Program-made: the position numbers and the translations under genes
Notes under the pieces: generated by a model
The model's input: the letters and a program-made list of their open reading frames with translations, nothing else
The model's database searches: none
Told to the model about the DNA's origin: nothing
In this document: positions 1-61,848 of the stretch, piece by piece
Layout: every line of letters begins with the position of its first letter
Numbering within the stretch: position 1 is the first letter of the stretch
Assembly: GCA_040753955.1 (NCBI GenBank)
Contig: JBFMDQ010000005.1
Location: 1 to 61,848 of the forward strand
Origin: Nitrospirota bacterium
GTDB taxonomy: Bacteria; Nitrospirota; Thermodesulfovibrionia; Thermodesulfovibrionales; SM23-35
Direction: 5' to 3'
Length of the DNA: 61,848 nucleotides

Positions 1-33
1 TTTTTTCGCTTTCTTTGATAAACTCTTTCTCAT
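1..33 (-). CDS. 5' end of a gene running off the window edge (MRKSLSKKAKK...)
   Basis: ATG at 33-31, open to position 1; AGGAG 10 nt upstream on the minus strand. Confidence 0.35.
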   Translation of the reverse strand, partial: MRKSLSKKAKK

Positions 34-113
34 GGGTATAATTCTCCTTTCTCCCTTTTAGGGATTCTCTTAAACCATTGAGAATTATACCCCAAATCAT
101 ATTTGCATAATCC

Positions 114-641
114 ATGTTACACTATCCGCTTGAGAAGGAGAGGAAGATCGAAGTAGCTGAAGGTAATCTGAAAGCTGTACTTATTGGCACCGTAACTTGT
201 GCTGATCTTTCCGCAGCTTTTGCTATCGTCCGGGAGCACGGTTTGGCCGTCTTCGGCACCACAACGGGTAAGCTGCTGCGAGAGCTGGCGCGGCTAGCCC
301 CGGAATACCCGGTACCCATCCGAACCAAATTTTTAGTTCGCTTTTACTTCTGCGCTCCTACATGCGCGCTGCCGCACGTGGCAGTCGCCGCAGGATGGCT
401 AGCTGGCTTTTGGACAGAGGTCCCGGAAGAGGCGAGCCTGGCAGTTGTAAAAGAGTCCTTCCAGAAAGTCTTCGGTCTTCCTTGGGAGAAGGTGGTGGTT
501 GGCAAGGAGCGTGAGAGGCTTTTTCGCTTCTGGGAGGGCTACGTGGCCGTCGCGGCGCTTAAGTCCCACTCGGAGGTAACCGTAGCCCGGATCAGGGAGG
601 AAAACCCAGAGGTGCTGGTGCTGGAACTGCTGCTAGGCTGA
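114..641 (+). CDS. Hypothetical protein, GC-rich, probably foreign
   Basis: 175-aa ORF; visibly more GC-rich than the flanking genes; no recognisable domain. Confidence 0.5.
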   Translation: MLHYPLEKERKIEVAEGNLKAVLIGTVTCADLSAAFAIVREHGLAVFGTTTGKLLRELARLAPEYPVPIRTKFLVRFYFCAPTCALPHVAVAAGWLAGFWTEVPEEASLAVVKESFQKVFGLPWEKVVVGKERERLFRFWEGYVAVAALKSHSEVTVARIREENPEVLVLELLLG

Positions 642-642
642 A

Positions 643-744
643 AAAATAAGCGATGTTATTGATGATAGATTGGAGGAACAGAGGGTCAAACCTTCAAAAA
701 TCATTTTTGAAGAGATGCCCGCAACAGCAGATAACAGAGTTTGA
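643..744 (+). pseudogene. Startless 3' gene remnant (KISDVIDDRLEEQRVKPSKIIFEEMPATADNRV*) ending inside the palindromic repeat
   Basis: Open frame 643-744 with no start codon (TAG at 634-636 in the same frame); stop overlaps repeat copy 1. Confidence 0.35.
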
Positions 745-775
745 GGCCAACTTCAAAGGCTACGCCCTTCTCAAG
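718..775. repeat. attC-like palindromic repeat family, copy 1 (5' part)
   Basis: 720-772 aligns with 44357-44412; CCCGCAAC..CAGATAACA also at 1271-1290; internal TTGAG/CTCAA and AAGG/CCTT stems. Confidence 0.7.
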
Positions 776-850
776 TTTTTTATTGGTAAACAAAATTAGC
801 CTTTATTTAGGTAAAATAGGTCAAAAGATTAAAAAAATACGGAGGAGTTT

Positions 851-1045
851 ATGAAATACAAAGTAAATCTTAAAAAAACTGATGAAGGTTATGCCGTGTG
901 GGTTCCTGGTCTGCCGGGGTGTTGGTCACAGGGACAAACAGAGGAGGAAGCTTTAGAGAATATTAAAGATGCCATACAAGCATATCTTGAAACTGTTGAG
1001 GATTTAAGCAAAAACAAGGAGTCTCGTTATGTAGAAGTAGGATAA
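851..1045 (+). CDS. hicB: Type II TA antitoxin, HicB family (short, no DNA-binding domain)
   Basis: Y.VWVPGLPGCWSQGQTEEEALENIKDAI signature; GGAGGAG RBS at 841-847; adjacent to hicA. Confidence 0.9.
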   Translation: MKYKVNLKKTDEGYAVWVPGLPGCWSQGQTEEEALENIKDAIQAYLETVEDLSKNKESRYVEVG

Positions 1046-1048
1046 ATT

Positions 1049-1261
1049 ATGCCTAAGTTACCAGGTATAAACCACCAACGAGCTGTTAAAGCTTTTGAAA
1101 AGGCAGGTTTTTGGATTGCAAGAGAGGGGAAACATGTAACAATGACAAATGGAGAGCAAATTATTACTATCCCATGGGCAAATCCAGTTGACGCCTTTAC
1201 GATGGCAGGTATTGTAAAAGATGCAGGTCTCACCATTGAGGAATTCAAGAAACTCTTATAA
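1049..1261 (+). CDS. hicA: Type II TA toxin, HicA family
   Basis: 70 aa; AFEKAGF...REGKH motif with conserved His; ends AGLTIEEFKKLL. Confidence 0.9.
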   Translation: MPKLPGINHQRAVKAFEKAGFWIAREGKHVTMTNGEQIITIPWANPVDAFTMAGIVKDAGLTIEEFKKLL

Positions 1262-1270
1262 GCAACCCTG

Positions 1271-1468
1271 CCCGCAACGGACAGATAACACGTTGCATGT
1301 GTAAAATAAAAAATGCTATGCACTTCACATGCAAGGAAACGATACCCAAAATGACGCTTCGCTTGAACGCCTTTATAGATAGCATTTGTAACATGCATTA
1401 TAAATGTTAGTTATGGTAGACAGGTGCAAGTAATTAAGCAGAGGACGGCGTTCACATTTTGGGTATCG
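1271..1468. repeat. Long multi-palindromic element, repeat family copy 2
   Basis: Inverted pairs TTGCATGTG 1293-1301/1326-1334, AAATGCTAT 1311-1319/1379-1387, CGATACCCAAAATG 1340-1353/1455-1468, TGAACGCC 1363-1370/1447-1454; 1336-1410 recurs at 44421-44492. Confidence 0.85.
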
Positions 1469-1511
1469 GGCTGCCATTGCAGGTAGGAAAGAAGAATTAA
1501 ATCGACCTTTC

Positions 1512-1541
1512 TTGACTTTAGCACATGCTGATTTATAAAAT
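1512..1541 (+). promoter_or_regulatory. Putative sigma70 promoter for tRNA-Gly
   Basis: TTGACT 1512-1517, then TATAAA (16-bp spacer) or TAAAAT (18-bp spacer). Confidence 0.5.
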
Positions 1542-1549
1542 TTTGTATT

Positions 1550-1622
1550 GCGGGCGTAACTCAGGTGGTAGAGTGTCAGCTTCCCAAGCTGAAGGTCGCG
1601 GGTTCAAATCCCGTCGCCCGCT
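1550..1622 (+). tRNA. tRNA-Gly (CCC)
   Basis: Acceptor GCGGGCG/CGCCCGC, anticodon arm TCAGC-TTCCCAA-GCTGA, T-loop GGTTCAAATCC; followed by TCA, so CCA is not encoded. Confidence 0.95.
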
Positions 1623-1724
1623 TCAATATTATTGATACTTTATACAATCCTATGTATCATTCATTTGTATCATTATTTAGACTGCCTGAACCACTTATTT
1701 AAATAAAACAAATAATTTATCAGT

Positions 1725-1754
1725 TTGACAATTTAAAAGATAATCTCTTATTAT
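1725..1754 (+). promoter_or_regulatory. Putative sigma70 promoter for the small-peptide/YeiH operon
   Basis: TTGACA 1725-1730, 18 bp, TATTAT 1749-1754. Confidence 0.45.
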
Positions 1755-1781
1755 AGTAATAATTGTCTAAGAGGTCTATTT

Positions 1782-1901
1782 ATGAAAAAAGAAAATAAGC
1801 GTGTCAGATTTACAATTGAGGATGATTGGTTTTCCTTTTTTATTGGCGTTATCCTCGGATTATTAGTTTTATTCGGCATCATCAAATATATCCCTTGGTA
1901 A
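1782..1901 (+). CDS. 39-aa single-TM membrane peptide (MKKENKRVRFTIEDDWFSFFIGVILGLLVLFGIIKYIPW), absent from the ORF track
   Basis: Hand translation; AAGAGG RBS at 1769-1774; hydrophobic core; 27 bp upstream of YeiH. Confidence 0.75.
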   Translation: MKKENKRVRFTIEDDWFSFFIGVILGLLVLFGIIKYIPW

Positions 1902-1928
1902 TAATCTGATCTAAAGGAGACATAGTAT

Positions 1929-2990
1929 ATGCCAAAAATTCCGCCAGATAAATATGAAACATGGGGTAGCTATATCAAGGCACTAATGCCCGGAGTAATT
2001 TATTGTATCATTTTAGGGATTTTATCTTGGTACTTAGAGAAAGTTGCTTATGCACAGTGGGGGAAAAATATTCCTTTAAATTATGTTTTTATTGCCATTA
2101 TTCTTGGAATTGTAACGAGAAACCTCTTCAAGATAGGTGAAACATTTATAGAGGGAATCAATTTTAGTTCCAAAGTCTTTCTATATATTGGCGTTGTTTT
2201 AATAGGCGCTAAGCTGAATATTGCTCAAATCTTGAAAGTAGGAAGCGGTGCTCTTCTAATGGTCTCCTTTTCTATAACACTAATGGTTCTTTTATCTGGC
2301 TGGATCTCCAATAGATATCAATTGGGACATCGGGTAGGCCATTTGGTTGGGACGGGAATCGGAATCTGCGGTGTCTCAGCAGTTATTGCAACAGCTCCTG
2401 CCATCAAGGCAACCGAAAAAGAGATAATTATAGCAATTGGCGCATCACTTCTAACAGATGTTATGTGTCTTTTTGCCATTCCTCTGATTGGCCATTACTT
2501 TGGATGGAATGACACCTTTGTAGGCTACTTATCTGGTGTTACACCCTCGAATACAGCCCAGTGTATTGCAACAGGTTTTGCGTACAGTGAGGTTTCTGGA
2601 TATGTCGCAACAATCACCAAATCCGCCAGAAATGCTCTCATGCCAGCTCTTATCCTGGCACTCATTTATTATTACACCAAAAAGGGGTTACCTGTTGGAG
2701 AGAGGGTAAGAATCGGCATACTCTGGTCTAAATTCCCTAAATTTGTATTAGGACTGCTAGTGTTATCCGGCCTTGCAAGTTTCGGTTTGTTTACTAAGGA
2801 AATGGTTAAAACAACCACTCACATGTATCAGTGGTTGTTTTCATTTTGTTTTGTTTCAATCGGAGCTGCGGTTGACTTGAAACAATTCAAAGGGAGAGAC
2901 ATTGCCCCAATTGTTGCCGGTTTTATATTAACTTTTATTCTATTTGGATATGCATTTTTGTTTGCTGGCTATGTTCTTGGGGCAAAATAA
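1929..2990 (+). CDS. YeiH/UPF0324 putative sulfate exporter family transporter
   Basis: Multi-TM; G..IGICGVSAVIATAPAIKA motif; AAGGAG RBS. Confidence 0.85.
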   Translation: MPKIPPDKYETWGSYIKALMPGVIYCIILGILSWYLEKVAYAQWGKNIPLNYVFIAIILGIVTRNLFKIGETFIEGINFSSKVFLYIGVVLIGAKLNIAQILKVGSGALLMVSFSITLMVLLSGWISNRYQLGHRVGHLVGTGIGICGVSAVIATAPAIKATEKEIIIAIGASLLTDVMCLFAIPLIGHYFGWNDTFVGYLSGVTPSNTAQCIATGFAYSEVSGYVATITKSARNALMPALILALIYYYTKKGLPVGERVRIGILWSKFPKFVLGLLVLSGLASFGLFTKEMVKTTTHMYQWLFSFCFVSIGAAVDLKQFKGRDIAPIVAGFILTFILFGYAFLFAGYVLGAK

Positions 2991-3053
2991 TAAGTAGAAA
3001 AACTCTGTGAATTCCACTTATTTTTTTCTGTTCATATCGGTAAATATATTTCC

Positions 3054-3620
3054 TTACCGGCGCATCAGTTTCCATACATAGTAAATCCTCTGAGCAACAG
3101 TAACGTGGGTAAGGATGAGCATTATCCATAATACAGGTACGAGCCATCCTGTTATTGTGGCGAATACTAAGAGGATAATCCTCTCGGGTCTCTCCATGAT
3201 TCCTATATGGCAAGATTCACCGAGGCCCTCTGCCCTTGCCCTTGCATAACTGATCAAGAATGCGCCTATCAAAGTCCCAAGGCTAAGAAATGCACCAGTG
3301 TGGTTTCCCTTTTCTGCAAGGTACCATGCGATTGCAATGAAGAGAAATGCATCAGAATATCTATCCAGTACAGAATCTAAGAATGCACCGAATCTCGTGG
3401 TCTTACTGTTGATTCTTGCCACGATGCCATCAAACATATCAAATAGACCACCAATGAGAATAAGAAAGCCACCGAGTTTTAAGTTATGAAGTATGACTAA
3501 GGTTGCAACACATGTCACAACAAAACCTGTCACTGTAAATATATTCGGATTTAATTGGATTCTTTTTACGATTGGGCTGAGAGGTCTGTCAAGAAAATGA
3601 CCGAATTTGGCAATTAACAC
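3054..3620 (-). CDS. CDP-alcohol phosphatidyltransferase, probable phosphatidylinositol-phosphate synthase type
   Basis: DMFDGIVAR...GAFLDSVLDRYSD signature; C-terminal MERPER; directly downstream of ino1. Confidence 0.85.
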   Translation of the reverse strand: MLIAKFGHFLDRPLSPIVKRIQLNPNIFTVTGFVVTCVATLVILHNLKLGGFLILIGGLFDMFDGIVARINSKTTRFGAFLDSVLDRYSDAFLFIAIAWYLAEKGNHTGAFLSLGTLIGAFLISYARARAEGLGESCHIGIMERPERIILLVFATITGWLVPVLWIMLILTHVTVAQRIYYVWKLMRR

Positions 3621-3623
3621 CTT

Positions 3624-4727
3624 CTACTTTTCCCTTTTCCCAGTAATAAATTCTTCTACCATGTCCCGTGCCTTTTCATCTGAGAACTGTACCAAGGGAT
3701 GTTTCATGAAATATGCGGAAGGAGATATGAGCACCCCCCCTACCCTTCTGTTCCGAGCAATCCTGCAGCATCTTATAGCATCTATAACAACCCCTGCACT
3801 GTTTGGAGAGTCTTCGACAGAAAGTCTGAGTTCAAGACTTACGGGTATGTTTCCAAAAATTCTTCCCTCTATCCTGAGAAAACATATCTTGTTGTCCATA
3901 AGCCAGGGGACATAGTCAGAAGGGCCTATGTGGATATTTTCATTTTTTAATGGACTCTGGAGTTGAGACTGAACGGCCTCTGTCTTTGATATCTTCTTAG
4001 ATTTTAATCTGTAGTGATTTAGCATATTCAAAAAATCGGTATTTCCACCTATATTTAACTGATATGTACTATCTATCTTTACGCCCCTGTCTTCAAAGAG
4101 CTTCGTCAGTGTTCGGTGAATGATCGTGGCTCCTATCTGGCTTTTAATATCGTCTCCTATAATCGGAATATTTTTCTCTTCAAAGCGCCTTGCCCAGGAT
4201 TTGTCAGATGCAATGAAGACAGGAATACAATTAATTAAACTAACACCGGTTTTCAGGCATGCCTCGGCATAAATGGCTGTTGCCTTTTCAGATCCTACAG
4301 GCAGATAGTTCAATAGTATATCGGTATCGCTTTCCCTCAAAACCTTCGCAACATCACAGGGCTTCTTTTCGGCAATAATAAATCTTCTTTCTTTTTGATA
4401 ATCTTCCATATGAGGAGATACGCCATCTAACACCTCACCCATTTCGACTGTGGCAGGATAATCTGGTAGTTTTTCATTGAATACCTTTGTACAGTTAGGT
4501 CTGGCAAAAATAGCTTCCCTTAGAGGTCTGCCTACTTTTCTCTTGTCTATATCAAAGGCTGCCACAATCTGGATATCACTTGGTCTGTACCCTCCGAGGT
4601 CATAATGCATCAGGCCGAGGGCCCTATCCGGATGGCTCTCACCTAAGGCCTTGTAATATTCAATGCCCTGGATCAGTGAGCTGGCGCAATTCCCGACCCC
4701 AGCAATCGCAATCCTTATCTCATGCAT
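3624..4727 (-). CDS. ino1: myo-inositol-1-phosphate synthase
   Basis: [33 protein letters not shown] and VEDSPNSAG motifs. Confidence 0.95.
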
Positions 4728-4731
4728 TCTC

Positions 4732-5148
4732 TTATTTCACCCTTTTCTGAGTCCTTTTGTATAAAAGCAGTATAAGGTCTTCGAGCTTTATACTGAATTC
4801 CGTTAAAAGGCTGTCTAAAGATCCCTCACAATAAAGCAGAAATCTTTTCCATATCCTCTGTATGGTGTCCTTATCCAGATCAGATGCAATTGCGACTTCC
4901 CTGTAGCTCATTCCCTTGAGAAGGTGACGGATGACTTCCTTTATCTTGGACTCTTTTGTATGTAGGCCGAAGAAGAATGTGCTGCGTCGCTCAGAAAATT
5001 TAAAATTACAGGTCTTGCATTTAAGAAGTTTCCTGCGCTCTCTTCCGTACCTGTCATAAATGACGATATTTCCAAGTCCCCTTTTTCCATGGTCACCGCA
5101 TGCCTCATTGGGACAAAAAAAATCTTCTAACTTAAGAGGAATTTCCAT
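4732..5148 (-). CDS. InsA-like Zn-ribbon plus HTH protein without a transposase domain
   Basis: FCPNEAC...[11 protein letters not shown], then [25 protein letters not shown]; ATG at 5148 preferred over the track's TTG at 5166. Confidence 0.65.
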
Positions 5149-5154
5149 ACATTC

Positions 5155-5184
5155 TTTATATATCAAAGCCCTTTTCTATGTCAA
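5155..5184 (-). promoter_or_regulatory. Putative sigma70 promoter for InsA-like-ino1-PI synthase
   Basis: Minus-strand TTGACA (5184-5179), 18 bp, TATAAA (5160-5155). Confidence 0.55.
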
Positions 5185-5221
5185 GAGTTAATCCAGCAAA
5201 ATGGGGACACTTTAGGGTATG

Positions 5222-6295
5222 CTATTGCCCGATGTTAATTCCCAGCTTTTTATAAAGTAAGGGGAAGTTCACATTCTCCATAACCAGGTCCATGCCACGA
5301 GCCACTTTAGCCTTGTCCCTCAATCTTAACCTTACAGAGAGTCTTTCCACCTTCTTGGCCACAGTATAGGTATCATCCCTTACCACTATAATAGGTATAT
5401 CTCTCTGTTCGGCCCTGGCTATAATTATCTCACTGGGATAGAGTTCACCGGTAAGGACGAGGCATTCGGTGCCGGATTCTATGGCGGATAAATGGATATC
5501 GACTCGGTCACCTCCTACAATAACCGCATTATTTTTTGTCCTTTTAAAATACTCAGTGGCCTTATCTACTTGCATAGCCCCGATTAAAAAATGCTCCACC
5601 AGATTGTTCAGCCTGTCATGGCAGCATAAAACCTTGCCCCCCAGCATCTCATTCAATTCCTCTACTGTAATGGAACCAACTAGGGAGTCATGCGGTAGTA
5701 TGCCGATGATATCCACACCCTTCCTCTTTAAAAATGGGATAATATAATCCTCTACACCTTGCTTATATTCATGAGTCACTTTATTTAATATTACCCCTAT
5801 AAAGTGATCATTAAGGTCCCTTTTTGCCTGGAGGATATAATCCACACAAAACTCACCCTCATACTTCACCACAATTACCGCCTTTGCATTGAGGCGCTTT
5901 ATTACTTTAAGGCCTGATACGCCAAGAACACTCCCGGAATATATGCTGCCATAGCCGCCAATTATCATGATGTCTTTATCTTCCGACAATCGCTGGAAGG
6001 ATCTTTCGATTCTTCCCAGAAGACCCTTAATGTCCTTTAGGTAAGCCTTGACCGTAAGCTCCTGGGTCAATACCACAGGGCATATTTCAGCTACGGGATC
6101 TTTTAGTTCGAGTACCCTGTAAATAAACCAGGCGTCCTTATCCATTAGAATATTCTCAACCTTAATAGGTAAGATACCCACAGGCTTGAAATAGCCTACC
6201 CTGAAGCCGTCTTTCTTAAACTTATGACCTACTCCCATAGAGACTAAGCTCTTGCCAGAGTACCCTGATGTGGAACCTACATATAAAGAAATCAT
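5222..6295 (-). CDS. Phosphotransacetylase N-terminal-like (AAA_26/BioD-like plus DRTGG) protein
   Basis: GSTSGYSGKS P-loop-like start, GYFKPVG, IGAMQ...IVGGDR; no PTA catalytic domain. Confidence 0.85.
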   Translation of the reverse strand: MISLYVGSTSGYSGKSLVSMGVGHKFKKDGFRVGYFKPVGILPIKVENILMDKDAWFIYRVLELKDPVAEICPVVLTQELTVKAYLKDIKGLLGRIERSFQRLSEDKDIMIIGGYGSIYSGSVLGVSGLKVIKRLNAKAVIVVKYEGEFCVDYILQAKRDLNDHFIGVILNKVTHEYKQGVEDYIIPFLKRKGVDIIGILPHDSLVGSITVEELNEMLGGKVLCCHDRLNNLVEHFLIGAMQVDKATEYFKRTKNNAVIVGGDRVDIHLSAIESGTECLVLTGELYPSEIIIARAEQRDIPIIVVRDDTYTVAKKVERLSVRLRLRDKAKVARGMDLVMENVNFPLLYKKLGINIGQ

Positions 6296-6296
6296 T

Positions 6297-8393
6297 TTAG
6301 TCCCCTCCTATGGTAAATCGTGCATCGATTGCTACCACTCCCTCTCCTCGTTTCTTAACCAAGAGTGGGTTGATCTCAGCCTCGATAATCTGAGGAAAAT
6401 CTAAAGCCATTTGCGATAAAATTAATAAGGATTTCTTAATGGCCGCGATGTCTGCCTCAGTCTCTCCTCTAACCCCCCGCAAAATGGGAAAGGTTTTGGT
6501 TTCCCGAATCATTTCACGGGCATCCTCATGGCTTAATGGTACAATCCTGAAAGAGATGTCCTTCAAGACCTCCACGTAAATCCCACCCAGTCCAAACATA
6601 ATCATATGCCCAAACTGGGCATCTTTAGTTATGCCTATGATTACCTCCTTTCCACCAAGTATCATCTCCTGAATCATCACCCCATATATAGTGGCAGTAG
6701 GCATAATGTCTTTAACACGGGTAGTAATATCAAAAAAGGCATCCTCTACCTCCTTTTTGTTATTTAGATTGATTTTGATCCCACCTATATCACTCTTATG
6801 GACAATCTGGGGTGAGATGATTTTCATGACCACAGGGTAACCCATTCCTTTAGCTGCGGCAACAGCCTCTTCAGAGGTTCTGGCCCACAAACTCTTTGGC
6901 TGCAAAAATCCGTAAGTCTTTAAAACCTCATAGACTTCTGGCTCGCTTAAACGCTCACGTTTTTCTTCCCTGACCTTTTCAAATATGTGGAGCACCTTCT
7001 CTTTTAAATCATCAAGACGGGCGTACGGCTTATCAGGCCTGTTTATCCAGACCTGATATCGACACATAGCATTTAAAGAGGAAACCGCTTCTTCTGGATA
7101 ACTGTAATTGGGAACATTGTACTTCATAAGGATCTTAGAACCGGATTCAACACTCTTTCTCCCCATAAATGAGGTAAGGATAGGTCTGTCAATTAAATTA
7201 GCAATGTTTGCTATTGCCTTGGCAGCACCTTCTACGTTCACGACTGCTGTTGGAGTCAAAAGAACTATTACTCCGTTTACCTTCTCATCTTGTACCACTG
7301 TATAAAGGGCTTTTTCATATCTCTCTGCGGTAGCATCTCCTAAAATGTCAACGGGATTATAGAATGATGCAACAGGCGGCAGGAAAGTTCTGAGTTCATC
7401 TACTGTTTCTTTATGTAAGGGAACGAGCTGGAGGTCCGACCTGTCACAGGCATCTGCTGCTATAATCCCTGGTCCGCCAGAGTTAGTTATGATGGCCACA
7501 TTTGGACCTTCAGGTAGAGGCTGATTGGCAAAAGCCAGGGCGTAATTAAAAAGTTCACCAACCGAATGTGCCCGAATAACCCCGCTTTGTTTGAAGGCAG
7601 CATCAAAGGCCGCCTCCCGGCCTGCAAGTGCTCCTGTATGGGAAGAGGCTGCTTTGGCCCCTGAGCTGGTAATACCAGATTTCAGTATAATAAGGGGCTT
7701 CTTTTTAGATACCTGGCTGGCGACCTCCATAAACCTTCTGCCGTCATTCACTCCTTCAATATATCCTAAAATAACCTTTGTATTATCATCTTCAGCTAAG
7801 GCCAGCATGATGTCTGTATCTGAGATGTCCGCCTTGTTCCCCATACTTATGAATTTTGAGAATCCTATGTCTTCAGCCAGGGCCCGATCAAGAACGGCAA
7901 TGCAAAGTGCACCGGACTGGGAGAAGAATCCGATACTTCCTTTATTCGGCATGCCAGCAGCAAAAGAGGCATTGACTCTTGAGTGGGTATCAATCACGCC
8001 CAGACAATTAGGACCTATAATCCTGACCCCTGATTCCTTTGCCCTTTTGACCAGTTCATTCTCTAACTTAGTGCCTTCTGATCCGCTCTCTCTAAATCCT
8101 GCAGTTATAATTACAGCAGCATCAATCCCCCTGTCTCCGCATTGACCAATGACTTCTGACACCTTTTGTGGAGGGACCGCCACCACTGCTAACCCAATTT
8201 CGCCGGGTACATCCAGAATGGAGGGATAAGCCCTTAGACCCAGAATTTCTGGGGCCTCAGGATTAACAGGATAGACAGCCCCCTTGTAACCATACTGAAT
8301 TATATTTTTGAGAATATCATAGCCTATTTTTCCCGGTGTCCTCGATGCCCCGATGACCGCAATAGACTTTGGATTAAAAAAATTGTTTAGCAT
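6297..8393 (-). CDS. Acetate-CoA ligase (ADP-forming), fused alpha/beta
   Basis: IGPNCLG, SQSGAL, SHTGALAG and HKSDIGG motifs. Confidence 0.9.
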   Translation of the reverse strand: MLNNFFNPKSIAVIGASRTPGKIGYDILKNIIQYGYKGAVYPVNPEAPEILGLRAYPSILDVPGEIGLAVVAVPPQKVSEVIGQCGDRGIDAAVIITAGFRESGSEGTKLENELVKRAKESGVRIIGPNCLGVIDTHSRVNASFAAGMPNKGSIGFFSQSGALCIAVLDRALAEDIGFSKFISMGNKADISDTDIMLALAEDDNTKVILGYIEGVNDGRRFMEVASQVSKKKPLIILKSGITSSGAKAASSHTGALAGREAAFDAAFKQSGVIRAHSVGELFNYALAFANQPLPEGPNVAIITNSGGPGIIAADACDRSDLQLVPLHKETVDELRTFLPPVASFYNPVDILGDATAERYEKALYTVVQDEKVNGVIVLLTPTAVVNVEGAAKAIANIANLIDRPILTSFMGRKSVESGSKILMKYNVPNYSYPEEAVSSLNAMCRYQVWINRPDKPYARLDDLKEKVLHIFEKVREEKRERLSEPEVYEVLKTYGFLQPKSLWARTSEEAVAAAKGMGYPVVMKIISPQIVHKSDIGGIKINLNNKKEVEDAFFDITTRVKDIMPTATIYGVMIQEMILGGKEVIIGITKDAQFGHMIMFGLGGIYVEVLKDISFRIVPLSHEDAREMIRETKTFPILRGVRGETEADIAAIKKSLLILSQMALDFPQIIEAEINPLLVKKRGEGVVAIDARFTIGGD

Positions 8394-8491
8394 ATATCGC
8401 AGATTTCGTAGATGAATATTTAGCGTTTCTATGAAATATATTACCCAAGGTATAGTGCATTTTAAAATATAAAATTGTCCTTTTAACCCGA

Positions 8492-9325
8492 TTAAAATCT
8501 AAACCCGGTGAGAGAGCGAATAAATGCCCTTGAATTGAGTGTTTTCGTGATCATATGTTTTATATGCATGTCCATTATATCCGAAAGCTCCGAAAGAAGC
8601 ATGTTGGAAGGCCTGATTCTCTTTATCTTCGCAATGTCCCAGGTAAGAAGATCCGAGTATAGTTTTACAACTCCTCGTGAGATTCTTACGGGTGAGTCCA
8701 TCCATTTTGCACAGGCTTTACAGAGGATACAACCCCGGGATACATAAAAACAATATCCATCTCGTTGCGAGTCGATTCTGACCTTCCCACATCTTCCACA
8801 GGCATCAAGCATAGGAGCGTATCCTGTAAGCTCAAGGAATTTTATTTTATAGTGAATTACACTCAGATCTAATCCCCCCTTCCCCCCTTTAACCCTTCTA
8901 TATCCCCCCTTACTAAGGGGGGGATTAAAGGGGGGTGAGGGGGGATTATTCTCGATATCATGCAGTGTATGTAAAAGTAAAAAGTATGCCTTTTTATTTG
9001 CCTCCCTCTCGGGAATAAATTGTATGGTGAGTTCTATTATTTCTGATACCTTGAGAAAGCAACTCAGGATATCCCTTATCAATTGGAAGGGGTGGATGAT
9101 ATCCGACTGTGTCAATCTCGGAAGACTGGCATCTTCTTTGCCCCAAAATGTAATCCTTGAGTGTGTGAGTGGCTCAAGGCTACTTCCAAATCGACTTTTT
9201 GTCTTGAGTGGACTTTTCGCAAAGGTTTTGAGAAGTCCAGAATCAGGGGTAAGAAATGAGACGATAAGATCTGCCTCGCCAAAAGGAATGGTTCTTAAGA
9301 CAATACCTTCAGTCCTGTGGAGCAT
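8492..9325 (-). CDS. recO: DNA repair protein RecO with an in-frame palindrome-derived insertion
   Basis: N-terminal OB fold (GEADLIVSFLT...G); C4 Zn motif CGRC...CKAC; insert NNPPSPPFNPPLSKGGYRRVKGGKGG. Confidence 0.92.
   Translation of the reverse strand: MLHRTEGIVLRTIPFGEADLIVSFLTPDSGLLKTFAKSPLKTKSRFGSSLEPLTHSRITFWGKEDASLPRLTQSDIIHPFQLIRDILSCFLKVSEIIELTIQFIPEREANKKAYFLLLHTLHDIENNPPSPPFNPPLSKGGYRRVKGGKGGLDLSVIHYKIKFLELTGYAPMLDACGRCGKVRIDSQRDGYCFYVSRGCILCKACAKWMDSPVRISRGVVKLYSDLLTWDIAKIKRIRPSNMLLSELSDIMDMHIKHMITKTLNSRAFIRSLTGFRF
8871..8947. repeat. C/G-tract palindrome inside recO
   Basis: Outer arms 8871-8892/8925-8947; inner hairpin CCCCCCTT-ACT-AAGGGGGG. Confidence 0.85.
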
Positions 9326-9777
9326 TACATGATATTCCCGAAGTCTTCTGGTCTGAGGTTCTTAAGCCACTCCTCGAGTTCGTCTGCACTTTTTCTTTCC
9401 ATAATGCTATCTTCTATAAATATAGGGGAATTAGCCCTCAATGCAACTGCCACAGCATCACTCGGCCTTGAATCTACCAAGGTTTCTTTCTTACCATCAC
9501 TCAGACAGACAAGGGCATAATATGTATTGTCCAGAATCTCTGTCACTATGACCTTTGTTATTCTGACCTTCAGACCGTCAATAATATTCTTTATAAGGTC
9601 ATGTGTAAGGGGTCGAGGGGTCGCGACCCTCCCTAATGCAAGCGCTATTGAATCGGCTTCTGGTTTGCCGATCCATATAGGTAGTGTCCCATCTCCATCT
9701 ATTTCCTTCAGGAGGAGGATATACATACTACTACGAGGGTCAAAAAGCAGACCTTCGACCTTCATCTGGATTAACAT
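9325..9777 (-). CDS. Bifunctional nuclease family protein (DUF151)
   Basis: LPIWIG..EA.SI, PRPLTHDL and DSRPSDAVAVALR motifs. Confidence 0.92.
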   Translation of the reverse strand: MLIQMKVEGLLFDPRSSMYILLLKEIDGDGTLPIWIGKPEADSIALALGRVATPRPLTHDLIKNIIDGLKVRITKVIVTEILDNTYYALVCLSDGKKETLVDSRPSDAVAVALRANSPIFIEDSIMERKSADELEEWLKNLRPEDFGNIM

Positions 9778-9977
9778 TTATTTATACCCCAATTCCTTCA
9801 ACAATTGTTTATCATTTCTCCAGCCTTTTTTAACCCTTACCCATAACCCAAAAAAAGACCTTTGTATTGAGGAGTTTTCTATATCAATATCAATTCTTGC
9901 AGCAGTTCCTATAGATTTTAGTATCGCCCTTACCTTATTATTATACCTTTTTGACTCTCTCTTTCAACATAAATAAT
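9778..9977 (-). pseudogene. era: Frameshifted 3' remnant of GTPase Era (KH domain)
   Basis: Minus-strand pieces IYVERESQKGIII / LKSIGTAARIDIDIE / LLNTKVF / GLWVRVKKGWRNDKQLLKELGYK* in shifting frames; stop abuts the DUF151 ATG. Confidence 0.85.
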
Positions 9978-10054
9978 ACTCCTGCTGGATATGAAGTTCA
10001 GGGGATTCAGGGTTTCGGTAGCAGTTCTCAGTGAAATGCAGCGATTAATTGGGT

Positions 10055-11254
10055 TCAAGAAAGTCTATTCACTGCCTCTCTTATCCTGTCAACGCCCTTC
10101 TTTACGTCATTTATAGGTGTTGCGTAAGACAGTCTTATGTAATCGTCATCGCCAAAGGCCTCTCCCTGCACAAGGGCAACCTTCGCTTCTTCAAGGAGAT
10201 AGAGAGATAGGTCTGATGAAGATGATATTGTTCTGTCGCCGATGGATTTGCCATAAAGCTTAGATGTGTTAGGGAAGGCATAAAAAGCCCCTGTTGGAGT
10301 AAGACAGCTCATTCCGTGGATAGAATTGAGTTCGCTGATAAGCAATCTCCTCCTCCTGTCGAATTCAGCAAGCATCATAGTGATAAAGTCTTGGGGGCCT
10401 GTGAGTGCCTCAATAGCTGCCTTCTGGGCTATGGATGTAGGATTGGATGTGGACTGACTCTGTATATTCGTCATAGCCTTTATGATCTCTCTTTGACCTG
10501 CTGCAAAACCAATCCTCCAGCCTGTCATGGCAAAAGACTTTGAGAGTCCATTTACAACTATTGTCTTTGCCTTTATCTCATTGTCGAGGGATGCAATGCT
10601 TACATGCTTAAGGCCATCATATATTAGTTTTTCATAAATCTCATCGGATATGACAAAGACTCCGTATCTGAGGACTACCTCGGCTATTTTTTCAAGTGTC
10701 TTTTTGTCATATGTAAGTCCTGTGGGATTGGATGGTGAATTCAGTATCAGTGCCTTTGTCCTCTTGGTGATATGGGATTCGACCACCTCGGGTCTGACCT
10801 TAAAGGAATCAGACTCGTATGTCTTTACAAAGACAGGAATTGCATCATTGAGCATAACCTGGTCAGGATAAGATACCCAGTAAGGCGATGGAATTAAGAC
10901 CTCATCGCCCGGATTAAGTAATGCCTGGGCGATATTATAGAGGCTGTGTTTTGCGCCACAGGAAACAATGATTTCTTCACGTGTATAATTCAGGTTATTA
11001 TCTTTCTTGAATTTCTCAATAATCGCATCCTTAAGGGGGTCTATACCTCCAACGGAGGTGTATTTTGTAAAGCCCTCTTTTATCGCCTTTATTGCAGCCT
11101 CTTTTATATTCTCGGGAGTATCAAAGTCTGGCTCTCCTACACCAAAACTAACAATGTCAACTCCCTCTGCCTTCATCGCCTTTGCCTTCGCATCTATCGA
11201 AAGAGTTGGTGATGGCTTAATCCTTTTTGCCCTCTCAGAAAGCATGGGTGTCAC
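10055..11254 (-). CDS. aspC: PLP-dependent aspartate aminotransferase, class I/II
   Basis: GVGEPDFDTP, NSPSNPTG, SDEIYE and GLSKSFAMTGWRIG motifs. Confidence 0.93.
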   Translation of the reverse strand: MTPMLSERAKRIKPSPTLSIDAKAKAMKAEGVDIVSFGVGEPDFDTPENIKEAAIKAIKEGFTKYTSVGGIDPLKDAIIEKFKKDNNLNYTREEIIVSCGAKHSLYNIAQALLNPGDEVLIPSPYWVSYPDQVMLNDAIPVFVKTYESDSFKVRPEVVESHITKRTKALILNSPSNPTGLTYDKKTLEKIAEVVLRYGVFVISDEIYEKLIYDGLKHVSIASLDNEIKAKTIVVNGLSKSFAMTGWRIGFAAGQREIIKAMTNIQSQSTSNPTSIAQKAAIEALTGPQDFITMMLAEFDRRRRLLISELNSIHGMSCLTPTGAFYAFPNTSKLYGKSIGDRTISSSSDLSLYLLEEAKVALVQGEAFGDDDYIRLSYATPINDVKKGVDRIREAVNRLS

Positions 11255-11739
11255 TACCTTAAGCCTTTAATCTTTTCCAATGTATCTATATAAATTGCTT
11301 TTTTTGTAGGATTAAGTTCTATAGCCTTAAGTGCGAGCCTTTCTGCGTCCTCAAGGTTTTCTCTCTTTATAAAATAAAGCCATGCAAGGTTATTGTAGGC
11401 ATCAGCATTCCCGGGCTCTTTTTTGATGGCTTTTTTGTAATAGAATTCTGCCTTGTCACATTCATTTTTCTGGAAATAGATGTTACCCATGTAAAGATAT
11501 GCCAGTGGAAGTTTCTTCGAAGCTCTTATATATTCCCTCAGGGCATTATCCAGTTCACCATTTTTTTCATAGGTTACACCTAAGTTAAGATGCTCTTCTG
11601 GGCTGAGAGGGTCATGAAGAACTATTATCCTTGGGAAGGTACAACCCATAAAAAATAGTAGACAGTAGACAGTAGACAGTAGACAGATTATACCCGTCAC
11701 TTTTTTATGAGCAATGTCCAGAATTTTGTTTTCTTCCAT
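11254..11739 (-). CDS. TPR-repeat lipoprotein
   Basis: Lipobox FMGC; TPR helices (HLNLGVTYE, AYNNLAWLY). Confidence 0.8.
   Translation of the reverse strand: MEENKILDIAHKKVTGIICLLSTVYCLLFFMGCTFPRIIVLHDPLSPEEHLNLGVTYEKNGELDNALREYIRASKKLPLAYLYMGNIYFQKNECDKAEFYYKKAIKKEPGNADAYNNLAWLYFIKRENLEDAERLALKAIELNPTKKAIYIDTLEKIKGLR
11657..11686. repeat. (AGTAGAC)x4 heptamer tandem in the signal peptide of the TPR lipoprotein
   Basis: Direct reading; encodes CLLSTVYCLL. Confidence 0.9.
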
Positions 11740-12287
11740 GACCGCATAAAATCTTTCTCAGACATAAACTTACCCTTGTCCCTTCCCGAGTTTACTATTA
11801 CACCATGTTCATTATATCCGATGACAACCATAAAGTGGTTCACCTGATAGAGAGAAAAGCCATAATCAATGAGGACAATGATCGGATGGCCAGACTCTAT
11901 ATTTTTCCTCAGATCCTCCAAACTGCCCTCATATTGAGTTGCCTTCAATCCCTTCCCCTGAGCATAAAGAACCATATCAATGCTTAGTGTCCCTCTTGCA
12001 GATTCACTATAGATTTCTCCGGCAATTTCATCAGGGTTTACCTTAATCCCCCAGTAGTCAAGCACTCCTGCAAGGGATGCCGGACCGCATTGATAGGTCG
12101 TCTGTGGATAAAAAGGTACATTTTCGATGATGTGGCTCTGGCTGGACTCCGGGATATTATTAACAGTGGCACAGGAAAGCAATAAAACAATAGTAACGGC
12201 TATGAAGGAAAAGGGATGAGGGATGAAGTTTCCCATTTTTCTATATTTTTGCCTTCTACCTTCTTCCTTCATCCCCAAAATATACAT
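11697..12287 (-). CDS. C39-like cysteine peptidase, PA2778-like lipoprotein (true start possibly ATG 12236)
   Basis: VPFYPQTTYQCGPASLA catalytic Cys, HFMVVIGY His; lipobox LLSC. Confidence 0.85.
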   Translation of the reverse strand: MYILGMKEEGRRQKYRKMGNFIPHPFSFIAVTIVLLLSCATVNNIPESSQSHIIENVPFYPQTTYQCGPASLAGVLDYWGIKVNPDEIAGEIYSESARGTLSIDMVLYAQGKGLKATQYEGSLEDLRKNIESGHPIIVLIDYGFSLYQVNHFMVVIGYNEHGVIVNSGRDKGKFMSEKDFMRSWKKTKFWTLLIKK

Positions 12288-12357
12288 AGAGCCAAGAAAT
12301 ATAGTAAAACCAATATGTTTTTCCTATCCTACACTTTATGTCTCCCTTTTCTCTGTA

Positions 12358-12753
12358 TTACTTCGTTACAATAACCTTATGCCCTGTAAGCTGTAACAGC
12401 AGGACAACGAGTATTGCAATCACAAGAAGTGCAATGACTACCCCGAGGACATCGTCTTTTCCGATCTTAAGGTCATCTAATTGAAGGGCGATCTGATGGA
12501 TCTGCAGGTCGCTAAGCTGGTTAAGCCTTTTTTGAATCTCATCCTGTGTAAGCCCTAACTGCTCAAGCCTTTTACTTATTGCCTTTATCTCCAGGAACTT
12601 CTGTATTTTTTCAAGGTCAGCGGTCCTGTCTATATGTGCGAGAAGGATCGTTTCTGACTTTGCGAGGCCTGCGTCCACCCCTGGTGCAATGCCTATTATG
12701 AACATCGCTATAACGAGATACCATGCCACATGCCTCATAAAGGGTATCATCAT
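12358..12753 (-). CDS. PA2779-family protein
   Basis: Signal peptide; LEQLGL...RLNQLSD..IHQIALQLDDL..G plus C-terminal TM; AGGAGGT RBS favours ATG 12753. Confidence 0.8.
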   Translation of the reverse strand: MMIPFMRHVAWYLVIAMFIIGIAPGVDAGLAKSETILLAHIDRTADLEKIQKFLEIKAISKRLEQLGLTQDEIQKRLNQLSDLQIHQIALQLDDLKIGKDDVLGVVIALLVIAILVVLLLQLTGHKVIVTK

Positions 12754-12785
12754 CTTATTCACCTCCTTTCATTTTTAAACATTTA

Positions 12786-12818
12786 CCCCGTTAGAAAACC
12801 CCACCCTTTCTAACGGGG
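12786..12818. repeat. CCCCGTTAGAAA/TTTCTAACGGGG palindrome supplying the alr stop codon
   Basis: 12-bp perfect arms 12786-12797/12807-12818; same family as 37030-37118. Confidence 0.85.
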
Positions 12819-13966
12819 TTCATATATTCCTTTCTTGAGTGGCTGCCGAGGGATGTGAGTATCTCATACGGTATTGTCCTTGCTTTACATGCAAGTTCAT
12901 GGGCGGTTATTGACTCATCTCCTTGCTGTCCAAGGATAACCACTTCATCACCTTCTCTTACATCCTCGACCTCGGTAAGGTCAACCATTGTGATATCCAT
13001 ACATACTCTCCCCACAACAGGTACGCGCCTTCCTCTAACAAGCACCTCTGCATTATTAGAAAAAACTCTGTTATAACCATCTGCGTAACCCACAGGTAGC
13101 ACACCTATTTTACTCCGTCGCTTTGTTACAAATGTCCTGCCGTAGCTTATCGGGGAATCAGGCGGAAGGTTTCTTATACAGAGGATTTTTGTCTTGACCC
13201 TCATTGCTGGTATTAGGTTTATTGGTTCTGTGTTCTGTGACTTCGGCGAGCTCAGTCGAGCCGTTCTGTGCTCTGTGCTCTGACCAATAGGAGAGTACCC
13301 ATAGAGCATGAGCCCCGGCCTCACTGCATCAAGATGGGCATCCTCAAAAGCGAGGGTTGCTGCACTGTTTGCTATATGCGAAAAGATCTTTTTATTCAAC
13401 TTCTTGAATAGAGCCTCTCTTATCTTATTAAATCTTTCGAGCTGCACAGCCGCATATGACCTATCTGAAAGGTCTGCATCCGAAAAGTGGCTCATAAGTC
13501 CAGCCAGCTCTATACCCTCCATATCTGCAATTTCAACCAGATTCTCAATTAGATGGTTACTACTCAGCCCAAGTCTTCCCATTCCTGTATCTACCTTCAC
13601 GTGAACCTTTATTGTGGTTCTCCTCCCTTTCGCTACACGTGATAGGGCCAATGCGGTAGTTATGTCATGTATGACCGGTACGAGATCGAAATCAAAAAAA
13701 CCCTCGATATCTTCGCGGTCAAAAAGGACTATTATTGGTGTAGTGATACCTGCATCTCTAAGCAGTATAGCCTCACCTGTATATGCAACTGCAAGGTAAG
13801 AGACGCCCTCTTTGATCAATCTCTTTGAAATTTCTCTGCAGCCATGACCATAAGCATCTGCCTTTACAACAGCTATTACTGCACGGTCTTTAGAAACCTT
13901 TTTAACAATCTCAAGATTGTGCGCTATTGCAGAAAGATTAATCTCTGCAATCGCTCCCCTATTCAC
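12791..13966 (-). CDS. alr: Alanine racemase with a repeat-derived insertion and C-terminus
   Basis: [14 protein letters not shown]-Lys motif; ISYG, GYADG and GRVCMD motifs. Confidence 0.96.
13226..13282. repeat. (YTCTGTG) heptamer array interrupted by a 24-bp REP-like unit, in-frame in alr
   Basis: 57 bp encoding [19 protein letters not shown]; inner ACTTCGGCGAGCTCAGTCGAGCCG at 13240-13263. Confidence 0.8.
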
Positions 13967-14186
13967 CTTCCTTTTTCTCTGCCTCTTCTTTCTTCTCTAC
14001 CTCTTCCCTTTTAGGTTTATTCTTTTTTGGTGTTACATCTATCTCGTCAGGTTCAGACATACCTTTTCTAAAATTCCTGATTGCCTGTCCTATACCCTTG
14101 CCAATCTCGGGTAATCTTGTTGCACCAAACAGAACAAGAACTATTACAAGTATGATGATTAGCTCCTGCATCCCTAAACCAAACAT
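13959..14186 (-). CDS. tatA: Twin-arginine translocase TatA/E subunit
   Basis: [33 protein letters not shown]. Confidence 0.95.
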
Positions 14187-14213
14187 ATTTTCCTCCTCTT
14201 ATAATTTGTCTTT

Positions 14214-14858
14214 TTATATTAAACGGGCTTGCTTTGCCCTCATCTCCTTCTCAAAATCTTCAAGGGTGTTTATATTTACAAAGGACCTCCCATCTGGATC
14301 TATCGCCCTCACCTCCTCTTCGCTTATATAAAGGACGTCTATTTTTTTTAGAAATTCCCCAAGGCTTCTGATACCTCTTCTTATGTTGTTTTCCATCTCC
14401 TTTACAAGCTTCTTTGAATATATACCCAAAAGTGGTTGGGGCTTATTATCGAAGATAGGAATTACAGCATCCCAGCTCTTTTTTGGTGACGAGTGACGAG
14501 TGACGAGTGACGAGTTTTCTGTGTTCGGCGTTCTGCATTTATCAACGATATATCTTATAAGTTCTGGCTTTATAAAGGGCATATCACATGCAGTAACAAA
14601 GAGCTCAGGAGCCTCCAGACTTACTAAGGCTGAAAGTATCCCTGTCATGGGTCCTCTATATCTCGCTATATCTCCAACCATCGGTACACCGAGGTAGAAA
14701 TAGCACTCGGGGTTATTGGTGCTTATAATAACACAATCAAAGATTCCATTGAGGAGTTCAATATTGGACTCAATGATCCTCCTGCCCTCTATCTCGAGAA
14801 ATCCCTTTATTACCGGGAGCCTTTTATTTTCTCCACCAGCTAAAATTAAGGCCTTCAC
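14214..14858 (-). CDS. mobA: Molybdenum cofactor guanylyltransferase with a repeat-derived insertion
   Basis: ILAGG..KR, GPMTGI, ACDMPF, PLLGIYS and FVNINTLED motifs. Confidence 0.9.
   Translation of the reverse strand: MKALILAGGENKRLPVIKGFLEIEGRRIIESNIELLNGIFDCVIISTNNPECYFYLGVPMVGDIARYRGPMTGILSALVSLEAPELFVTACDMPFIKPELIRYIVDKCRTPNTENSSLVTRHSSPKKSWDAVIPIFDNKPQPLLGIYSKKLVKEMENNIRRGIRSLGEFLKKIDVLYISEEEVRAIDPDGRSFVNINTLEDFEKEMRAKQARLI
14486..14515. repeat. (GTGACGA)x4 heptamer tandem in mobA
   Basis: Direct reading; part of the insert RTPNTENSSLVTRHSSPK. Confidence 0.9.
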
Positions 14859-15089
14859 TGTACATACCCCTCATAATGAACAACTAACTTAAAGAAAAAT
14901 TTAGCTTTTTAATAGTTTATTAAAAATTTATTCCTAATACAAGGCAAAAATCTTATTGACAAGAACGGTTTGGAGACATGAAGACTGAAGAGACTGAGTT
15001 TTCTCTTGCCCTAATATGCTATTTGTGATATTTTAGTACAGATAAGGTTAATGCACCTATTTTAGGTGGAGGTGCAAATTCAGGGTAGT

Positions 15090-15312
15090 TGCCTGCCCTG
15101 TTAGTGATGGATGAAGAGATTGATCCGGCAAATTAGGTCTTTTGGGAGCTTGCGTAAGGAGTCAGTGTGCATGCCCCGCACCAACCCTTGTTACCAGGGT
15201 AGTTTGTTATTAAGCCTTCTGACAAGGATCGGTGCGGGGAAGCCTAAAGCCTTCTTCAGGGCACCCACCTATTATATAGGCGGATCTAATTCTTCCTTTA
15301 CACGGCAGGGCG
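15090..15312 (+). ncRNA. ssrS: 6S RNA with an extended apical hairpin
   Basis: Long self-complementary rod (GAAGAGATTGATCCG / CGGATCTAATTCTTC; GCCCTG / CAGGGC); GGGAGC and GGGCACCCACC motifs; conserved position upstream of rny. Confidence 0.75.
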
Positions 15313-15325
15313 GGTTTATTTTAGC

Positions 15326-15482
15326 TATGTGGCTGGTTTTTGCAGTGTCTATGCCTTTACGGAGGATTATAAATAATTCTATGATAGAGATTAGATGGAA
15401 AATTACCTTCAAGATTAAGGATTTCTCACCTCCAATCCTGAGTTTGTCTCAGGACTTATTGAAGTCATAACCCAGCCACATA
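15326..15482. mobile_element. MITE-like element with 11-bp terminal inverted repeats
   Basis: TATGTGGCTGG 15326-15336 / CCAGCCACATA 15472-15482; internal TCCTGAG/CTCAGGA hairpin. Confidence 0.5.
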
Positions 15483-15598
15483 AGCAAAGTTCTAAAAAAG
15501 GGCTTTAGGCCTCATGAAGGAATTCCTCCCCATGGGTCGTAGACCTACGGGTCATAGACCGTTTGCAGGAGGACAGAGGAAGGAGGTTTGAAATAAAA

Positions 15599-17173
15599 AT
15601 GGTTCATACAGGATATTTACTGATAGCAGTATTTACAGGGCTTATCGTAGGATTAGTTCTGAGTCTTATCCACCGGGCAAGTCTAAAGAGTAAGAGAACC
15701 GCTATAGAAATAGAAATAGAAAAGGAAAAAATAAAGATAATTGGGGAGTCACAAAGAGAGGCTGAGAAGATTAAAAAAGAGGCACTCCTGGAGGCTAAGG
15801 ATATTGTCTATCAGGCCAAATCAGAGGTCGAAAAGGAGCTAAAGGAGAGACGTTCCGAGTTGAATCATCTCGAAAGAAGGTTAAGGCAGAAAGAGGAAAC
15901 CTTTGAGAAAAGGTTTGACCAACTTGAAAAGAGAGAACAGGAGTTATCCAAAAGAGAGAAGGATTATAACTTAAAGGAACGTATTATTCAGGAGAAGGAA
16001 GCCCGTTACAATCAGTTGATAAAAGACCAGACACGATTGTTGGAGAAGCTATCAGGGTTAGGCTCAGAAGAGGCAAAACAAGAGCTTTTAAGGAGAACAG
16101 AAGAAGAATCAAGGTTTGAGGCCGCTAAACTTATCAAAAGGATGGAGGATGAGGCAAAAGAAAGTGCAGAGAAAAAGGCGAAGGAGATAATAGGCCTTGC
16201 TGTAGAGAGGTACTCAAGTGACTATGTTGTAGATGCAACCGTAACTGCTGTAACCCTCCCTAATGATGAAATGAAAGGTAGAATAATCGGCAGGGAAGGT
16301 AGAAATATAAGGGCCCTTGAGGCTGCAACAGGTGTCGACCTGATTGTAGACGATACACCAGAGATGGTAACACTCTCCGCCTTTGATCCTGTCAGGCGTG
16401 AAATTGCAAGACTCTCTCTTGAACGGCTAATAACAGACGGGAGGATACACCCCACAAGGATCGAGGAGATAGTTGAAAAGGCAAGGAAGGAGGTTGAGAC
16501 ACACATCAGGGAGGAAGGGGAGAGGGCCGTTTTTGACCTCGGGCTTTCTGGCATACACCCTGAACTGATAAAACTCATCGGTAGGCTCAAATACAGGACA
16601 TCTTACGGTCAGAATGTCCTTCAACATTCAGGGGAGGTAGCATACTTCGCAGGTATAATGGCTGGTGAGCTTGGAGTAGATATAAAACTTGCAAAGAGGG
16701 CGGGCATTTTACATGATATCGGAAAGGCGGTAGACCGTGAAGTAGAAGGGTCACACCAGGAGATTGGTGCAAACGTAGCAAAAAAATACGGAGAGAATCA
16801 GAAGGTAATAAATGCCATATTAGTACACCATGGAGAAGGGGATCCAACCACTGTCGAGGCTGCCCTTGTGGCTGCCGCCGATGCCCTGTCGGCTGCACGC
16901 CCGGGCGCAAGAAAGGAGAGCATAGAGAGTTATCTTAAGCGCCTCGAGAAACTTGAGCAGATGGCCCTCTCCTATAAAGGGGTTGAGAAATGTTATGCAA
17001 TCCAAGCAGGGAGAGAATTAAGGATAATAGTAAAGCCTGAAGATGTGAGTGATGAAATGTCTTCTATAATGTCGAAGGAGCTCGCTAAAAAATTAGAGTC
17101 AGAGATGACATATCCAGGCCAGATAAAGGTTACCGTTATCAGGGAGTCGAGATATGTGGAATATGCCAAATAA
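15599..17173 (+). CDS. rny: Ribonuclease Y
   Basis: N-terminal TM, coiled coil, KH ([12 protein letters not shown]), HD motif (LHDIGK); AGGAGG RBS favours ATG 15599. Confidence 0.97.
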
Positions 17174-17214
17174 TGACCTCATAGCCTTAAACAAGAAATT
17201 AGGAACTCTTAACT

Positions 17215-17997
17215 ATGAAGATTCTCTTTATAGGTGACATAGTGGGCAAGGTGGGCAGGATAACGACAAAGGCGTTGCTTCCTACCATTGTTGACAGATA
17301 TAAGATAGATTTAGTAATTGCAAATGGCGAGAACTTAGCAGGTGGCTTTGGGTTGACAGACAAAACGGTCTCCGAGATCTTTAGCTATGGCGTCCATATA
17401 ATAACCACGGGAAATCATGTATGGGATAAGAAGGAGTTTGTTGCCCAGATCTCAAAGGAAAACAGGGTACTCAGGCCTTTAAACTATCCCCCGGGGGTGC
17501 CCGGTTACGGGAGTATAATTTATCCACTTCCCAATGGTGAAAAGGTAGGGGTGATTAGTATATCCGGAAGGGTCTTTATGTCAAATATAGATTGTCCCTT
17601 CAGGACTGGCAAAGAGGAAGTAGAGAAGATAGGCCTTATAACAAAAATGATTATCGTAGATTTTCATGCAGAGGCAACCTCTGAGAAGATGGCTTTTGGC
17701 TATTTTATGGATGGCAGGGTAAGCGCTGTCATCGGAACCCATACGCATGTCCAGACCGCCGACGAAAGGATATTGCCCGGTGGGACAGCCTACATAACAG
17801 ATGTAGGAATGACAGGTCCCTACAACTCTATAATTGGTATAGAAAAAGAACAGGTCATACAGCGATTTTTAACAAATATGCCTGCGCGATTTGAGACAGC
17901 CAGGGGTGAGGGTATCTTCTCTGCTGTTATTGTTGAGATTGATGATAAAACAGGAAAGACCACAGCAGTACAGAGGCTCCAGCTGAGATATCCATGA
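17215..17997 (+). CDS. ymdB: YmdB-like metallophosphoesterase (TIGR00282 type)
   Basis: GDIVG, NGEN, TGNH, DFHAEATSEK and GTHTHVQT motifs. Confidence 0.93.
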   Translation: MKILFIGDIVGKVGRITTKALLPTIVDRYKIDLVIANGENLAGGFGLTDKTVSEIFSYGVHIITTGNHVWDKKEFVAQISKENRVLRPLNYPPGVPGYGSIIYPLPNGEKVGVISISGRVFMSNIDCPFRTGKEEVEKIGLITKMIIVDFHAEATSEKMAFGYFMDGRVSAVIGTHTHVQTADERILPGGTAYITDVGMTGPYNSIIGIEKEQVIQRFLTNMPARFETARGEGIFSAVIVEIDDKTGKTTAVQRLQLRYP

Positions 17998-18007
17998 GGG
18001 TGAGGAA

Positions 18008-18451
18008 ATGGTCGTCCTAAAATATATAGCCACCCTCGGTTTCATAGGTTATCTTCCTTTTGCACCTGGGACCCTCGGCTCTTTAATCGCCTTTACTTTC
18101 TTCATTATCTTAAAGCCATCACCTTTTATTCACACCATTATATTATCTCTCCTCATACCCGTTGGCATTATATCTTCCCGTCATGCCGAAAGGCTTTTGA
18201 AAACAGAGGACAGCAGGCATATAGTTATAGATGAATTTTGTGGCTATCTCCTTTCTGTAGTCCTTGTCCCATTCAGTATAGGCTATGCCTTAACGGCCTT
18301 TTTTTTATTCAGGTTTTTCGATATACTAAAACCGTTTCCGATAAAAAAGATAGGATTCGTTCTAAGCGGGGGGGAGGGTATAATGGCAGATGATATTGTG
18401 GCGGCCATATATACAAATTTAATTCTGCAGATATGGAAGCTCATTAATTAG
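18008..18451 (+). CDS. pgpA: Phosphatidylglycerophosphatase A
   Basis: APGTLGS, IVIDEFCG, FRFFDILKPFPI and MADD motifs. Confidence 0.93.
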   Translation: MVVLKYIATLGFIGYLPFAPGTLGSLIAFTFFIILKPSPFIHTIILSLLIPVGIISSRHAERLLKTEDSRHIVIDEFCGYLLSVVLVPFSIGYALTAFFLFRFFDILKPFPIKKIGFVLSGGEGIMADDIVAAIYTNLILQIWKLIN

Positions 18452-18460
18452 AACTCTAAA

Positions 18461-19030
18461 ATGTACCTGAGGTGTTTTATAGCAATAGGAATACCTGAGC
18501 AAATAAAAGGAAATATTGGCGGGCTTATTGAAACCCTGAAAAAATACAATGCAGATGTGAAGTGGGTAACATATAAAAACCTCCATCTTACGCTCAAATT
18601 TCTCGGCAAGACACCTGAAGAGTTGTTACCTAAGATAGGTGAGTCTCTGTCTGATATAGTATTATCTTATGAGCCCTTTTGTATTAAAATATGTAATATC
18701 GGAGTGTTTCCAAACAGAAGATATCCGAGGGTGATATGGGTTGGGGTGGAAGATTCAGAGATACTTAAAAGACTTCAAAGGGGTATCGAAGATTCAATGG
18801 CATTGTTGGGTTATGAAAGGGAAGACAAAGAATTTCATCCCCATCTGACACTCGGAAGGGTACGCTCTCAGAAAGGAATGGCAGATCTGATCAATGAACT
18901 TGACAGCTTTGAGAGAAAGGACTTTGGAAGCGTAGAGGTCGGCGATATAAAACTGATGCGTAGTGAACTAAAACCTACAGGGGCTCAGTATTATTGTTTA
19001 CATGAGATACGGTTTGGGAGGGAAAAATGA
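18461..19030 (+). CDS. thpR: RNA 2',3'-cyclic phosphodiesterase (2H family)
   Basis: Two HxT motifs (LHLTLKF, PHLTLGR). Confidence 0.92.
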
Positions 19031-20025
19031 CTGATAAAGACAAGGCTAAGGCACTCGAAATGGCTATTACACAGATTGAAAAGAGTTTTGGAAAAGGTGC
19101 CATCATGCGGCTTGGCGCAGGGGGAGTCACTGAGGGCATTCAGGTAATACCTACCGGCTCTTTAGCCCTCGATATCGCAACAGGGATTGGTGGATTACCG
19201 AGAGGCAGGGTTATAGAGATATTCGGTCCTGAAGCCTCGGGGAAAACCACGCTGGCCCTAAGTGCTATTGCACAGGCACAGATAGGCGGTGGCTCTGCGG
19301 CCTTTATAGATGCGGAACATGCACTCGATATTAATTATGCACAAAAACTCGGTGTTAAAATAGAAGACCTCCTTATCTCACAGCCTGATACGGGAGAGCA
19401 GGCCCTCGAGATTGCAGAGGCCCTCGTAAGGAGCGGGGCCGTTGATATCATCGCTGTAGATTCGGTTGCTGCTCTTGTGCCCAGGGCAGAGATAGAGGGA
19501 GAGATGGGTGATTCCCTTCCAGGGCTTCAGGCAAGGCTGATGAGCCAGGCATTGAGAAAGCTCGCCGCTGCAATATCAAAATCCCTGACCACAGTAATAT
19601 TTGTCAACCAGATAAGGATGAAGATAGGTGTGATGTTCGGCAGTCCAGAGACTACCACAGGTGGAACTGCATTGAAGTTTTATTCCTCCATGAGGCTCGA
19701 CATAAGGAGGATAGATAACATTAAAGAGAATCAGGAGACCGTGGGCGGAAGGGTAAGGGTAAAGGTGGTAAAGAATAAGATGGCCCCTCCTTTCAAACAG
19801 GCTGAGTTTGATATATATTTTAATGAAGGGATTTCGAGGGTTGGAGAGATTGTTGACCTCGGTGTTGAAAGAGGCATTATCGAAAAATCAGGGGCATGGT
19901 ATAGTTACGGCGGCAACAGAGTCGGTCAGGGCCGCGAAAATGCAAAAGAGTTCTTGAAAAATAGTATAGAGGTTTCAAGAGAGATTGAGAAAAAGATTAT
20001 CGAGTCCTGTAACCTGAGGAGATAA
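19027..20025 (+). CDS. recA: Recombinase A
   Basis: [28 protein letters not shown] and [10 protein letters not shown] motifs. Confidence 0.99.
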
Positions 20026-20027
20026 TC

Positions 20028-21167
20028 ATGGATATCAATGAGCTTTTGAAGAAGGCGCACTCATTAGATGCCTCAGACCTTCATATAAAGGTTGGATCTC
20101 CGCCGATACTTAGAATCTATGGAGAAATCACCCCCCTTACGTCGGAGGAAAGGGTAAGCCCTGAAGATGCATTGAGGATAGCCTTCTCTGTTATGACACC
20201 TGAACAGGGAGAGATATTCAAAAAGAGGAATGACATCGACTTTGCCTATAGTGTCTCCGGGCTAGGAAGGTTCAGATGTAACGTCTTCATGCAGAGGGGG
20301 ACGATAGGGATTGTTTTCAGGCTCATCCCGGTGAGGATCCCCACATTCGAGGAATTGCACCTCCCTGATGTTATTAAGAGGATTTCGATGGAAGAAAGGG
20401 GCTTGATCCTTGTTACAGGGACAACCGGTAGTGGAAAAACCACAACCTTAGCTGCAATGATAGACCTGATAAATACAAATAAAACAGAACACATCGTAAC
20501 CATTGAAGACCCGATAGAATATATACACAGTGATAAAAGAAGTGTAGTCAACCAGAGGGAGATAGGAAGCGATACTGAATCCTTCAGCAAGGCATTGAGA
20601 CAGGCCCTTAGACAGGACCCTGATGTAATACTCGTTGGGGAGATGCGTGATTTCGAAACCATCCAGACAGCATTGGTAGCGGCTGAGACAGGTCATCTTG
20701 TTTTGAGCACCCTGCATACAATAGATGCTACCGAGACAATCAATAGAATTATCTCTGTATTCCCCCCTTATCAGCATAAACAGGTGAGGATACAACTTGC
20801 ATCGGTGCTAAAGGGTATTATATCTATGAGGCTCATGCCGAAGTCAGACGGCAAAGGCAGGGTTCCTGCGGTTGAGGTTCTTGTAGCTACGACGACTGTA
20901 AAAGATTGCATCCTCGATCCAGATAAAACAAAATTAATCCATGATGTAATTACACAAGGGGCGATACATTATGGCATGCAGACCTTTGACCAGTCTCTCC
21001 TTGGCCTTTTTAAGTCAGGGCTCATAACCTTTGAAGAGGCACTTAGATGGGCCACAAATCCTGACGATTTTGCCCTCAAGGTAAAAGGCATCCAGTCCAC
21101 AAGCGACCTTGCATTTGAAGAACTTTCTGAGAAGGACAAGATGAAGATTGATAGGTTTGCACGATAA
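20028..21167 (+). CDS. pilT: PilT/PilU-family type IV pilus ATPase
   Basis: GTTGSGKTT, TIEDPIE, ALRQDPDVILVGEMRD and TGHLVLSTLHT motifs. Confidence 0.88.
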   Translation: MDINELLKKAHSLDASDLHIKVGSPPILRIYGEITPLTSEERVSPEDALRIAFSVMTPEQGEIFKKRNDIDFAYSVSGLGRFRCNVFMQRGTIGIVFRLIPVRIPTFEELHLPDVIKRISMEERGLILVTGTTGSGKTTTLAAMIDLINTNKTEHIVTIEDPIEYIHSDKRSVVNQREIGSDTESFSKALRQALRQDPDVILVGEMRDFETIQTALVAAETGHLVLSTLHTIDATETINRIISVFPPYQHKQVRIQLASVLKGIISMRLMPKSDGKGRVPAVEVLVATTTVKDCILDPDKTKLIHDVITQGAIHYGMQTFDQSLLGLFKSGLITFEEALRWATNPDDFALKVKGIQSTSDLAFEELSEKDKMKIDRFAR

Positions 21168-21621
21168 GGCAAGGCAATATGCCTTGAAGCTCCTGGGCTA
21201 CAGAGGAAGAAGCAGAAAGGAACTGGAAGAAAGGCTTACAAAAAAGGGGTTCTCTGAAACTGTGGTCTCCTCTACAATAAACTATCTCAGGGATGTAGGG
21301 CTTATTGACGACAGGGCATTAGCTGAGGCGTTGAAAAGAGAGGCAATAACAACAAAACTTTTCAGTCAATATGGTGCAAGGAAATTCATGCTTACCAGGG
21401 GCATACCGAGGGAGATTGTTGATTCGATGTTCATCCCTGATGAAAAAGAAGATATTGAGAATGCTAAGAGGCTTGTAGACAAAAAACTGAGGATTATGAA
21501 GAACTATCCAGCAGAAAAGATAAAGAGAAGACTATATAATCTTCTTCTCAGGAAGGGTTACTCCTTTGAGACGATAGAGGCTGTATTAAAGGGCAAAAAA
21601 TTTAAGGAGGATTTAAGATGA
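21148..21621 (+). CDS. recX: Regulatory protein RecX
   Basis: ALKLL..R.RS.KEL.ERL; LLRKGYS; downstream of recA. Confidence 0.88.
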   Translation: MIGLHDKARQYALKLLGYRGRSRKELEERLTKKGFSETVVSSTINYLRDVGLIDDRALAEALKREAITTKLFSQYGARKFMLTRGIPREIVDSMFIPDEKEDIENAKRLVDKKLRIMKNYPAEKIKRRLYNLLLRKGYSFETIEAVLKGKKFKEDLR

Positions 21622-21953
21622 AAAATACTATTCTTTTAGCCTTAGCCTTATTACTCCTTTTAGAGGTGGGCTGTGCAAAATCAATACGATACTCGGAAGA
21701 GGAGATAAAGGGCTTTCCACCTAATATCCAGGAACATATAAAAAGGGGTGAGGTCACCCCTGGTATGACCCAGTCTCAGGTCAGGTACTCATGGGACGCC
21801 CCTAGTTCGGTAAGGATACTGGCACCTTCTGAGGATGGCAAAAGTCGCGAGGAGTGGGTCTATGAAAGATTTAAAGTTTTCAAGACCAGGCTTATCTTTA
21901 CAGATGGAAAGATTACAGAGATAATATCCAATGACCCTGGAATAAGAAAATAG
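21618..21953 (+). CDS. Hypothetical lipoprotein (SmpA/OmlA-like small domain)
   Basis: Lipobox EVGC; GMTQSQV...EEWVY pattern. Confidence 0.65.
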   Translation: MKNTILLALALLLLLEVGCAKSIRYSEEEIKGFPPNIQEHIKRGEVTPGMTQSQVRYSWDAPSSVRILAPSEDGKSREEWVYERFKVFKTRLIFTDGKITEIISNDPGIRK

Positions 21954-21957
21954 GTTT

Positions 21958-24579
21958 ATGAAGAGCAGAGAAATAAGAGCCACTTTTTTTGAGTATTTTA
22001 AATCCAAAGGTCATACGATAGTCCCAGGCTCTCCTCTTATCCCACGACATGACCCTACCCTGCTCTTCGTAAATGCTGGAATGGTCCAGTTCAAAACATT
22101 TTTTCTCGGGGTAGAAAAGAGTCCTTATAATCGCGCTGCCTCATGTCAGAAGTGCTTGAGGGCTGGTGGAAAGCATAGTGACCTTGAGAACGTGGGACAT
22201 ACTGCGAGGCATCATACATTTTTCGAGATGCTCGGCAATTTTTCCTTTGGTGATTATTTTAAGAAAGATGCGATCCTTTTTGCCTGGGAACTTTTGACTG
22301 AATGGTTTAGATTGCCGAAGGAAAGGCTTTACGTATCTGTATATGAGAAAGATGATGAGGCTGCAGAACTCTGGTCTGAGCTGATAGGACTTCCTGAAGA
22401 AAGAATAGCAAGGTTTGGTCCAAAGGATAACTTCTGGCAGATGGGGGATATAGGCCCATGTGGCCCATGTTCTGAAATAATAATAGACCAAGGTAGCAGT
22501 ATAGGATGCGGCATGCCTGATTGTGCTGTTGGATGTGAATGCGACAGATTTCTCGAACTATGGAACCTCGTGTTTATGCAATACAACAGAGATGCGTCAG
22601 GTGAGCTGACCCCACTGCCAAAACCGAGTATTGATACAGGGATGGGGCTTGAGAGGATTTCTGCAGTGCTCCAGGGTAAGATAAACAATTTTGATTCAGA
22701 TATATTCAGGTCTGTTATATCTCAGATAGAGTTTTATACTAAAACAGCCTGTGGTAAAGACAAAGAGACCGATGTCTCGATAAGGGTTATCGCAGACCAT
22801 ATACGGGCTATAGTCTTTCTCCTCTCTGAGGGACTTATGCCTTCAAATGAGGGGAGGGGTTATGTATTGAGAAGAATAATCCGCAGGGCATCAAGACATT
22901 CAAGGCTCCTTACTGTGCATGAACCGTTCCTTTATAAATTGATTGATTCTGTTATTGATGTACTGGGAGATATCTACCCTGAAATTGTGGATGAACGCGA
23001 AAGGACAGAAAAACTCCTCAAGACAGAAGAGGAACGGTTTGCGAGAACTATTGAGATGGGAATGACTATATTTGATGAGATTATATCAAGGGTGAAAAGG
23101 GATGGCACCGATGTTATACCAGGAGAAGAGATTTTCAGACTCTATGATACCTATGGTTTTCCTCTTGACCTCGCCAGAGATATTGCGATGGATGTTGGAC
23201 TAAGAATTGATGAAGAGGCCTTTCAAAGGGAGATGGAAATACAGAGGGAGAGGGCAAGGGCATCGTGGATTGGAGAAGAAGAGGCTGTAGCCTCCATTTA
23301 CAGAGAATTAATCTCAGAGATAGGAGAAACGGAATTTATTGGCTATGAAAACCTCGAATCTGAATCCTTTATAAAAGCTATTTTAAGTGATGGAAAGTTG
23401 TTGAAAGAGACATCTGAAGGTGAAGAGGTTGAAGTCTTTCTTGATAAGACCCCCTTTTATGGTGAATCAGGTGGTCAGGTTGGTGACACAGGCGATATGG
23501 CTGGGAAAAATTTCAGAGCTATTGTCCTCGACACAAAAAGGCCCCTTGATGGTTTTCATTCACATCTCATCAGGCTTAAAAAAGGTAAACTCCGGGTATG
23601 GGATAAAATAAATTGCAGAGTTGATGCTGAAAAAAGAAAGGCAACCATGAGAAATCATACAGCCACCCATCTGTTGCATGCAGCCTTGAGGTCTGTCCTT
23701 GGAGACCATCTGAAGCAGGCGGGTTCCCTTGTGTCTCCAGAAAAACTACGTTTTGACTTTACCCATTTTTCTGCCCTTGATGAAATTGAGGTACAGACCA
23801 TTGAAAACTTGGTAAATGAGAAGATATTAGAAAACCTACCTGTTGTGACATCAGTTATGGATATAAAAACAGCCATTGAATCAGGGGCTACCGCACTATT
23901 CGGAGAAAGATACGGTAAGATAGTGCGTGTCGTAAGTGTTCCTGGTTTTACCTCTGAACTGTGTGGTGGAACTCATTGCAAGGCAACAGGTGAAATAGGA
24001 TCATTTGGGATTCTCTCGGAAAGTAGCGTTGCCTCAGGTATTAGAAGGATTGAGGCATTAACAGGAAATACAGCCCTTTCTTATCTCAGGCAGAAGAAAT
24101 CTGAGTTAGATGCAATTAAGACATTATTAAAGACGGAGAAACCACTGGAGAGAGTAAAAAGGCTTCTCAATAATATGAAGTCCCTCGAAAAGGAAATTCA
24201 GAAACTAAAAACTGGCTCCAGAGATTTAATATCAGAGGCACTGAAAGAGGCAAAAGAGTTAAAGGGAATAAAGGTTGTTAAGATCAGGCAAGATGGTCTT
24301 AATCCAGAGGAACTTCGCCATTTAGCTGATAATATAAAAGATCGTCTCCAGTCTGGTATTATTGTTGTTTCGTCAGTATCCGATGGCAAGGCTGCCATTG
24401 TTTGTATGGTAACAAGGGACCTGAAGGATAGATATAACGCAGGAGAGATAATAAAAGGGATAACTAAAATTGCAGGTGGAAGTGGTGGTGGCAAGCCTGA
24501 GATGGCTCAAGGCGGCACAAAAGAGATAGAAAAACTGGATAGAGCACTTGAGTCGATTTATGATATAGTTAAAAAATAA
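21958..24579 (+). CDS. alaS: Alanine--tRNA ligase
   Basis: LLFVNAGMVQFK, RHHTFFEMLGNFSFGDYFK, NHTATHLL, ELCGGTH and GGSGGGK motifs. Confidence 0.99.
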   Translation: MKSREIRATFFEYFKSKGHTIVPGSPLIPRHDPTLLFVNAGMVQFKTFFLGVEKSPYNRAASCQKCLRAGGKHSDLENVGHTARHHTFFEMLGNFSFGDYFKKDAILFAWELLTEWFRLPKERLYVSVYEKDDEAAELWSELIGLPEERIARFGPKDNFWQMGDIGPCGPCSEIIIDQGSSIGCGMPDCAVGCECDRFLELWNLVFMQYNRDASGELTPLPKPSIDTGMGLERISAVLQGKINNFDSDIFRSVISQIEFYTKTACGKDKETDVSIRVIADHIRAIVFLLSEGLMPSNEGRGYVLRRIIRRASRHSRLLTVHEPFLYKLIDSVIDVLGDIYPEIVDERERTEKLLKTEEERFARTIEMGMTIFDEIISRVKRDGTDVIPGEEIFRLYDTYGFPLDLARDIAMDVGLRIDEEAFQREMEIQRERARASWIGEEEAVASIYRELISEIGETEFIGYENLESESFIKAILSDGKLLKETSEGEEVEVFLDKTPFYGESGGQVGDTGDMAGKNFRAIVLDTKRPLDGFHSHLIRLKKGKLRVWDKINCRVDAEKRKATMRNHTATHLLHAALRSVLGDHLKQAGSLVSPEKLRFDFTHFSALDEIEVQTIENLVNEKILENLPVVTSVMDIKTAIESGATALFGERYGKIVRVVSVPGFTSELCGGTHCKATGEIGSFGILSESSVASGIRRIEALTGNTALSYLRQKKSELDAIKTLLKTEKPLERVKRLLNNMKSLEKEIQKLKTGSRDLISEALKEAKELKGIKVVKIRQDGLNPEELRHLADNIKDRLQSGIIVVSSVSDGKAAIVCMVTRDLKDRYNAGEIIKGITKIAGGSGGGKPEMAQGGTKEIEKLDRALESIYDIVKK

Positions 24580-24635
24580 GTTAAAAGTTGAAAGTGAAAA
24601 GTTAAAAGTTTTGAAGAGGTCTTTCACTTTCAACT
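24578..24635. repeat. Heptamer array (AAGTKRA)x4 with a downstream inverted copy
   Basis: AGTTGAAAGTGAAA 24586-24599 is the exact reverse complement of 24622-24635. Confidence 0.85.
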
Positions 24636-24654
24636 ATTTTTAGAGGAGGCGATT

Positions 24655-24960
24655 ATGAGTTTATTTGATATTGTCAGGAAGGCACTTTTAGCAGGTTTTG
24701 GGGCTCAGGAGAAAGTAAGAGAGTTTATTGATGATCTTGTGAAAAAAGGTGAACTCAGCAAATCCCAGGGAGCGAAGCTCATAAAGACATGGACAGAAAA
24801 GGCAGATAAAGGTACCGAGCGGTTCACCAAAAATGTTTCTAATATGATAAACAAGACCCTCGAGAAGATGAATCTACCGACAAAAAAAGATATTCAGGAA
24901 TTAAATAAAAAGATTGAAGCCCTTTCAAAAAAGCTTGAGGAGAGTGAAAAGAAAGAATAG
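24655..24960 (+). CDS. Phasin-family / PhaF-like small coiled-coil protein
   Basis: KALLAGFG...DDLVKKGELS...MNLPTKKDIQEL pattern; GAGGAGG RBS. Confidence 0.7.
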   Translation: MSLFDIVRKALLAGFGAQEKVREFIDDLVKKGELSKSQGAKLIKTWTEKADKGTERFTKNVSNMINKTLEKMNLPTKKDIQELNKKIEALSKKLEESEKKE

Positions 24961-25048
24961 TCCGGGTATCTCCCAAATCCTCATCTGGTTTTAACAATTG
25001 GAAACCCTTCTGCTCAGCCTGTTTCACAAGTTTTATTTTCTCTTTCCA

Positions 25049-25825
25049 TCAGTGCATTATCGATCCACCATCGACCACGAGCGTCTGTCCGGTAATAAAG
25101 TCGCTTTCTTCCGAGGCAAAGAACACAATTGCCCCGAGTAAATCAGAGGGTTGCTGCCTGCGCTTGAAGCATTGCGTGGCCACTATTAAATCAGGTAATT
25201 CTCCGAATTCTCTAGCCTCGACCGCCTCTATAATAGTTTCGCTATAAGTAAACCCTGAAGCGATACAATTCACATTGATGCCATAGTCACCGAGCTCTCT
25301 AGCCATCGCCCTGGTAATGCCTATAACCGCTGCCTTTGAGGTAACGTAGTGGAGAACCATGGGCGCTCCTGCAAAAAAGACGGTTGAAGATATATTGATG
25401 ATTTTGCCCTTACCCTGCCTCTTCATCTGCGGCATGACCGCCTTTATACAGAGCCATACCCCCTTCACATTTACTGCCATCACACTGTCCCACTCCTCAA
25501 CGGTGATCTGATCAGAGGGCTGCATGACCGGCGTTTTGGTTGGACGTTTGAGCATAATAGCAGCATTGTTGACCAGGATGTCAATTTTACCGAACGTTTT
25601 GATGGTTTTCTCTGCCATCTCCAGGGTACTTTTTTCGCTTGAGACATCGGCGTGGACGGCGATAGCCGTCCCACCTCTTTCCTCGATTTCCTTAGCTGTA
25701 ACCTCGGGATCACGAATAGCAGCAACCACAATCTTTGCCCCTTCATCTGCTAAACGTAAAGCATAAGCCTTGCCCAGACCCCGGGCACTACCAGTAACAA
25801 TTGCTACCTTGTCCTTCAATTTCAT
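25049..25825 (-). CDS. SDR family oxidoreductase
   Basis: TGSARGLG, NNAA, YVTSK catalytic motif, GQTLVVDGG. Confidence 0.92.
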   Translation of the reverse strand: MKLKDKVAIVTGSARGLGKAYALRLADEGAKIVVAAIRDPEVTAKEIEERGGTAIAVHADVSSEKSTLEMAEKTIKTFGKIDILVNNAAIMLKRPTKTPVMQPSDQITVEEWDSVMAVNVKGVWLCIKAVMPQMKRQGKGKIINISSTVFFAGAPMVLHYVTSKAAVIGITRAMARELGDYGINVNCIASGFTYSETIIEAVEAREFGELPDLIVATQCFKRRQQPSDLLGAIVFFASEESDFITGQTLVVDGGSIMH

Positions 25826-25838
25826 TGTGCCCCCTGGT

Positions 25839-26055
25839 TTAGAGCCATCCTTTTTCTTTCCAGTGATTGTAAGCGATGGGCATACGTTCCGGATACATCA
25901 AAATGAATTTACGAAATAGTTTTAAAGGGCCAGTCTTCCGAGAAAAGGTTTGGAGGGGATATTTTTTCTTCGTCCTGATGGCAGTTACTAAGTTCTTTCC
26001 AATTTATTTGCTCTGGTAAGAACCTGACCTTCTTTTAAGATATCACCGTCATATT
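25839..26055 (-). pseudogene. Frameshifted 3' remnant resembling a flavodoxin-like / iron-sulfur flavoprotein C-terminus
   Basis: DGDILKEGQVLTRANK / IGKNLVTAIRTKKKYP...YNHWKEKGWL* with one frameshift; family assignment from memory of such C-termini. Confidence 0.35.
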
Positions 26056-26064
26056 TTATCGTCA

Positions 26065-26547
26065 CTAACTTTTTTTAAACTTCCAGTAAAGGATCACGAA
26101 ATAGATGAGCAATAGACTTCCGTAATTTATTATCATAAACCAGCGCGCTCCCCAATTGATTCCGTTTATATGGAATTCGGAAAGAGGGTATAGAAATTTT
26201 GTTGGGAAAAACGCTTTCGTATGGGTTGGGATATCCATGGCAATGTGAATCGGCCATGCCCATAAGAAGAGAGGTATTTCTCTCGTTAAAGTAAACACCA
26301 AACCAAAAATAAGTGTGACTATTACCAGGCTATGAGTCAGATTATAGGCCGTAAATACGTAGTTAGGGATGCTTTCTAAAGGAGGTGGGCCAAATTTCAG
26401 CTTAATACCTTTGATACATATCTGGTGAATGAAATATGGAATAAAGGGTATGAGATCCGGAAGCATCCCCGTTACAATGACTAAACTAGGTGCTTTACTT
26501 TCCCTTAGGGTGGCATAACTCCATAATCCATGGGCAAATACATCCAT
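26065..26547 (-). CDS. Membrane-bound metal-dependent hydrolase-like protein
   Basis: AHG, LPD, HSL and IHIAMDIPTH metal-ligand pattern in a hydrophobic context. Confidence 0.7.
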   Translation of the reverse strand: MDVFAHGLWSYATLRESKAPSLVIVTGMLPDLIPFIPYFIHQICIKGIKLKFGPPPLESIPNYVFTAYNLTHSLVIVTLIFGLVFTLTREIPLFLWAWPIHIAMDIPTHTKAFFPTKFLYPLSEFHINGINWGARWFMIINYGSLLLIYFVILYWKFKKS

Positions 26548-26553
26548 CCGTTA

Positions 26554-27897
26554 CTAAAGTATATATCTGCTAAGGTCCTCATCTTTTACAATCCTACTTA
26601 GCTTCTCTCTGACATATCTTCTGTCTATCAAAAGTTTCCCATTCTTTCTCTCAGGTGCCTCAAAGGAAATGTCCTCAAGGAGCTTTTCAAGTACAGTGTG
26701 TAGCCTTCTTGCACCAATATTTTCTGTCTTTTCATTTACATGTGCTGCTATATCAGCAATCTCATCAATGGCATCCTCTGAAAAATCTATTTCCACGTTT
26801 TCTGTAGAAAGCAGGGCAGTATATTGTTTAATCAAGGCATTATAAGGTTCTGTCAGTATCCTTACAAAATCATCCTTGCCAAGGGGGTCGAGCTCAACCC
26901 TTATTGGAAAACGCCCCTGTAATTCAGGGATCAGGTCAGACGGTTTGGTCATGTGAAAGGCTCCGGCTGCTATAAAAAGGATGTGCTCTGTTTTTACAGG
27001 CCCATGTTTCGTTGTGACTGTACAGCCTTCAACTATTGGCAAAAGGTCCCTCTGGACGCCCTCACGTGAAACATCAGGGCCATGCGTATACCCTCTGCTT
27101 GCTATCTTGTCTATTTCATCAATAAATACAATACCTGACTGTTCAGCCCTTTCAGCCGCCTCCTTTGTCACTTTATCCATATCAATGAGTTTATTTGCCT
27201 CTTCCTGCAGCAGGATACCCAAAGCCTCAGGAACTTTAACCTTCCTCCTCTTTGACTTTTCAGGTAAGAAACTGCCGAGCATCTCCTTAAGGTTTATCTC
27301 AAGCTCTTCAAGCCCTACATTCGAAACGACACCGAAAGGTATTATCTTTTCTTTCACCTCTATATCCATATATCTGTTGTCGAGTTTTCCCTCCCTCAGC
27401 TGTGCCCTGAGCCTCTCCCTTGTCTCCTTATACCGTTCCCTTTCTTCCTCTTCAAGCCCTATTCCCTTTATTGTTCTTGGCTGTGGTAGAAGCAAATCAA
27501 GAATACGTTCCTCCGCAAGAACCTTTGCCTTTTCCTGAACCTTTTCTACGTGTTCTGATTTAACCATGCTAATAGATATCTCCGTCAGGTCTCTTATCAT
27601 TGACTCCACATCACGACCTACATAGCCCACCTCTGTAAACTTTGATGCCTCGACCTTCACAAATGGTGCATTTGCAAGCCTAGAGAGTCTTCTTGCTATC
27701 TCGGTCTTACCCACACCTGTAGGTCCTATCATAATTATGTTCTTTGGTAAGACCTCATCTTTCAGTTCAGGAGAAAGCCTTTGCCTTCTCCACCTGTTCC
27801 TCAGAGCGATAGCAACTGCCTTCTTTGCATTATGCTGGCCTATAATGTATTTGTCGAGCTCTTCTACTATCTTTCTTGGAGTAAGGTTATCCATCAT
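26554..27897 (-). CDS. hslU: ATP-dependent protease ATPase subunit HslU
   Basis: [35 protein letters not shown] and NIGARRL motifs. Confidence 0.99.
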
Positions 27898-27898
27898 T

Positions 27899-28429
27899 TT
27901 ATGGCAGTTCCTCTATAGTTATATTTTTATTTGTATAGATGCAAATATCAGAGGTAATCCTCATAGACTTTTCCACAATCTCCCTTGCTGAAAGAGATGT
28001 ATTTTCATAAAGTGCCCTTGCCGATGCCTGGGCATAAGGGCCCCCGGAACCGATGGCTGCGACTCCATCCTCAGGCTCGATAACATCGCCTGTGCCTGAG
28101 ATTATAAAGGTATGTTCTAAATCAGCTACTATCAGAAGGGCCTCGAGCCTCCTTAAAACCTTATCAGTCCTCCAGTCTTTTGCAAGCTCAACAGCAGCCC
28201 TCGTTATATTCCCCCTATAAGATTCGAGCTTGCCTTCGAATTTTTCAAATAATGTAAGTGCATCCGCTGTTGCCCCCGAAAAACCAGTAAGGACTCTCTC
28301 GCCAAACATCTTTCTTAACTTTTTTGCATTGTGTTTAAGGATAGTATTACCCACTGTAACCTGTCCGTCTCCAGCTATCGCAACCTTTGCATTACGCCTG
28401 ACGCATAATATTGTGGTACCTTTAAACAT
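27899..28429 (-). CDS. hslV: ATP-dependent protease subunit HslV
   Basis: TTILCVRR catalytic Thr; GDGQVT; AIGSGG. Confidence 0.99.
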
Positions 28430-28467
28430 ATCCTCTCCAATATATTTATCTATATTATCTATTAAAT

Positions 28468-29367
28468 CTATGATACATCATCATGTTGATCTTTTGCAAA
28501 AGGATGTGCCCTGTCATAGATGTCTATTAAATGTGTAATATCCAGATGAGTGTATTTCTGGGTCGTGGAGAGGGATGAATGACCCAGAAGCTCTTGTATT
28601 ACCCTGAGGTCTGCACCGCTCTGAAGTAGATGGGTTGCAAATGTATGTCTCAGTGTGTGAGGTCCTATCTGTCCGTTGATACCTATCATCCTTGCATATT
28701 TAACCACTACACGTCTTGCTCCCCTTTCTGTCAACCTTGTCCCTGTTCTATTAAGAAACAAAGCCCTATTCTTACTTTTGAGTGGTATCCTCTCCACCAT
28801 ATATGATTTAATGGCATCAATCGCCTTTGAACCAACCGGCACTATCCTCTCTTTTCTACCCTTCCCCTTTACCTTTAACAACCCCTCCCTTGTGTTAATG
28901 TCATCTACATTGAGCCCTGAAAGTTCGCTTACCCTCAGACCACTTGAATATAGAAGTTCAAGGATGGCCCTGTCTCTTGCAGGTATAAACCCTGTCTCTT
29001 TAGATCTTTCAACAAGAGAAAAGACATCATCAACAGAAAGAAATCTGGGAAGGAGCTTTGGAACCTTCGGGTTTGAAACAAGTTTTGCCGGATTTGATTT
29101 TATGTAGCCCTCCCTGTGAAGGAATTTGAAAAAAGATCTTAAACTGCCAAGTCTTCTGCTTACAGTAGTCTTATTCAACCCTTGCCTAATCTGTCCTGCA
29201 ATGAAACCGCGCACATCGATCATATCTATAGTTTCTGGCTTTGTTTTTATGTATTCAAAAAACTTTTCAAGATCCTTCCTATAAGCCCTTAGGGTATGAG
29301 GTGATGCAGCCTTTTCGATCTCAAGATATCTAAGGAACTTATCAATATGGTCTTTCATATAAGTCAA
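28468..29367 (-). CDS. xerC: Tyrosine recombinase XerC
   Basis: [23 protein letters not shown] and LGH...TTQKY motifs; xerC-hslVU synteny. Confidence 0.93.
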
Positions 29368-29384
29368 TAAACCTGTCTCCGATA

Positions 29385-30311
29385 CTATTTTAGTTCTGTT
29401 AGTGTTTTATTGAGACTTTTAATATCCTCAACATTGAAGACCTTTGCCGAAGGTTCTATCCTTCTGATAAGCCCCGAGAGTACTTTCCCGGGGCCAACCT
29501 CTATAAATGTGTCTATTCCCGAATCCACGATAACCCTTATGGAATCCTCCCATAAAAGCGGATTGTTGAGCTGACGGATAAGAGATTTCTTGATGCTGTC
29601 TATATCATTCAGACACATAGCATCTGCATTATTTACAATAGGTATCAGAGGGTTCTTAAAATCTGTTTTATTGAGCAATTCTGCAAGCCTTCTTGAGGCA
29701 TTAGCCATCAACGTGCAATGAGACGGCACACTCACTGAGAGGGATACTACTCTTTTGGCCCCTTTTTCTCGGGCTAATTTCATGGCTTCTTCAACTGCTT
29801 CTTTTTCACCCGCAACTACTATCTGACCAGGAGAGTTGTAGTTGGCAGGCGATGCATAACCCGATTGTAAGGACAGGCATATTTCATCAATCTTATTTCT
29901 TTCCAAACCAAGGATTGCGGCCATGAGTCCTTTCCCCCCTGGAGCCGCTTCTTGCATGAATTGCCCTCTTTTCTCAGTAATTTTTACGGCGTCTCTAAAA
30001 GACAAAACCTCTGCTGCCACAAGGGCAGAATATTCTCCAAGGCTATGACCTGCGACAACGGATGGCTTTACCCCTTTTGATAACAAAACCCTGTTGATTG
30101 CAATGCTTACGGTAAGGATAGAGGGCTGGGTCTTGAAGGTCTTATTGAGTTCTTTCTCGGGGCCTTCAAAACAGAGTTTTGCAATATCATAGCCGGCTTC
30201 CTTCGAAGCCTCACTGAATGTATCTCTTGCCTCGACAAAATTTTCATAAATCTCTTTTCCCATTCCTACATATTGGGAACCCTGACCGGGGAAGACGAAA
30301 GCAATATTCAT
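29385..30311 (-). CDS. fabD: Malonyl-CoA:ACP transacylase
   Basis: FPGQGSQ, GHSLGEY and VPSH motifs. Confidence 0.97.
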   Translation of the reverse strand: MNIAFVFPGQGSQYVGMGKEIYENFVEARDTFSEASKEAGYDIAKLCFEGPEKELNKTFKTQPSILTVSIAINRVLLSKGVKPSVVAGHSLGEYSALVAAEVLSFRDAVKITEKRGQFMQEAAPGGKGLMAAILGLERNKIDEICLSLQSGYASPANYNSPGQIVVAGEKEAVEEAMKLAREKGAKRVVSLSVSVPSHCTLMANASRRLAELLNKTDFKNPLIPIVNNADAMCLNDIDSIKKSLIRQLNNPLLWEDSIRVIVDSGIDTFIEVGPGKVLSGLIRRIEPSAKVFNVEDIKSLNKTLTELK

Positions 30312-30335
30312 TTGAAAAAACCTTTACTCCTTTTC

Positions 30336-30433
30336 TGTCATTCCGCACTTGGTGCGGAATCCAGTCCTTCGACAAGCTCAGGATGCATGGTGAGCCTGTC
30401 AAACCATGGATTCCTGCTTTCGCAGGAATGACA
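30336..30433. repeat. Nested REP-like element
   Basis: Outer TGTCATTCC/GGAATGACA; hairpins ATTCCGCAC/GTGCGGAAT and ATTCCTGC/GCAGGAAT; inner TCGACAAGCTCA...TGAGCCTGTCAA unit. Confidence 0.85.
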
Positions 30434-30456
30434 ACGAATGAGTATCAATGACTATA

Positions 30457-31650
30457 TTATATCCTTTTAGCTTCTTTTATCTTTTTTATAAGTAAGGGGA
30501 TTATTTCATACAAATCTCCAACTATCCCATAGGTTGCGACATTAAATATGGGTGCCTCTGGATTCTTGTTTATAGCAATGATTATGTCTGATGACTGCAT
30601 GCCGACGAGATGTTGAACAGCACCTGATATCCCACAGGCGATATAAAGTTTAGGGCACACCGTTTTTCCTGTCTGACCAACTTGGTAGCTATATGAAATC
30701 CATCTTTCGTCCACAGCGGCTCTCGAAGCACCGATAGTACCACCGAGCAATCCTGCCAGCTCTTTAAGGAGCTCAAAACCTTTTGCACTTCCCAGCCCCC
30801 TACCCCCGGATACGATTATGTCTGCTTCCTGGAGATTTACTACTATATCAGAGACTTCCTTTATCGTGTCGATGACCCTTGTTCGGGAAGATATATTATC
30901 TGCCTTGATATGTATTATCTCTCCTTTTTTGCCTTTTTTATATTCTCCTCTTTTCATAACCCTTGGTCTAACTGTGGCCATCTGTGGTCTGTGATTGGTG
31001 CAGAGAATCGTAGCCATTATGTTTCCACCGAAGGCAGGGCGTACCTGCAAGAGGTTTCGTGACTCTCTGTCTATAGAGAGAGATGTACAATCTGCTGTCA
31101 AACCAGTCCTTATCTTCGCAGCAACTCTCGGGATAAAGGATCGGCCTATCGGTGTTGCACCAGCAAGAACTATCTCAGGCTTGTATGTATTTATGAGAGA
31201 AGACAGAAGTTTTGTATAGGGTTCATCATTAAACTTCTCAAAGATCGGATCATCGCAGAAAAAGACCTTATCAGCACCCCATTTTATGAGCTCTCCTGCT
31301 TCTTCTTCAGAGGCTCCGAAGAGAACAGATGAAAGTTCTACACTGAGCTCGTCAGCAAGCTTCCTGCCCGTGCCGAGAAGTTCATATGATACGGATGCAA
31401 TCTTTCCGCCTCTCTGTTCTGCAAAAACCCACACTCCTTTGTGCTCCAAAAAGTCTTGCGACTTTTTGGAGACCTCTTCTTCAATTTCTTCTATAGCACC
31501 TTCAGGGCAAACGGACAAGCATGCCTTACAGATCTGGCAGTACTCATTAATAAATGCTTTGCCTTCTCTTATTACGATTGCGTCAAATGGACATGAAGCC
31601 AGACACTCTTCGCAACCTATGCACTTATTTGTATTGACAACTATAGGCAC
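30457..31650 (-). CDS. etfA: Electron transfer flavoprotein alpha with an N-terminal 2x[4Fe-4S] ferredoxin domain
   Basis: CIGCEECLASCP and CQICKACLSVCP; GLTADCT, QVGQTGK and GISGAVQH motifs. Confidence 0.95.
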   Translation of the reverse strand: MPIVVNTNKCIGCEECLASCPFDAIVIREGKAFINEYCQICKACLSVCPEGAIEEIEEEVSKKSQDFLEHKGVWVFAEQRGGKIASVSYELLGTGRKLADELSVELSSVLFGASEEEAGELIKWGADKVFFCDDPIFEKFNDEPYTKLLSSLINTYKPEIVLAGATPIGRSFIPRVAAKIRTGLTADCTSLSIDRESRNLLQVRPAFGGNIMATILCTNHRPQMATVRPRVMKRGEYKKGKKGEIIHIKADNISSRTRVIDTIKEVSDIVVNLQEADIIVSGGRGLGSAKGFELLKELAGLLGGTIGASRAAVDERWISYSYQVGQTGKTVCPKLYIACGISGAVQHLVGMQSSDIIIAINKNPEAPIFNVATYGIVGDLYEIIPLLIKKIKEAKRI

Positions 31651-32423
31651 TTTAGTGCCTTTAGTTCCTGAATCAATGCATCAACCTGTTCTTCAGGTGT
31701 ACCTTGAAAAATCTTTTTGCCAGATCTTGCCTCAGGTGCAAATATGTTCTTCACCTGCGTTGGTGACCCTTTAAGACCAAGATTCTTCTCATCTGCATTG
31801 ATATCAGCGGGACCCCATTTTTTAACCTCAGCCTTTTTAGCAGCCATTTTACCCTTTAAAGATGGGAGTCTCGGTTCATTCAATTCCTTTACAACAGTCA
31901 GAAGAACAGGAAGCGATGATTCTACGACGTCATAACTTTCATCCATCATCCTCTGCACCCTTATATAATTCTGGGTGATGTCTTCTATCCTTCTTACGTA
32001 CGAGACATGAGGAATGTCAAGAAACCCTGCTATCTCAGGCCCAACTTGTGCAGTGTCTCCATCTATGGCCTGCTTCCCACAGATAATTATGTCAGCACCG
32101 AGTTTTTCTACAGCTTTTGATAATGTGTATGAAGTTGCCCATGTGTCAGAACCTGCAAAGGCCTTGTCTGTCAGAAGTATAGCACTATCAGCACCCATAG
32201 ATATGGCGTCACGAAGGGCAACCTCAGCCTGGGAAGGTCCCATGGTTATAACTGTGACGCCGCCTCCAACTTTTTCTCTTATCTGCAATCCTGCCTCTAT
32301 TGCATGCATGTCATAGGGATTGATGATACTCGGAACACCTTCTCTTATTAAGGTTCCCGTCTCCGGGTTGATCCTTACTTCAGCAGTATCTGGGACCTGC
32401 TTGATGCAAACGATTATTTTCAT
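31641..32423 (-). CDS. etfB: Electron transfer flavoprotein beta
   Basis: VCIKQVPD, INPYD, GSDT and GKQAIDGDTAQVGP motifs. Confidence 0.96.
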   Translation of the reverse strand: MKIIVCIKQVPDTAEVRINPETGTLIREGVPSIINPYDMHAIEAGLQIREKVGGGVTVITMGPSQAEVALRDAISMGADSAILLTDKAFAGSDTWATSYTLSKAVEKLGADIIICGKQAIDGDTAQVGPEIAGFLDIPHVSYVRRIEDITQNYIRVQRMMDESYDVVESSLPVLLTVVKELNEPRLPSLKGKMAAKKAEVKKWGPADINADEKNLGLKGSPTQVKNIFAPEARSGKKIFQGTPEEQVDALIQELKALKCL

Positions 32424-33193
32424 AAAAGATATTCCAACGAAGCTACTGCTACCTTTATTGCATTATCTTCAGCGGCTTTAAGAGCCCTTTCTGTGATCTC
32501 TTCTTTTGTAGTTCGATTGACAACCACTCCAGAAACACATCCTCCTCTGAGCCCCATGGCAGTACAAAGAGTGAGAATAGTGGATGATTCCATCTCATAA
32601 TTTAGTACGTTAAGCCTTTGCCATTCCCTCATTGAACCCTGTAAGTGTCTTGGGACGTATCGAGTGAATGAGTCATATCGCTCCTGTCCTGGATAAAATG
32701 TGTCTGATGATACAGTAATACCTACATGGTATCTTACTTCACTCTTTTTGGCAGCCTTAATAAGGGAATTAACAACTTCGTGGTTAGCTACGGCTGGATA
32801 TTCAATCGGAGCATAATGGGCTGATGCACCGTCAAGTCTGACAGAGCCAGTCGTAATTATTACATCTCCAGGTCTTATCTCTTTCTGTATTGCTCCTGTA
32901 GTTCCCACTCTGATAAATGTTTTAATTCCGAGCATCGCAAGTTCTTCTATTGCAATGGACGTTGAAGGACCCCCGATACCTGTTGAGGTTACAAGAACAG
33001 ATTTTTTATTAATAGAACATAGTGTAGTTTTGAATTCTCGTTTCCATGCAAGTTCTTCAATATCACCACCAAATTGTTTTTTAATCTTCTCAGCAATCTT
33101 TAAAACCCTGAAAGGGTCACCAGGTAATAACACAACCTTTGAATTCCCGACCTGACTTTTTTGAAGATTGAGATGGTAAGCCTTTTTCGTCAA
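32420..33193 (-). CDS. udp: Uridine phosphorylase
   Basis: YHLNL, PGDP.R, REF, STGIGGPSTSIAIEEL, RVGTTG and NYEMES motifs. Confidence 0.93.
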   Translation of the reverse strand: MTKKAYHLNLQKSQVGNSKVVLLPGDPFRVLKIAEKIKKQFGGDIEELAWKREFKTTLCSINKKSVLVTSTGIGGPSTSIAIEELAMLGIKTFIRVGTTGAIQKEIRPGDVIITTGSVRLDGASAHYAPIEYPAVANHEVVNSLIKAAKKSEVRYHVGITVSSDTFYPGQERYDSFTRYVPRHLQGSMREWQRLNVLNYEMESSTILTLCTAMGLRGGCVSGVVVNRTTKEEITERALKAAEDNAIKVAVASLEYLL

Positions 33194-33202
33194 ATTAAAA
33201 AA

Positions 33203-33934
33203 TCAATCCTCTACTTTAATGACCTTTTTCTTTGGAATCTTACGTATAAGGTCTTCAAGAGCTGAATTTAGATTCTTTTCGTCTAAGGATTCTAACGTTA
33301 CCATTACATAATAATCTTTGTTACCTACCACAGGGTAAGAGCCTATTTTTACATCTCTATGGATTTTTACCACTGTATTTAATAGCGGCGCTATTTCAGG
33401 TTCGTATTCTTTGATGTATACTTTCTTAAGCAGAAACGGCTGTTCATGAAATAGCTTCTCTATGACAAAAAACTTTTTCTCAAGATATTCTGGTATACCG
33501 GGTAGGATATATATATTTTTAAAGATTATGATCGGAAATGCAATGGCGTCATCCGTCATAAGTTCCGCACCTTCAGGAACCTCTGCTATCTTTAGCTGCT
33601 CTGGTGTTAGATTCTTACCATATCTCTTGTGGAGGAGTTTCTTTATAGAATCATCGAGAACAAGTCTTACCTTGAAAGCTTTTGCTATACCTTCAACGGT
33701 AACATCATCATGTGTCGGCCCTATCCCGCCTGATGTAAATACATAATCAAACCTTGCAGAAAATTCCTTTATTTCATTGGCTATCTCATGAACGTCATCG
33801 GGGATAATAGAAATACGGCGGACGTCGATACCGTGTAGCCTTAATTCTTTTACCATAAATTGAGAATTCATGTCCTGAACCTTTCCGGAAAGAATCTCAT
33901 CACCTATGATAATGATTCCTGCTGTCTTTGCCAT
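33203..33934 (-). CDS. CinA N-terminal / molybdopterin-binding-domain protein
   Basis: IIGDEILSG..DMN, SGGIGPTHDDVT and LPGIP motifs; no PncC domain. Confidence 0.88.
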   Translation of the reverse strand: MAKTAGIIIIGDEILSGKVQDMNSQFMVKELRLHGIDVRRISIIPDDVHEIANEIKEFSARFDYVFTSGGIGPTHDDVTVEGIAKAFKVRLVLDDSIKKLLHKRYGKNLTPEQLKIAEVPEGAELMTDDAIAFPIIIFKNIYILPGIPEYLEKKFFVIEKLFHEQPFLLKKVYIKEYEPEIAPLLNTVVKIHRDVKIGSYPVVGNKDYYVMVTLESLDEKNLNSALEDLIRKIPKKKVIKVED

Positions 33935-34028
33935 AAAAGTAACGCGTAGAATTACAAAATGGTCATTACCCCGTATTCATATTATAATTATAAAGCAAAT
34001 TCAATATTTTTAATTTTTCAGAAAGAGT

Positions 34029-34406
34029 CTACTTCGAAGTTTCTATTCTGACATGAATAGAACTCCCGAGTTTTTTTAGAGCCTCAGGAGTATCAATTAG
34101 TCTACCCACAGGGTTTACAGGGGAAACTGCCCGGGGTTCCTTTCCTTTGCTTACAGGGGTGGGACCAAAGAATATACAAAGAGCCTTGCCAGTAGGCCAT
34201 ACAGCTAGTTCTCCCACTTCCATAACATCTCTCGCATCGTGAGAAAGTTCCACCTCAATGCCACAATCTCCATAATACTCACCTCCCCATCTTGACATGC
34301 TGAATTCAAGGGGTAGTAGAGACATCAACTCTTTGGAAGAAGGAGAGTCATTAAGTTCTGCTGAAAGTTCTAATTCCCCTACCCTTATTTTTACAGGCGC
34401 TGGCAT
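34029..34406 (-). CDS. Cyclophilin-like fold protein (TM1367-like)
   Basis: LPLE...RWGGEYY...GELAVWPTGKALCIFFGPTP. Confidence 0.8.
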   Translation of the reverse strand: MPAPVKIRVGELELSAELNDSPSSKELMSLLPLEFSMSRWGGEYYGDCGIEVELSHDARDVMEVGELAVWPTGKALCIFFGPTPVSKGKEPRAVSPVNPVGRLIDTPEALKKLGSSIHVRIETSK

Positions 34407-34418
34407 AAATCCCTCTAC

Positions 34419-35321
34419 TCAGATCTCTTTAACCAGAACATAATTTGCCATCTCTGTATTTGATATCACTGCATGGCCTGTTCTTGATATAGCTATGATA
34501 CCCACCTTGATTTTAGGAGGAAACATGTTAATGCCCTTTCTGCAAGCCCTTTTGATATCCTCACCATGGAATATCATATCATACACTGTTTTTGCCAACA
34601 CCTTTTTTATAATCTCTTCACCCATTCCCGTAGTAGCCAATGCACATGCAGGACCTGCATAGAATCCGCAACCTATCATAGGCCCGTCTCCTACCCTTCC
34701 CAGCATCATTGGTGAAAAACCACCGGTCGAATTCGCCACTGCAAGGACACCTTCCTTATCTATTGCGACGGCTCCGACAGTATTGCAGAAGATCTCTTTA
34801 TAAGAAACATCATCAAAATTCCACAAAGATTCAATATCATGGCCTTTCCAAAGCGAGGCCTCTTCGCTTAATCTACCTTCTTTTATTATTTGCCTCACTC
34901 TTTTATATCTTTTTAGAACACGTTGTGAAACCTGATAAAAAGGTGCAAAGCCTCGTTTCCTTGCGAATGCCGTTGCTCCCTGACCTGATAGTGCAACGTG
35001 AGGAGTTTCCATAACGGCTTTTGCTACAAGTATCGGATTCTTTACATCTCTGATAGCGATGACTACGCCAATATTCGCGTTTGAATCCATAATAGCTGCA
35101 TCCATCTCTATTGTCTTACCATCAAGGCGCAGGACAGAGCCCCTTCCTGCATTAAATCTGCCATCATCTTCAAGGACCTGTGCTGCTTCAACTACTGCAT
35201 CTAATGAGCCTTTGCCTGCCTCAAGAAGTTCAAAGGCAGACTCGCAGGCCCTTTTACATCCATCTGAGAAGTGAGAAGGAGAACCTGCTCCACCATGAGC
35301 TACAACACCGTAGAGAATCAT
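34419..35321 (-). CDS. Isoaspartyl peptidase / L-asparaginase (Ntn hydrolase)
   Basis: HGGAG, FNAGRG, EMDAAIM, N-TVGAVA nucleophile and GRVGD motifs. Confidence 0.92.
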   Translation of the reverse strand: MILYGVVAHGGAGSPSHFSDGCKRACESAFELLEAGKGSLDAVVEAAQVLEDDGRFNAGRGSVLRLDGKTIEMDAAIMDSNANIGVVIAIRDVKNPILVAKAVMETPHVALSGQGATAFARKRGFAPFYQVSQRVLKRYKRVRQIIKEGRLSEEASLWKGHDIESLWNFDDVSYKEIFCNTVGAVAIDKEGVLAVANSTGGFSPMMLGRVGDGPMIGCGFYAGPACALATTGMGEEIIKKVLAKTVYDMIFHGEDIKRACRKGINMFPPKIKVGIIAISRTGHAVISNTEMANYVLVKEI

Positions 35322-35360
35322 TTTAACCTATACTTTCGAAGTCATTTAATATTGTTATAT

Positions 35361-35394
35361 AGGGCTCAAGGACTCGAGGGTCCTAGGATTCGAG
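35361..35394. repeat. Degenerate octamer tandem (AGGRYTCR)x4
   Basis: AGGGCTCA AGGACTCG AGGGTCCT AGGATTCG; same unit type as 43485-43516. Confidence 0.65.
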
Positions 35395-35459
35395 CAGTCA
35401 GACAAGAGCCGTAATGACAAAGTCGTAAACGAGATAGGGCATTAGATTTGCATGAATCA

Positions 35460-36650
35460 TTAATTTTCTGACCTTTTCCTCACCCCAAAACCCTTCCCCC
35501 TCAGGTCTGAGAGAATTTCCTCTAAATGTTTCTTGTTCCGTATCTCAACCATGAAAACAACTCTCGCCTTGCCTACCGGGAGGTCTCCTGCAAATCTATC
35601 GTGAACAACATCAAGGATATTCCCCCTGTGGGAAGCAATGACACCTGTCAGAGAGTGAAGGCTTCCGGGGATATCATCAACAGTTACTTCAAAAACCCCT
35701 ATCCTCCCAGTTTTTACAAGACCTTTGTGAATTATCCTGTCAACGAGTGTAAAATCTATATTGCCACCGCTGACAATAAGGACAATTCTCTTTCCAATAA
35801 ACTTCTCTCTGTTTTCTAATAGGGCTGCAAGGGGAACAGCCCCGGCACCTTCAACCACAAGTTTCTTCCTTTCCATGAAAAGGAGTATTGCCATGGCAAT
35901 GGAGTCTTCTCTCACTAAAATTATGTCATCCACATATTTATTCATAATCTCAAATGCTTTTTCTCCGATCATGCCAATCGCTATCCCATCGGCAAGAGTG
36001 GGCAATGGGGGCTTATCATAGATCTTTTTCTCCCTGAATGAAACATAGGCAGAAGTAGCGGACTCTGTCTGAACTCCAATTATCTGAGTCTTCGGCGACA
36101 AGGCCTTTACTGCAATTGAAATCCCGGATACAAGACCACCTCCTCCTACGGGGACGAATATAATGTCCACATCTCTTAAATCCTCAATTATCTCTACACC
36201 AATAGTCCCCTGACCAGCAATCACCTCTTCATCATCGAAGGCATGTATGAAAATATAATCCTCCTGGGAAAGGGCATAATCCAGTGCTTCTTTAAAACTA
36301 TCTCCATAAAGTACAACCTCTGCGCCGTAGCTCTTTGTAGCCTCTTCTTTTACAATAGGGGCTGTCACGGGCATAGCTATCTTTGCATGTATCCCGATTC
36401 TTCTTGCAGCGAAAGCAATTGCCTGCGCATGATTGCCCATAGATGCAGCTATTACTTTACCTCTGATATGAATCATCTTATTGAAGGCACCCCTGACCTT
36501 GAATGAGCCTGTCTTCTGAAGGTTTTCTGCCTTCAGATAGACCTCAGCCCCTGTCATCTTACTGAAGGAGTTGGAATAGATTAATGGAGTCTTATGGACA
36601 TGATCCCTTATATTTTCTGCTGCATTCTGGATGTCATTTATCTCTAACAC
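35460..36650 (-). CDS. ilvA: Threonine ammonia-lyase with C-terminal ACT domain
   Basis: KAENLQKTGSFKVRGA, SMGNHAQ, VPVGGGGL and SGGNID motifs. Confidence 0.93.
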   Translation of the reverse strand: MLEINDIQNAAENIRDHVHKTPLIYSNSFSKMTGAEVYLKAENLQKTGSFKVRGAFNKMIHIRGKVIAASMGNHAQAIAFAARRIGIHAKIAMPVTAPIVKEEATKSYGAEVVLYGDSFKEALDYALSQEDYIFIHAFDDEEVIAGQGTIGVEIIEDLRDVDIIFVPVGGGGLVSGISIAVKALSPKTQIIGVQTESATSAYVSFREKKIYDKPPLPTLADGIAIGMIGEKAFEIMNKYVDDIILVREDSIAMAILLFMERKKLVVEGAGAVPLAALLENREKFIGKRIVLIVSGGNIDFTLVDRIIHKGLVKTGRIGVFEVTVDDIPGSLHSLTGVIASHRGNILDVVHDRFAGDLPVGKARVVFMVEIRNKKHLEEILSDLRGKGFGVRKRSEN

Positions 36651-36890
36651 CTGCTTTTCCCCTTCTTTTTATCTTTCCTTTGATTATCATAATCGGACAC
36701 ACCATTATACCAAATCCTGTTTCTATGGATTCATGCAAATATATTTTGGGTCTCCCAAGCCTAATTCGAGGCAAGATGCCTCGACTATTTTCTAAAAGAG
36801 ATTTGGCTATTTTTGATATTCTGTGAAAATAGATCAGACACCTTGCCTGATTGAAAAATCCCTCTCTTTTCCGTTTTGAATTTTTAGGTT

Positions 36891-37158
36891 ATGATTAAAA
36901 ATACATTGCTTGAAGACCCTAATGAAGAAGAAGTGGTTAAAAAGCAGAAAGAAACCAAAATGCTCTCCAAAGAGGCATATACCACAATATGCACAAATGT
37001 AGAATGTAGGTTGAGGAGGGCAGGCTGTAGACCCCGTTGGAATTGCACACGGGGCATTGGGCTATGTGCAAAAGCGGAAGATTTTTTAATTTACCCCGGA
37101 GGAATGAATTCTAACGGGTAAAGGCTTTGAAGGCTGTCCTGGCTATGAGGGGAGGTAA
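36891..37158 (+). pseudogene. Small Cys-rich protein gene interrupted by a MITE
   Basis: Deleting 91 bp (37029-37119) restores ...ICTNVECRLRRAGCKGFEGCPGYEGR* ending at 37158. Confidence 0.7.
37030..37118. mobile_element. 89-bp MITE with a TA target duplication
   Basis: CCCGTTGGAATT / AATTCTAACGGG arms (11/12 match); TA at 37028-37029 and 37119-37120. Confidence 0.75.
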
Positions 37159-37185
37159 GGATAATTTTATAAAAGAGGATTACAG

Positions 37186-37788
37186 GTGTCCAAAATAGAC
37201 GAATTAAAAAGAAGCCTGCTGTATTCTGAAGAACTGAGAATTGAGTTAAAGAAAAATAATGACGATGAACTTTTTAAATGGTTTTTAGCGAGTATCCTCT
37301 TTGGGGCAAGAATATCTGAAACAATTGCAAAAAATACATACAAAGCCTTCGAAAAATATAATCTCCTGGAGCCGCAAAAGATATTAGAGGCGGGCTGGGA
37401 TTTCTTGGTAGATCCAATTATGAGAGAAGGAGGGTACGTCCGCTACGATTTTAAAACATCCACAAAGATCTTGAAAATTTGCGAAACCTTTATAAAGGAA
37501 TATGATGGGAGTTTGAAAAAACTGCATAACGAATCTAAAGATAAAAATGACTTGGAAAACAGATTACTGGATTTTTACGGCATCGGTCCTGTAACAATGA
37601 ATATTTTTCTGAGGGAATTAAGACCCTATTGGGAGAAGGCAGACCCAGAACCCTTGCCAATAGTCAGAAAAATAGCCCAGAAACTTGGAATAGCTTTAAA
37701 TAAGTACGGCAGGAAAAGCCCTACCTTCACAAGGATTGAGGCGGGATTGATAAGATTAAGAAGAAGTGATTTAGCTTATCCCTGCTGA
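37186..37788 (+). CDS. HhH-GPD superfamily protein (DNA glycosylase-like)
   Basis: GIGPVTMNIFLREL HhH motif; FKWFLASILFGARI and GGYVRYD; GAGG RBS before GTG. Confidence 0.75.
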   Translation: MSKIDELKRSLLYSEELRIELKKNNDDELFKWFLASILFGARISETIAKNTYKAFEKYNLLEPQKILEAGWDFLVDPIMREGGYVRYDFKTSTKILKICETFIKEYDGSLKKLHNESKDKNDLENRLLDFYGIGPVTMNIFLRELRPYWEKADPEPLPIVRKIAQKLGIALNKYGRKSPTFTRIEAGLIRLRRSDLAYPC

Positions 37789-38001
37789 CCTCTTTAGCTC
37801 TTCTAACCTCTCGTGTGTTTCTTTATGCAACTTCTTTATCGCTTCTAATCTTTCCGCCATCTCTGCTAAAAGATAACTCATTGAACTACTTTTTATCTCC
37901 CCCAATAAACCATGTTCTGATATGACATGTAGCACATCAAAAAAGGTTTCTGTAGAACTTATATGTTTGTTCATTTCATTATACCTACTCAAGTCATCCA
38001 T
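37771..38001 (-). CDS. Hypothetical 76-aa helical protein
   Basis: ORF with AAGGGGGG RBS-like element; convergent, overlapping the HhH gene by 18 bp. Confidence 0.5.
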   Translation of the reverse strand: MDDLSRYNEMNKHISSTETFFDVLHVISEHGLLGEIKSSSMSYLLAEMAERLEAIKKLHKETHERLEELKRSAGIS

Positions 38002-38029
38002 TTTGTTTTCCCCCCTTTAGTTTTGTTAT

Positions 38030-38176
38030 TAATACAAACGCATTAAATGCCTTTACATCGTCATTGCGAGCGACCAACGGGAGCGTGGCAATCTCACTTT
38101 ATAAGTAGGAGATTGCTTCGTCGCCCGCCTTTGGCGGACTCCTCGCAATGACACTTTACTTAATGCGTTTGTATTA
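38030..38176. mobile_element. 147-bp MITE with perfect 17-bp TIRs and nested REP units
   Basis: TAATACAAACGCATTAA 38030-38046 / TTAATGCGTTTGTATTA 38160-38176; inner GTCATTGCGAG/CTCGCAATGAC and GCAATCTC/GAGATTGC. Confidence 0.8.
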
Positions 38177-38218
38177 GCTTTAATTTTGATATATTCTATA
38201 CAGCAAATTAAAAATGAG

Positions 38219-38872
38219 TCAAGGAAAAAGTGTGAGATGCTTCTTAAACCACTCAGCCGCGAATCTTGCCACCTCTTCCAGCGTGCCGGGCTCTTCAAAC
38301 AAATGCGTTGCACCAGGAATAATTCTCAATTCTTTTTCAGCTTTGATCAGCTTGTATGATTGTTGATTAAGCTGGATGACTACGTCGTCGTAGCCTCCGA
38401 CTATCAGGAGAGTTGGAGCTTTAACGTGCTCAAGGGCTTGCTCTGCGAGATCTGGGCGACCGCCGCGTGAGACGATTGCACTTACTCCTATGCCAGGTTC
38501 AGTAGCTGCCAAGAGTGCTGCAGCAGCTCCTGTACTTGCCCCAAAATAGCCGATATTGAGATTTCTGGTTTGCGGCTGATCTTTGATCCATCGGGTAGCT
38601 GCTATCAAACGCTCTGCCAGCAAAGGCATATCAAAACGTTTTTCATAGAAAGTATCTTCTTCCCTGGTGAGCAGGTCAAAAAGCAGCGTGCCCAGTCCAG
38701 CTTCATGGAGCACCTGTGCCACATACTTGTTTCTCTTGCTGTGCCGGCTGCTGCCACTGCCGTGTGCAAAAATTACCAATGCCTGCGCCTCTCGAGGGAC
38801 ATCCAGAACTCCTTCGAGGACAGCGGAATCCGCAGGGATATGGACTAACTTTGAGGAGTTGTCACTAAGCAT
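38219..38872 (-). CDS. Alpha/beta hydrolase, dienelactone-hydrolase-like (the type often fused to PRTases)
   Basis: FAHGSGSSRHS, GYFGASTGA nucleophile elbow, SRGGRPDL, PGATHLFEEPG. Confidence 0.9.
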   Translation of the reverse strand: MLSDNSSKLVHIPADSAVLEGVLDVPREAQALVIFAHGSGSSRHSKRNKYVAQVLHEAGLGTLLFDLLTREEDTFYEKRFDMPLLAERLIAATRWIKDQPQTRNLNIGYFGASTGAAAALLAATEPGIGVSAIVSRGGRPDLAEQALEHVKAPTLLIVGGYDDVVIQLNQQSYKLIKAEKELRIIPGATHLFEEPGTLEEVARFAAEWFKKHLTLFP

Positions 38873-38938
38873 ACTGATCCTCTAAACAGTATTTAACCCT
38901 CAATGTGTCGAAGTTGTCAAGAATGCTAAAATTAATGT

Positions 38939-39952
38939 GTGAAGAAAGAGGCATATTTATACAATAGGCTTGATGAAGGAAAGGTTATGTGCCACACGTG
39001 TCAGAGGAGATGTGTAATCTCGGAAGGGAAAAGGGGCTGGTGTCATACGAGGCTAAATGAAGGTGGGAAACTCTTCAGCCTGATATATGGAGAGGTTTCC
39101 TCACTATCAATAAACCCAATTGAAAAAAAGCCTGTCTTTCATTTCTATCCTGGCTCGAGATGGCTCTCCCTGGGAAGTGTGGGATGTAACTTTCGCTGTC
39201 TTGGCTGCCAGAACTGGGATATAGCCCATTGGAAGGAAGGACCGATGTACACGGAACACCTATCTCCAGAGGAATTGGTTTCTAAGACGAAGGCCACTCG
39301 TTCTTTAGGTATTTCGTGGACTTTCAATGAACCGGCTTTATGGTTTGAATACACCCTTGATGGGGCAAAACTTGCAAAGGCTCAAGGACTCTATACTAAT
39401 TATGTAACTAATGGTTTTATTACAGGAGAGGCCTTTGACATGATCGCGCCCTATCTTGATGTCTATAGAGTTGATATAAAAGGCTTCTCTGACAGGACAT
39501 ATCAGAGAATCGGTCACATAGAAAAGTTTAAAGGGATCCTCGAGATAGCTGAAAAGGCGAAGGAATACGGAATGCATGTGGAGGTCGTAACGAATATTAC
39601 ACCGGGATTCAATGATGACGAGAAAGAACTCCGGGGCATTGCATCATGGGTTAAAAATATCCTCGGCCCTGAAGTTCCCTGGCATGTTACAAGGTTTTAT
39701 CCCCATCTTAAGCTCAGCCATCTGCATCCAACACCTATCTCTGAACTCGAAAAGGCATGGTCTATAGGGAAAGAGGAAGGACTCTGGTATGTCTATCTCG
39801 GAAATGTCCCAGGCCACAGGTGGGAAAATACCTATTGTCATGTCTGTGGTGAACTGCTCATAGAAAGATATGTCTTTGAGATTATAAAAAATAAGCTTAA
39901 AGATAGTAGATGCCCGAAATGTAGCACTATTATACCAGGAAAATTTTCCTGA
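38939..39952 (+). CDS. AmmeMemoRadiSam-system radical SAM enzyme (PflX-like)
   Basis: N-terminal CxxC..C..C Zn domain; IEKKPVFHFYPG; CNFRCLGC SAM motif; C-terminal CxxC pairs. Confidence 0.9.
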   Translation: MKKEAYLYNRLDEGKVMCHTCQRRCVISEGKRGWCHTRLNEGGKLFSLIYGEVSSLSINPIEKKPVFHFYPGSRWLSLGSVGCNFRCLGCQNWDIAHWKEGPMYTEHLSPEELVSKTKATRSLGISWTFNEPALWFEYTLDGAKLAKAQGLYTNYVTNGFITGEAFDMIAPYLDVYRVDIKGFSDRTYQRIGHIEKFKGILEIAEKAKEYGMHVEVVTNITPGFNDDEKELRGIASWVKNILGPEVPWHVTRFYPHLKLSHLHPTPISELEKAWSIGKEEGLWYVYLGNVPGHRWENTYCHVCGELLIERYVFEIIKNKLKDSRCPKCSTIIPGKFS

Positions 39953-39958
39953 AGTGTT

Positions 39959-40125
39959 AAATCCTAAATTCTAAACAATATCAAATGACAGAAATCCAAA
40001 GTTATGATTCAGGGTATAAGAAAAGTTTTTTACATTTGAATTTGTTTAGGATTTAGACTTCGTCGTGAGCCCTCGACCTGAGCTCGGGCCGAAGGTTCAG
40101 TCGAACGACATCAGGATTCGGAATT
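39959..40125. repeat. Inverted heptamer-type element with a nested REP-in-REP insert, supplying the hel308 stop
   Basis: CTAAATTCTAAACAA 39964-39978 / TTGTTTAGGATTTAG 40042-40056 (14/15), then GACTTCGTCG...TCAGTCGAACG. Confidence 0.7.
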
Positions 40126-42264
40126 TAAAAGAGTCTGGTTTTTTATATCCTCTGCAATGGTCTTTCCCATAGCTGGCACTTTTGCGAGCTCCTCGATTGA
40201 CGCCTCTCTGATGTTTTTAAGAGTTTTATACCCTGCATCATAGAGATTTCTTGCCCTCACCCTTCCTATACCTCGCAGGGTCACGAGTGGGAGGAGTTCT
40301 TCCCTTACGCCATATATGACTCTCGTCCTCAAAAGTGACACAGCCTTTCCCCCCGCCTTCAAACTAAAGACCCTGGCTATCTCACCAGCCGAATAAAGAA
40401 GCCAATCCGAAAGCTCCACCAATGTGCGGAGGTCGCCCGGCCCTACACCAAAATGGCCGACTATCCTGTCTTCTGGCGTCTCCAGTATCCACTGCATCAG
40501 GAGAGAAGCGGTCTTAAGCTCGGAAAGAATCTCATCTGACGGATATCTTTCATCCTCGGGGATTAAAAGCTCTTCAGCGTGGGCATAGAATACTTCGATC
40601 ATCTCCCTATAGTCCTTCTTCCTCAGTTGAAGCACCATCATATCCGGTGTATGAGCTATCATATGAAGGAGAGGCAATACCTCTTTTCCCTTAGGCTGGT
40701 GCAAAGCATCCCTGATTATTAGGCCTGTCAAAGGGTCTATATAAAGCTCTGAGACGCGATGGCCAAACCTTGTGGCTGCAAATCCCCTTTTATCGGCTAT
40801 TACCATTCCCTCGGTTGCAAGAAAATCAACTATCTTATCTGTGATGGATGTGAGGTACCCAACCCCTCTCTGATAGGCAAAAAAGGTATGTTTCAGAAAA
40901 TCTATTAACTCTGCCTTGTTTCGTGTAAAGACACCTGCTATGGATGCAAGGATGTGGGACCTGAGGGCAGACTCATTGGCAAGTTGAGAAGTTATCTTTT
41001 CAGGCCTGCCAGCAATGTAATTCTTAAATAGGTTCTGTTCGTCCCTCTTATCTCGGGCTATGAGGATGGCTTCTCCATATCTATCAAACCCGGGTCTTCC
41101 CGCCCTTCCTGACATCTGTTTTATCTCGATGACAGGGATTGGACGGATTCCGAGTCCAAATTGGTACCTCCACCAATCTCGGATAATAACCCTTCGTGAT
41201 GGCAGATTCAGTCCCATCGCAAGCGTAGTGGTAGCAGCGACGAGCTTTATTTTGTTACCTCTGAAGGCATCCTCGATAAGTCTCCTCTGTGAGGAATTAA
41301 TACCCGCATGGTGGAAGGCAACACCTTTGCTTACACATTCGGCAAGTTTTTTACATAGTCGAGTTGGCTCTGGAGATGCCTCGATAACTTGCTCTGAAAG
41401 CCTTTTAAGAGATTCCTTTTCCTGCTCCTGAAGCATATCGGCAATATCCCAGGAGGCCCTACGAGCAACTGTCTCGGTTGACCTTCTTGTGTTTACAAAG
41501 ATGAGGGCTTGTCCAGCATCTTTTATAGTCTCAATGGCGAGATTTAACACATCCAGGTAGCTCACTTTCTCTATCCACTTTACAGAACCATCATTAAAGA
41601 TTACGGCACTATTAAAATAGACTCCCTCTCTGAGGGGTACAGGCCTCCAGTCAGATTCGATGAGCTGTGCATTAAGCCATGTGGCGATCTCGGCTGCATT
41701 CGGTATAGTAGCACTTAATGCTATAAACCTAAGTCCTGGATTCATCCACCTCAAACGGGTAAGGACAGCCTCAAGGGTGGGTCCCCTGTGGGAGTCTCCA
41801 AGGAGATGGATCTCATCTGCTACGACAAGGTTCACCTCCCTTAGCCATGAGGCACGATGCCTTAAGAGAGAGTCCATTTTCTCGTTTGTTGATATGATGA
41901 GGTCAGCGTTATAAAGCCAGGGATCTGCACTGTCGTAATCACCCGTGCTCTGCACTATCCTTATACCAATGTCTCTATACTTCTTTGAGAAGTCTTCAAA
42001 TTTCTCCCTAGCGAGGGCCCTTAAAGGCACAAGGTAAATAACCTTTCCTCCTGTCTTTAAAAACATCTTGAGTGCTGCTATCTCGGCGATAAGGGTCTTG
42101 CCAGATGCAGTAGGGGCTGCCACGACAAAAGAATCTCGACCTTTCAAGAGGTCTGCCTTTATTGCCAGAACCTGGGGCGGATAAAACTCCTTAAGACCTA
42201 TAGAAGCCAGAGTCTCTATGAGCCTCTCAGACCCGCCATAGGCACCTAAATCCCTTATATTCAT
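40111..42264 (-). CDS. Archaeal-type Ski2-like SF2 helicase Hel308
   Basis: APTASGKT, DEIH, SAT, FHHAG and QMSGRAGRPG motifs; C-terminal GIGRVRAR HhH domain. Confidence 0.9.
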   Translation of the reverse strand: MNIRDLGAYGGSERLIETLASIGLKEFYPPQVLAIKADLLKGRDSFVVAAPTASGKTLIAEIAALKMFLKTGGKVIYLVPLRALAREKFEDFSKKYRDIGIRIVQSTGDYDSADPWLYNADLIISTNEKMDSLLRHRASWLREVNLVVADEIHLLGDSHRGPTLEAVLTRLRWMNPGLRFIALSATIPNAAEIATWLNAQLIESDWRPVPLREGVYFNSAVIFNDGSVKWIEKVSYLDVLNLAIETIKDAGQALIFVNTRRSTETVARRASWDIADMLQEQEKESLKRLSEQVIEASPEPTRLCKKLAECVSKGVAFHHAGINSSQRRLIEDAFRGNKIKLVAATTTLAMGLNLPSRRVIIRDWWRYQFGLGIRPIPVIEIKQMSGRAGRPGFDRYGEAILIARDKRDEQNLFKNYIAGRPEKITSQLANESALRSHILASIAGVFTRNKAELIDFLKHTFFAYQRGVGYLTSITDKIVDFLATEGMVIADKRGFAATRFGHRVSELYIDPLTGLIIRDALHQPKGKEVLPLLHMIAHTPDMMVLQLRKKDYREMIEVFYAHAEELLIPEDERYPSDEILSELKTASLLMQWILETPEDRIVGHFGVGPGDLRTLVELSDWLLYSAGEIARVFSLKAGGKAVSLLRTRVIYGVREELLPLVTLRGIGRVRARNLYDAGYKTLKNIREASIEELAKVPAMGKTIAEDIKNQTLLNSES

Positions 42265-42375
42265 AAGTAAGCTTATCTCATAGGATTAAGAAATACAATA
42301 GATTAAGCCTAATCCGAGGCAATTCGCCTTTGGCGGATTGCCTGACCCAAAGTCCAAAATTTGCTAAACTAAATA

Positions 42376-43473
42376 ATGGCACAGTGCAAGATATGTAATG
42401 CTATTTCGAACTCCATCTCAAAGGAGCTCAGCATATGCCTTAAATGTATAAGGGAAAAACCTGATGATTCCCTTCCATTTGCAATGCAGGCTCATAGGAG
42501 GAGCAGGTCTGCCTTTGGGCTTCCTGAGAATCCTCCAAAGGATCCTAAGGGAGTTCCCTGCAGAATCTGCGTGAATGAATGCAGAATTCCCGAAGATGGA
42601 ACAGGATTCTGTGGATTGAGAAAAAATGAAGGAGGAAGGCTTATAGGTGTAACGGCAATGCAGGGCAAACTTTCATGGTATTATGACCCCCTTCCAACAA
42701 ATTGTGTTGGAGACTGGGTATGCCCCGGAGGGACAGGGGCAGGCTACCCAGAATATGCTTACTCACCAGGGCCTGAGATAGGATATAAAAATCTCGCAGT
42801 ATTTTTCCATGCCTGCTCTTTCAATTGCCTTTTTTGTCAGAACTGGCATTTCAAGAGGGAAACCTTACGGCCACAGACAACTTCTGTAAGTAAACTTGTC
42901 TCAGATGTTGATAAAAAGACCTCCTGTATCTGTTATTTTGGAGGTGACCCAACACCACAACTACCATTTGCACTCAGGGCATCGAGGCTTTCCCTCGAGA
43001 AGAATAAGGGAAGAATCCTCAGGATATGCTGGGAGACAAATGGCTCCATGAATAAAGCATTCCTTGATAAGATGATAGAACTCTCTCTGAATTCTGGTGG
43101 CTGTATAAAGTTTGATCTAAAGGCATGGGATGAAAATCTCCATATAGCCCTGACAGGTACCACTAATAAAAGAACCTTGGAGAATTTCTCAAGGGTTGGC
43201 GAAAAGATCAAGGTGAGACCTATCCCTCCTCTTCTAATTGCAAGCACCCTCCTTGTGCCAGGCTACATAGATGAGAAAGAGATAAGAGGCATTGCGAAAT
43301 TCATCGCCTCAATAGATCCTGATATTCCCTATAGCCTGCTTGCCTTTTATCCCCATTTTTATATGTCGGACATGCCTTTAATAACAAAGGCCCTTGCTAT
43401 GGGATGTCTCAGGGCTGCTCAAGAAGAAGGGGTCAAAAATGTGAGGATTGGGAATGTCCACCTGCTCGTATGA
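42376..43473 (+). CDS. PflX-like radical SAM protein with N-terminal Zn fingers
   Basis: CSFNCLFC motif; CKIC...CLKC and CRICVNEC...C; WETNG, KFDLKA. Confidence 0.85.
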   Translation: MAQCKICNAISNSISKELSICLKCIREKPDDSLPFAMQAHRRSRSAFGLPENPPKDPKGVPCRICVNECRIPEDGTGFCGLRKNEGGRLIGVTAMQGKLSWYYDPLPTNCVGDWVCPGGTGAGYPEYAYSPGPEIGYKNLAVFFHACSFNCLFCQNWHFKRETLRPQTTSVSKLVSDVDKKTSCICYFGGDPTPQLPFALRASRLSLEKNKGRILRICWETNGSMNKAFLDKMIELSLNSGGCIKFDLKAWDENLHIALTGTTNKRTLENFSRVGEKIKVRPIPPLLIASTLLVPGYIDEKEIRGIAKFIASIDPDIPYSLLAFYPHFYMSDMPLITKALAMGCLRAAQEEGVKNVRIGNVHLLV

Positions 43474-43484
43474 ATAACCATGAA

Positions 43485-43567
43485 AGGGTTCGAGGATTCG
43501 AGGGTTCAAGGGTTCGAGTTTTATAAATTATTTCACTTGACCACTTGAATCCTTGACCCCCTGAACC
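43485..43567. repeat. Inverted pair of octamer arrays
   Basis: (AGGGTTCG-type)x4 at 43485-43516, then (CACTTGAC/TCCTTGAC-type)x4 at 43534-43567. Confidence 0.8.
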
Positions 43568-43581
43568 TTATTTTTGATTAA

Positions 43582-44268
43582 ATGGCTGAAATAGTAGAAG
43601 ATAAGAACCTGAGAAACAAAGTATTTGTCTTCGAAGACAGGATCCAGGCAGGCAGGAGGCTTTCAGAGTTTCTCTCAGATTATAGAGGTTCTGATTCAAT
43701 TGTACTTGCCATTCCGTCAGGAGGTATCCCTGTTGGAAAAGAGATAAAGGATGCCTTATCCCTTAATCTTGACCTGTTGATTGTTCGGAAAATCCAGATA
43801 CCCTGGAATCCTGAGGCAGGTTTTGGAGCTGTAAATCTTGATGGATATGTGATATTTAACGAGGAGCTTCTCCGTCAACTCTACCTCCCGGAAAGTGTGA
43901 TTAATACCCAGGTTGAGAAGACAAAAGAGATACTCAAGAAACGTGATGCGTTGTTCAGAAAAGGGAAGGATTTCCCCTCCTTAAAAAATAAAACGGCAAT
44001 CCTCGTAGATGATGGTCTTGCCTCAGGATATACAATGATTGCTGCTACGGAGTTCGTGAGGAAACGCAACCCCTCCAAAATCGTGATAGCCGTCCCCACA
44101 GCTTCTTATAAAACTGTCCAGAGGATCTCTCCCTTTGTGGATACCCTTTACTGTCTTAATATTAGAGAAGACCTTCCCTATGCTGTTGCCGAGGCATACA
44201 GAAACTGGTATGACCTGAGTGGTGAAGAGGTCTTTAGATTAATACAATCAGATCATTTAGTGGAGTAG
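43582..44268 (+). CDS. Phosphoribosyltransferase-fold protein
   Basis: FEDRIQAGRRL, LAIPSGGIPV and PRPP loop ILVDDGLASGYT. Confidence 0.9.
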   Translation: MAEIVEDKNLRNKVFVFEDRIQAGRRLSEFLSDYRGSDSIVLAIPSGGIPVGKEIKDALSLNLDLLIVRKIQIPWNPEAGFGAVNLDGYVIFNEELLRQLYLPESVINTQVEKTKEILKKRDALFRKGKDFPSLKNKTAILVDDGLASGYTMIAATEFVRKRNPSKIVIAVPTASYKTVQRISPFVDTLYCLNIREDLPYAVAEAYRNWYDLSGEEVFRLIQSDHLVE

Positions 44269-44356
44269 ATTGCTTTATTTCTTATGGTAAAAGAAGAAGC
44301 CAAAAAGGGTCAGACTTGTTTATTGACTTTCAGGGAGTAGAAGAAATCACCGTTAT

Positions 44357-44492
44357 CGCAACAGCCGATAGCAGAGTGCTTGAGGTTAATACACAAAGGC
44401 GACGCCCTTCTCGATCACTCGAAACGATACCCAAAATGACGCTTCGCTTGAACGCCTTTATAGGCATTTGTAACATGCATTATGAATGTTAG
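44357..44492. repeat. attC-like repeat family copy 3 (mosaic of copies 1 and 2)
   Basis: 44357-44412 matches 720-772; 44421-44492 matches 1336-1410 apart from a 3-bp indel and one substitution. Confidence 0.85.
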
Positions 44493-44532
44493 TGCTTTAA
44501 TGCTTTAATAAAATGGTCATTGCGAGGACTAA

Positions 44533-45687
44533 TTACTTCTTTGCTGCCTCTCTTATCAAAGCCTGACTTATTATATTCCTCTGTATCTGATTCGTACCTT
44601 CATAAATTTGGAGAATCTTTGCATCACGCATCATCTTCTCAACAGGATACTCTCTCATGTACCCTGAACCACCCATAACTTGGACTGCATTTGTGGTGAC
44701 ACGCATTGCCATATCTGTTGCAAAGACCTTTGCTATGGCAGATTCCTTTGATATATCCCTGGCACCGCTGTCCATGTACCGTGCAACGGAATATACGAGC
44801 GCCCTTGCCGCCTCTATTTCTGTTGCCATGTCAGCAAGTATGTGTTGAACAGCCTGAAAACTGATTACTGGATGTCCGAACTGAACACGCTGTCTGGCAA
44901 ACTTCATAGCCTCTTCAAAGGCACCCTGCGCCACTCCAACACCCTGTGCGCCAACTCCTGTTCTCGAGTTGTCGAGGGTCTTCATAGTGACAATGAAACC
45001 CATTCCTTCCCTGCTCAAGATATTTTCCTTAGGGATCCTGCAGTTGTCGAATATGAGCTCCCTCGTGGCAGACGCCCTTATGCCCATTTTCTTTTCCTTT
45101 TTACCAAAATGAAAACCGGGGGTCTCCTTTTCGACGATAAATGCAGATGCACCTCTTGCACCCTTCGATTTGTCTGTCATGACTATAACTGTATAAATCT
45201 CTGCCTCTCCTCCATTAGTAATCCACTGCTTTGTTCCATTTAATACATATTCATTACCCTCAAGCTTTGCTGTAGTCTGTATCCCGGCAGCATCACTTCC
45301 TGCATTCGCCTCAGTGAGGGCAAATGCAACGAGCCTCTTCCCTGCTGCGATATCAGGGAGGTATTTCCTCTTCTGTTCTTCAGAGCCAAAAAGAAGGATC
45401 GGGTATGTACCGAGGGCATTTGCTGCATAGGTTGTTGATACACCAAGGCATGCCCTTGACAGTTCTTCAACGGCGATACATAGTTCGAGACATCCCTTTC
45501 CAAGACCTCCATATTCTTCCGGGATGAAGAGACCAAAGAGATCTGACTGTGCAAGAACCTTCATTATCTCCCATGGGAATTCCTCTTCCTCATCAAGTTC
45601 CCCTCTCACAGGAACAACCTTTTCCTCTGCTATCTGCCTGACCAGGTCTTTAATCATCATCTGGTCTTCAGTTAAAAAATAGTCCAT
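44533..45687 (-). CDS. Acyl-CoA dehydrogenase (butyryl-CoA dehydrogenase-like)
   Basis: FALTEANAGSD, WITNG, KMGIRAS, GGSGY and IYEGTNQIQR motifs. Confidence 0.95.
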   Translation of the reverse strand: MDYFLTEDQMMIKDLVRQIAEEKVVPVRGELDEEEEFPWEIMKVLAQSDLFGLFIPEEYGGLGKGCLELCIAVEELSRACLGVSTTYAANALGTYPILLFGSEEQKRKYLPDIAAGKRLVAFALTEANAGSDAAGIQTTAKLEGNEYVLNGTKQWITNGGEAEIYTVIVMTDKSKGARGASAFIVEKETPGFHFGKKEKKMGIRASATRELIFDNCRIPKENILSREGMGFIVTMKTLDNSRTGVGAQGVGVAQGAFEEAMKFARQRVQFGHPVISFQAVQHILADMATEIEAARALVYSVARYMDSGARDISKESAIAKVFATDMAMRVTTNAVQVMGGSGYMREYPVEKMMRDAKILQIYEGTNQIQRNIISQALIREAAKK

Positions 45688-45710
45688 TACTTTCCTCCAT
45701 TAAATATAGA

Positions 45711-45755
45711 AGTGAATAGTCAGACCAAGTACTGTTCACTATTCACTATTCATTA
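45711..45755. repeat. (TTCACTA)x3 heptamer with an upstream inverted partner
   Basis: AGTGAATAGT 45711-45720 / ACTATTCACT 45738-45747. Confidence 0.75.
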
Positions 45756-45767
45756 TATACTATCTCC

Positions 45768-47141
45768 TTATGCACTTATATCGGTCGGGCCAAAAAGAAG
45801 ACTCGGGGCACCTACATTACCAAAAAACCTGAGGTCATCTCCTGATGCTTCTATATTTTCAAAAAAGGATAAGATATTCCCTGAAATTACTGCCTCCCTA
45901 ACAGGAAACTCTATTTCACCCCTTTCGACCCAGAGCCCTGAAACACCTATAGAGAATTCCCCTGAAATCGGATTAACAAAATGTATCCCCATCGCCTCGG
46001 TAACATAGAGGCATTTGCCAGATGCCCGGAAGAGCTCCCCGAGGCTCGCTACATCGGATTTCGAGACAGCCTCGATATACAGATTCGATATCCCGACAGA
46101 CGGAAGGCCTGAAAATCCGCTCTTCACGGCGTTGCCCGTTGATGAAACACCATCCTTCTTTGCTGTGTATGTATTATAGAGATACCCCTTAAGGAGACCC
46201 TCTTTTATCAGGGTCTTTTCCCTGGAAGACACGCCTTCATCGTCAACAGGCCTGCTCCCGAGTTTTCCTGAAAGAAGTCCGTTGTCAATAATGCTTATCT
46301 TTTGGCTGATAACCTTTCTGCCAATTTTCCCCGATAGGAGGGATTTCCCTTTCTGTACATTCTCTGATGATAGGGATGATGCGAATACCCCCATGAACTC
46401 AGCAGCCACTAAATTATCGAGGATCACAGGTGTCTTTTGAGCATTCATCCTCCTTGAACCTAGAAGCTGTGCAGCACGCCTTGCGGCATTCCGACCCACA
46501 TCCTCGAATGAGACTTCATCCAGGAATCTGGACCCTGCAAAATACCACCCCATCTGGCTATCAAGCCCATCTTCTGCCATCGCCATGATCTGTGCCGTGC
46601 ACGCTGTCGAGGAATATTGCCTATCTATACCCTTGGAATTCATTATTGTAATGTCTGTCTTTGAAAAAGTCCCGCGTGCCTTTCTAATATTTTTGATCCT
46701 TTCATCCTCTTCATATGCTGCCTTCTCCAGGAGGGAGACCCTTTTTACAGCCTCTTCTTCTCCTATCGAACTTATCCTCGGATCGAATATATCCACACTG
46801 CAGGAATCTGATCCTGAAACAAGTTCAGGATCGGGTAGTTCGAGGTACTCGTCCCTGTCAGCCCACCTCGCAGCCTCTACTGCATTATCCACAACAGACC
46901 TGATATCACCCATGTCTGTTGAATAAGAAAAACCAAGTCTTGTATCTTTAATAACACGCAGAGAATATCCAAAGCTGAGGGATGATTCAAGGGCATCTGC
47001 CTTCTGACCCTTTATCTCGATCGAGAGATTCTTTGAAGACTTTATATAAACCTCGGCCTCATCTGCATCTTTCTTCAGGGCTTTACTTACGAGATATTCT
47101 GCAAATTCTCTTATTGAGCTTGTCGAAATATCAGTCCTCAT
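45768..47141 (-). CDS. pmbA: TldD/PmbA family protein (PmbA/TldE-type)
   Basis: ADEAEVY, GYSLRVI, DDEGV, STGNA, NPISGEFSIG and GNVGAPS motifs; no HExxxH. Confidence 0.85.
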   Translation of the reverse strand: MRTDISTSSIREFAEYLVSKALKKDADEAEVYIKSSKNLSIEIKGQKADALESSLSFGYSLRVIKDTRLGFSYSTDMGDIRSVVDNAVEAARWADRDEYLELPDPELVSGSDSCSVDIFDPRISSIGEEEAVKRVSLLEKAAYEEDERIKNIRKARGTFSKTDITIMNSKGIDRQYSSTACTAQIMAMAEDGLDSQMGWYFAGSRFLDEVSFEDVGRNAARRAAQLLGSRRMNAQKTPVILDNLVAAEFMGVFASSLSSENVQKGKSLLSGKIGRKVISQKISIIDNGLLSGKLGSRPVDDEGVSSREKTLIKEGLLKGYLYNTYTAKKDGVSSTGNAVKSGFSGLPSVGISNLYIEAVSKSDVASLGELFRASGKCLYVTEAMGIHFVNPISGEFSIGVSGLWVERGEIEFPVREAVISGNILSFFENIEASGDDLRFFGNVGAPSLLFGPTDISA

Positions 47142-47502
47142 AGTATGTGGCAGATGAGGTCTCTGACTCCCAGACAGTTACAGCAGAGAGATGGATGTTT
47201 TCATCATTTGTTTTTTTTCTCAGGGAGTCATAAATCCATTTTGCAATGTTCTCAGAGGATGGATTTTTTTCAGTAAAGGGGAATATTTCATTCAGAATGC
47301 TGTGGTCAAGGGGGGAAATGACCTCATCGGTGAGCCTTTTGAGCTCATGAAAATCTATTGCTATATCTATCTCATTGAGCCTCTCTGCGATGACACGAAC
47401 CTGGACTTTCCAGTTATGACCATGAAGGCGTTCACACTTTCCCATGTACCCTTTCAACTGATGGGCTGCTGAGAATGTGGTCTCTACCATAAGTTCAAAC
47501 AT
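47131..47502 (-). CDS. queD: 6-carboxytetrahydropterin synthase
   Basis: FSAAH, CERLHGHNW, LDH, NPSSENIA and VWES motifs. Confidence 0.95.
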   Translation of the reverse strand: MFELMVETTFSAAHQLKGYMGKCERLHGHNWKVQVRVIAERLNEIDIAIDFHELKRLTDEVISPLDHSILNEIFPFTEKNPSSENIAKWIYDSLRKKTNDENIHLSAVTVWESETSSATYYED

Positions 47503-47556
47503 AATGAATTCCCTGACCCCTGACTCTTTACCCCTGACGGAATATTCCGATATATT

Positions 47557-48093
47557 TTACACAGACTTCTTGAATATCGCTATATAGGGAAGATTCCTAA
47601 ACTTGTTATCATAGTCCAGTCCATAGCCGACCACAAATTCGTTTAGTATCTCAAAACCCACATAATCCAGAGGAACATCTACTACCCTTCTTTCTTTTTT
47701 GTCCAGAAATACACATATCTTAAGACTCCTGGGACCCCTCGCAAGAATCCTTTCCCGTATAAGATTGAGGGTAATACCTGAATCAACTATATCCTCTACA
47801 AGAAGCACATCCCTGTCTGAAACTTCTTCTCTAAGGTCGTGATAGATCTTCACTTCTCCTGTGGTATCGGTCTTCACATAGCTTGAGGCTATTATGAAAT
47901 CAACCGTAAGAGGGACATTAATGGCCCTGACAAGGTCTGAAAAAAACATGAATGCGCCTTTGAGAATTCCCACAGCCAAAATGTTCTTGTTAGCATAATC
48001 ATTCGATATCCGCTCTGCAAGCTCTTTAACTTTGGCCTGTATCTGCTCGGTTGTAAGAAAGGGCTTACCTATGACCATTGGATCCTCCTTCAT
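47557..48093 (-). CDS. hpt: Hypoxanthine phosphoribosyltransferase
   Basis: GILKGAFMF, VEDIVDSGITL and FVVGYGLDY motifs. Confidence 0.95.
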   Translation of the reverse strand: MKEDPMVIGKPFLTTEQIQAKVKELAERISNDYANKNILAVGILKGAFMFFSDLVRAINVPLTVDFIIASSYVKTDTTGEVKIYHDLREEVSDRDVLLVEDIVDSGITLNLIRERILARGPRSLKICVFLDKKERRVVDVPLDYVGFEILNEFVVGYGLDYDNKFRNLPYIAIFKKSV

Positions 48094-48226
48094 TTAAATG
48101 CTTCAATGATAACCGTATTTAATACAAAATAGCAATCGCAGTCATCAATCAAAAGATTATCAGTCATAAGATAAAACTCCAGACTTTTGACTTGTGACTC
48201 CCGATACATTCAAGGGTGTTATAATA

Positions 48227-48235
48227 AGAAAAAAA
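48227..48235 (+). promoter_or_regulatory. Extended -10 element for addBA
   Basis: TGnTATAAT 8 nt before the ATG at 48243. Confidence 0.45.
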
Positions 48236-48242
48236 CATTGAG

Positions 48243-51026
48243 ATGTATATTAAAGTCTTTTATGCCCCCTTCCGGTACAGAGGGTCCACAGAGACCCTGC
48301 TTAAGGCATCAGTTGACAAAATAAAAGGCCCTGATTATTCAATAATCCTTTATATTGCTCCTACACCGAGAAAGGTGAGGGATGCTCAGCGGATATTTCA
48401 TAGACTTACTGGGGGCTGTTACATTCCTCCTGAGATGATGACGATTAAACAACTCTCAAAAAGGCTCTACTCTCTTTACGGAGACAGAAACGTCATATCT
48501 CAGCACCTCATACCTGTCGTAATCTCACAGATTTCTGGTAAAGGGATGGGCTTCGCATCCCTCATTGCAGATTTTATCAATGAGATTAAGCAGTATCATC
48601 CAGGTAAAGGTATCGAAACTATCAGAAAAGAGCTAAAGGCTATTTTTTATGAACTCGGTATCCCTGAAGGGGTCTCAAGCAGGGCGATGGAAGCTATAGA
48701 GATCTTTAAGGCATATCAAGAAATTCTGGAAAGACAGTCTGTTTTGGACGAAGATGATGTGATGGCAGTATGCCCTCGCCTGATTAAAGGGCATAACTGG
48801 AGCCCCGAGACCCTCATACTCGATGGATTCTACGAACTTACCAGTTCAGAAGAGGCAATACTGAAGGCACTGGTCGAGAATACAAAGGACATCCTTATCT
48901 CAATGCCCCATGATATTAATTTTTCAGAAATAACAAATAGTTACGGCAACTTTATAAAAAATAACTTTAGATCTGAAGAGGTCTATTTACCCTGCACCAC
49001 ACCCTTGGTGCGGGGTTTATCTACTGAGGAAAAGGCAATAGACCCCTTTTATTGTCCATATCCTGGAATGGAGGAAGAGGTTGAAGGAATTGCAAGATGT
49101 ATAAAGAACTACTTTATATCAGGAAAGATAAGGGATTTAGAAAAAATAATAGTCGCGTTCCCAAAATTATACGAATATTCAGACATAGTAGAACGCATCT
49201 TCAGAAGATATGGCATACCACACACTATCTCGGTTTCGAAGCCTGCTGGGAAGTCACAGCCCTTTCTTGACCTGATGGCCCTCCTTGAATCTGTTGTAGA
49301 TGATTATCCGAGACTTCCATTCTCCCGATTCCTTTCATCACCTTATTTTAGAAATATGCCTTCAGAATTCAGAGAATGGATTCCTATGCTCTGCCTCAGA
49401 TCAGGGATCATAAAGGGGAAAGACGCATGGCTCAACCTATCAAAGACAGTCAGCAGTCTTCCATCTAAAATCAAGAAAGGACTTAGGTGGGTCTTCAAGA
49501 AACTTGCGCCACTGGAATCTATAAAGAATAAAGGAAATTACAGCCAATATAGTAAAGTTATCGGTGATCTCTTGAATGACCTTGATTTTTCAGGTGTCAG
49601 TAGCCAGGAGGCAGATCTAAAGGAAAAGGCAATTAGCATATTGAAGGAGCTCTCCTTTATTGAAAATCTCACTCCTTATGACTCACGCCTTAAGTTTCAA
49701 GACTTACGCCAATTTATAGATGCCCTCAGGCATATTCTGAATGCCACAGATATGGAGATAGAAGGCACGGGTGTGCAGATTATGGGCTTTTTTGAGCTGA
49801 GAGGAATCGAGCCAGAATATCTTTACTTAGGGGGACTCAAGGAAGGAGACCTGCCATCAAAGCCTGATATTGACTACATATTGCCTGACAGTGTAAGGAC
49901 AAGGTTCGGCCTCATAAACCTGAAAAAATATCTACTCCTGCAGAGATTTATATTCTCAAGGACGATAGAATCAACAAAAAACCTCCACCTCTCCTATCCC
50001 GTAATGGAGGGGGATAGATTTTTCCTTCCCTCCCCATTACTCCCCTGGAATAGAGAGAAAAAAGAGCGGGTTTCGGGAATCTTCTCAAGAGAGGAAGAAT
50101 TATTGGGAAAGGGCAGAAGGCCTTTTGCATCATATATTACGGAGATAGAGGAGGTCGGGGAAAAGTTAATCAGAAATAAGTTTGGAGAAAACTCTTACAT
50201 CAGGGCCACTGACATAGACTCTTACAGGACCTGTCCGAGGAAGTTCTTTATAGAAAAAGTCCTCCAGCTTGAACCCCCGGAGACAAAGGAGTATAAGGTC
50301 GAGGCTATGCTCCTCGGAACCATAGTCCATGAAACAATGCAGCTTCTTTTATCAAAGCCCTTCGCTGACGTCGAAGACCTCAGGGTTAAGGCGGAAGAGA
50401 TAATGGAAGGCCTCCTCTCTGATAAACCTCTCGAAAATTACTGGAAGAAGCTGATTAAAGACACATTCCTTTCTATCCTGCCAGAAATATATGAGCTCGA
50501 GAGCAGCCTTATTGATGAGGGTTATTCATTTATGAAGGCTGAGTTTCCCGTTGAGGGCGAAATTATAAAAGGGATAAGACTTAAAGGAAAGATAGACAGA
50601 ATTGATAGAAAAATTCAAAATTCGAAATTCGAAGTTCGAAATTCGAAAGATGTTGTTGAGCTTGTTGATTACAAGACCGGGATAACTCAGATCAGGGGAT
50701 CACAAGTAATAACAAAAGGCGCTACTTTACAGTTATTCATCTACGCAGCATTGATGAAGTTGCTGGGATTTAAGGTAGAGCGTGTGGGCATCTATTCACT
50801 CAAAGACATAAACTTATCATGGATCCCGGGAAAGAGTGACAGGAGGGATGGACGGACAATAGAAGATTATATAGAGGCAACTCTCAGATTTCTTGAGGAA
50901 ACGATATTAAATATAAAGATGGGAAATTTTTCTGCATCTCCATTGAGTGAGCAGACATGCAGGAACTGTTCAGAAAGGCCATACTGTCCATATATACAAA
51001 AAACAGTTATAAGTTATAGGTTATAA
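48243..51026 (+). CDS. addB: AddB/RexB-like PD-(D/E)XK nuclease subunit with Fe-S cysteines
   Basis: YRTCPRKFF and CRNCSERPYC (4 Cys); GKIDRID...VDYKTG...QLFIY; degenerate N-terminal helicase-like domain. Confidence 0.82.
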   Translation: MYIKVFYAPFRYRGSTETLLKASVDKIKGPDYSIILYIAPTPRKVRDAQRIFHRLTGGCYIPPEMMTIKQLSKRLYSLYGDRNVISQHLIPVVISQISGKGMGFASLIADFINEIKQYHPGKGIETIRKELKAIFYELGIPEGVSSRAMEAIEIFKAYQEILERQSVLDEDDVMAVCPRLIKGHNWSPETLILDGFYELTSSEEAILKALVENTKDILISMPHDINFSEITNSYGNFIKNNFRSEEVYLPCTTPLVRGLSTEEKAIDPFYCPYPGMEEEVEGIARCIKNYFISGKIRDLEKIIVAFPKLYEYSDIVERIFRRYGIPHTISVSKPAGKSQPFLDLMALLESVVDDYPRLPFSRFLSSPYFRNMPSEFREWIPMLCLRSGIIKGKDAWLNLSKTVSSLPSKIKKGLRWVFKKLAPLESIKNKGNYSQYSKVIGDLLNDLDFSGVSSQEADLKEKAISILKELSFIENLTPYDSRLKFQDLRQFIDALRHILNATDMEIEGTGVQIMGFFELRGIEPEYLYLGGLKEGDLPSKPDIDYILPDSVRTRFGLINLKKYLLLQRFIFSRTIESTKNLHLSYPVMEGDRFFLPSPLLPWNREKKERVSGIFSREEELLGKGRRPFASYITEIEEVGEKLIRNKFGENSYIRATDIDSYRTCPRKFFIEKVLQLEPPETKEYKVEAMLLGTIVHETMQLLLSKPFADVEDLRVKAEEIMEGLLSDKPLENYWKKLIKDTFLSILPEIYELESSLIDEGYSFMKAEFPVEGEIIKGIRLKGKIDRIDRKIQNSKFEVRNSKDVVELVDYKTGITQIRGSQVITKGATLQLFIYAALMKLLGFKVERVGIYSLKDINLSWIPGKSDRRDGRTIEDYIEATLRFLEETILNIKMGNFSASPLSEQTCRNCSERPYCPYIQKTVISYRL

Positions 51027-51029
51027 GTT

Positions 51030-53867
51030 ATGGAAAAGTATCTGGATATAACAAAGAGTGTCATCATCTCATCCCCTGCTGGTTCAGGGAAGACAGAGAA
51101 GCTTGCAAGGCGATATGTCAGCCTATTGCTTGGCGGCTCTGAAATAGAAAAGATACTGGCAGTCACATTCACAGAAAAGGCTGCAGCAGAGATGAAGGAT
51201 AGGATACTTACTATCCTTGAAAAAGAGGATCCCGATTTATTCCTGAAGGTTCGAGAGAAGATGCCCCTTATGCGCATATCTACAATCCATGCCTTCTGCC
51301 TTAAGTTACTCAAACGTTTTTCAATAGAGCTCGGCCTCGATCCATCACTTGATGTAATAGATGAATTCAGTGCTTCCCTCCTCTGGTCAGAGTCTGTTTA
51401 TGAATGCCTGATAGAGGAGAAAAACAGCCCTGACCTCTTTTTTGAGATGATGAAAAACAGGGGCATAAAAGGCTGGGATGGCCTTTTCAGGCTCCTCAAT
51501 GAATTGCACAGCAGGAGACCTCATTCAGAGCTCTTTTTAAGAGAAAATCACCCTGTCGAGGGAGAGGAAGAAAAGAGGATCCTTGAGTTATATTCACGAT
51601 GTCTTAAACGATATACCGATAAAAAATTCGAGAGACATCTCATTGATTTTGATGACCTTGAGTTACTCACATACGAAGCCCTTATCAAAAACCCGGAATG
51701 GCAGAATATCCTTTATTCCTTTGACGAGCATACAGACCACATACTTGTGGATGAGTTCCAGGATACAAGCTCTCTTCAATGGAAGATTATAGACAGATTC
51801 ACAGAGGAATGGCGGTCAGGCATCGGTGCAAAAAAGGACTCGGGAAAGATACCAACCATCTTCCTCGTTGGAGATGAAAAACAGTCCATATATCTCTTCA
51901 GAGGTGCAAACGTGGGCGTATTTCAGGAGGCAAAGGAGAGATTTTCTGAATGGCTTGGAAGGGAATACTACTTCGAAGAAATAAGGGAAAACTATCGGAG
52001 CCTTCCTGAAATAACAAAATTTATCAACAGCCTTTTCGAAGGACTGATGCACCCTGATCCCGACCCTGAATCAAGTTCAGGGGATTCAGGATATGAAAGC
52101 TGGCGTACCAGGTACGCACCCTTTGAGGCAACAAGACAGGGTGATGGTCGTGTTGAGCTCATTCTCATGGAAGGTGGCGAAGGCACAAAGAAGAGTCGTG
52201 AGCAGGAGGCATCAGTTTTATCAAAGAGGATACAGTCCCTTGTTAATCACTATGAGATATTTGATGGGGACATGAAAAGGCCATGCATTTATGGTGATAT
52301 GGCAATACTTCTCAGAAGGAGAACCCATCTATCTATATTTGAGGATGCATTGAGGAGACATGGGATACCCTTCATTGTTGTAAAAGGTATCGGTTTTTAT
52401 GATGAACCAGAAGTTGCACTACTAAGAGAACTGCTTTCTCTTATTATCGATCCGATGGATGACTACAGCCTATTCTGTATCTTGAGGTCTCCTCTTTTTG
52501 GCATTGACTACAGGACGTTATTCAGACTGATTGATAAAACAGGTGACCGATCCTTGTTAGAGGAGATTCGATCAACAAAAAATAAAAAGGTCGGGGAGGC
52601 ACTCAATCTCATCTCGGGATGGATTGAAAGATCCAGATATACCCCCCTTGCAATGCTTCTTGAGGATGCACTTTCAGAAACAGGAGGCTGGCAATATTAC
52701 TGGGAAAAACAGAGGCATGCAAATATAAAAAAATTCATAAGGCTCATTGAACAATATGAGTCTCAAGGGTTTTCTACCCTTGATATCAGGGAAAAACTCA
52801 TCAAGGCAAGGCAGGGTGATGAGGCAAAGGCAAATATCAACACTGAGGGTATGAATGTTGTAAGGATAATGACCATCCATGCTGCTAAGGGGCTCCAATT
52901 TCCAATGGTATTTCTTCCATCCCTTGATGAGGATAACAGTCCCAGGACCAAATCCATTGTCATTGACGAAGAAGGTGGAAGGATTTCTATAGCATACGAG
53001 GAGGACCCTGCCAAAAGAAAGAAGATGGAATCTTTCTTGAAGAGAAAAGAAAAGGAACTCGAAGAAGAAAAGAGACTTTTCTATGTCGCTGTCACAAGGG
53101 CACAGGATTTCCTATGCATGCTTGGGGCATGGAAAAAGGAGAAAAAGGCCTCAGGACGACTTGCATATATTATTGATACCCTTGAACACCTCTCCTCCCT
53201 AAAAATCATGAATGAATCCCAGATAGATGAGATATACTTTACTTGTAACTCATCACTTAGCACTCATCAGCTGCCTTCAGAGCCATTCATGTCAGAACCG
53301 ATGTACACAGAGCCCATTTCGTATGAGCCTCCATTTAAATGGCGGGATGTCACAGAGGAGATAGATATAAGAGTAAGACATGGTGAGGAATGGGTCTTGC
53401 TTGGAAAGGTCTTTCACAAACTCTTTGAGGAACTCTCAAAAGGGCATATAGGGATTGATGACATAGAAAAAAGGGCATTAATTCTCTTGAGAGCCGAGAT
53501 ATACAACAAAAAAGAGGTAGAGAGAATGACGGAGATTATAAAAAGGGATTTTGAAAGGCTTTCAGTATCAGGATACCTCAAGGATATAGTTTTTCCCCTG
53601 AGGAACTCTCACGCAGAGCTCCCCTTTAACCTGCTGAAAGGAAAAACTATCTTCAGAGGCAGAATTGATAGGATTATCGTAAAGGATAATATTGCCCATA
53701 TATATGATTACAAGACCTTTCCTATAGGGGAAAAGGAATTATCGGAGCTCATTGATAAATACAGATTCCAGATGGATATTTACAGAGAGGCTGTAGAGAA
53801 GATATTCTTCTTGAGGACAAGGAGTTACCTGCTCTTTACCCACATGCCTTTGTTAGTAGAGGTGTAG
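51030..53867 (+). CDS. addA: AddA/RexA-like UvrD helicase-nuclease
   Basis: AGSGKT, VDEFQDT, VGDEKQSIY.FRGA, TIHAAKGLQFP, YVAVTRA; C-terminal GRIDR...DYKT nuclease. Confidence 0.88.
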   Translation: MEKYLDITKSVIISSPAGSGKTEKLARRYVSLLLGGSEIEKILAVTFTEKAAAEMKDRILTILEKEDPDLFLKVREKMPLMRISTIHAFCLKLLKRFSIELGLDPSLDVIDEFSASLLWSESVYECLIEEKNSPDLFFEMMKNRGIKGWDGLFRLLNELHSRRPHSELFLRENHPVEGEEEKRILELYSRCLKRYTDKKFERHLIDFDDLELLTYEALIKNPEWQNILYSFDEHTDHILVDEFQDTSSLQWKIIDRFTEEWRSGIGAKKDSGKIPTIFLVGDEKQSIYLFRGANVGVFQEAKERFSEWLGREYYFEEIRENYRSLPEITKFINSLFEGLMHPDPDPESSSGDSGYESWRTRYAPFEATRQGDGRVELILMEGGEGTKKSREQEASVLSKRIQSLVNHYEIFDGDMKRPCIYGDMAILLRRRTHLSIFEDALRRHGIPFIVVKGIGFYDEPEVALLRELLSLIIDPMDDYSLFCILRSPLFGIDYRTLFRLIDKTGDRSLLEEIRSTKNKKVGEALNLISGWIERSRYTPLAMLLEDALSETGGWQYYWEKQRHANIKKFIRLIEQYESQGFSTLDIREKLIKARQGDEAKANINTEGMNVVRIMTIHAAKGLQFPMVFLPSLDEDNSPRTKSIVIDEEGGRISIAYEEDPAKRKKMESFLKRKEKELEEEKRLFYVAVTRAQDFLCMLGAWKKEKKASGRLAYIIDTLEHLSSLKIMNESQIDEIYFTCNSSLSTHQLPSEPFMSEPMYTEPISYEPPFKWRDVTEEIDIRVRHGEEWVLLGKVFHKLFEELSKGHIGIDDIEKRALILLRAEIYNKKEVERMTEIIKRDFERLSVSGYLKDIVFPLRNSHAELPFNLLKGKTIFRGRIDRIIVKDNIAHIYDYKTFPIGEKELSELIDKYRFQMDIYREAVEKIFFLRTRSYLLFTHMPLLVEV

Positions 53868-53892
53868 AAGAGTCTTTCAAATTCTTCAATTT

Positions 53893-54627
53893 TTAGAGCC
53901 CAGTTCTTACCCTAATTATACCTCCTCTGGCATCATCTCCGACCCAGTATCCAACATTACCTCTGACTGCTATCTCCCCTCCCGTCATCTTTTTCCCCAC
54001 TATATGGCCTGTATTACCTCTGATCAGAATAAGACCGCCTTCCATCCTCTCTCCCACCCAGTTCCGGGTATCACCTTCAATGATTATGCGGCCGCCCTTC
54101 ATCGATCTTCCAAGATAGTTGCCCACATTTCCACTGACCAGGATCTCGCCCCCTTCCATTTCCATCCCAAGGTAGTAAGCCTTATTACCAATAATCTCCA
54201 GCCTTCCGCAACTATGTCTATAACCTAAACCTGATATGCTGGCAGGGTATTTCCTGAGATCAAGTCTGAGGACATCTTTTTCTCTGATTACATCTTTGTA
54301 TAGACCGGAGGTATAAAACCCCAACAATCCACCCCTCATGAAGTTAGACAGGACGTCATTGAAAAGTCTTTCGACCTCCAGAAGATTTACATCATATTCC
54401 TTGGCGGCACTTTTTCCGAAGTTGAATATTTTTTCTACAGTAAAGGGATCTATTTTCCAGCTCGGTATTTTTGATCCCCAGCTCACAAATTCTCTGGCAA
54501 GTTCCTCAACCTTATCGTACTTTAATCCCTCCTCATATCTGCGCCTTCTTTCCTTATTTTCTAAATCAAGAAAGTCGACCCTCAATAGGCTTGGATTTTT
54601 CTCCAGTAGCCTCTTAATGCCCTGCAT
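53893..54627 (-). CDS. Hypothetical protein with C-terminal GXGXG (FwdC/GltB-C-like) beta-helix repeats
   Basis: Repeats of G.YLG..M.GG.I.I.G; frame extends upstream to ATG 54708 through one TAG. Confidence 0.75.
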   Translation of the reverse strand: MQGIKRLLEKNPSLLRVDFLDLENKERRRRYEEGLKYDKVEELAREFVSWGSKIPSWKIDPFTVEKIFNFGKSAAKEYDVNLLEVERLFNDVLSNFMRGGLLGFYTSGLYKDVIREKDVLRLDLRKYPASISGLGYRHSCGRLEIIGNKAYYLGMEMEGGEILVSGNVGNYLGRSMKGGRIIIEGDTRNWVGERMEGGLILIRGNTGHIVGKKMTGGEIAVRGNVGYWVGDDARGGIIRVRTGL

Positions 54628-54725
54628 AAACCCTAAAGCCCTTCCCCACTGCTATGCGGGGTATGTCCTCTTCATCTTTTCAATCTCCATTTTTGTTTCT
54701 TCTTCCATCAGTTACTGAATAGGGT

Positions 54726-56057
54726 TCAAAGTCCTCTCGCGAGACTCTTAAAGAAAGGGTGGTCTACTTTGCCTGCCACATTCTTGATCTTCTCGTAATC
54801 CCCTTCCTTAAGGGCGAGATAGGCCTCTATTTGATAATCCCTGTGTTCCTCCCATCTCCTTTTTACTGACCTTAGCAGCTCATGAATGGCATAAAACTCA
54901 TCAGATGCATCCTTTTCTAACTCCCTGACCTCACCAATTTTTTCATCACTAACAGTGCTCCTGTGCCATAGGGCATAAGGCATGACCGCCATGATATGTT
55001 CCAATGTTACCTCTCTTTCGCCCATGAACCAGGCCAGAACCTTAGAGTATCTGAACAGACTCTGTTCTGCGCGGTTGGAGATATTAAAGAGATCAGCACA
55101 GAGATAATTGGTATAATGGCAGCCATGGCACCTCGAAAAATCCTTTTTTAAAACATAATGACAGTAGATTTCTTGTCCAACATAATCTAAGAAGAGTTCA
55201 GCATCTTCTGAGATTCCTGATTCTGCTATCTCCTCTTTTATCTCCTTTACTTCTTCTCCTCTCGGAATCTGCAAATCAAGCCCTCTGTCTTTCAGCCTCC
55301 TTTCCAGCTCTCCCTTAAATTCCTCAGACCTCTCATTTATATATTGAACCACCTTCTCAGCCTGCCTGGTCTCATTATTTTCTAAAATATACTCAACCAT
55401 TTCTTCTGCAAGCCTCTTGTCCCTTAAGACCTCTTCATCAATTCCCCTTCTGATGAACCTCTTTCTTATAGGATGTAGCATTCCAGTCTCTACGGCTATG
55501 TCAAACCGATCGCATAGAGGGGTAATTAATTTTGTGGTTCCCGTATCCTGATAATTTATAGTCGCAAAAAAGGATTTGGCTGGTTTGAGTATAAGAGTTT
55601 CACCCCTGTAGCTCCAGATGTTCCTATCAACCTCGTTGAGGAGCATATTTTGTTTGCCTATAGGCAGGCGATTTATCTCATCAATGATAACGACAGGCGA
55701 ATAGGGGATTATCTTCCACTTAACCACTTCCCTTCCTTCCTTCTCCAGGGCACCGAGATCCAAAGTAGCCTTCATCTTTTCCTCAGTCTGCTCTGGATGA
55801 CCATGGATGGTAGTCGATTGAACAAATTCCAAAGGGAGCCCTTTGACTAAAGATGAGATCCTCTCACTTGAGCTGGTCTTGCCGCTTCCATACCCACCAA
55901 AGATTAGCTCTTTGCCATCAAGGATTAGGTTTAGAATCCCGAATAGGGCTACAGGATCATATCTTTTATCCCCAATCTCAAAAGTCTCTTCGCCCAAGTA
56001 AAAATAGGAACCAACTGCCTCATAAAGATCCTGGATTTTCTGGCTATTGTTTTTCAT
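54726..56057 (-). CDS. MoxR-like AAA+ ATPase
   Basis: Walker A GGYGSGKT, Walker B IIDEINR, sensor FATIN, Arg finger PLCDRF. Confidence 0.85.
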   Translation of the reverse strand: MKNNSQKIQDLYEAVGSYFYLGEETFEIGDKRYDPVALFGILNLILDGKELIFGGYGSGKTSSSERISSLVKGLPLEFVQSTTIHGHPEQTEEKMKATLDLGALEKEGREVVKWKIIPYSPVVIIDEINRLPIGKQNMLLNEVDRNIWSYRGETLILKPAKSFFATINYQDTGTTKLITPLCDRFDIAVETGMLHPIRKRFIRRGIDEEVLRDKRLAEEMVEYILENNETRQAEKVVQYINERSEEFKGELERRLKDRGLDLQIPRGEEVKEIKEEIAESGISEDAELFLDYVGQEIYCHYVLKKDFSRCHGCHYTNYLCADLFNISNRAEQSLFRYSKVLAWFMGEREVTLEHIMAVMPYALWHRSTVSDEKIGEVRELEKDASDEFYAIHELLRSVKRRWEEHRDYQIEAYLALKEGDYEKIKNVAGKVDHPFFKSLARGL

Positions 56058-56235
56058 TTAGGTTTTCTATTATGTGTTTTTTTATTTAATTATAAAATAT
56101 TTTAAAATATTTTGCGCTGGAACCCTTCCATGCGGTTAAAGGCCAAGGGGTAATGACCTTCGCCGAGGCAGAACGTGGATTGACAATTAGGTGGAGCAGG
56201 ACTTTCTTTCTAATGGGGCAAAAGGTAATTTCAAC

Positions 56236-57234
56236 CTATCTCAGCATATAAAGAAGCATCAGATTAACCACATACACTAATATTATCCCTATAGAATCCC
56301 ATGCTAAAAATAATGGCTTTTTCTCTGCACGATAGGTTAAACCAATAATTGCAATTGTTGTCATTACAATGGCAGACAGGGCAGAGATTATATGGTTTGG
56401 ATTGGCAAAAGAGAGAAGAGGTCCTTTAATGAAAAAAATGTCATCGATAGCCAAAATGAAGATATTAAATATGTTACTTCCGAAGAGGTTGCCAATTGCA
56501 AGGTCTATAGCATCTATTTTTACTGCACTAAAAGATACAACTACCTCAGGAAGAGACGTAGAAAGGGCAATAAAAATATTGCCTACAAATGTCTGGCCCA
56601 GACCCGTGGTCTCTGCAATGCCTTCACCAATCTTTGGCAAAAAAGTAGCAGCACTAATTACGATAATTGCATTGATACCATAATTGATAATGGCTGTCTT
56701 TGTTTGGATATCCTTATATCTCAATTCAACAGCTTTTTCCTTTATAAGGGCAGAAATCTGTCTTCTTTCATAAGAATAGACCAATCTTATAGCAATAAAA
56801 TAAATAAATATGAAAAATAAGCTGTATGGACCGATCCAGCCTAAAGGAGAAACATATTTCCCTAAAAAGATGTTTGCGGCAACCATACTTAAAAGAAGTA
56901 TTCCAAAACCAGCAGAAAGGATATTCCCCTGATATGCCTTTGCAGATATTGGCATTATACGATATATGGCATCAAGAATAGCGATAATTAGCATATTAAA
57001 TACGCAACTTCCAAGGACATCGCCAACAGCAATGTCAGGAACATCAGCATAGGTAACAGAGCTTATTCCAGTAACGAGCTCTGGTAATGAAGTAACAGAT
57101 GCCATAAGCACCAAGCCAATCCAAGCCCTCCCAAGTCCTGTCTTTTCAGCGATGATATCGCCATACTTTGAAAGCCTTGAGCCTGAATAAAAAATCACAA
57201 GCGTGCAGACTATAAATCCAAGCCAGAGAAGCAT
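56236..57234 (-). CDS. Sodium:calcium antiporter (CaCA family)
   Basis: Two alpha repeats (ASVTSLPE...GSCVFN; LSTSLPE...GSNIFN). Confidence 0.92.
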   Translation of the reverse strand: MLLWLGFIVCTLVIFYSGSRLSKYGDIIAEKTGLGRAWIGLVLMASVTSLPELVTGISSVTYADVPDIAVGDVLGSCVFNMLIIAILDAIYRIMPISAKAYQGNILSAGFGILLLSMVAANIFLGKYVSPLGWIGPYSLFFIFIYFIAIRLVYSYERRQISALIKEKAVELRYKDIQTKTAIINYGINAIIVISAATFLPKIGEGIAETTGLGQTFVGNIFIALSTSLPEVVVSFSAVKIDAIDLAIGNLFGSNIFNIFILAIDDIFFIKGPLLSFANPNHIISALSAIVMTTIAIIGLTYRAEKKPLFLAWDSIGIILVYVVNLMLLYMLR

Positions 57235-57251
57235 GTAGACCTTTCAAAAAA

Positions 57252-59261
57252 TTATCTGTGATACTTTGTTACCAAAAATCTATCTGATTCAAGATATTCT
57301 ATGGCACGATTGATATCTTCCTTTTTGCCAATTAAAAGAAGAATATCTCCTCTCTTCAGGACAAAGTCTGGTTGTGGGTTTTGATGAACCTTATCTTCAC
57401 GCTGGACTGCAATAATAGTGATCCCTGTTTCAGTCCTGAGGCGAAGCTCCTTGATGGAATGTCCATCTACCAAGGATGCCTCCTTTATTAGATATGACTC
57501 TGTATTTATCTCCTTTAGTAATTCATATTTTTCCGCTAAATGTTTTCTGGGCAACTCTACAGTTCTAAGAATTCTGTAATTGTCTTTTCTGATATTATCT
57601 ATATGCTCTGTTATTACATTCCTTAGCATATGGTAATGATGAAGTGCTCTGGAAAATATCTCTACCGATGTCTCGAACTCTTCTGGAATCACTTCGTTGG
57701 CGCCAAGCGTTTTGAGGTCATCCACCTCAGCGACATATCTTGTTCTTACGATGATATAAATGTCAGGGTTTTCATGCCTTGCAATTGAGACTATTCTCCT
57801 TGTAGAAGCAGGATCAGATATTGCTATAACGAGGAGCCTTGCCTTTTCTATGCCCAGTTTATAAAGTATCTCTCTACTTGTCCCATCACCATAATATATC
57901 GGCTCTCCTTTTTTCTTCATCTCCCTAACGGTATCGCTGTTCAGCTCAAGCACAACATAGGGTATCTCAGCCTCTCTCAATACCTTTGCCAAATTTCTCC
58001 CATTGAGACCAAACCCAATAATTATTACATGCCGGTGCCTTTTTCTCGGAAACCTCTCTCCCTCATAACCCTTTTTGAGTATCCTCAACTTTTTTAATAA
58101 ACGCCTTTCAGCTATCCATCCTGATACAGAGGGAGCAATCTGCAGCAGAAAGGGCGTAACCATCATCGTCACAACAGAAGAAGAAAGAAATATCTGATAG
58201 AAATCATCTGTTATAAGCCCCAGTGCCTTTCCTGAAATAGCAAGCACAAAGGAAAACTCACCAATCTGAGAGATCCCGAGACCAGCATGAATGGAAGTTC
58301 TAAGAGGGCTTCCTATCACAAGGGCTGAGAACATCCCTGTAATTATCTTAAGGCTGAATATCGATACAATAATGATTGTTATCTTTAAAAGGTGATCAAA
58401 CATATACTCTATATTCATCAGCATCCCGACAGAGACAAAAAACAGTCCTATGAAGCTTTCCTTAAAGGGTAATATATCTGCTGTTGCCTGGTGTGCATAC
58501 TCTGATTCCGATATTATAAGACCTGCCAAAAATGCTCCAAGGGCAAGGGAAAGGCCGGATCTTGCGGTTAGGAGTGCGATGCCAAGGCAAAGGAGTATAA
58601 TTGTAATGATAAATAGCTCTCGATTCCTTGTATGTACAACTTGATGGAGAAGGGCAGGAACTATCCATCTCGAACTGAGAAGCACAACTGCTATAATCAA
58701 GGCTGCCTTCCCCATTTTTATTAGGACATCCATTATGTTTATACTCTCTCCTGATAATGCAGGGATAAGTAGCATAAGGGGTACAACACAGAGGTCCTGG
58801 AAGATCAGTATTCCTATCATTATTCGTCCATGTGGAGAGTCTATCTCACCTTTTTCTGCAAGCGACTTTAAGACAATTGCGGTACTACTTAATGCAATAA
58901 GAAAGCCGTAAAAGACAGATTGATTAATATTTTTTATTGCAAAATAGGCAGCAGTGGCGGATAAAATTATGGTAAGCAATACCTGTACTCCGCCACTTCC
59001 TATAACGGCCTTCTTGATCCTGACAAATTTTGCCATGGAAAACTCAATGCCTATTGTAAAAAGGAGAAGTATGACGCCAATTTCTGCAAGAATCTCTATG
59101 GAGTGAGTGTCTTTTACTATTCCGATACCATAAGGCCCTATAATAACCACAGCAACAAGGAATCCGACAAGAGATGGTATCTTAAGCTTGTGAAGTAAAA
59201 ATACCATTAAGGCAGAGGCACCAAAGACGATGACTAATGATTTTAAGAATTCATATTCCAT
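57252..59261 (-). CDS. CPA2 cation:proton antiporter with TrkA-N and TrkA-C domains (KefB/KefC-like)
   Basis: LFTIGIEFS, LSSTAIV, FQDL and SQIGEFSFV; GFGLNG Rossmann motif; C-terminal TrkA-C. Confidence 0.92.
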   Translation of the reverse strand: MEYEFLKSLVIVFGASALMVFLLHKLKIPSLVGFLVAVVIIGPYGIGIVKDTHSIEILAEIGVILLLFTIGIEFSMAKFVRIKKAVIGSGGVQVLLTIILSATAAYFAIKNINQSVFYGFLIALSSTAIVLKSLAEKGEIDSPHGRIMIGILIFQDLCVVPLMLLIPALSGESINIMDVLIKMGKAALIIAVVLLSSRWIVPALLHQVVHTRNRELFIITIILLCLGIALLTARSGLSLALGAFLAGLIISESEYAHQATADILPFKESFIGLFFVSVGMLMNIEYMFDHLLKITIIIVSIFSLKIITGMFSALVIGSPLRTSIHAGLGISQIGEFSFVLAISGKALGLITDDFYQIFLSSSVVTMMVTPFLLQIAPSVSGWIAERRLLKKLRILKKGYEGERFPRKRHRHVIIIGFGLNGRNLAKVLREAEIPYVVLELNSDTVREMKKKGEPIYYGDGTSREILYKLGIEKARLLVIAISDPASTRRIVSIARHENPDIYIIVRTRYVAEVDDLKTLGANEVIPEEFETSVEIFSRALHHYHMLRNVITEHIDNIRKDNYRILRTVELPRKHLAEKYELLKEINTESYLIKEASLVDGHSIKELRLRTETGITIIAVQREDKVHQNPQPDFVLKRGDILLLIGKKEDINRAIEYLESDRFLVTKYHR

Positions 59262-59290
59262 TACGATAAGGACTCAGGCAGTGAGTATAT

Positions 59291-59794
59291 CTACTCTGAG
59301 TGCTCGGTGATTATCCGTCCCGGACAAATAAGAGATACTCCATGATGTGTGCTAAGCATCACTCCTTCAATAATTGGCTGATTCACCTTCCCCTCTGCCT
59401 GCCACTTAACTATAAAATTAGCTCCTGGGCCGCCTCTCTTATCATATTCCTTGATGTAAATATGAGTAGATTCTAATGGCTTCAGTTTCATGGGTTTTTT
59501 AACATAGCTATCTATCATATTGCCGCTTGTATCATAATAATCTGCCTTGAGTATCGTAATAGGATATTTGGGATCTGTATTGCGGATGCTCAACATTGCA
59601 GCAAGTTCGAGTCGCACCGCTTTAGGACCGGAATAGATATTGGAATAGATAGAAACATATACAGACTCGCCATATGAAAGTTCAGCGTCAGACATCGCAT
59701 GTGCACATATTGGTAAAAAGCATACTGACAGAACAACTGTTATTATTAAAAGCCTTGTGATGCCAGACATTAATTCATATTTACATTGAAACAT
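59291..59794 (-). CDS. DUF3124-like secreted protein
   Basis: VYVSIYSNIY...LSIRNTD...YYDTSG...GGPGANFIVKW...PIIEGVM. Confidence 0.8.
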   Translation of the reverse strand: MFQCKYELMSGITRLLIITVVLSVCFLPICAHAMSDAELSYGESVYVSIYSNIYSGPKAVRLELAAMLSIRNTDPKYPITILKADYYDTSGNMIDSYVKKPMKLKPLESTHIYIKEYDKRGGPGANFIVKWQAEGKVNQPIIEGVMLSTHHGVSLICPGRIITEHSE

Positions 59795-59866
59795 AAGAAT
59801 TTCCTCCTTCCTAATTAGAATGATGTTACTATAATCATACTACAACAATTTCTGGAGATTCCAATC

Positions 59867-60565
59867 TCATAAATGACTAATGTCGTCTTTCTTTTCTTCG
59901 CCCTTTATCTTCTTCTCAAGATACTCCTTTGCAATATCTCTTCCCCCAAGACCGAACGCTATCGCAAGTGCAAGGACTACACCGCCGAAGATTATTGCAA
60001 AGGCAATAACTATCGTCCCTCTTCCAATACCAAGCTGTTCAAGCGCCATAGTTAAAGCGAGTAAAAAAATAGTCAGCTTAACAAGTCTTCCTATCAGACC
60101 CGATAACTTTATACCTGCGTTAACAGCGGCAACCAATGCAGCTCGGCCAAGAAAGTTACTTAGAAGATAGCCAAAGAAGAGAATAAGAGCAGCGACGAAA
60201 ATATTTGGTAAATAAAGAAGGAATCTTTCGAGTACTCGCTCAATAGCAGGGACGTCAAGGGAATAGAGGGATAAAATTGAGAAACTGATTATAGTCAGCC
60301 AGCCAATGAGCTTTGAAAGGATAAGAGAGATGGGTTCTTTTATTCCACCCTTTTTTAGCATCTCAAGCATCCCAGATCTCTCTGAGAATTTATCGAGTTT
60401 TATTGCTCGAAAAAATCTCAAAAATATGGTTTTGAGAATCAAGCCAAGGATAATACCTGTGATAAATATCAGGATAGAACTAAGAAGTTCCGGGAGGAAA
60501 TGTAGCACTTTTTCAAAAAACTTATCAAGTGGTTCAATTATCAGCTTCCGTAAAAAGTCACTCAT
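59867..60565 (-). CDS. Conserved TM-helix repeat protein (CmpX / MscS N-terminal-like)
   Basis: YLPNIFVAALILFFG; ALEQLGI...AFGLGGRD. Confidence 0.8.
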   Translation of the reverse strand: MSDFLRKLIIEPLDKFFEKVLHFLPELLSSILIFITGIILGLILKTIFLRFFRAIKLDKFSERSGMLEMLKKGGIKEPISLILSKLIGWLTIISFSILSLYSLDVPAIERVLERFLLYLPNIFVAALILFFGYLLSNFLGRAALVAAVNAGIKLSGLIGRLVKLTIFLLALTMALEQLGIGRGTIVIAFAIIFGGVVLALAIAFGLGGRDIAKEYLEKKIKGEEKKDDISHL

Positions 60566-60579
60566 GTATACCCCCTTTT

Positions 60580-61839
60580 TTAATCCCAGTTTGTTACTAA
60601 AAATTCTTTCTCATTTTCAAAACTTATACATAATCTCTCTATTTTTTCTTCAACCTCTAATCTACTGCTTTCCCATGTTTCTGTAATAAAAGATGCTATT
60701 TTACCAAGATAAAGAGGTGTGAGAGATTTTAAAAGATGCTCTCTATTTAAGAGCTTTTTGTGTTCAGCAATGGCAAAACTATAAATAATCTTTGCCCATA
60801 CATCATCAGGGATACAGAATTCCCTCTTATGTAGCCCCTTTACCCTCTGGAGAAAATATATAATCTCTTCTGGAAGGAATCTCTTCCACATCCCTATAAG
60901 TTCTGCCACTCCAAGCCTGAATTTATCCATCATTCGATCGAGATTGACCGAGACAGGTTCAAGACCCACGGTATACTGAAAGCCGCATGTTATTATCGGT
61001 TCTGATCTGGTTACTTTTGTCCATACATGCGAGTATGTCTCCATTAGATCAAAGGTTGCTCCCACTACCTGATAGAGCATTGAGCTCAAATCAATACCTG
61101 GATCTTTAGGATCGTGTATCTTTGCACCTAAAAATGATTGGGCAATTTTAAAATTATTAGCAATAGCAGTAGTTGTCATCCATATATCTATTCCATATCT
61201 CGCAACATCTGTCTCCCAGACATCCTTGGTTAGATAAAACTTTGCCAGTTCACCTGAAAAACCAAAATCCCCGCCTATAGGTTGTCTCACGTGTTTGCCA
61301 TACAATGCCCTGGTTAAGGGATATATGATACTGTTAGTTATTGTTCCATCATATTTATGCCTATGGTAAAGAGGGGCAACATAATCAAAATTACCATCAA
61401 TTATAGGTTTAATTAGGAGTTCAATCCACTCAGGGGTGATACTCCGCACGTCAGAGTCCATCACCGCACATGCCTTCGCATTAAGGGCATCTGCTATCTC
61501 AAATATGGTTCTGAAGGCACTTCCCTTCCCTGGAATACCGTGATAGGGAGTTGCTATCTTAAAAACAGGTTCAACCCTATGAGATAAGAGAATAGATTGG
61601 AAATCCTCAATGGTGGTATTTTTAACAATATCCATAGTTCCATCTGTAGAGCCACCATCAGAATTTAAAAGGACGGATTTCTTGTCAGGAAAATACTTTA
61701 TAAGACCTATCTGCGCAGCCCTCACTACATGGCCAATGGTTCGGGCATTGTTGTAGCTCGGAATTCCAATAAGGATGTCAACCTCTTTTATTTCGTCAAT
61801 TCGTTCCTGAACCTCTTTTCTAAAAATAATGCCTTTCAT
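60580..61839 (-). CDS. GT2 glycosyltransferase, glucosylglycerate/mannosylglycerate synthase-like
   Basis: IGIPSYNN, SDGGSTDGT, GKGSA, DSD, RQPIGGDFGFS, YGIDIW and KIHDPKDP motifs. Confidence 0.85.
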   Translation of the reverse strand: MKGIIFRKEVQERIDEIKEVDILIGIPSYNNARTIGHVVRAAQIGLIKYFPDKKSVLLNSDGGSTDGTMDIVKNTTIEDFQSILLSHRVEPVFKIATPYHGIPGKGSAFRTIFEIADALNAKACAVMDSDVRSITPEWIELLIKPIIDGNFDYVAPLYHRHKYDGTITNSIIYPLTRALYGKHVRQPIGGDFGFSGELAKFYLTKDVWETDVARYGIDIWMTTTAIANNFKIAQSFLGAKIHDPKDPGIDLSSMLYQVVGATFDLMETYSHVWTKVTRSEPIITCGFQYTVGLEPVSVNLDRMMDKFRLGVAELIGMWKRFLPEEIIYFLQRVKGLHKREFCIPDDVWAKIIYSFAIAEHKKLLNREHLLKSLTPLYLGKIASFITETWESSRLEVEEKIERLCISFENEKEFLVTNWD

Positions 61840-61848
61840 CTCGACCCG

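Follow-up and report, generated by a model that had tools for sequence, protein, structure and literature searches.

Positions ~114-1483 are probably the chromosome-proximal end of a small, decayed cassette cluster upstream of a tRNA-Gly(CCC) gene. Here hicBA would be a promoter-bearing toxin-antitoxin (TA) cassette. Both of its sites are defective, and it is probably fixed in place. The motif repeated around it would belong to a lineage-specific attC family, as the end of the site next to the ORF. The integron-cassette reading is supported by the attC layout of that family, by co-oriented arrays at ORF ends, and by two intact integrase genes in the genome. Each of three rival explanations accounts less well for the shared orientation of the sites, their position at ORF ends, their attC-type cores, and the IntI genes.

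Layout of the region

The host is a groundwater Nitrospirota-like genome from a small-genome lineage, with an assembly size of 1.69 Mb. The window, the whole 61,848-nt stretch that was analyzed, is contig C5 of this assembly, and its start lies within a repeat. It was compared with 57 genomes of the taxonomic family. The features were as follows.

1-126, no strand: high-copy repeat at the contig end, which cuts the upstream ORF (unitig depth; homology to G022:C21 starts at 127)
114-641, plus strand: 5'-truncated cassette ORF, 175 aa, the "upstream remnant" (homology to the G022:C21 frame)
642-715, plus strand: 3' untranslated end of the cassette with the upstream ORF; palindrome at 692-712 (within the G022:C21 block)
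716-775, plus strand: attC copy 1, 3'-truncated, reaching CCCTTCTCAAG at 765-775, without spacer and R' (family model, 28.4 bits, E 9e-4)
776-850, plus strand: hicBA leader with RBS and a presumed promoter of its own (conserved GGTAAAATA) (homology with hicBA loci starts here)
851-1045, plus strand: hicB antitoxin, 64 aa (PF15919, E 2.9e-11, 44 bits, cut-off 27)
1049-1261, plus strand: hicA toxin, 70 aa (PF07927, E 2.6e-6, 27.9 bits, cut-off 27)
1269-1340, plus strand: attC copy 2 to the crossover position (family model, 52.2 bits, E 8e-10)
1341-1467, plus strand: module Y, a 127-nt inverted-repeat element with no ORF (inverted-repeat search, fold, alignment)
1406-1412, plus strand: GTTAGTT, apparent relic L'-spacer-R' half-site in the variable interior of module Y (half-copy ends)
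1468-1483, plus strand: deletion scar GGGCTG and downstream outer-box remnant ATTGCAGG at 1476-1483 (alignment with C14, G021, and G001)
1550-1622, plus strand: tRNA-Gly(CCC), the chromosomal flank of the cluster (promoter TTGACT-18-TAAAAT at 1512-1541)
44352-44493, plus strand: orphan copy without TA genes, with degenerate motif, hairpin 1, spacer, and left half of module Y (sequence comparison)

Positions 1-126 are assigned to a high-copy repeat because their unitig depth in the source metagenome (2,200-5,000) is far above that of positions 98-1471 (about 131-170). The protein of the upstream ORF is 92% identical to a 244-codon frame in G022:C21. The ORF there is longer and is followed by a full family attC, so the upstream remnant is a 5'-truncated cassette ORF. 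A Pfam search of its 175 aa matched no family. The block from 127 to 736 spans the ORF with its tail and the motif and shares 93.3% identity with G022:C21. Identity stops directly after GATAACA, and the attC there is of another subtype. G010 contains the same tRNA-Gly gene and promoter with no cassette cluster upstream. Integration of a tRNA-targeted island was rejected, because there is no tRNA-derived direct repeat and the cluster structure is attC-based.

The hicBA pair

The genes hicB and hicA are separated by 3 nt. As adjacent small genes for a HicB-like and a HicA domain, they are, by sequence, a HicAB type II TA pair. HicA homologs that are 79-94% identical occur in four relatives, and an exact-protein look-up of HicA found it on no other contig. 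The hicBA loci of G004, G035, and G017 begin to match the window within 776-850. This leader is presumed to carry the operon's own promoter, given the conserved GGTAAAATA; a consensus promoter scan called none in it.

In two relatives, hicBA is followed by an informative attC site. Contig G035:C37 contains a clean array in the order ORF, attC, TA, attC, short cassette, hicBA, and full family attC, and the attC of hicBA there ends in GTTATCT TCTC ATTGCAGGGCA. In G017, an 84%-identical HicA is followed by the attC type that adjoins intI on host contigs C23 and C63, which ties hicBA to bona fide integron sites. The original prediction regarded TA cargo as an integron trait, and TA cassettes with their own promoters are indeed typical of chromosomal integrons (PMC13108822).

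The two sites flanking hicBA

Copies of a composite motif, TGCCCGCAAC-N2-3-CAGATAAC, flank hicB and hicA at 716-735 and 1269-1289. The exact repeats are TGCCCGCAAC (716-725 and 1269-1278) and CAGATAACA (728-736 and 1282-1290), and the spacers of the two copies differ by one base. A search of the 1.69-Mb genome for GCCYGCAMC-N2-5-GMTAAC gave five matches, and the reversed-pattern control gave none. The genome's motif copies are paired, 550-635 bp apart, and each pair encloses a TA-like unit of two genes. C5, C14, and C53 carry the pairs, every one of them near a contig end. Descent of the motif from a coding sequence was rejected because its internal spacer varies by 2-5 nt.

Copy 1 contains the outer box TGCCCGCAA (716-724), R'' AGATAAC (729-735), and the interior of hairpin 1 through CCCTTCTCAAG. 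In full, its subtype (G010, L136+2420) continues with CTCAAGCACTCGAAAC GTTATGT. Copy 1 lacks the CACTCGAAAC GTTATGT that completes the subtype in G010 (L136). Copy 2 contains an outer box (1269-1277), R'' AGATAAC (1283-1289), an L stem in which TTGCATGTG (1293-1301) pairs with CACATGCAA (1326-1334), and the spacer GGAAAC (1335-1340). A copy in G003 matches it at 91% identity, and the stem of copy 2 differs from those of other subtypes by compensatory changes. Its R' position (1341-1347) reads GATACCC where relatives have GTT. Neither window copy thus has paired R boxes, since copy 1 has R'' only. The family model matched the window at 715-804 (28 bits, truncated) and at 1268-1360 (52 bits).

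The original prediction placed hicBA between two related long palindromes, each directly after an ORF. The shared motif is real, but copy 1 is a truncated site, and the region 700-800 has no fold beyond that of shuffled sequence (z -0.2). The hicA stop (1259-1261) does end 7 nt before copy 2, but the upstream stop (639-641) is 75 nt before copy 1.

The attC family in related genomes

The motif family was found in 26-30 of the 57 genomes. The exact pattern occurred in 26 (0 in the reversed control). A covariance model built from a 15-copy alignment gave ~170 matches in 30. The 5' half of a family site contains an outer box TGCCYGCAA, 3-4 nt, R'' RGMTAAC, and a 12-bp L stem with its loop. The 3' half contains a 5-nt spacer and R' GTTRRRY, often followed by 4 nt and a complementary outer box TTGCRGGCA (ATTGCRGGCA). 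Full members measure ~75-80 nt from R'' to R', within the 57-141 bp of attC sites. R'' occurs as AGATAAC or GGCTAAC, and R' as GTTATCT, GTTAGCG, GTTAGGC, or GTTAGTT. Full examples in relatives are AGATAAC...GGAAAC GTTATCT TCTC ATTGCAGGGCA and GGCTAAC...GTTAGCG.

The family has the inverse core of an attC site, with the inner TAAC/GTTA pairs kept in 12-14 of the 15 copies. It also conserves structure rather than sequence, as attC sites do in their L''/L' inverted repeat. The L stem is 95% paired in the 15 aligned copies, with compensatory changes in 5 of its 12 pairs. None of 500 shuffles reached the observed covariation, and slid controls collapsed. The original prediction had tentatively linked the deviant ends to a lineage-specific recombination site. 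They are not a lineage-specific core; AGATAAC pairs with GTTATCT in full copies.

At least two model matches were present on ~31 contigs, invariably co-oriented. Arrays of 3-4 sites occurred at 0.6-2.6 kb spacing (for example G035:C15, G035:C37, G029:C14, and G027:C173). When frames of at least 50 codons were counted, 21 of 37 copies lay no more than 40 nt past a stop, compared with 14.8% of random positions. An RBS and ATG often follow R' or the outer box directly. Host contig C14 runs on into sites ending GCCTAAC...GTTAGGC. The layout, the covarying stem, and the co-oriented arrays at ORF ends support the integron-cassette reading of the original prediction. They are the opposite of scattered copies that never form arrays, which would have indicated a plain REP or MITE.

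A custom attC scanner, which looked for AAC...GTT flanked by pairing R and L elements, did not discriminate and was dropped; it returned 182 genome matches and 133 in shuffled sequence. Rfam, which has no attC family, gave no match at E<=1 in the window region or at the Y-W loci described below.

Spacer asymmetry and the crossover point

Known attC sites have an unpaired central spacer of ~5-6 nt per arm, with extrahelical bases on the R''-L'' arm (PMC5027507). The family sites differ from this. They leave 1 nt unpaired following R'' and 5 nt (GAAAC) ahead of R', with the extra bases on the 3' arm of the coding strand. In canonical attC sites (PMC5027507) and in the IntI-linked sites on C23 and C63, the longer spacer arm is on the opposite side.

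Two inter-genome blocks with 93-94% identity end directly after GATAAC, not at R'. They fit a crossover at the motif AAC with the coding strand recombining, or a deletion between motif direct repeats. Crossover at AAC is favored by these breakpoints and by the spacer asymmetry. Crossover at R' on the coding strand is favored by the order of gene and RBS, by the cluster ends on C11, and by Y-W insertions at the G| of R'. We consider the R' position the more likely of the two. At several TA loci that are independent of each other, only a truncated 5' half of the upstream site is present, abutting the TA promoter. This is not expected from simple attC x attC insertion, and, like the spacer asymmetry and the GATAAC breakpoints, it counts against the cassette reading.

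Modules Y and W and the deletion scar

Module Y begins at the R' position of copy 2, which is occupied by its left arm, GATACCC. Its arms are 1341-1353/1455-1467 and 1364-1371/1447-1454, with a 10-nt bulge at 1354-1363. The module ranges in size from 38 to 130 nt. The shortest is a 38-nt hairpin, GATACCCAAAATG tcgcttcgctc CATTTTGGGTATC (G021:C31). Exact arm copies are confined to G000, G001, G013, G021, and a few others. An arm search with one mismatch returned only noise, with reversed controls equal.

In relatives, a 150-nt hairpin module W follows directly after Y, and GTTAG.. and an outer box come next. The closing stem of W is 15-19 bp long, and its versions differ by three compensatory changes. 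The Y-W unit occurs at the R' position of at least six attC types. These are three motif-family subtypes, two unrelated types (G013), and another hairpin module (G001). Y is also chained with further hairpin modules, V and U. On its sequence, Y-W is most simply read as an insert that resembles an ORF-less cassette and sits at the point of integron crossover (G|). The R box of this insert would have ATC/GAT as its core (GGGTATC with GATACCC) in place of AAC/GTT.

The copies in C14, G021, and G001 contain GGGCTG, then the 150-nt W, then GTTAG and GCAATTGCGGGC. C14 retains Y-W and GTTAGGC. In the window and C53, alignment places GGGCTG next to CCATTGCAGG, with W and the GTT R' deleted.

GTTAGTT at 1406-1412 looks like a relic L'-spacer-R' half-site. 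Homology of the orphan half-copy at 44352-44493 stops at GTTAGTT, and another half-copy, on C11, begins some 10 nt upstream of GTT. The original prediction took GTTAGTT for the R' of copy 2. It is inside module Y, and the homologous R' position is 1341-1347.

Folding and a possible larger attC site

The region 1266-1490 is strongly structured (z -5.66; 0 of 200 shuffles were as good). It has a three-way fold, with an outer stem (1266-1283/1472-1488) and two hairpins (1293-1301/1326-1334 and 1341-1353/1455-1467). In this fold, the outer-box remnant at 1476-1483 pairs with the leading box of the motif (1266-1283).

The original prediction instead folded copy 2 as a stem of ~125 nt. Its pairs are present: TAACA (1286-1290) with TGTTA (1405-1409), TGCATGT with ACATGCA, and AAATGCTAT (1311-1319) with ATAGCATTT (1378-1386). 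The stem itself is neither favored nor conserved. The region 1266-1420 has a z of -1.67, and the centroid lacks the stem, which is confined to an MFE structure with a frequency of 0.0001.

These pairs could belong to a larger attC site, a ~129-nt hairpin from AGATAAC (1283-1289) to GTTAGTT (1406-1412). Positions 656-1406 would then be a complete excisable cassette, with the direct repeat ATGTTAKTKATGRTAGA at 653 and 1404 marking the crossover points. The 9-bp and 7-bp complementarities are improbable by chance. The spacing (about 4 nt after R'' and 8 nt before R') agrees with the family's asymmetric geometry, the direct repeat (D2) is 73% identical, and the homology of the orphan copy ends at GTTAGT. 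We nevertheless consider this site quite unlikely. Besides its disfavored fold, its 3' arm is part of module Y, which is also found without this type of hairpin. R' in all full relatives comes after the local hairpin and GGAAAC, which is position 1341. Positions 653-715 belong to the conserved tail of the upstream ORF in G022, and the start of the C11 copy, ahead of GTT, also argues against it.

Integron integrases and other recombinases

Two intact intI genes are present outside the window, at C23:18971-19906 (406.7 bits) and C63:3993-4922 (382.8 bits). They were called with the TIGR02249 profile at the NCBIfam curated cut-off of 265 bits. C23 contains a complete mini-integron with intI, an attI region, one ParDE-like TA cassette, and attC, followed by ftsH and housekeeping genes. 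C63 contains intI, attI (GTTAGGC), two ORFs, and attC. IntI-like genes were present in 12 of the 12 motif-bearing relatives tested and exceeded the cut-off in 9. The closest IntI relatives are from groundwater Nitrospirota, Thermodesulfovibrionales, and other anaerobe MAGs.

The window contains no intI, as originally noted. Only a Xer-like gene is present, at 28543-29313, and the window has no adjacent intI and attI of the kind that make up a complete integron. The suggested orphan array is contradicted by the two intact intI genes elsewhere in the genome. The family covariance model had 0 matches in 92 IntI-adjacent loci (718 kb; 12 from the same taxonomic family), and the motif regex was absent from the fetched regions beside 12 intI genes of relatives. 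The sole family member that shares a contig with intI is in G035, 12.5 kb away, among housekeeping genes.

That no family member was found beside intI is one reason to consider another origin. The copies could be REP/MITE-like palindromes, or the att core of a small TA element moved by another recombinase, that merely resemble attC. Copies are dispersed intergenically near tRNA-Gly, murA, and leuA-like genes, TA units are flanked by 22-nt direct repeats, and homology breaks directly after GATAAC. A non-IntI tyrosine recombinase (a 414-aa candidate) is directly upstream of Y-W at two loci. However, both loci are in G021, one copy is a pseudogene, and Y-W occurs in other genomes without it alongside. 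Such an origin is also hard to reconcile with the single orientation per cluster, the position after ORF stops, the RYYYAAC/GTTRRRY-type ends, and the covarying stem. The continuation of C14 into GCCTAAC...GTTAGGC sites and the IntI-linked attC type beside hicBA in G017 argue against it as well. We regard it as improbable.

The structured region 1266-1490 (225 nt) might instead be a functional RNA. It could serve as the 3' UTR or terminator of hicBA, as an sRNA, or as a leader that acts on the promoter of the tRNA gene directly downstream. Such an RNA would suit the strong fold, the covarying helices of Y and W, and the UUCG, UCCG, or UAAA loops of module W on the coding strand, but it is very unlikely, as Rfam gave no match, the same modules occur in many unrelated gene contexts and always at attC crossover positions, and folded single-stranded DNA predicts equal covariation.

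Comparison with known systems

The cassette cluster resembles chromosomal integrons, such as the Vibrio cholerae superintegron, in several ways (PMC5027507, PMC13108822). Behind the ORF or operon comes an imperfect palindrome whose ends are of the RYYYAAC/GTTRRRY type. The sites are arrayed in one orientation and are homogeneous in sequence within the lineage. The genome encodes an integrase, and the TA cargo has a presumed promoter of its own. Unlike known attC sites, the family has conserved complementary boxes outside both R boxes and a 1-nt versus 5-nt spacer with the long arm reversed, and no member was found beside intI. In the window itself, R' has GAT and not GTT, and the upstream site is truncated.

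A CALIN is an attC cluster without an integron-integrase. Such clusters are common in IntI-encoding genomes, which contain half of all CALINs (PMC4889954). In IntegronFinder, the category calls for two or more attC sites within 4 kb and no neighboring intI (PMC4889954). The window cluster has at least two attC-type sites within 4 kb and intI only elsewhere in the genome; unlike a typical CALIN, one of its two sites is marginal and truncated. From its sequence, it is probably a CALIN-like remnant with a probably immobilized TA cassette.

IS1111-attC insertion sequences and group IIC-attC introns nest in attC sites. Module Y, with W, likewise occupies a fixed site inside many attC types and has no ORF. 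It differs from these elements in size (38-130 nt for Y and 150 nt for W) and in lacking a transposase or reverse transcriptase. The ends of Y mimic an R box with an ATC/GAT core, and Y is chained with modules V and U. ORF-less cassettes are known (PMC6557892).

The family resembles REP, BIME, and MITE sequences as short, structured, intergenic repeats that break assemblies. It differs from them in its strict co-orientation within clusters, its position at ORF ends, and its attC-type cores. Terminal inverted repeats are present in module Y alone, which is always at an attC crossover.

Proposed history of the cluster

attC sites are recombined as folded single strands by the integron integrase. 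We propose that hicBA moved as an integron cassette through IntI recombination of folded attC strands. The C23 and C63 integrases could act in trans on the window sites. The cluster would have come to sit upstream of tRNA-Gly, and later events would have crippled both flanking sites. CALIN-type clusters arise by rearrangement or secondary-site insertion (PMC4889954). The downstream site is intact up to the proposed crossover G (1341). Y may have entered at the crossover, and W and the GTT R' have been deleted, so that only the outer-box remnant is left.

With no spacer or R' in the upstream site and GATACCC as the R' of the downstream site, the cassette is probably fixed in place. The assembled contigs of the source run and three others contained no excised or empty form and no joint that skips hicBA. 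They contained only unitig branch points, which are explained by other genomic copies. In the chromosomal integron of V. cholerae, cells that lose a TA cassette by excision die ("cassette loss killing") (PMC13108822). Loss of excisability may therefore have been tolerated or even favored here.

Significance

The outer boxes, the reversed asymmetry, and the nested GAT-core modules are real features of the sequences. They might reflect an elaborated site system in this Nitrospirota lineage, with an outer-box-clamped attC and partly orthogonal GAT-core modules (Y, W, V, and U) that nest at the crossover. We consider this unlikely. If true, the complementary outer boxes would be a fixed adaptor at both ends of every cassette. 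The AAC triplet of attC is conserved only for micro-homology (PMC5027507), so GAT-core modules, which would turn the R' of the sites they enter into GAT, could lock neighboring cassettes against excision, especially TA cassettes whose loss is lethal, or define a separate exchange group.

This region provides a dissected integron-cassette example from small-genome groundwater Nitrospirota, beyond the well-studied Proteobacteria. TA cassettes are dispersed over several chromosomal sites remote from intI. The attC family is now defined in searchable form, with ~170 copies in 30 genomes. Its outer boxes, reversed spacer asymmetry, and GAT-core modules may bear on integrase recognition, strand choice, and immobilization. 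If these features are not functional, this would be an ordinary decayed cluster. If they are functional, they would shed light on how chromosomal integrons keep and lock their cassettes.

Integrons and integrase gene fragments of the source genome
The integron on contig C23 (positions 20200-21405, joined to the end of C15) contains one cassette, a ParDE-like toxin-antitoxin (TA) pair. The cassette is followed by housekeeping genes, namely a HEPN-like gene and then ftsH. C23 is a one-cassette chromosomal integron with an addiction module as its sole cargo. Two C-terminal integron integrase gene fragments, scoring approximately 90 bits each, were found on C27 (464-676) and C63 (3801-3983). These fragments indicate earlier decay or duplication of integrase genes.

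Other copies and insertion places
The window contains an orphan copy of the attC-type motif without TA genes. It is flanked by convergent phosphoribosyltransferase and acyl-CoA dehydrogenase genes and comprises the following.
44352-44493: degenerate motif (GTTATCG CAACAGC CGATAGC), hairpin 1, a spacer, and the left half of module Y, the inverted repeat at the R' position of attC copy 2

The intergenic region 5' of murA is a recurrent landing place for TA cassettes. The source genome (C11, 37486-38352) encodes a DUF4258/DUF2283-like pair there with a full family attC. G026, a relative, encodes a hicBA homolog without attC (L160, contig C170).

Contig-end repeats
Positions 1-126 of the window form a repeat that is present in many copies in the source metagenome, with a unitig depth of 2,200-5,000 versus approximately 131-170 at the neighboring locus. 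The contig terminates in this repeat, which cuts off the 5' end of the cassette ORF at 114-641. The repeat contains a 38-codon open frame on the minus strand that continues past the contig edge. A repeat of approximately 125 nt was found at C63 1-125 and approximately 25 further places in the assembly, including many contig ends as well as contig interiors.

Hairpin modules and an adjacent recombinase in relatives
In two relatives, module Y and W (the 150-nt hairpin directly after it) are joined without spacers to two further hairpins, at L012 (G001, C17 1-670) and L023 (G013, C220 approximately 1340-1900).
Module V: GATAAGGCGGTC..GACCGCCTTATC
Module U: GGGGCGGGTCGGC..GCCGACCCGCCCC

The order along the chains at these loci is cyclic, V-U-Y-W or Y-W-V-U, and neighboring modules meet at TATC|G and C|GATA joints. 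These orders and joints suggest that the chain is a tandem or circularly permuted unit. A 414-aa tyrosine recombinase is encoded directly upstream of Y-W, in the same orientation, at two loci of G021 (L010 1700-2944, contig C17; L025 1-600, contig C31). Of the two copies, one is intact and the other carries a frameshift. The match of this protein to the IntI model covers just the model's N-terminal half.

Follow-up and report, generated by a model that had tools for sequence, protein, structure and literature searches.

The window analysed here, a stretch of 61,848 nt, belongs to a free-living groundwater bacterium of a Nitrospirota-like lineage (Thermodesulfovibrionales-like family), whose genome is available as an 80-contig MAG of 1.69 Mb with N-runs adjoining repeats and a coding density of 90%, leaving only ~10% non-coding. 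Several of its Pfam-confirmed genes carry extra segments, whose sites were read directly from the sequence and whose translation is inferred from intact reading frames. These segments derive from at least five unrelated classes of very small repeats, comprising 7-base tandem arrays and 15-90-base hairpins: class A, 7-nt tandem (heptamer) arrays; class B, nested C-run/G-run palindromes translated as PPLxKGG; class C, CCCCG-stem hairpins with TTTA(C) direct repeats at both flanks; class D, CCTGAA-loop-TTCAGG mini-hairpins that each add 15 nt; and class E, a 25-nt GAGCTC-centred hairpin that sits within heptamer arrays. The initial annotation had placed in-frame inserts in RecO, Alr, MobA, PmbA, AddB (two sites) and AddA and had ascribed them to at least five unrelated families; every one of these inserts is present where it was placed, and five classes could indeed be distinguished. 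The features are as follows:

8871-8947, minus strand: RecO insert, class B nested C-run/G-run palindrome, 77 nt
11657-11686, minus strand: class A array of AGTAGAC heptamers in the ORF at 11254-11739, absent from the earlier list
12786-12818, unstranded: Alr 3′ end, class C CCCCGTTAGA hairpin overlapping the gene end
13226-13282, minus strand: Alr internal insert, classes A and E, GTTCTGT/GCTCTGT heptamers broken by the 25-nt GAGCTC-centred unit
14486-14538, minus strand: MobA insert, class A, GTGACGA x4 followed by degenerate GTTCTGT-like heptamers
40058-40128, minus strand: Hel308 region, class E GAGCTC-centred hairpin just downstream of the stop, with heptamer-like last five codons
46810-46832, minus strand: PmbA insert, class D mini-hairpin GATCCTGAA-ACAAG-TTCAGGATC, translated DPELVSG
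48986-49019, plus strand: AddB-1 insert, class C, 26-nt hairpin CCCTGCACCA-CACCCT-TGGTGCGGGG with TTTA at both sides
50609-50648, plus strand: AddB-2 insert, class A heptamer array AAATTCG x5, translated KIQNSKFEVRNSK
51005-51031, plus strand: class A AGTTATA array across the AddB stop and AddA start, encoding the AddB C-terminal tail
52053-52093, plus strand: AddA insert, class D, two nested CCTGAA-loop-TTCAGG hairpins, translated DPDPESSSGDSG

The RecO insert consists of an outer unit (AATC6..C6TTTA/TAAAG6..G6ATT) with an inner C6-TTACTAA-G7 unit lodged in its loop; as DNA the palindrome folds at -28.8 kcal/mol (z = -3.8), and its translation reads NPPSPPFNPPLSKGGYRRVKGGKGGLD. Relative to a same-genus genome (G001), RecO is longer by 66 nt through an event that replaces 22 nt by 88 nt; the insert is seen in Logan contigs, and run X3 holds an empty RecO allele. 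This loop varies in most genera, and the poor resolution of the RecO tree does not allow gains to be told from losses. The proposed remodelling of protein loops finds partial backing here: in a weak structure model (mean pLDDT 61), the RecO insert is a coil of pLDDT <50 between two helices, as expected of a disordered loop. In Alr, the internal insert adds 39 nt over G001, which retains only a decayed array of ~3 units; a perfect 26-nt copy of the insert core lies at another place in G001. The hairpin at the Alr 3′ end (fold z = -6.0), also found in G001, encodes the last nine codons and the stop (NPVRKGGVF-stop). The MobA insert, whose translation contains ...TENSSLVTRHSSPKK..., adds 51 nt over G001, where the same GTGACGA array occurs at three other loci. 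Both the Alr internal and the MobA inserts are matched by a contig of run X1.

The PmbA hairpin has a perfect 10-bp stem (fold z = -5.6), makes the gene 15 nt longer than in five other genera and occurs in G001 too; the identical unit recurs in PmbA of G013, but at a different site. AddB-1 is a clean 30-nt insertion made up of the 26-nt hairpin and a TTTA duplication, translated LPCTTPLVRG; it is missing from G001 and all eight other orthologues, and the same allele occurs in the X2 biofilm metagenome. AddB-2 is family-old, being present in the genome under study (G000), G001, G003, G006 and partly G010, and missing from G004, G017 and G021. All of its units have changed in concert between G000 and G001 (GAAATTC vs AAAGTTC), and G001 has 138 nt more at this site. 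AddB tails are likewise heptamer-coded and differ among genomes. At the AddA site, five genera show a basal length of 21 nt, G001 has 36 nt and G000 has 51 nt, with the second of the two hairpins lodged inside the first one's loop. Half-sites (CCTGAA or TCAGG) are already there in other genera, whose AddA and PmbA have the basal sequence. A further claim, for a repeat-derived Hel308 C-terminus, holds only weakly, since the clear repeats there (the GAGCTC hairpin at 40058-40110 and a MITE-like unit at 39959-40054) both lie past the stop codon and only the last ~5 codons resemble two heptamers.

These insertions extend well beyond the window, in keeping with the genome-wide process suggested earlier. 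A genome-wide scan recovered at least one in-frame element in 139 of 1671 genes (~8%), as predicted by a crude ORF-based caller. With small repeats in frame in this fraction of genes, and differing even from those of a sister species, ordinary enzymes appear to be in the course of being reshaped by selfish DNA. The same DNA words recur at many loci, genic and intergenic, and by k-mer counts the insert words have 5-26 copies in 1.69 Mb, where a 12-mer would be expected ~0.2 times. Period-7 arrays of at least three copies number 200, where periods 6 and 8 give 14 arrays apiece, and comprise 101 distinct unit types dispersed across the genome. Over half (106/200) lie inside genes, where they are stop-free on the coding strand in 94 of 106 cases and on the opposite strand in only 30. 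At orthologous sites, arrays are found swapped for unrelated arrays, and their spread and turnover would probably proceed via slippage and gene conversion rather than a transposase.

The hairpin classes behave differently from one another. Among 76 CCCCG-stem hairpins (26-45 nt), 34 have direct TTTA/TTTA or TAAA/TAAA flanks and two have inverted flanks; three filled-versus-empty comparisons, one of them at the loop of a genic C/G palindrome, show a 4-5-nt duplication (TTTA(C)). By these flanks and duplications, CCCCG hairpins behave as true transposable mini-elements, and 60 of the 76 lie outside genes. C/G palindromes are instead predominantly genic (41/50, 82%); the PPLxKGG peptide that they dictate appears in 40 different genes, and their C6-TTA(C/G)TAA-G6 core is present in many cyanobacteria. 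The ends of the hairpin classes are TTTA/CCCCG, AATCCCCCC and (GAT)CCTGAA. New units are preferentially found inside existing repeats, in hairpin loops and heptamer arrays; elements return to the same protein loops and nest in each other's loops. Classical MITEs of 120-245 nt with 5-9-bp duplications also occur in the genome and are nearly absent from genes (0-12% genic).

Length statistics point to a filter on what is retained. Indels of at least 9 nt are divisible by three in 21 of 27 coding cases and in 28 of 81 non-coding ones (p = 1.2e-4); likewise, the combined length of hairpin and duplication is a multiple of three at 13 of 16 genic sites vs 19 of 60 intergenic sites (p = 5e-4). This enrichment of 3n lengths in coding sequence, which the initial annotation had singled out for comparison, is the signature of a selection filter. 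Insertion itself may be roughly blind to coding sequence, at least for C/G palindromes (82% genic vs 90% coding density). Purifying selection would then retain 3n totals, a stop-free coding strand and permissive surface loops, linkers and termini, and retention at such sites would leave hot-spot loops to be struck repeatedly.

The RecO, internal Alr, MobA and AddB-1 inserts are missing from G001, a 92-96% identical congener; those of PmbA and AddA are genus-specific, and AddB-2 is family-level. None of the inserts was found in order-level relatives. Conservation in distant orthologues, which would have spoken against the initial interpretation, is not the pattern; the inserts are lineage-specific. 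Across the ~314 kb alignable with G001, many differences are replacements at hot spots rather than clean insertions, so some of what is seen could stem from gene conversion or from recombination in patches.

An artefact of assembly or binning is the least credible source of the inserts, and we give it next to no weight. The fragmentation of the MAG into 80 contigs, with N-runs beside repeats, is what could suggest it, but the independent Logan contig of X1, assembled from public reads, shows no difference at any of the sites, at a depth of ~155-167x. Other studies likewise yield contigs across insert junctions (X2, from a different study, contains the RecO and AddB-1 junctions), and related inserts occupy the same loops of other genomes. 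It is also very improbable that we are dealing with ordinary fast-evolving linkers, functional low-complexity loops or selected regulatory DNA or RNA structures. The retention of AddB-2 in several genera, the variability of the RecO loop in most genera and the potential of the Alr 3′-end hairpin to act as a terminator would fit such an origin; however, the same nucleotide sequences recur both in intergenic DNA and in genes unrelated to one another, the palindrome sets the peptide (PPLxKGG in 40 genes), and the congener lacks several of the inserts. This reading is already largely refuted here. In our view the inserts probably represent copies from a number of unrelated families of tiny, mostly hairpin-forming repeats that have colonised this genome and its bacterial family; the hairpin classes would be moved in trans by enzymes encoded elsewhere than beside them.

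As to what moves these families, no Y1 transposase was found within the window, as had been noted before. Elsewhere the genome encodes five RAYT-like Y1 genes, ~320-aa Y1_Tnp paralogues (PF01797 above cut-off five times) with a DnaA_C-like HTH tail, whose closest model is the REP-associated tyrosine transposase NF047646 (75.5 and 52 bits, under the cut-off of 80). Genes for a reverse transcriptase, DUF559 or an IS630-type DDE_3 transposase were not found in the genome, and the DDE_3 search recovered no parent IS for the in-gene units, in a MAG that may have lost IS copies. Of the candidate mobilisers named initially, RAYT-like genes exist, unlinked to the repeat families, and IS630 and reverse transcriptase genes were not found. 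That every small hairpin class is moved in trans by one structure-specific enzyme, most plausibly a RAYT-like Y1/HUH protein, in the manner of RAYT/REPIN systems, seems unlikely to us. Hairpin loops as favoured targets would suit enzymes acting on single-stranded DNA, and Y1 and C/G palindrome counts correlate over 41 relatives (rho 0.48), but the correlation is gone within the bacterial family (rho 0.15) and the Y1-richest genomes (22, 18 and 17 copies) have 0-1 C/G palindromes. Moreover, the inverted repeats beside the Y1 genes have only 2-6 genome copies and differ from the amplified families. Known REPs carry GTAG or CGTC tags, of which the hairpins show none; HUH transposition does not typically leave TTTA(C) direct flanks; and stems and loops are wholly different from class to class. 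The single in-trans mobiliser proposed for all units is not upheld: TTTA(C)-flanked hairpins, concerted arrays and replacements behave differently, and the data are better matched by several mechanisms than by a single one.

For the heptamer arrays and 15-nt CCTGAA hairpins, an origin without transposition deserves appreciable weight, short of an even chance, and is compatible with colonisation by several families. Slippage, quasi-palindrome-perfecting template switching and inter-array gene conversion would account for the 101 units among 200 arrays, the concerted change of every AddB-2 unit, the replacement of arrays by unrelated ones at orthologous sites and the half-sites already in basal AddA and PmbA. 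Such in-situ changes sit less easily with the empty MobA site of G001, which lacks any GTGACGA even though identical 31-33-nt GTGACGA arrays lie at other loci in both G000 and G001, or with the identical CCTGAATCAAGTTCAGG at at least 11 loci. A seedless MobA site and identical copies at other loci mean that inter-locus copying is needed in any case. More speculatively, and in our estimation doubtful, a hairpin-loop-targeting system spanning Nitrospirota, Cyanobacteria and Planctomycetota might move units of 15-45 nt, with heptamer arrays as landing pads and frame compensators and RAYT-like Y1 proteins with DnaA_C-like tails as drivers; if so, few known mobile DNAs would be smaller. Arrays would compensate frame because 7 = 1 mod 3, so that slippage by one or two units rescues non-3n insertions; the Alr insert fits this arithmetic, its 39 nt being the sum of the 25-nt hairpin and 14 nt from the array.

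Known systems offer partial parallels. RPEs, in the summary of Ogata et al. 2000 given in PMC10969869, are ~100-150 bp elements of an obligate intracellular genus, with 44 insertions reported for R. conorii (PMC10969869). By description, they share with the present repeats several palindromic selfish families lying in frame in unrelated housekeeping genes, tolerated as extra peptide, with no adjacent transposase in either. They differ in that units here are 15-90 nt, the host is a free-living groundwater Nitrospirota, heptamer arrays are in the mix and ~139 genes are affected. REP/BIME/REPIN elements with RAYT transposases (PMC3116915; PMC3733652) have on one side a conserved terminal tetranucleotide, GTAG or CGTC, and are also reported inside genes, including replication and repair genes such as recB (PMC3733652), which echoes the RecO, AddA and AddB sites. 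The 20-40-nt GC-rich hairpins in many copies are a further likeness, to which the RAYT-like genes, scoring under the model cut-off, may add; unlike REPs, the hairpins here are untagged, those of the CCCCG class have TTTA(C) direct flanks, and the RAYT-like genes are not flanked by amplified hairpins. REPs are mostly extragenic and high-copy; here CCCCG hairpins lie mainly outside genes (60/76, although only ~10% of the genome is non-coding) and C/G palindromes mainly inside them (41/50). MITEs, as DDE-derived elements, share target-site duplication (TTTA(C) at CCCCG hairpins) and non-autonomous spread; the in-gene units, at 26-45 nt and 15-21 nt, are far smaller, had no parent IS in the DDE_3 search and enter genes, from which the true MITEs of this genome are nearly excluded.

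The heptamer arrays recall those of cyanobacteria. In heterocystous cyanobacteria, STRR heptamer repeats are mainly intergenic; together with small dispersed repeats (SDR), they were reportedly described by Elhai and colleagues in 2008. Short tandem heptamer arrays of many unit types, dispersed genome-wide, are common to both, and the hairpin units that sit within heptamer arrays or other repeats, at ~20-30 nt, resemble SDRs by description; the C6-TTA(C/G)TAA-G6 core is itself shared with many cyanobacteria. The present arrays belong to another phylum and lie more than half in coding sequence, and SDR-like repeats had not been found outside Nostocaceae (PMC5861425). By analogy, then, the phenomenon appears to resemble RPEs, in-gene REPs and STRR/SDR repeats, with enzymes reshaped by selfish DNA as in Rickettsia and some cyanobacteria.

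In practical terms, inserts of this kind distort alignments of orthologues as well as domain boundaries and MAG gene calls, and they yield spurious "hypothetical proteins", PPLxKGG peptides among them; they also show, in nature, where conserved proteins permit insertions. If the inserts are translated, core cytoplasmic enzymes of a free-living bacterium tolerate continual gain and turnover of 5-35 residues in specific loops, on a scale of roughly one gene in twelve that differs between sister species and touches recombination, cell-wall precursor, cofactor and protease genes. Rickettsia-type selfish DNA in genes would then extend beyond reduced intracellular genomes and be linked with the cyanobacterial heptamer and SDR repeats, so far unexplained.

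The Nitrospirota genome under study (G000) spans 1.69 Mb in 80 contigs, with the window corresponding to contig C5. Direct reading of the sites bore out the claim of the initial annotation that RecO, Alr, MobA, PmbA, AddB, and AddA carry repeat-derived inserts. The genes concerned are as follows.

Genes discussed here, in window positions, with names from Pfam matches
8492-9325, minus strand, RecO
12791-13966, minus strand, Alr
14214-14858, minus strand, MobA-like
40111-42264, minus strand, Hel308
45768-47141, minus strand, PmbA
48243-51026, plus strand, AddB
51030-53867, plus strand, AddA

The 12-mers making up the inserts each occur 5-26 times in the genome, against about 0.2 expected. Relative to shuffled sequences, the inserts of RecO, PmbA, and AddA, the first of the two AddB inserts (AddB-1, 48986-49019), and a unit at the 3' end of Alr folded far more stably as single-stranded DNA (z-scores of -2.7 to -6.0); the internal inserts of MobA and Alr, which are built of heptamers, did not. 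The predicted peptides spanning the insert junctions include ENNPPSPPFNPPLSKGG in RecO and VYLPCTTPLVRGLST in AddB. In a weak AlphaFold2 model of RecO (10 input sequences; mean pLDDT 61), the insert forms coil scoring below 50 in pLDDT and separates helix 111-126 from helix 148-166. Among the insert sites originally listed, the Hel308 C-terminus is the only weak one and was not substantiated; the clear repeats there sit 3' of the stop codon.

For a genome-wide census, we used an ORF-based gene caller made for this analysis (1671 genes, 90% coding) and defined families by family-specific patterns, because single-linkage clustering of repeat regions had chained unrelated families. Class A comprises 200 tandem arrays of 7-nt units with at least three copies, against 14 each for periods of 6 and 8; these arrays represent 101 unit types, peak in length at 31-34 nt, and include 106 arrays lying within 89 genes. 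The class B palindromes, composed of a C-run and a G-run, have 50 cores, 41 of them inside 40 genes and always read as PPL-x-(K/R)-GG. Class C consists of hairpins with a CCCCG stem (76 copies, 16 genic), class D of CCTGAA-loop-TTCAGG mini-hairpins (28 copies, 14 genic), and class E of a 25-26-nt GAGCTC-centred hairpin with five copies plus a diverged copy in Alr, two lying within heptamer arrays. At least one element of these classes is present in 139 of the 1671 genes (127 of the 1076 encoding at least 200 aa), and 28 genes carry two or more, in agreement with the earlier proposal of at least five different families engaged in a genome-wide process. Classical MITEs of 120-245 nt are also plentiful in the genome and are nearly kept out of genes (0-12%). 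One 145-nt member of the GTCATTGCGAG... family (38027-38171) is a clean insertion with TATTA duplicated that is missing from this site in G001, a same-genus relative; other MITEs in the genome show duplications of 6, 8, and 9 bp, and these differing lengths imply several transposase families.

The enrichment of multiple-of-three lengths in coding over intergenic copies, proposed earlier as a check, was found both in indels and in class C. Across the 314 kb of G000 aligned to G001, 21 of 27 coding indels of at least 9 nt were multiples of three, compared with 28 of 81 non-coding ones (Fisher p = 1.2e-4). When the class C hairpin is counted together with its 4-nt duplication, the length was a multiple of three in 13 of the 16 copies in genes and in 19 of the 60 between genes (p = 5e-4). 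Genic heptamer arrays were stop-free on the coding strand in 94 of 106 cases, and on the other strand in 30 of 106. Together, these figures fit a selection filter acting on copies within coding sequence.

The window aligns collinearly with G001, the two sharing about 92-96% identity. G001 lacks the inserts of RecO (net 66 nt), Alr (39 nt), and MobA (51 nt), as well as AddB-1, whose 30 nt were inserted cleanly and left a TTTA duplication. The PmbA insert is common to G000 and G001, with five other genera lacking it (a difference of +15 nt); in another genus (G013, locus L166), the same hairpin, CTGAACTTGTTTCAGG (ELVSG), lies about 25 codons upstream of that site and represents a separate hit on PmbA. 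At the AddA site, five genera have 21 nt, G001 has 36 nt, and G000 has 51 nt, amounting to two +15-nt steps in which the second hairpin was placed in the loop of the first. The second AddB insert (AddB-2, 50609-50648) is family-old and missing in three relatives (G004, G017, and G021). At this site, AddB of G001 (C91, ~22452-22590; L018) carries an extra in-frame block of 138 nt (+46 aa) made of CTCGTCA heptamers, five 13-mers (CTCCCCGGCCTCA), and two copies of GCGAAGCGGGGCAGGC. Between G000 and G001, all heptamer units of AddB-2 changed alike (GAAATTC versus AAAGTTC), giving 10 changes in 39 nt in a gene that is 93% identical at the protein level; this uniform change is concerted evolution. 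The RecO loop measures 33 nt in four genomes, the congener G001 included; in eight others a C/G palindrome, intact or decayed, occupies that precise position, with each state requiring at least 2-3 changes on a weakly resolved tree in which gains and losses are not polarised.

Other segments also distinguish the two congeners. Hel308 with its flanks (~2.45 kb, 39922-42376) is missing at the syntenic G001 site, where about 36 nt stand, and is bordered by a MITE-like unit (39959-40054) and a GAGCTC hairpin (40058-40110). For the ~1.6 kb at 24927-26552 (ORFs 25049-25825 and 26065-26547), G001 has about 40 nt between the flanks. Two further stretches, 56225-59096 and 30473-33942, show 73% and 84% identity to G001 amid flanks of 93-96%, suggesting allele replacement or transfer.

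Two alternative explanations of the inserts were rejected. They are not ancient conserved linkers, the site comparisons showing that distant orthologues do not retain them; nor are they one-off accidents, the same protein loops being hot spots. An assembly artefact is likewise rejected, as far as contigs show, by Logan, a set of independent assemblies of public reads. In one metagenome run (X1), which probably represents the source sample, contigs extend over every site without a single difference, at ~155-167x depth. Contigs from a biofilm run of a third study (X2) reach across the RecO insert's right junction and across all of AddB-1. A run from another study (X3) yielded a RecO allele without the insert. 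Dozens of unrelated contigs from groundwater and biofilm metagenomes (X2-X5), with depths summing to as much as ~4200, carry matches to the AAATTCG (50610-50648) and GTGACGA (14486-14518) arrays, so both heptamer types are widespread in the community.

As to how the elements move, class C copies are flanked by direct TTTA/TTTA or TAAA/TAAA in 34 of 76 cases and by inverted flanks in two, and three comparisons of filled with empty sites revealed a 4-5-nt duplication; both are hallmarks of genuine transposition, here of a unit of 26-45 nt. In one of these three comparisons, the insertion entered the TTTAC loop of a genic C/G palindrome. A composite CCCCG-type element (37030-37118) is flanked by TGTA...TAAA, so that its repeat is TA only, departing from the TTTA(C) duplication of most copies. 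Nesting is the rule among elements: the inner palindrome of RecO occupies the loop of the outer, AddA has a hairpin within a hairpin, hairpins lie within heptamer arrays, and arrays stand beside arrays. Many differences between G000 and G001 are swaps of one repeat block for another rather than clean insertions. The 39-nt Alr insert comprises a 25-nt hairpin and two extra heptamers, the G001 site retaining a decayed array; Alr, the single case behind the idea, suggests that slippage of a heptamer array can restore the reading frame.

The window itself contains no mobiliser, as originally stated. The search proposed for RAYT/IS200, IS630, and reverse transcriptase genes recovered five RAYT-like genes in G000; DUF559, reverse transcriptase, and IS630-type DDE_3 genes were not found in this MAG, from which IS copies may be missing. 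The five encode divergent Y1/HUH proteins of ~320 aa with a DnaA_C-like helix-turn-helix tail, which come closest to the REP-associated tyrosine transposase model yet score below its cut-off. A RAYT link to the palindromes finds apparent support in the correlation between Y1 number and C/G palindrome count across 41 relatives (rho 0.48), but this falls to 0.15 within the family and arises only through phylogeny. The relatives with most Y1 genes have 0-1 palindromes, and the inverted repeats flanking the Y1 genes are not amplified in the genome. With no amplification of the flanks and no within-family correlation, the link is rejected. A solo GGGTCAAACCT at 683-693 equals the inverted repeat flanking two Y1 genes (on C2 and C25).

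Of 25 genomes from the bacterial family, 19 contain the C/G palindrome core, versus 3 of 16 from other families of the order, with G000 holding the most copies (28 versus 7 in G001). Many Cyanobacteria, Planctomycetota, and other Nitrospirota also carry its exact 19-mer, for the most part within long open frames. Several cyanobacterial and planctomycete copies (L020-L138) are lopsided, with two C-runs and one G-run, and in some cyanobacterial contigs, 4-6 cores stand in tandem at a spacing of 33-36 nt. Heptamer excess extends to G001 (64 arrays in 449 kb) and to sequence sampled from the family (8 in 82 kb); 47 kb sampled from other families held no arrays.

In 2008, Elhai reportedly described cyanobacterial heptamer repeats that harbour nested small dispersed repeats. 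According to PMC5861425, repeats of that kind were not found outside Nostocaceae. REPs inside genes have been noted especially in replication and repair genes (PMC3733652); unlike REP/RAYT systems, the G000 repeats have neither GTAG nor CGTC tags and no RAYT linkage. A literature search on the palindrome sequence, its peptides, and Nitrospirota heptamer repeats (STRR) returned nothing relevant. Overall, the observation behind the initial annotation is confirmed and its interpretation partly supported. The behaviour matches that of the Rickettsia RPEs, where several palindromic families lie in frame within unrelated genes (PMC10969869), as they do in G000. The system described here differs from those known in its free-living Nitrospirota host, its units of 15-90 nt, the share of its arrays inside genes, and its TTTA(C) duplication.

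Follow-up and report, generated by a model that had tools for sequence, protein, structure and literature searches.

What interrupts a small four-cysteine gene in this Nitrospirota genome, and which enzyme is likely to have moved the interrupting DNA there? The window, i.e. the whole stretch of 61,848 nt that was analysed, is contig C5 of genome G000, an assembly of 1.69 Mb in 80 contigs with 42% GC, which database names group with groundwater Nitrospirota. A genome of the same genus (G001), with C92 as the counterpart contig, was used as the empty-site reference. The ORF that begins at 36891 reads MIKNTLLEDPNEEEVVKKQKETKMLSKEAYTTICTNVECRLRRAGC and then runs through 30 codons of foreign sequence to a stop at 37119-37121, resulting in a 76-aa frame (36891-37121) whose stop is now supplied by the TAA of the right duplication copy (Table 1). 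Joining the flanks with the element removed restores TGT AAA GGC and a 58-aa peptide with the end ...AGCKGFEGCPGYEGR. At the counterpart locus, G001 aligns on both flanks without window positions 37030-37117 and has the uninterrupted ...GCAGGTTGTAAAGGT... in a 55-aa ORF (MRSVKTLMKEKEVKKREEKKALSKKVHITICTNVECRLRKAGCKGFEGCPGYKGR), with the same 200-aa gene downstream. The net insertion is 91 nt, consisting of the 87-nt element and a 4-nt duplication. An earlier interpretation of this DNA from its letters alone (hereafter the sequence-only reading) had taken out 37030-37118 together with one TA; this restores the same codons and removes the same 91 nt, but the element boundaries are now placed at 37032-37118. 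With a single same-genus empty-site genome available, the difference might also be read as a deletion in G001 or a mis-assembly of G000. We give this reading almost no weight, since more than 20 genomes from across the order, as well as 75 protein clusters, show the gene without interruption, and the extra DNA is a member of a dispersed repeat, bounded by family ends and a 4-nt duplication.

The interrupted frame is evidently a genuine coding gene under strong constraint, because 11 columns of the homologue alignment are invariant (four Cys, L, R, F, E, G, P, and G) and synonymous changes are in excess: the 26-codon domain shows 12 synonymous and 2 non-synonymous changes between G000 and G001 (pS 0.73, pN 0.033). 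The parts of the domain before and after the insertion point each contribute 6 synonymous changes and 1 non-synonymous change. In the stranded 3' remnant, the 12 codons differ from G001 by 6 synonymous and 1 non-synonymous changes, and thus purifying selection acted on the remnant until recently. As the remnant is still undecayed and the insertion is absent from same-genus G001, the insertion is young. Uninterrupted homologues of the joined-flank peptide (E<1e-5) are present in at least 22 of the 41 genomes of the family and order, and the same search of the genomes revealed no second copy of the gene in G000. Furthermore, 26 database proteins of 47-92 aa match this peptide, and approximately 75 representative clusters among 1.84 billion proteins carry the small-protein domain, nearly always at the extreme C-terminus. 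In G000, the 5' part of the gene encodes a variable Lys-rich N-terminus followed by ICTNVECRLRRAGC, and the conserved C-terminus of the homologues has the form CxxxxC-x6-C-x5-C...FEGCPG. The empty site and intact ORF in G001, together with these homologues, bear out the proposal of the sequence-only reading that an insertion splits a tiny four-Cys gene, and the invariance of all four cysteines agrees with its description as a C-x4-C-x6-C-x5-C mini protein. Its expectation that annotation would miss the protein holds in part: the 26 database matches are all called, as 'hypothetical', in NCBI and JGI records, but no Pfam or NCBIfam family matches the small protein above threshold.

The insertion has most likely inactivated the gene, as the protein loses its fourth native Cys and the FEGCPGYKG motif. 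The disrupted ORF retains the C-x4-C-x6-C-x5-C spacing (window 37026-37046) because the element end encodes RPRWNC. This retention is probably due to chance, and the truncated protein might still bind metal.

The function of the intact protein has to be approached through its sequence relatives. Comparison with PDB sequences gave chance matches only, and the AlphaFold2 model, with a pLDDT of 57, is too poor for use. Neither the joined-flank peptides nor the disrupted ORF have an exact record in a collection of 15 billion proteins. Among the loci compared, no conserved gene neighbour was found: an ilvA-like PALP gene lies next to the small gene in close relatives and purL or PhoH elsewhere, and there is no radical-SAM or other maturase gene in these neighbourhoods. 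In three representative clusters (P0043, P0066, and P0025), the four-Cys domain forms a C-terminal extension of RsmG (GidB), with P0043 matching GidB at E=3.7e-40. RsmG is a 16S rRNA methyltransferase. This fusion and the Lys/Arg-rich tail suggest that the small protein may be a ribosome- or RNA-associated putative zinc (metal) knuckle, and metal binding by the four-Cys protein is plausible. The RsmG-fused domain is encoded upstream of parA-parB (P0025, P0043, P0066; locus L077:28-306). A strongly conserved small protein with four invariant C-terminal cysteines, belonging to no named family, is brought to light at this locus.

Table 1. Coordinates of the disrupted locus, of family elements in G000, and of gene-bearing units with the same ends. 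Positions without a contig refer to the window.
Feature	Location	Strand	Description
Small four-Cys gene, 5' part	36891..37028	+	Codons 1-46 (Met to Cys46); aligns with the G001 55-aa ORF and 23 database homologues
Left target-duplication copy	37028..37031		TAGA, one mismatch to right copy; supported by the one TAAA present in G001, which lacks the element, and by family-wide 4-nt repeats
Non-autonomous element (MITE), 87 nt	37032..37118	+	Ends CCCCGTTGGAAT... and ...ATTCTAACGGG; inverted repeat; absent from G001
Left module	37032..37093	+	5' 58 nt of ~105-nt parent MITE plus its internal TTTA (37090-37093)
Right module	37094..37118	+	25-nt mini-hairpin CCCCGGAGGAATGAATTCTAACGGG; supplies the right end of the chimera
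Right target-duplication copy	37119..37122		TAAA
Small gene, stranded 3' remnant	37120..37158	+	KGFEGCPGYEGR plus stop; frame differs from that of the disrupted ORF
Downstream 200-aa gene	37186..37788	+	Weakly endonuclease III / HhH-GPD-like; 95-100% identity to G001; outside the element
Family mini-hairpin, 33 nt	12786..12818		Flanks TTTA and TTCA; site also occupied in G001
Element empty in G001	C8:49492-49592		TTCA
Element empty in G001	C34:11925-11969		TAGA
Element empty in G001	C46:8141-8362		TTTA; 222-nt sister-family element with CCCTGTTGTTGCA ends
Element empty in G001	C1:145449-145479		TAAA
GIY-YIG unit, empty in G001	G000 C36:12035-12275	-	241 nt (strand given is that of the nuclease ORF); ends CCCCGTTAGAC and GTCTAACGGGG; duplication TTCA (TTCA in G000, CTCA in G001)
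GIY-YIG unit	G020 C5 (L200:1501-1768)		268 nt; nuclease gene at C5:35023-35295; TTTA/TTTA; PF01541 E=1.1e-12, no other domain
GIY-YIG unit	G003 C55		307 nt; exact CCCCGTTAGAA ends; flanks CAAA/CAAA; frameshifted
GIY-YIG unit	G021 C60		412 nt; TTCA/TTCA; mini-hairpin nested in frame in the nuclease gene
Sister-family copies in G000	C46:3844-10745, C1:65891-66112, C14:32498-32719, C18:8882-9103		

The element itself has no coding capacity, and the sole ORF through it is read-through from the host gene. A 12-nt inverted repeat (CCCGTTGGAATT / AATTCTAACGGG, 92% complementary) is located at 37033-37044 and 37107-37118. The Rfam search over 36600-37400 returned nothing, and the element folded as single-stranded DNA is unremarkable (z=-1.6). 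There are no other copies of the 87-mer in G000, but its two parts have separate relatives. The left module is homologous by alignment to a parent type of approximately 105 nt up to ...CTTAATTTA; elements of this type occur in G020 (at least 7 copies), G021, G012, and G001 with TAAA, TTAA, or TAAG flanks, and also in a Thermodesulfobacteriota genome. Two of the G020 copies (L030, L031) contain a nested 23-nt mini-element at the same internal TTTA, with TTTA on both sides. The right module is 93% identical to 26-nt elements at C10:10936-10961 and C9:17437-17462 of G000, and the last ~40 nt of the parent are missing from the window element, which stops at the mini-hairpin. Judging from these alignments, the window element is a chimera that combines the left end of a parent MITE with the right end of a nested mini-hairpin. 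In the simplest history, a ~105-nt parent MITE would first have acquired the mini-hairpin at its internal TTTA, and the stretch from the left end of the parent to the right end of the mini-hairpin would then have moved as a unit. Given this chimeric make-up, only the two ends of ~11-13 nt appear to be necessary for movement.

The two duplication copies in the window differ at one base (TAGA vs. TAAA), and similar mismatches are found elsewhere (C34, TAAA/TAGA; C1, TTTA/TAAA). Such mismatches reflect either later mutation or the carry-over of donor flanks. As a consequence, the ancestral residue 47 in G000 may have been K or R, both of which occur among the homologues.

The window element belongs to a large repeat family. 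Approximately 70 elements of 26 to 290 nt in G000 are ended by CCCCGTTAGAA and TTCTAACGGGG; in the window alone, CCCCGTTAGAA occurs 6 times with at most one mismatch (0.84 expected), and ACCCCGTTRGAA has 68 occurrences in G000 compared to 1 for the reversed control. The family member that had been reported at 12786 was found as a 33-nt mini-hairpin. Exact 4-nt direct repeats flank 35 of the 64 unambiguous pairs of ends; when the partners are shuffled, 12.7 pairs on average and never more than 23 do so. These exact repeats comprise 17 TTTA/TTTA and 14 TAAA/TAAA pairs, the others being TTCA, TAAG, and TTAA. Other exact repeat lengths are rare among the 64 pairs (1 nt, 5 pairs; 2 nt, 1 pair; 3 nt and 5-8 nt, none), and only 2 pairs combine TTTA with TAAA, as would be expected of an extended inverted repeat. 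Instead, the flanks co-vary (TAAA, TTTA, TAAG, TAGA, TTAA, and TTCA).

One chimeric query assembled from the flanks of 16 elements was searched in G001 and the matches were aligned. Five further G000 sites are empty in G001, each with one tetranucleotide and a length difference equal to the element plus 4 nt, and six tested sites are occupied in both genomes. All six occupied/empty comparisons, including the window, thus agree in length with a 4-bp duplication. The duplication made by this family is 4 bp, usually TAAA or TTTA. The mobility claimed for the CCCCGTTAGAA family is confirmed by the empty site at the window and the five additional occupied/empty pairs.

The sequence-only reading had described a MITE with a TA duplication derived from IS630. 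The MITE designation is upheld by the inverted repeats, small size, lack of genes, multiple copies, and empty site, but the duplication is 4 bp rather than TA, as the other copies of the family show. An IS630/Tc1-type MITE, duplicating TA and moved by an IS630-family DDE transposase, would account for the TA shared by the flanks of the window copy (37028-29 and 37119-20), and the TA duplication of a separate MITE 900 nt downstream (38032-38174) indicates that a TA-duplicating activity existed in the lineage. Nevertheless, this origin is highly improbable for the window element: exact 2-nt repeats are found in 1 of 64 pairs vs. 35 of 64 for 4-nt repeats, flank positions 3 and 4 co-vary (TAAG/TAAG, TAGA/TAGA, TTCA/TTCA, and TTAA/TTAA), the empty site of C1:145449 would be 2 nt longer than seen if TA were duplicated, and the search for an IS630 transposase returned no PF13358 (DDE_3) match in G000. 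We rejected the derivation from IS630 on the basis of the 4-nt duplication, the absence of a DDE_3 gene from G000, and the GIY-YIG genes of relatives with the same ends. The window element resembles IS630-derived MITEs in that its inverted-repeat ends are short and its AT-rich target includes a TA, but differs from them in its 4-nt rather than 2-nt duplication and in the lack of an IS630-type transposase in G000. For annotation, the lesson is that a TA at a single copy is insufficient to assign a MITE to IS630.

A sister MITE family of 222 nt, with CCCTGTTGTTGCA ends, has ~9 copies in G000 and also shows 4-nt duplications (TAAA, TTTA, and TTAA). Each of its copies contains a nested CCCTGTTAGAA mini-hairpin, and on C46 copies form two inverted pairs, with 2.5-3 kb of ordinary genes between the partners. 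At C38:4326-4378 of G000, a family mini-hairpin is situated in the loop of an NTS/dRS3-like palindrome (gtcattcccgcttg...caagcgggaatg).

The pairing of CCCGTTAG-ended palindromic elements with units that carry only a GIY-YIG gene was tested, and such units were found in G000 and its relatives (G003, G020, and G021). These gene-bearing units with family ends are 241-412 nt long and contain only a gene for a GIY-YIG nuclease of ~80-90 aa. The C36 unit of G000 is spanned end to end by an open frame of 82 residues on the minus strand (PF01541, E=1.3e-13, no other domain), and the element at C8:49492-49592 is an internal-deletion derivative of this type. The C36 nuclease is about 10 residues shorter in the segment from HNNG to LIYFE and shows no obvious start codon internally, so this copy may be inactive. 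The nuclease ORFs of C36 and of the G020 unit end in ...LTG, with the stop codon (TGA or TAA) coming from the flanking duplication, and a GTG within the terminal repeat is the likely start in the G020 unit. The nearest solved structure to the GIY-YIG protein is that of the UPF0213/YhbQ-type protein BH0048 (1ZG2). Among 41 relatives, a close GIY-YIG homologue (E<=1e-14) is present in 6 of the 11 genomes with at least five termini vs. 2 of the 30 genomes with fewer (Fisher p=0.002); however, the assemblies of two genomes that rank at or near the top in termini, G001 (89 termini) and G013 (54 termini), contain no close GIY-YIG unit. A second, intact GIY-YIG gene of ~90 aa (PF01541, E=1.9e-19) was observed at C10:42033-42278 of G000, flanked by a different hairpin (GCCCTGNATG...CATTCAGGGC) in an Ssn-like repeat-gene-repeat layout.

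The ends of this family are not restricted to the relatives of G000. The 15-mer TAAACCCCGTTAGAA was sought across 185,579 species genomes, and 80 loci were sampled among the matches listed. In approximately 65 of these 80, an inverted copy follows or precedes at a distance of 24-300 nt, and the pair is flanked by TAAA or TTTA, identical on both sides. The chance expectation for the 15-mer in this number of genomes is about a thousand occurrences, but not with such a partner and flanks. Omnitrophota, Desulfobacterota, Planctomycetota, CPR groups, Gammaproteobacteria, and others are represented among the matches listed, showing that this hairpin-ended repeat family occurs in many uncultured phyla.

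The mobilising enzyme is most likely the GIY-YIG nuclease, and not a DDE transposase of the IS630 or another family, as no other gene was found between these ends in G000 or its relatives. The gene could, however, be cargo, and a hidden DDE transposase, e.g. of the IS1380 family, would then move both the MITEs and the GIY-YIG cassettes with the nuclease gene as a passenger. IS1380 elements are prokaryotic relatives of piggyBac and have been used as its outgroup (PMC10813416). The family ends resemble those of IS1380/piggyBac elements in beginning with CC(C), and the AT-rich 4-nt duplications, TTAA included, are also similar. IS1380-like elements of the relatives likewise have ends starting with CCC and AT-rich 4-nt duplications (L044/L045, TIR CCCAGATAATTCAT with CTAG/CTAA flanks; L046/L051, TIR CCCAAATCCAGCG with AT-rich 3-5-nt flanks), and IS copies are often lost from MAGs. 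Still, we consider a hidden transposase of this kind unlikely: PF13701 is absent from the MITE-rich genomes G000, G020, G003, and G012 and was not found between family ends, CCCYGTT ends occur at none of the 12 IS1380-like loci, inverted end pairs 0.3-4 kb apart in G000 are pairs of separate MITEs with none around a transposase, and no transposase lies beside unpaired ends at 18 loci from other phyla. All-against-all BLAST of G000 revealed no IS-sized, near-identical multi-copy repeat (>=300 nt), and no transposase starts at the ends of its contigs. IS1380 was rejected as the mover, since its transposases are present in the relatives but have other end sequences. Three of these IS1380-like elements, L044/L045 (G005, G002) and L051 (G001 C107), have CCCAGATAATTCATAAAT ends with CTAG/CTAA flanks and are likely the parent IS of the cccagattattcat MITEs in G000, as their ends match.

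A further possibility is that the elements are hairpins of the REP/REPIN kind and owe their movement to a Y1 (HUH) transposase related to RAYT or IS200/IS605; the tetranucleotide would then be a cleavage motif instead of a duplication. G000 encodes five Y1_Tnp proteins of ~320 aa, the elements form hairpins, and the near-constant flank (TAAA or TTTA) is reminiscent of guide-specified cleavage sites. The hairpin repeats also resemble REP/REPIN sequences with RAYT in occurring in dozens of copies that sometimes bracket one small gene. We regard this explanation as very unlikely, because the Y1 genes of G000 are flanked by GGGTCAAACCT inverted repeats and not by family ends, the family flanks are co-varying direct repeats, and a single copy of the tetranucleotide is present at each empty site. 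Neither Y1 elements nor REPs duplicate their target, unlike the family described here.

The closest published system is that of the Ssn nucleases with their SRM hairpin repeats. Ssn proteins are single-domain GIY-YIG nucleases with site-specific activity on single-stranded DNA, which they cut beside hairpin repeats of their own, termed NTS/SRM (Chenal et al., Nat Commun 2025, PMC11893778). The ssn genes are often bracketed by NTS/SRM repeats, and the authors liken the NTS-ssnA-NTS layout to an insertion sequence, although neither target duplication nor transposition was reported for Ssn/SRM (PMC11893778). The present system also combines a single-domain GIY-YIG gene of ~90 aa with a hairpin repeat on both sides and many gene-less copies. 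In contrast to Ssn, its ends are CCCCGTTAGAA as opposed to NTS CGTCATTCCCGCG...GCGGGAATC (compared by eye with the quoted NTS consensus), and it has bounded inverted repeats, a 4-nt duplication, and occupied/empty polymorphism that includes a gene-bearing unit.

Classical bacterial MITEs, including Correia/NEMIS, RUP, Nezha, and the Rickettsia palindromic elements, are similarly small and gene-less, with terminal inverted repeats and target duplications, and likewise are multi-copy, form nested copies, and land inside genes. Such families either are associated with DDE insertion sequences (with TA duplicated in the IS630 type) or have no known driver (PMC10969869). The family described here differs from them in its 4-nt duplication, in having GIY-YIG nucleases encoded by its only gene-bearing relatives, in functional units as small as 23-33 nt, and in the identical ends found in many phyla. 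A full-text literature search found no bacterial description pairing GIY-YIG with MITEs.

Taken together, we consider it probable that the window contains a chimeric 87-nt MITE of a hairpin family that recently inserted at a TAAA/TAGA target in a conserved gene, with a GIY-YIG nuclease acting in trans as the likely driver. The protein encoded before the insertion would have consisted of a Lys-rich tail followed by the invariant C-x4-C-x6-C-x5-C with FEGCPG. An element with CCCCGTTRGAA ends would have inserted at TAAA (or TAGA) across codons 46-47 of this ~58-aa gene, adding 91 nt and leading the frame through 30 element codons into the TAA of the right duplication. The nuclease would make a 4-nt staggered cut at T-rich, TWWA-like targets. 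Characterised GIY-YIG enzymes, however, are not known for integration with a 4-nt stagger. The locus provides a natural record of recent hairpin-repeat movement, in which occupied and empty sites can be compared and both the 4-nt duplication and the chimeric make-up of the element are preserved. The gene-bearing form is itself polymorphic, as only one of the two species has it.

More tentatively, a GIY-YIG protein of ~85 aa may be all that is encoded by an autonomous DNA transposon of 240-310 bp with TWWA-like targets, a 4-nt duplication, and ends of ~11 nt, which would have carried identical ends into many bacterial phyla and of which Neisseria Ssn/SRM would be a domesticated or sister system; we see this as possible, but would not presume it. 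If true, it would represent a class of mobile elements that is independent of DDE, HUH, serine, and tyrosine enzymes and mobilises even mini-hairpins of 23-33 nt and chimeras such as the window 87-mer. With the record of movement described here, the resemblance of NTS-ssnA-NTS to an IS that was remarked on for Ssn becomes a testable claim, namely that a tiny GIY-YIG nuclease may be a transposase.

Several other differences from G001 were observed around the locus. A second insertion in G000 (window 38030-38176) contains a 143-nt element at 38032-38174, whose 15-nt inverted ends (ATACAAACGCATTAA and TTAATGCGTTTGTAT) match perfectly and whose duplication is a genuine TA; in G001, the empty site is ttattagcttt. 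This element carries the palindrome 'cattgcgagc...gcaatctc', which is common in these MAGs. Identity to G001 changes sharply at 37160-37185, from 70-80% in the small gene and upstream to 95-100% downstream, and pS is 0.73 in the small-gene domain vs. 0.074 in the neighbouring gene. Gene content upstream is different as well, with an ilvA-like PALP gene in G000 and asparaginase_2/CinA in G001. These changes have the appearance of a recombination breakpoint next to the small gene. Finally, another dispersed repeat is located between ilvA and the small gene (window 36756-36855), which matches many loci in G020, G003, G013, and G000 (C2:5262, C10:28459).

Follow-up and report, generated by a model that had tools for sequence, protein, structure and literature searches.

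The window analysed here, a stretch of 61,848 nucleotides from a Nitrospirota bacterium (contig JBFMDQ010000005.1), was found to contain a compact group of genes between positions 38219 and 44268. A check of the open reading frames and profile searches placed the genes at the positions, and in the families, given by the initial annotation. The group began with a gene of a DLH-family serine hydrolase (38219..38872, minus strand; PF01738, E 8e-9), followed, across a divergent spacer of 66 nt (38873..38938, read directly from the sequence), by the radical SAM gene rSAM1 (38939..39952, plus strand). The gene of a Hel308-like SF2 DNA helicase (40111..42264, minus strand) was present between rSAM1 and a second radical SAM gene, rSAM2 (42376..43473, plus strand). 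The last gene encoded a TT1426-like PRTase of subfamily A (43582..44268, plus strand; PF00156). 6S RNA was detected in the genome, and the host is a bacterium, its genome probably being a MAG from the order Thermodesulfovibrionales (Nitrospirota).

The neighbouring HhH protein noticed by the initial annotation, HhH200 (37186..37788, plus strand), had no sequence match in Pfam or the PDB. The top 50 Foldseek matches of its AlphaFold (AF2) model (pLDDT 90.7) were all HhH-GPD glycosylases (TM 0.39–0.60), which points to a HhH-GPD-fold protein. More than 5000 homologues were found, 70–85% identical across phyla. They were present near rSAM1 or rSAM2 in loci L009, L011, L020, L045, and L209, and had unrelated neighbours in four contexts from other phyla; HhH200 is a loose, variable neighbour of rSAM1.

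The intergenic regions were rich in repeats. HhH200 and the DLH gene were separated by a palindromic element (38030..38176) with perfect 17-nt inverted arms (38030–38046 and 38160–38176), which included a copy of a dispersed repeat family. The GTCATTGCGAGG motif was found in 51 copies in the genome and, on the contig of the window, only at 38141 (minus) and 44516 (plus). The latter copy, carried by the repeat-rich spacer 3' of the PRTase gene (44357..44528), paired with 38140–38169 to give a 30-nt inverted repeat of 80%. The 25-nt repeat with a hairpin upstream of the Hel308 gene (42305..42329, plus strand) had its sole other genomic copy, of 84% identity, at 36757–36781, upstream of ilvA, and the AAGCCTAATYCGAGGCAA motif occurred only twice in the 1.69-Mb genome. 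The spacer between rSAM2 and the PRTase gene (43474..43581), also read directly, contained an array of GGGTTCGAG-like units with inverted counterparts and could probably form a long hairpin.

The rSAM1 protein scored 291 bits against TIGR04337, the AmmeMemoRadiSam radical SAM model (cut-off 220), and no AMMECR1 or MEMO gene was found within the window; the initial description as an AmmeMemoRadiSam radical SAM lacking these partners nearby was thus borne out. The suggested search elsewhere in the same genome (G000) located both, AMMECR1 at C11:10730-11215 and MEMO at C7:13-795. The AmmeMemoRadiSam system has reportedly been tied to nucleotide-base or isoprenoid modification. The rSAM1 protein shared the Cys-cluster architecture of the system: besides the CNFRCLGCQNW motif, it carried a CxxCxxxCx9C cluster at the N-terminus and a CxxC...CxxC ribbon at the C-terminus. 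However, rSAM1 was the lower scorer of two TIGR04337 genes, the other being at C7:39494-40504 (354 bits), and was located apart from AMMECR1 and Memo; its recurrent neighbours were instead DLH, subfamily-B PRTase (PRT-B), and rSAM2. rSAM1 is a second ('type-2') paralogue of AmrS, with orthologues at about 20 loci (58–92% identity). Because a −10-like TGCTAAAAT was present about 5 nt 5' of its GTG start, within the DLH/rSAM1 spacer, the rSAM1 mRNA may be leaderless and the element a candidate promoter. L009 retained the sequence upstream of rSAM1, and the L208 and L209 loci carried a similar TAGTAAAAT immediately ahead of the start codon.

The rSAM2 protein contained an N-terminal CxxC...CxxC ribbon, in agreement with its initial description as a Zn-finger radical SAM, and a CxxCxxxCx9C cluster. 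It was 28% identical to rSAM1, its TIGR04337 score was only 57.5 bits, and PFL-AE was its sole relative in the PDB. Homologues of at least 60% identity were found in Nitrospirota, Desulfobacterota, Dehalococcoidia, and Methanothrix, and rSAM2 belongs to an uncharacterised, highly conserved radical SAM family, a more distant paralogue of AmrS. Type-2 rSAM1 was present beside rSAM2 in L007, L009, L010, L012, L015, and L022, whereas rSAM2 was alone in most of more than 80 loci. In an unbiased sample of 17 genomes, type-2 rSAM1 adjoined rSAM2 in two, and an AmrS-family gene of any type was found within 8 kb of rSAM2 in five. The link between rSAM1 and rSAM2 is therefore partial.

The Hel308 gene was found to be an insertion between these two genes. 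Blastn comparison with L009, L010, and L013 showed that the match ended at 39941–39947 and restarted at 42368–42377, leaving 39948..42376 (the Hel308 gene with spacers of 158 and 111 nt) unmatched. The closest relative, L009, had the gene order HhH-DLH-rSAM1-rSAM2-PRT-ACAD-PmbA with 87–98% protein identity across the interval; there Hel308 was absent, and 10 nt separated the rSAM1 stop from the rSAM2 start. Hel308 was also missing from the syntenic site in L010, L012, L015, and L022, and the rSAM1/rSAM2 junction was tight or overlapping in L007, L010, L012, L015, L022, and G031. MAG138, a close relative, had the tight junction (L010), and its Hel308 gene (79% identity) was located next to hypA/B/F on a different contig. 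Hel308 is thus a lineage-specific insertion between rSAM1 and rSAM2.

The protein contained DEAD, Helicase_C, HTH_61, Helicase_dom4_arc, and HHH_5 domains. Like archaeal Hel308 (Hjm) and Ski2-like helicases, it had the full set of five domains, among them the ratchet domain 4 and, at the C-terminus, the HhH domain 5, and its helicase motifs were intact, but it scored below the cut-offs of the NCBIfam equivalog models (NF002654, 834 bits against 887; NF040935, 592 bits against 1200). It also differed from them in belonging to a patchy bacterial clade with no conserved partner gene: it was present in nine of 201 Nitrospirota genomes, in a different context in each. The nearest relatives were bacterial (Nitrospirota and Ca. 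Brocadia, 60–79% identity). The composition of the gene gave no outlier signal, and the proposed acquisition from an archaeal pool would be ancient at best.

Repair ATPases were sometimes found directly upstream of rSAM2, namely Hel308 in the window, UvrD-like genes in L011 and L014, RecD2 in L005 and L006, and a UvrA-like gene in G187. RadC, RecJ-like, and LigA genes were among the downstream neighbours, and a HhH200 homologue adjoined in L045. These findings would be in line with rSAM2, together with the HhH-GPD protein, being a DNA repair or modification enzyme accompanied by interchangeable repair ATPases. However, the pattern was noticed post hoc, and helicases were only two of 72 upstream neighbours. 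When 11 new loci were inspected, helicases were absent and a UvrA-like gene was seen once. The neighbours met most often overall were THEP1-like NTPase (13/77), RibF, NusB, and GTPases of the dynamin-like type. Repair genes were enriched roughly two-fold at best, with no proper baseline for comparison, and we consider this role improbable. A role in anti-phage defence, for instance with a Hachiman-like helicase, a viperin-like radical SAM, or a PRTase effector, is extremely unlikely: PADLOC gave partial matches to HamB (helicase core, E 1.5e-55), to pVip (E 5e-9), and to ShosT (E 1.4e-5), which spanned only the generic helicase, radical SAM, and PRPP-loop cores. The HamA/DUF1837 partner was absent, rSAM2, DLH, and HhH200 had no PADLOC match, and the genes of the cluster were not inherited together.

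A serine elbow (GASTG) and a C-terminal His were present in the DLH protein, which was 55–73% identical to the DLHs of 42 further Nitrospirota genomes. Sixteen of the 42 had a PRTase gene adjacent to or fused with the DLH gene, and the partner PRTases that were sequenced belonged to subfamilies B and B'. The PRTase of the window had an intact VDDGLASG PRPP loop and matched PDB 1WD5 (TT1426 of T. thermophilus; E 3e-27); it was 48–79% identical to subfamily A and 33–40% identical to the DLH-partnered subfamily B. The second PRTase of the genome, of subfamily B, was found on another contig (C10:36672-37313). A subfamily-A PRTase was never found beside DLH, and the initial view that the hydrolase and PRTase, as types known from fusions in other bacteria, bracket the cluster was not upheld. 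Close relatives differed in what lay between rSAM2 and the gene of the acyl-CoA dehydrogenase: L011 had an intact PRTase gene, L009 a truncated one, and L010 and L013 none.

The initial annotation proposed the five genes, with the HhH protein adjacent, as a candidate undescribed module whose chemistry would modify or repair nucleosides or nucleic acids and would stem from an archaeal-like pool. The genes were intact and compactly arranged, and HhH200 had a DNA-glycosylase fold. In addition, the Hel308 gene was divergent from a subfamily-A PRTase gene (54% identity) in Ca. Brocadia and contiguous with a HhH200 homologue in G191, two odd co-occurrences. Against this stood the relatives without Hel308 at the syntenic site, its separate location in MAG138, its bacterial relatives and unremarkable composition, and the PRTase subfamily. 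Furthermore, none of 91 other Hel308 neighbourhoods contained an rSAM1 or rSAM2 orthologue or DLH. The five-gene set, and Hel308 with it, did not co-occur in other genomes, the outcome that the initial annotation had itself named as refuting; the single module is already largely refuted and very unlikely.

The association of radical SAM, PRTase, and hydrolase genes was, by contrast with the five-gene set, seen again in L208, L209/L210, and genus g54. Both L009 and the window had the DLH gene divergent from rSAM1. The L208 locus carried a 492-amino-acid PRT-B::DLH fusion in divergent orientation to an rSAM1 orthologue (80% identity), and in L209 the DLH and PRT-B genes were divergent from rSAM1 (76% identity), followed by another radical SAM gene and HhH200. 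This DLH-PRT-B|rSAM1 block (L209/L210) was duplicated within one genome (G234), with 86% identity over 2.7 kb. DLH, PRT-B, and type-2 rSAM1 were thus found together in two other Thermodesulfovibrionales genomes. In genus g54, of another family, a Memo::AMMECR1 gene and a TIGR04337 gene (606 bits) adjoined PRT, DLH, SerRS, and class II RNR genes. A PRT/DLH fusion of 443 amino acids was present in G118, and PRT-B was two genes from rSAM1 in L012. Because related hydrolases were paired or fused with PRT-B, DLH, PRT-B, and rSAM1 were taken as a recurrent unit. Among the approximately 20 type-2 rSAM1 loci, adjacency to DLH was confined to the window/L009, L208, and L209/L210, and none of seven more rSAM1 loci from an even sample of the phylum had these neighbours; the trio is a minority arrangement.

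Ancestral synteny and selection cannot be fully separated for the trio, because all positives except g54 were in one order. All adjacencies, including DLH|rSAM1 and rSAM1-rSAM2, might be inherited synteny or chance in a fluid, repeat-rich region. The dispersed repeats, the gene decay in relatives, and the unrelated neighbours at most type-2 rSAM1 and most rSAM2 loci agree with such an absence of functional linkage. This is nevertheless unlikely, given the fusion divergent from rSAM1 in L208, the duplication of the block as a unit in G234, the independent case in g54 with its canonical Memo::AMMECR1 and AmrS operon, and the operon-like junctions of rSAM1 and rSAM2 (10 nt or overlapping). PRTases of subfamilies A, B, and B' were also found beside AmrS-type genes in differing lineages.

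We therefore favour, with a probability of about 0.68, a mosaic in which a conserved core, an inserted Hel308, and a subfamily-A PRTase in a variable slot adjoin by chance. In the core, rSAM1 and rSAM2 would normally form a two-gene operon divergent from DLH, which in other Thermodesulfovibrionales is accompanied by or fused to PRT-B; in the genome of the window, PRT-B lies on another contig. The Hel308 gene entered the space between the two radical SAM genes solely in this lineage and would function independently, its family suggesting 3'-5' DNA unwinding in stalled-fork or recombination repair. The subfamily-A PRTase is the third component of the mosaic, and its slot differs in content even among close relatives.

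The closest known counterpart of the hydrolase is Rv0571c of M. tuberculosis, which we take to be a fused PRTase::dienelactone-hydrolase, adjoined presumably by Rv0570, NrdZ. The DLH of the window was orthologous to the PRTase-partnered hydrolases of 16 Nitrospirota genomes, and class II RNR genes were present near some related loci; in contrast to the Rv0571c-type pair or fusion, DLH and the PRTase in the window were 4.7 kb apart on opposite strands. Rv0571c belongs to the DevR/DosR regulon (PMC3177182), which, like the lxa locus of B. cenocepacia (PMC3721108), is a low-oxygen or stasis gene island. Related loci shared PRT/DLH, class II RNR, and AmmeMemoRadiSam genes with such islands, whereas in the window no regulator, USP, HPF, other hallmark gene, or FNR-like box was found, and its host is an anaerobe. 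Going beyond the observed gene families, insertion, and recurrence, we infer that the core probably belongs to hypoxia- or stasis-type sets with Rv0571c-like PRT::DLH and class II RNR, in which the substrate of a PRPP-dependent transferase, of an esterase, and of radical SAMs resembling PFL activase would be either a small molecule of nucleobase-like type or a protein partner.

The genes of the interval were found to recur in other genomes as two smaller units, a trio of DLH-family hydrolase, TT1426-like phosphoribosyltransferase (PRT) and rSAM1, and a pair of rSAM1 and rSAM2, and not as the five-gene module that had been proposed from their co-location; that reading is therefore supported in part. 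The helicase Hel308 is a bystander, and so is the PRT of the window itself.

An ORF check and searches with Pfam and NCBIfam profiles confirmed the coordinates and families given to all five genes in the initial annotation, and their catalytic motifs were intact. The hydrolase (DLH; 38219–38872, minus strand) was recognised by its family profile. rSAM1 (38939–39952, plus strand) scored 291.1 bits on TIGR04337, the profile of the AmmeMemoRadiSam radical SAM enzyme AmrS, which is above the curated cut-off of 220 bits and makes it a member, and rSAM2 (42376–43473, plus strand), at 57.5 bits, is a non-member. Both contained the radical SAM CxxxCxxC motif (CNFRCLGCQNW in rSAM1 and CSFNCLFCQNW in rSAM2) and matched PF04055 with E-values of 2.9e-21 and 5.4e-16, respectively; rSAM2 also contained an N-terminal CxxC...CxxC ribbon and the CxxCxxxCx9C pre-cluster present in rSAM1. 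The Hel308-like helicase (40111–42264, minus strand) matched all five domains, namely RecA1 (PF00270), RecA2 (PF00271), winged helix (PF20470), ratchet domain 4 (PF21280) and HhH domain 5 (PF14520), and contained the helicase motifs AAPTASGKT, DEIH, SAT and QMSGRAGR, with scores below the NCBIfam equivalog cut-offs (834 vs 887 for NF002654 and 592 vs 1200 for NF040935). The PRT (43582–44268, plus strand) matched PF00156 (E 1.6e-15), and its intact PRPP-binding loop, ILVDDGLASGYT, was invariant across 13 aligned PRTs, as in type I phosphoribosyltransferases. The best matches throughout were MAGs of the Nitrospirota and Thermodesulfovibrionales. A 6S RNA gene was present at 15087–15320 (Rfam RF00013, 81 bits), which confirms a bacterial host.

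In our study, 80 genomic loci around rSAM2 homologues were gathered and the window's genes were located in each. Co-localisation of the five genes was absent from these 80 loci, from 91 Hel308 loci and from the 201-genome sample of the phylum, and subsets alone recurred. The locus of the closest relative (L009) had the gene order HhH-DLH-rSAM1-rSAM2-PRT-ACAD-PmbA, without Hel308, and its rSAM1 and rSAM2 were 10 nt apart; a tight or overlapping rSAM1/rSAM2 junction was also found in L007, L010, L012, L015 and L022 (the last from genome G031). By blastn, nucleotides 39948–42376 of the window had no counterpart in L009, L010 or L013. The genome MAG138 contained the tight junction on one contig (L010) and a Hel308 gene, 79% identical, on another, beside hypA/B/F. 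Of the 201 Nitrospirota genomes in the even sample, 9 contained Hel308, and its context differed in every one; no rSAM1 or rSAM2 orthologue and no DLH was found in the 91 Hel308 neighbourhoods from genomes and metagenome contigs, which held one PRT (Ca. Brocadia) and one homologue of the adjacent HhH200 protein (G191, a genome of a distant Nitrospirota family). Because of these junctions in the relatives and the unrelated contexts of Hel308, we conclude that the Hel308 gene stands alone and entered the rSAM1/rSAM2 junction in the window's lineage; its most likely role is an independent one in DNA repair. The origin from an archaeal-like pool was not borne out: the closest relatives of Hel308 were bacterial (60–79% identity), its composition was unremarkable (GC z 1.2, GC3 z 1.0), and a recent archaeal transfer is rejected.

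Three other links of Hel308 were considered and set aside. The Ca. Brocadia locus (L109:5611–9223) suggested a link with the PRT subfamily of the window, since Hel308 (74%) was there divergent from a subfamily-A PRT (54% identical to the window's PRT) and a LigD_N phosphoesterase. It was the sole other Hel308-PRT adjacency found, in 1 of the 91 Hel308 loci, and genomes G040 and G166 contained both genes on different contigs. A link with HhH200, prompted by G191, was likewise found in 1 of the 91 loci. Hel308, the HhH200 homologue (46%) and an asparaginase homologue (36%) were contiguous on one strand in G191 (L101:7221–11142), and in the window members of these three families are found within 8 kb of one another. 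The third, an anti-phage defence reading, drew on PADLOC matches, which were to generic cores alone. Its HamB match covered the helicase core alone, HamA (DUF1837), which stands beside the helicase in Hachiman systems, was missing, and Hel308 was flanked by rSAM1 and rSAM2.

The absence of AMMECR1 and Memo beside rSAM1 in the window was confirmed, and rSAM1 does not show the clustering or fusion with these genes that is typical of AmmeMemoRadiSam systems. A partner search of the window's genome (G000) located AMMECR1 on contig C11 and Memo at the end of contig C7. A second TIGR04337 gene, outside the window (C7:39494–40504), scored 354 bits vs 291 bits for rSAM1 and was 39 kb from Memo; the AMMECR1 and Memo genes probably have this copy as their cognate partner. 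The relatives showed the same two TIGR04337 score classes, and the recurrence survey followed the lower-scoring, type-2 clade of rSAM1. In L208, a 492-aa fusion of a subfamily-B PRT and DLH was divergent from an rSAM1 that was 80% identical, and in L209 a DLH-PRT-B pair was divergent from rSAM1 (76%), which was followed first by a small radical SAM gene and then by an HhH200 homologue. The block PRT-DLH-PRT-B-rSAM1(5') was present twice in one chromosome, that of genome G234 (L209:8300–10988 and L210:8091–10787; 2.7 kb, 86% identity), and the second copy was about 9 kb from rSAM2. L012 contained rSAM1-rSAM2 followed, two genes further, by a subfamily-B PRT. In g54, a genus of a different family, a Memo::AMMECR1 fusion and a canonical AmrS (606 bits) adjoined a PRT of the B' group, a DLH, seryl-tRNA synthetase and class II ribonucleotide reductase (RNR). 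From these cases we conclude that AmrS-type radical SAM, TT1426-type PRT and DLH are associated. The arrangement is found in a minority of loci, and seven further type-2 rSAM1 loci from the even sample had no such neighbours. Other features of these loci were a third radical SAM gene, small (248–273 aa) and directly beside type-2 rSAM1 in three genomes (L012:4210–4956, L077:6718–7473 and L209:11507–12328), a truncated rSAM1 and a PRT with a stop codon in the second G234 copy, and a THUMP-domain protein 3' of rSAM1 in L208.

The hydrolase and the PRT had been described as bracketing the cluster and as belonging to types known as fused domains. The second part of this statement stood: DLH orthologues were found in 42 other genomes of the phylum sample, with a TT1426-like PRT within about 200 nt, or fused, in 16 of the 42, and in G118 the fusion was a 443-aa PRT-DLH ORF, so that the two families form a real pair type. 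The window's DLH was 55–73% identical to the DLHs adjacent or fused to PRT in the 16 genomes and is their orthologue. The bracketing itself did not hold as a pair of the Rv0571c type, as in the window 4.7 kb and three genes separate DLH from PRT, and the two are on opposite strands. In the identity matrix, the sequenced DLH-partnered PRTs formed subfamily B (49–84% mutual identity), together with the related B' group in g54, but the window's PRT belonged to subfamily A, with 48–79% identity to the PRTs of L011, G040, G166, G169 and Ca. Brocadia and 33–40% to subfamily B. No subfamily-A PRT was found beside a DLH. The genome's own subfamily-B copy was at C10:36672–37313, between SIS/OMP-decarboxylase-like genes and ftsY. 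The slot 3' of rSAM2 varied; it contained an intact subfamily-A PRT in L011 and a 3'-truncated one in L009, and the PRT was absent from L010 and L013.

Members of the rSAM2 family (window 42376–43473; loci L009–L088) shared at least 60% identity between Nitrospirota, Desulfobacterota, Dehalococcoidia and archaea of the genus Methanothrix. rSAM2 was mostly found alone or 5' of a THEP1-like NTPase (PF03266), which followed rSAM2 of Desulfobacterota in 13 of 77 loci. In a few genomes, repair ATPases were present directly upstream of rSAM2, namely Hel308 in the window, UvrD-like in L011 and L014, RecD2 in L005 and L006, and UvrA-like in G187. An enrichment of helicases at this position was rejected, and we grade the pattern as a weak lead and not a finding because 11 fresh loci held no helicase.

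HhH200 (37186–37788; 200 aa), adjacent to the interval, had no Pfam match and no match in a PDB sequence search. Its AlphaFold2 model (pLDDT 90.7) had HhH-GPD glycosylases as all of its top 50 Foldseek PDB matches (TM 0.39–0.60, E-values 6e-3 and weaker), which gives it a predicted HhH-GPD fold. About 20 residues past the HhH hairpin, where the superfamily has the catalytic Asp, the sequence reads EKANPEP, and the D/N position varies in an alignment of 25 sequences. The family has more than 5000 homologues and is 70–85% identical across Nitrospirota, Atribacterota, Cloacimonadota and Proteobacteria. Fixed membership in a module was rejected, as four contexts in other phyla were unrelated.

A -10-like TAAAAT was conserved 5–8 nt 5' of the rSAM1 start codon in the window (38920–38941), L009, L208 and L209, a position that suggests a leaderless or near-leaderless mRNA. 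No FNR-type box was found within 2 mismatches in the divergent spacers. The rSAM2-PRT spacer (43474–43581) contained an array of GGGTTCGAG-like units followed by inverted counterparts (CCTTGACC / CTTGAATCC), which can probably form a long hairpin. A 25-nt hairpin repeat (AAGCCTAATYCGAGGCAA...) was present at 36757–36781 and 42305–42329 and nowhere else in the 1.69-Mb genome. One copy is upstream of ilvA and the other upstream of Hel308, both of them minus-strand genes that the closest relative has in degraded form or lacks. The DLH-to-PRT block was flanked exactly by an inverted repeat of 30 nt (80%; 38140–38169 and 44499–44528). This repeat is a member of a dispersed family, GTCATTGCGAGG, found 51 times in the genome (about one copy per 33 kb), and the flanking may be due to chance; the pair at 38141/44516 was rejected as the ends of a mobile unit, since two copies on the contig match the expected density. 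The asparaginase and ilvA genes, intact in the window (34387–36558), were reduced to short fragments by internal deletions in L009 (6451–7096); both genes were lost in the L009 lineage. The many dispersed repeats and these deletion remnants fit a fluid neighbourhood.

The trio and the pair are a variant of systems already known, though uncharacterised. The AmmeMemoRadiSam enzymes, the Rv0571c/TT1426-type PRT-esterase pair and rSAM2 proteins each have a wide distribution, and our literature search found no function assigned to the AmmeMemoRadiSam system, TT1426 or Rv0571c. The core would be akin to the hypoxia or stasis gene sets with Rv0571c and class II RNR. Rv0571c belongs to the DevR/DosR regulon (PMC3177182); for class II RNR in such gene sets, compare PMC3721108. 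A nucleobase-like metabolite or a protein partner could be the target of the PRPP-dependent transferase, the serine esterase and the PFL-activase-like radical SAM enzymes. It is unlikely that the type-2 AmrS-like enzyme, rSAM2 and the PRT and esterase, with the HhH-GPD-fold protein beside them in some genomes, make up an anaerobic pathway not yet described, in which a nucleobase-like molecule is made, modified or salvaged, or nucleic acid is repaired; the repair ATPases beside rSAM2 would then point to a genuine tie with DNA metabolism.

Leaving out Hel308 and the subfamily-A PRT averts a misleading annotation as an archaeal repair module. PRT-B and DLH, and not AMMECR1 and Memo, accompany a distinct AmrS paralogue, which has rSAM2 as a frequent operon partner; each of these results narrows the problem, and together they give a small set of proteins to co-express and a radical SAM system tied to PRPP-dependent chemistry.
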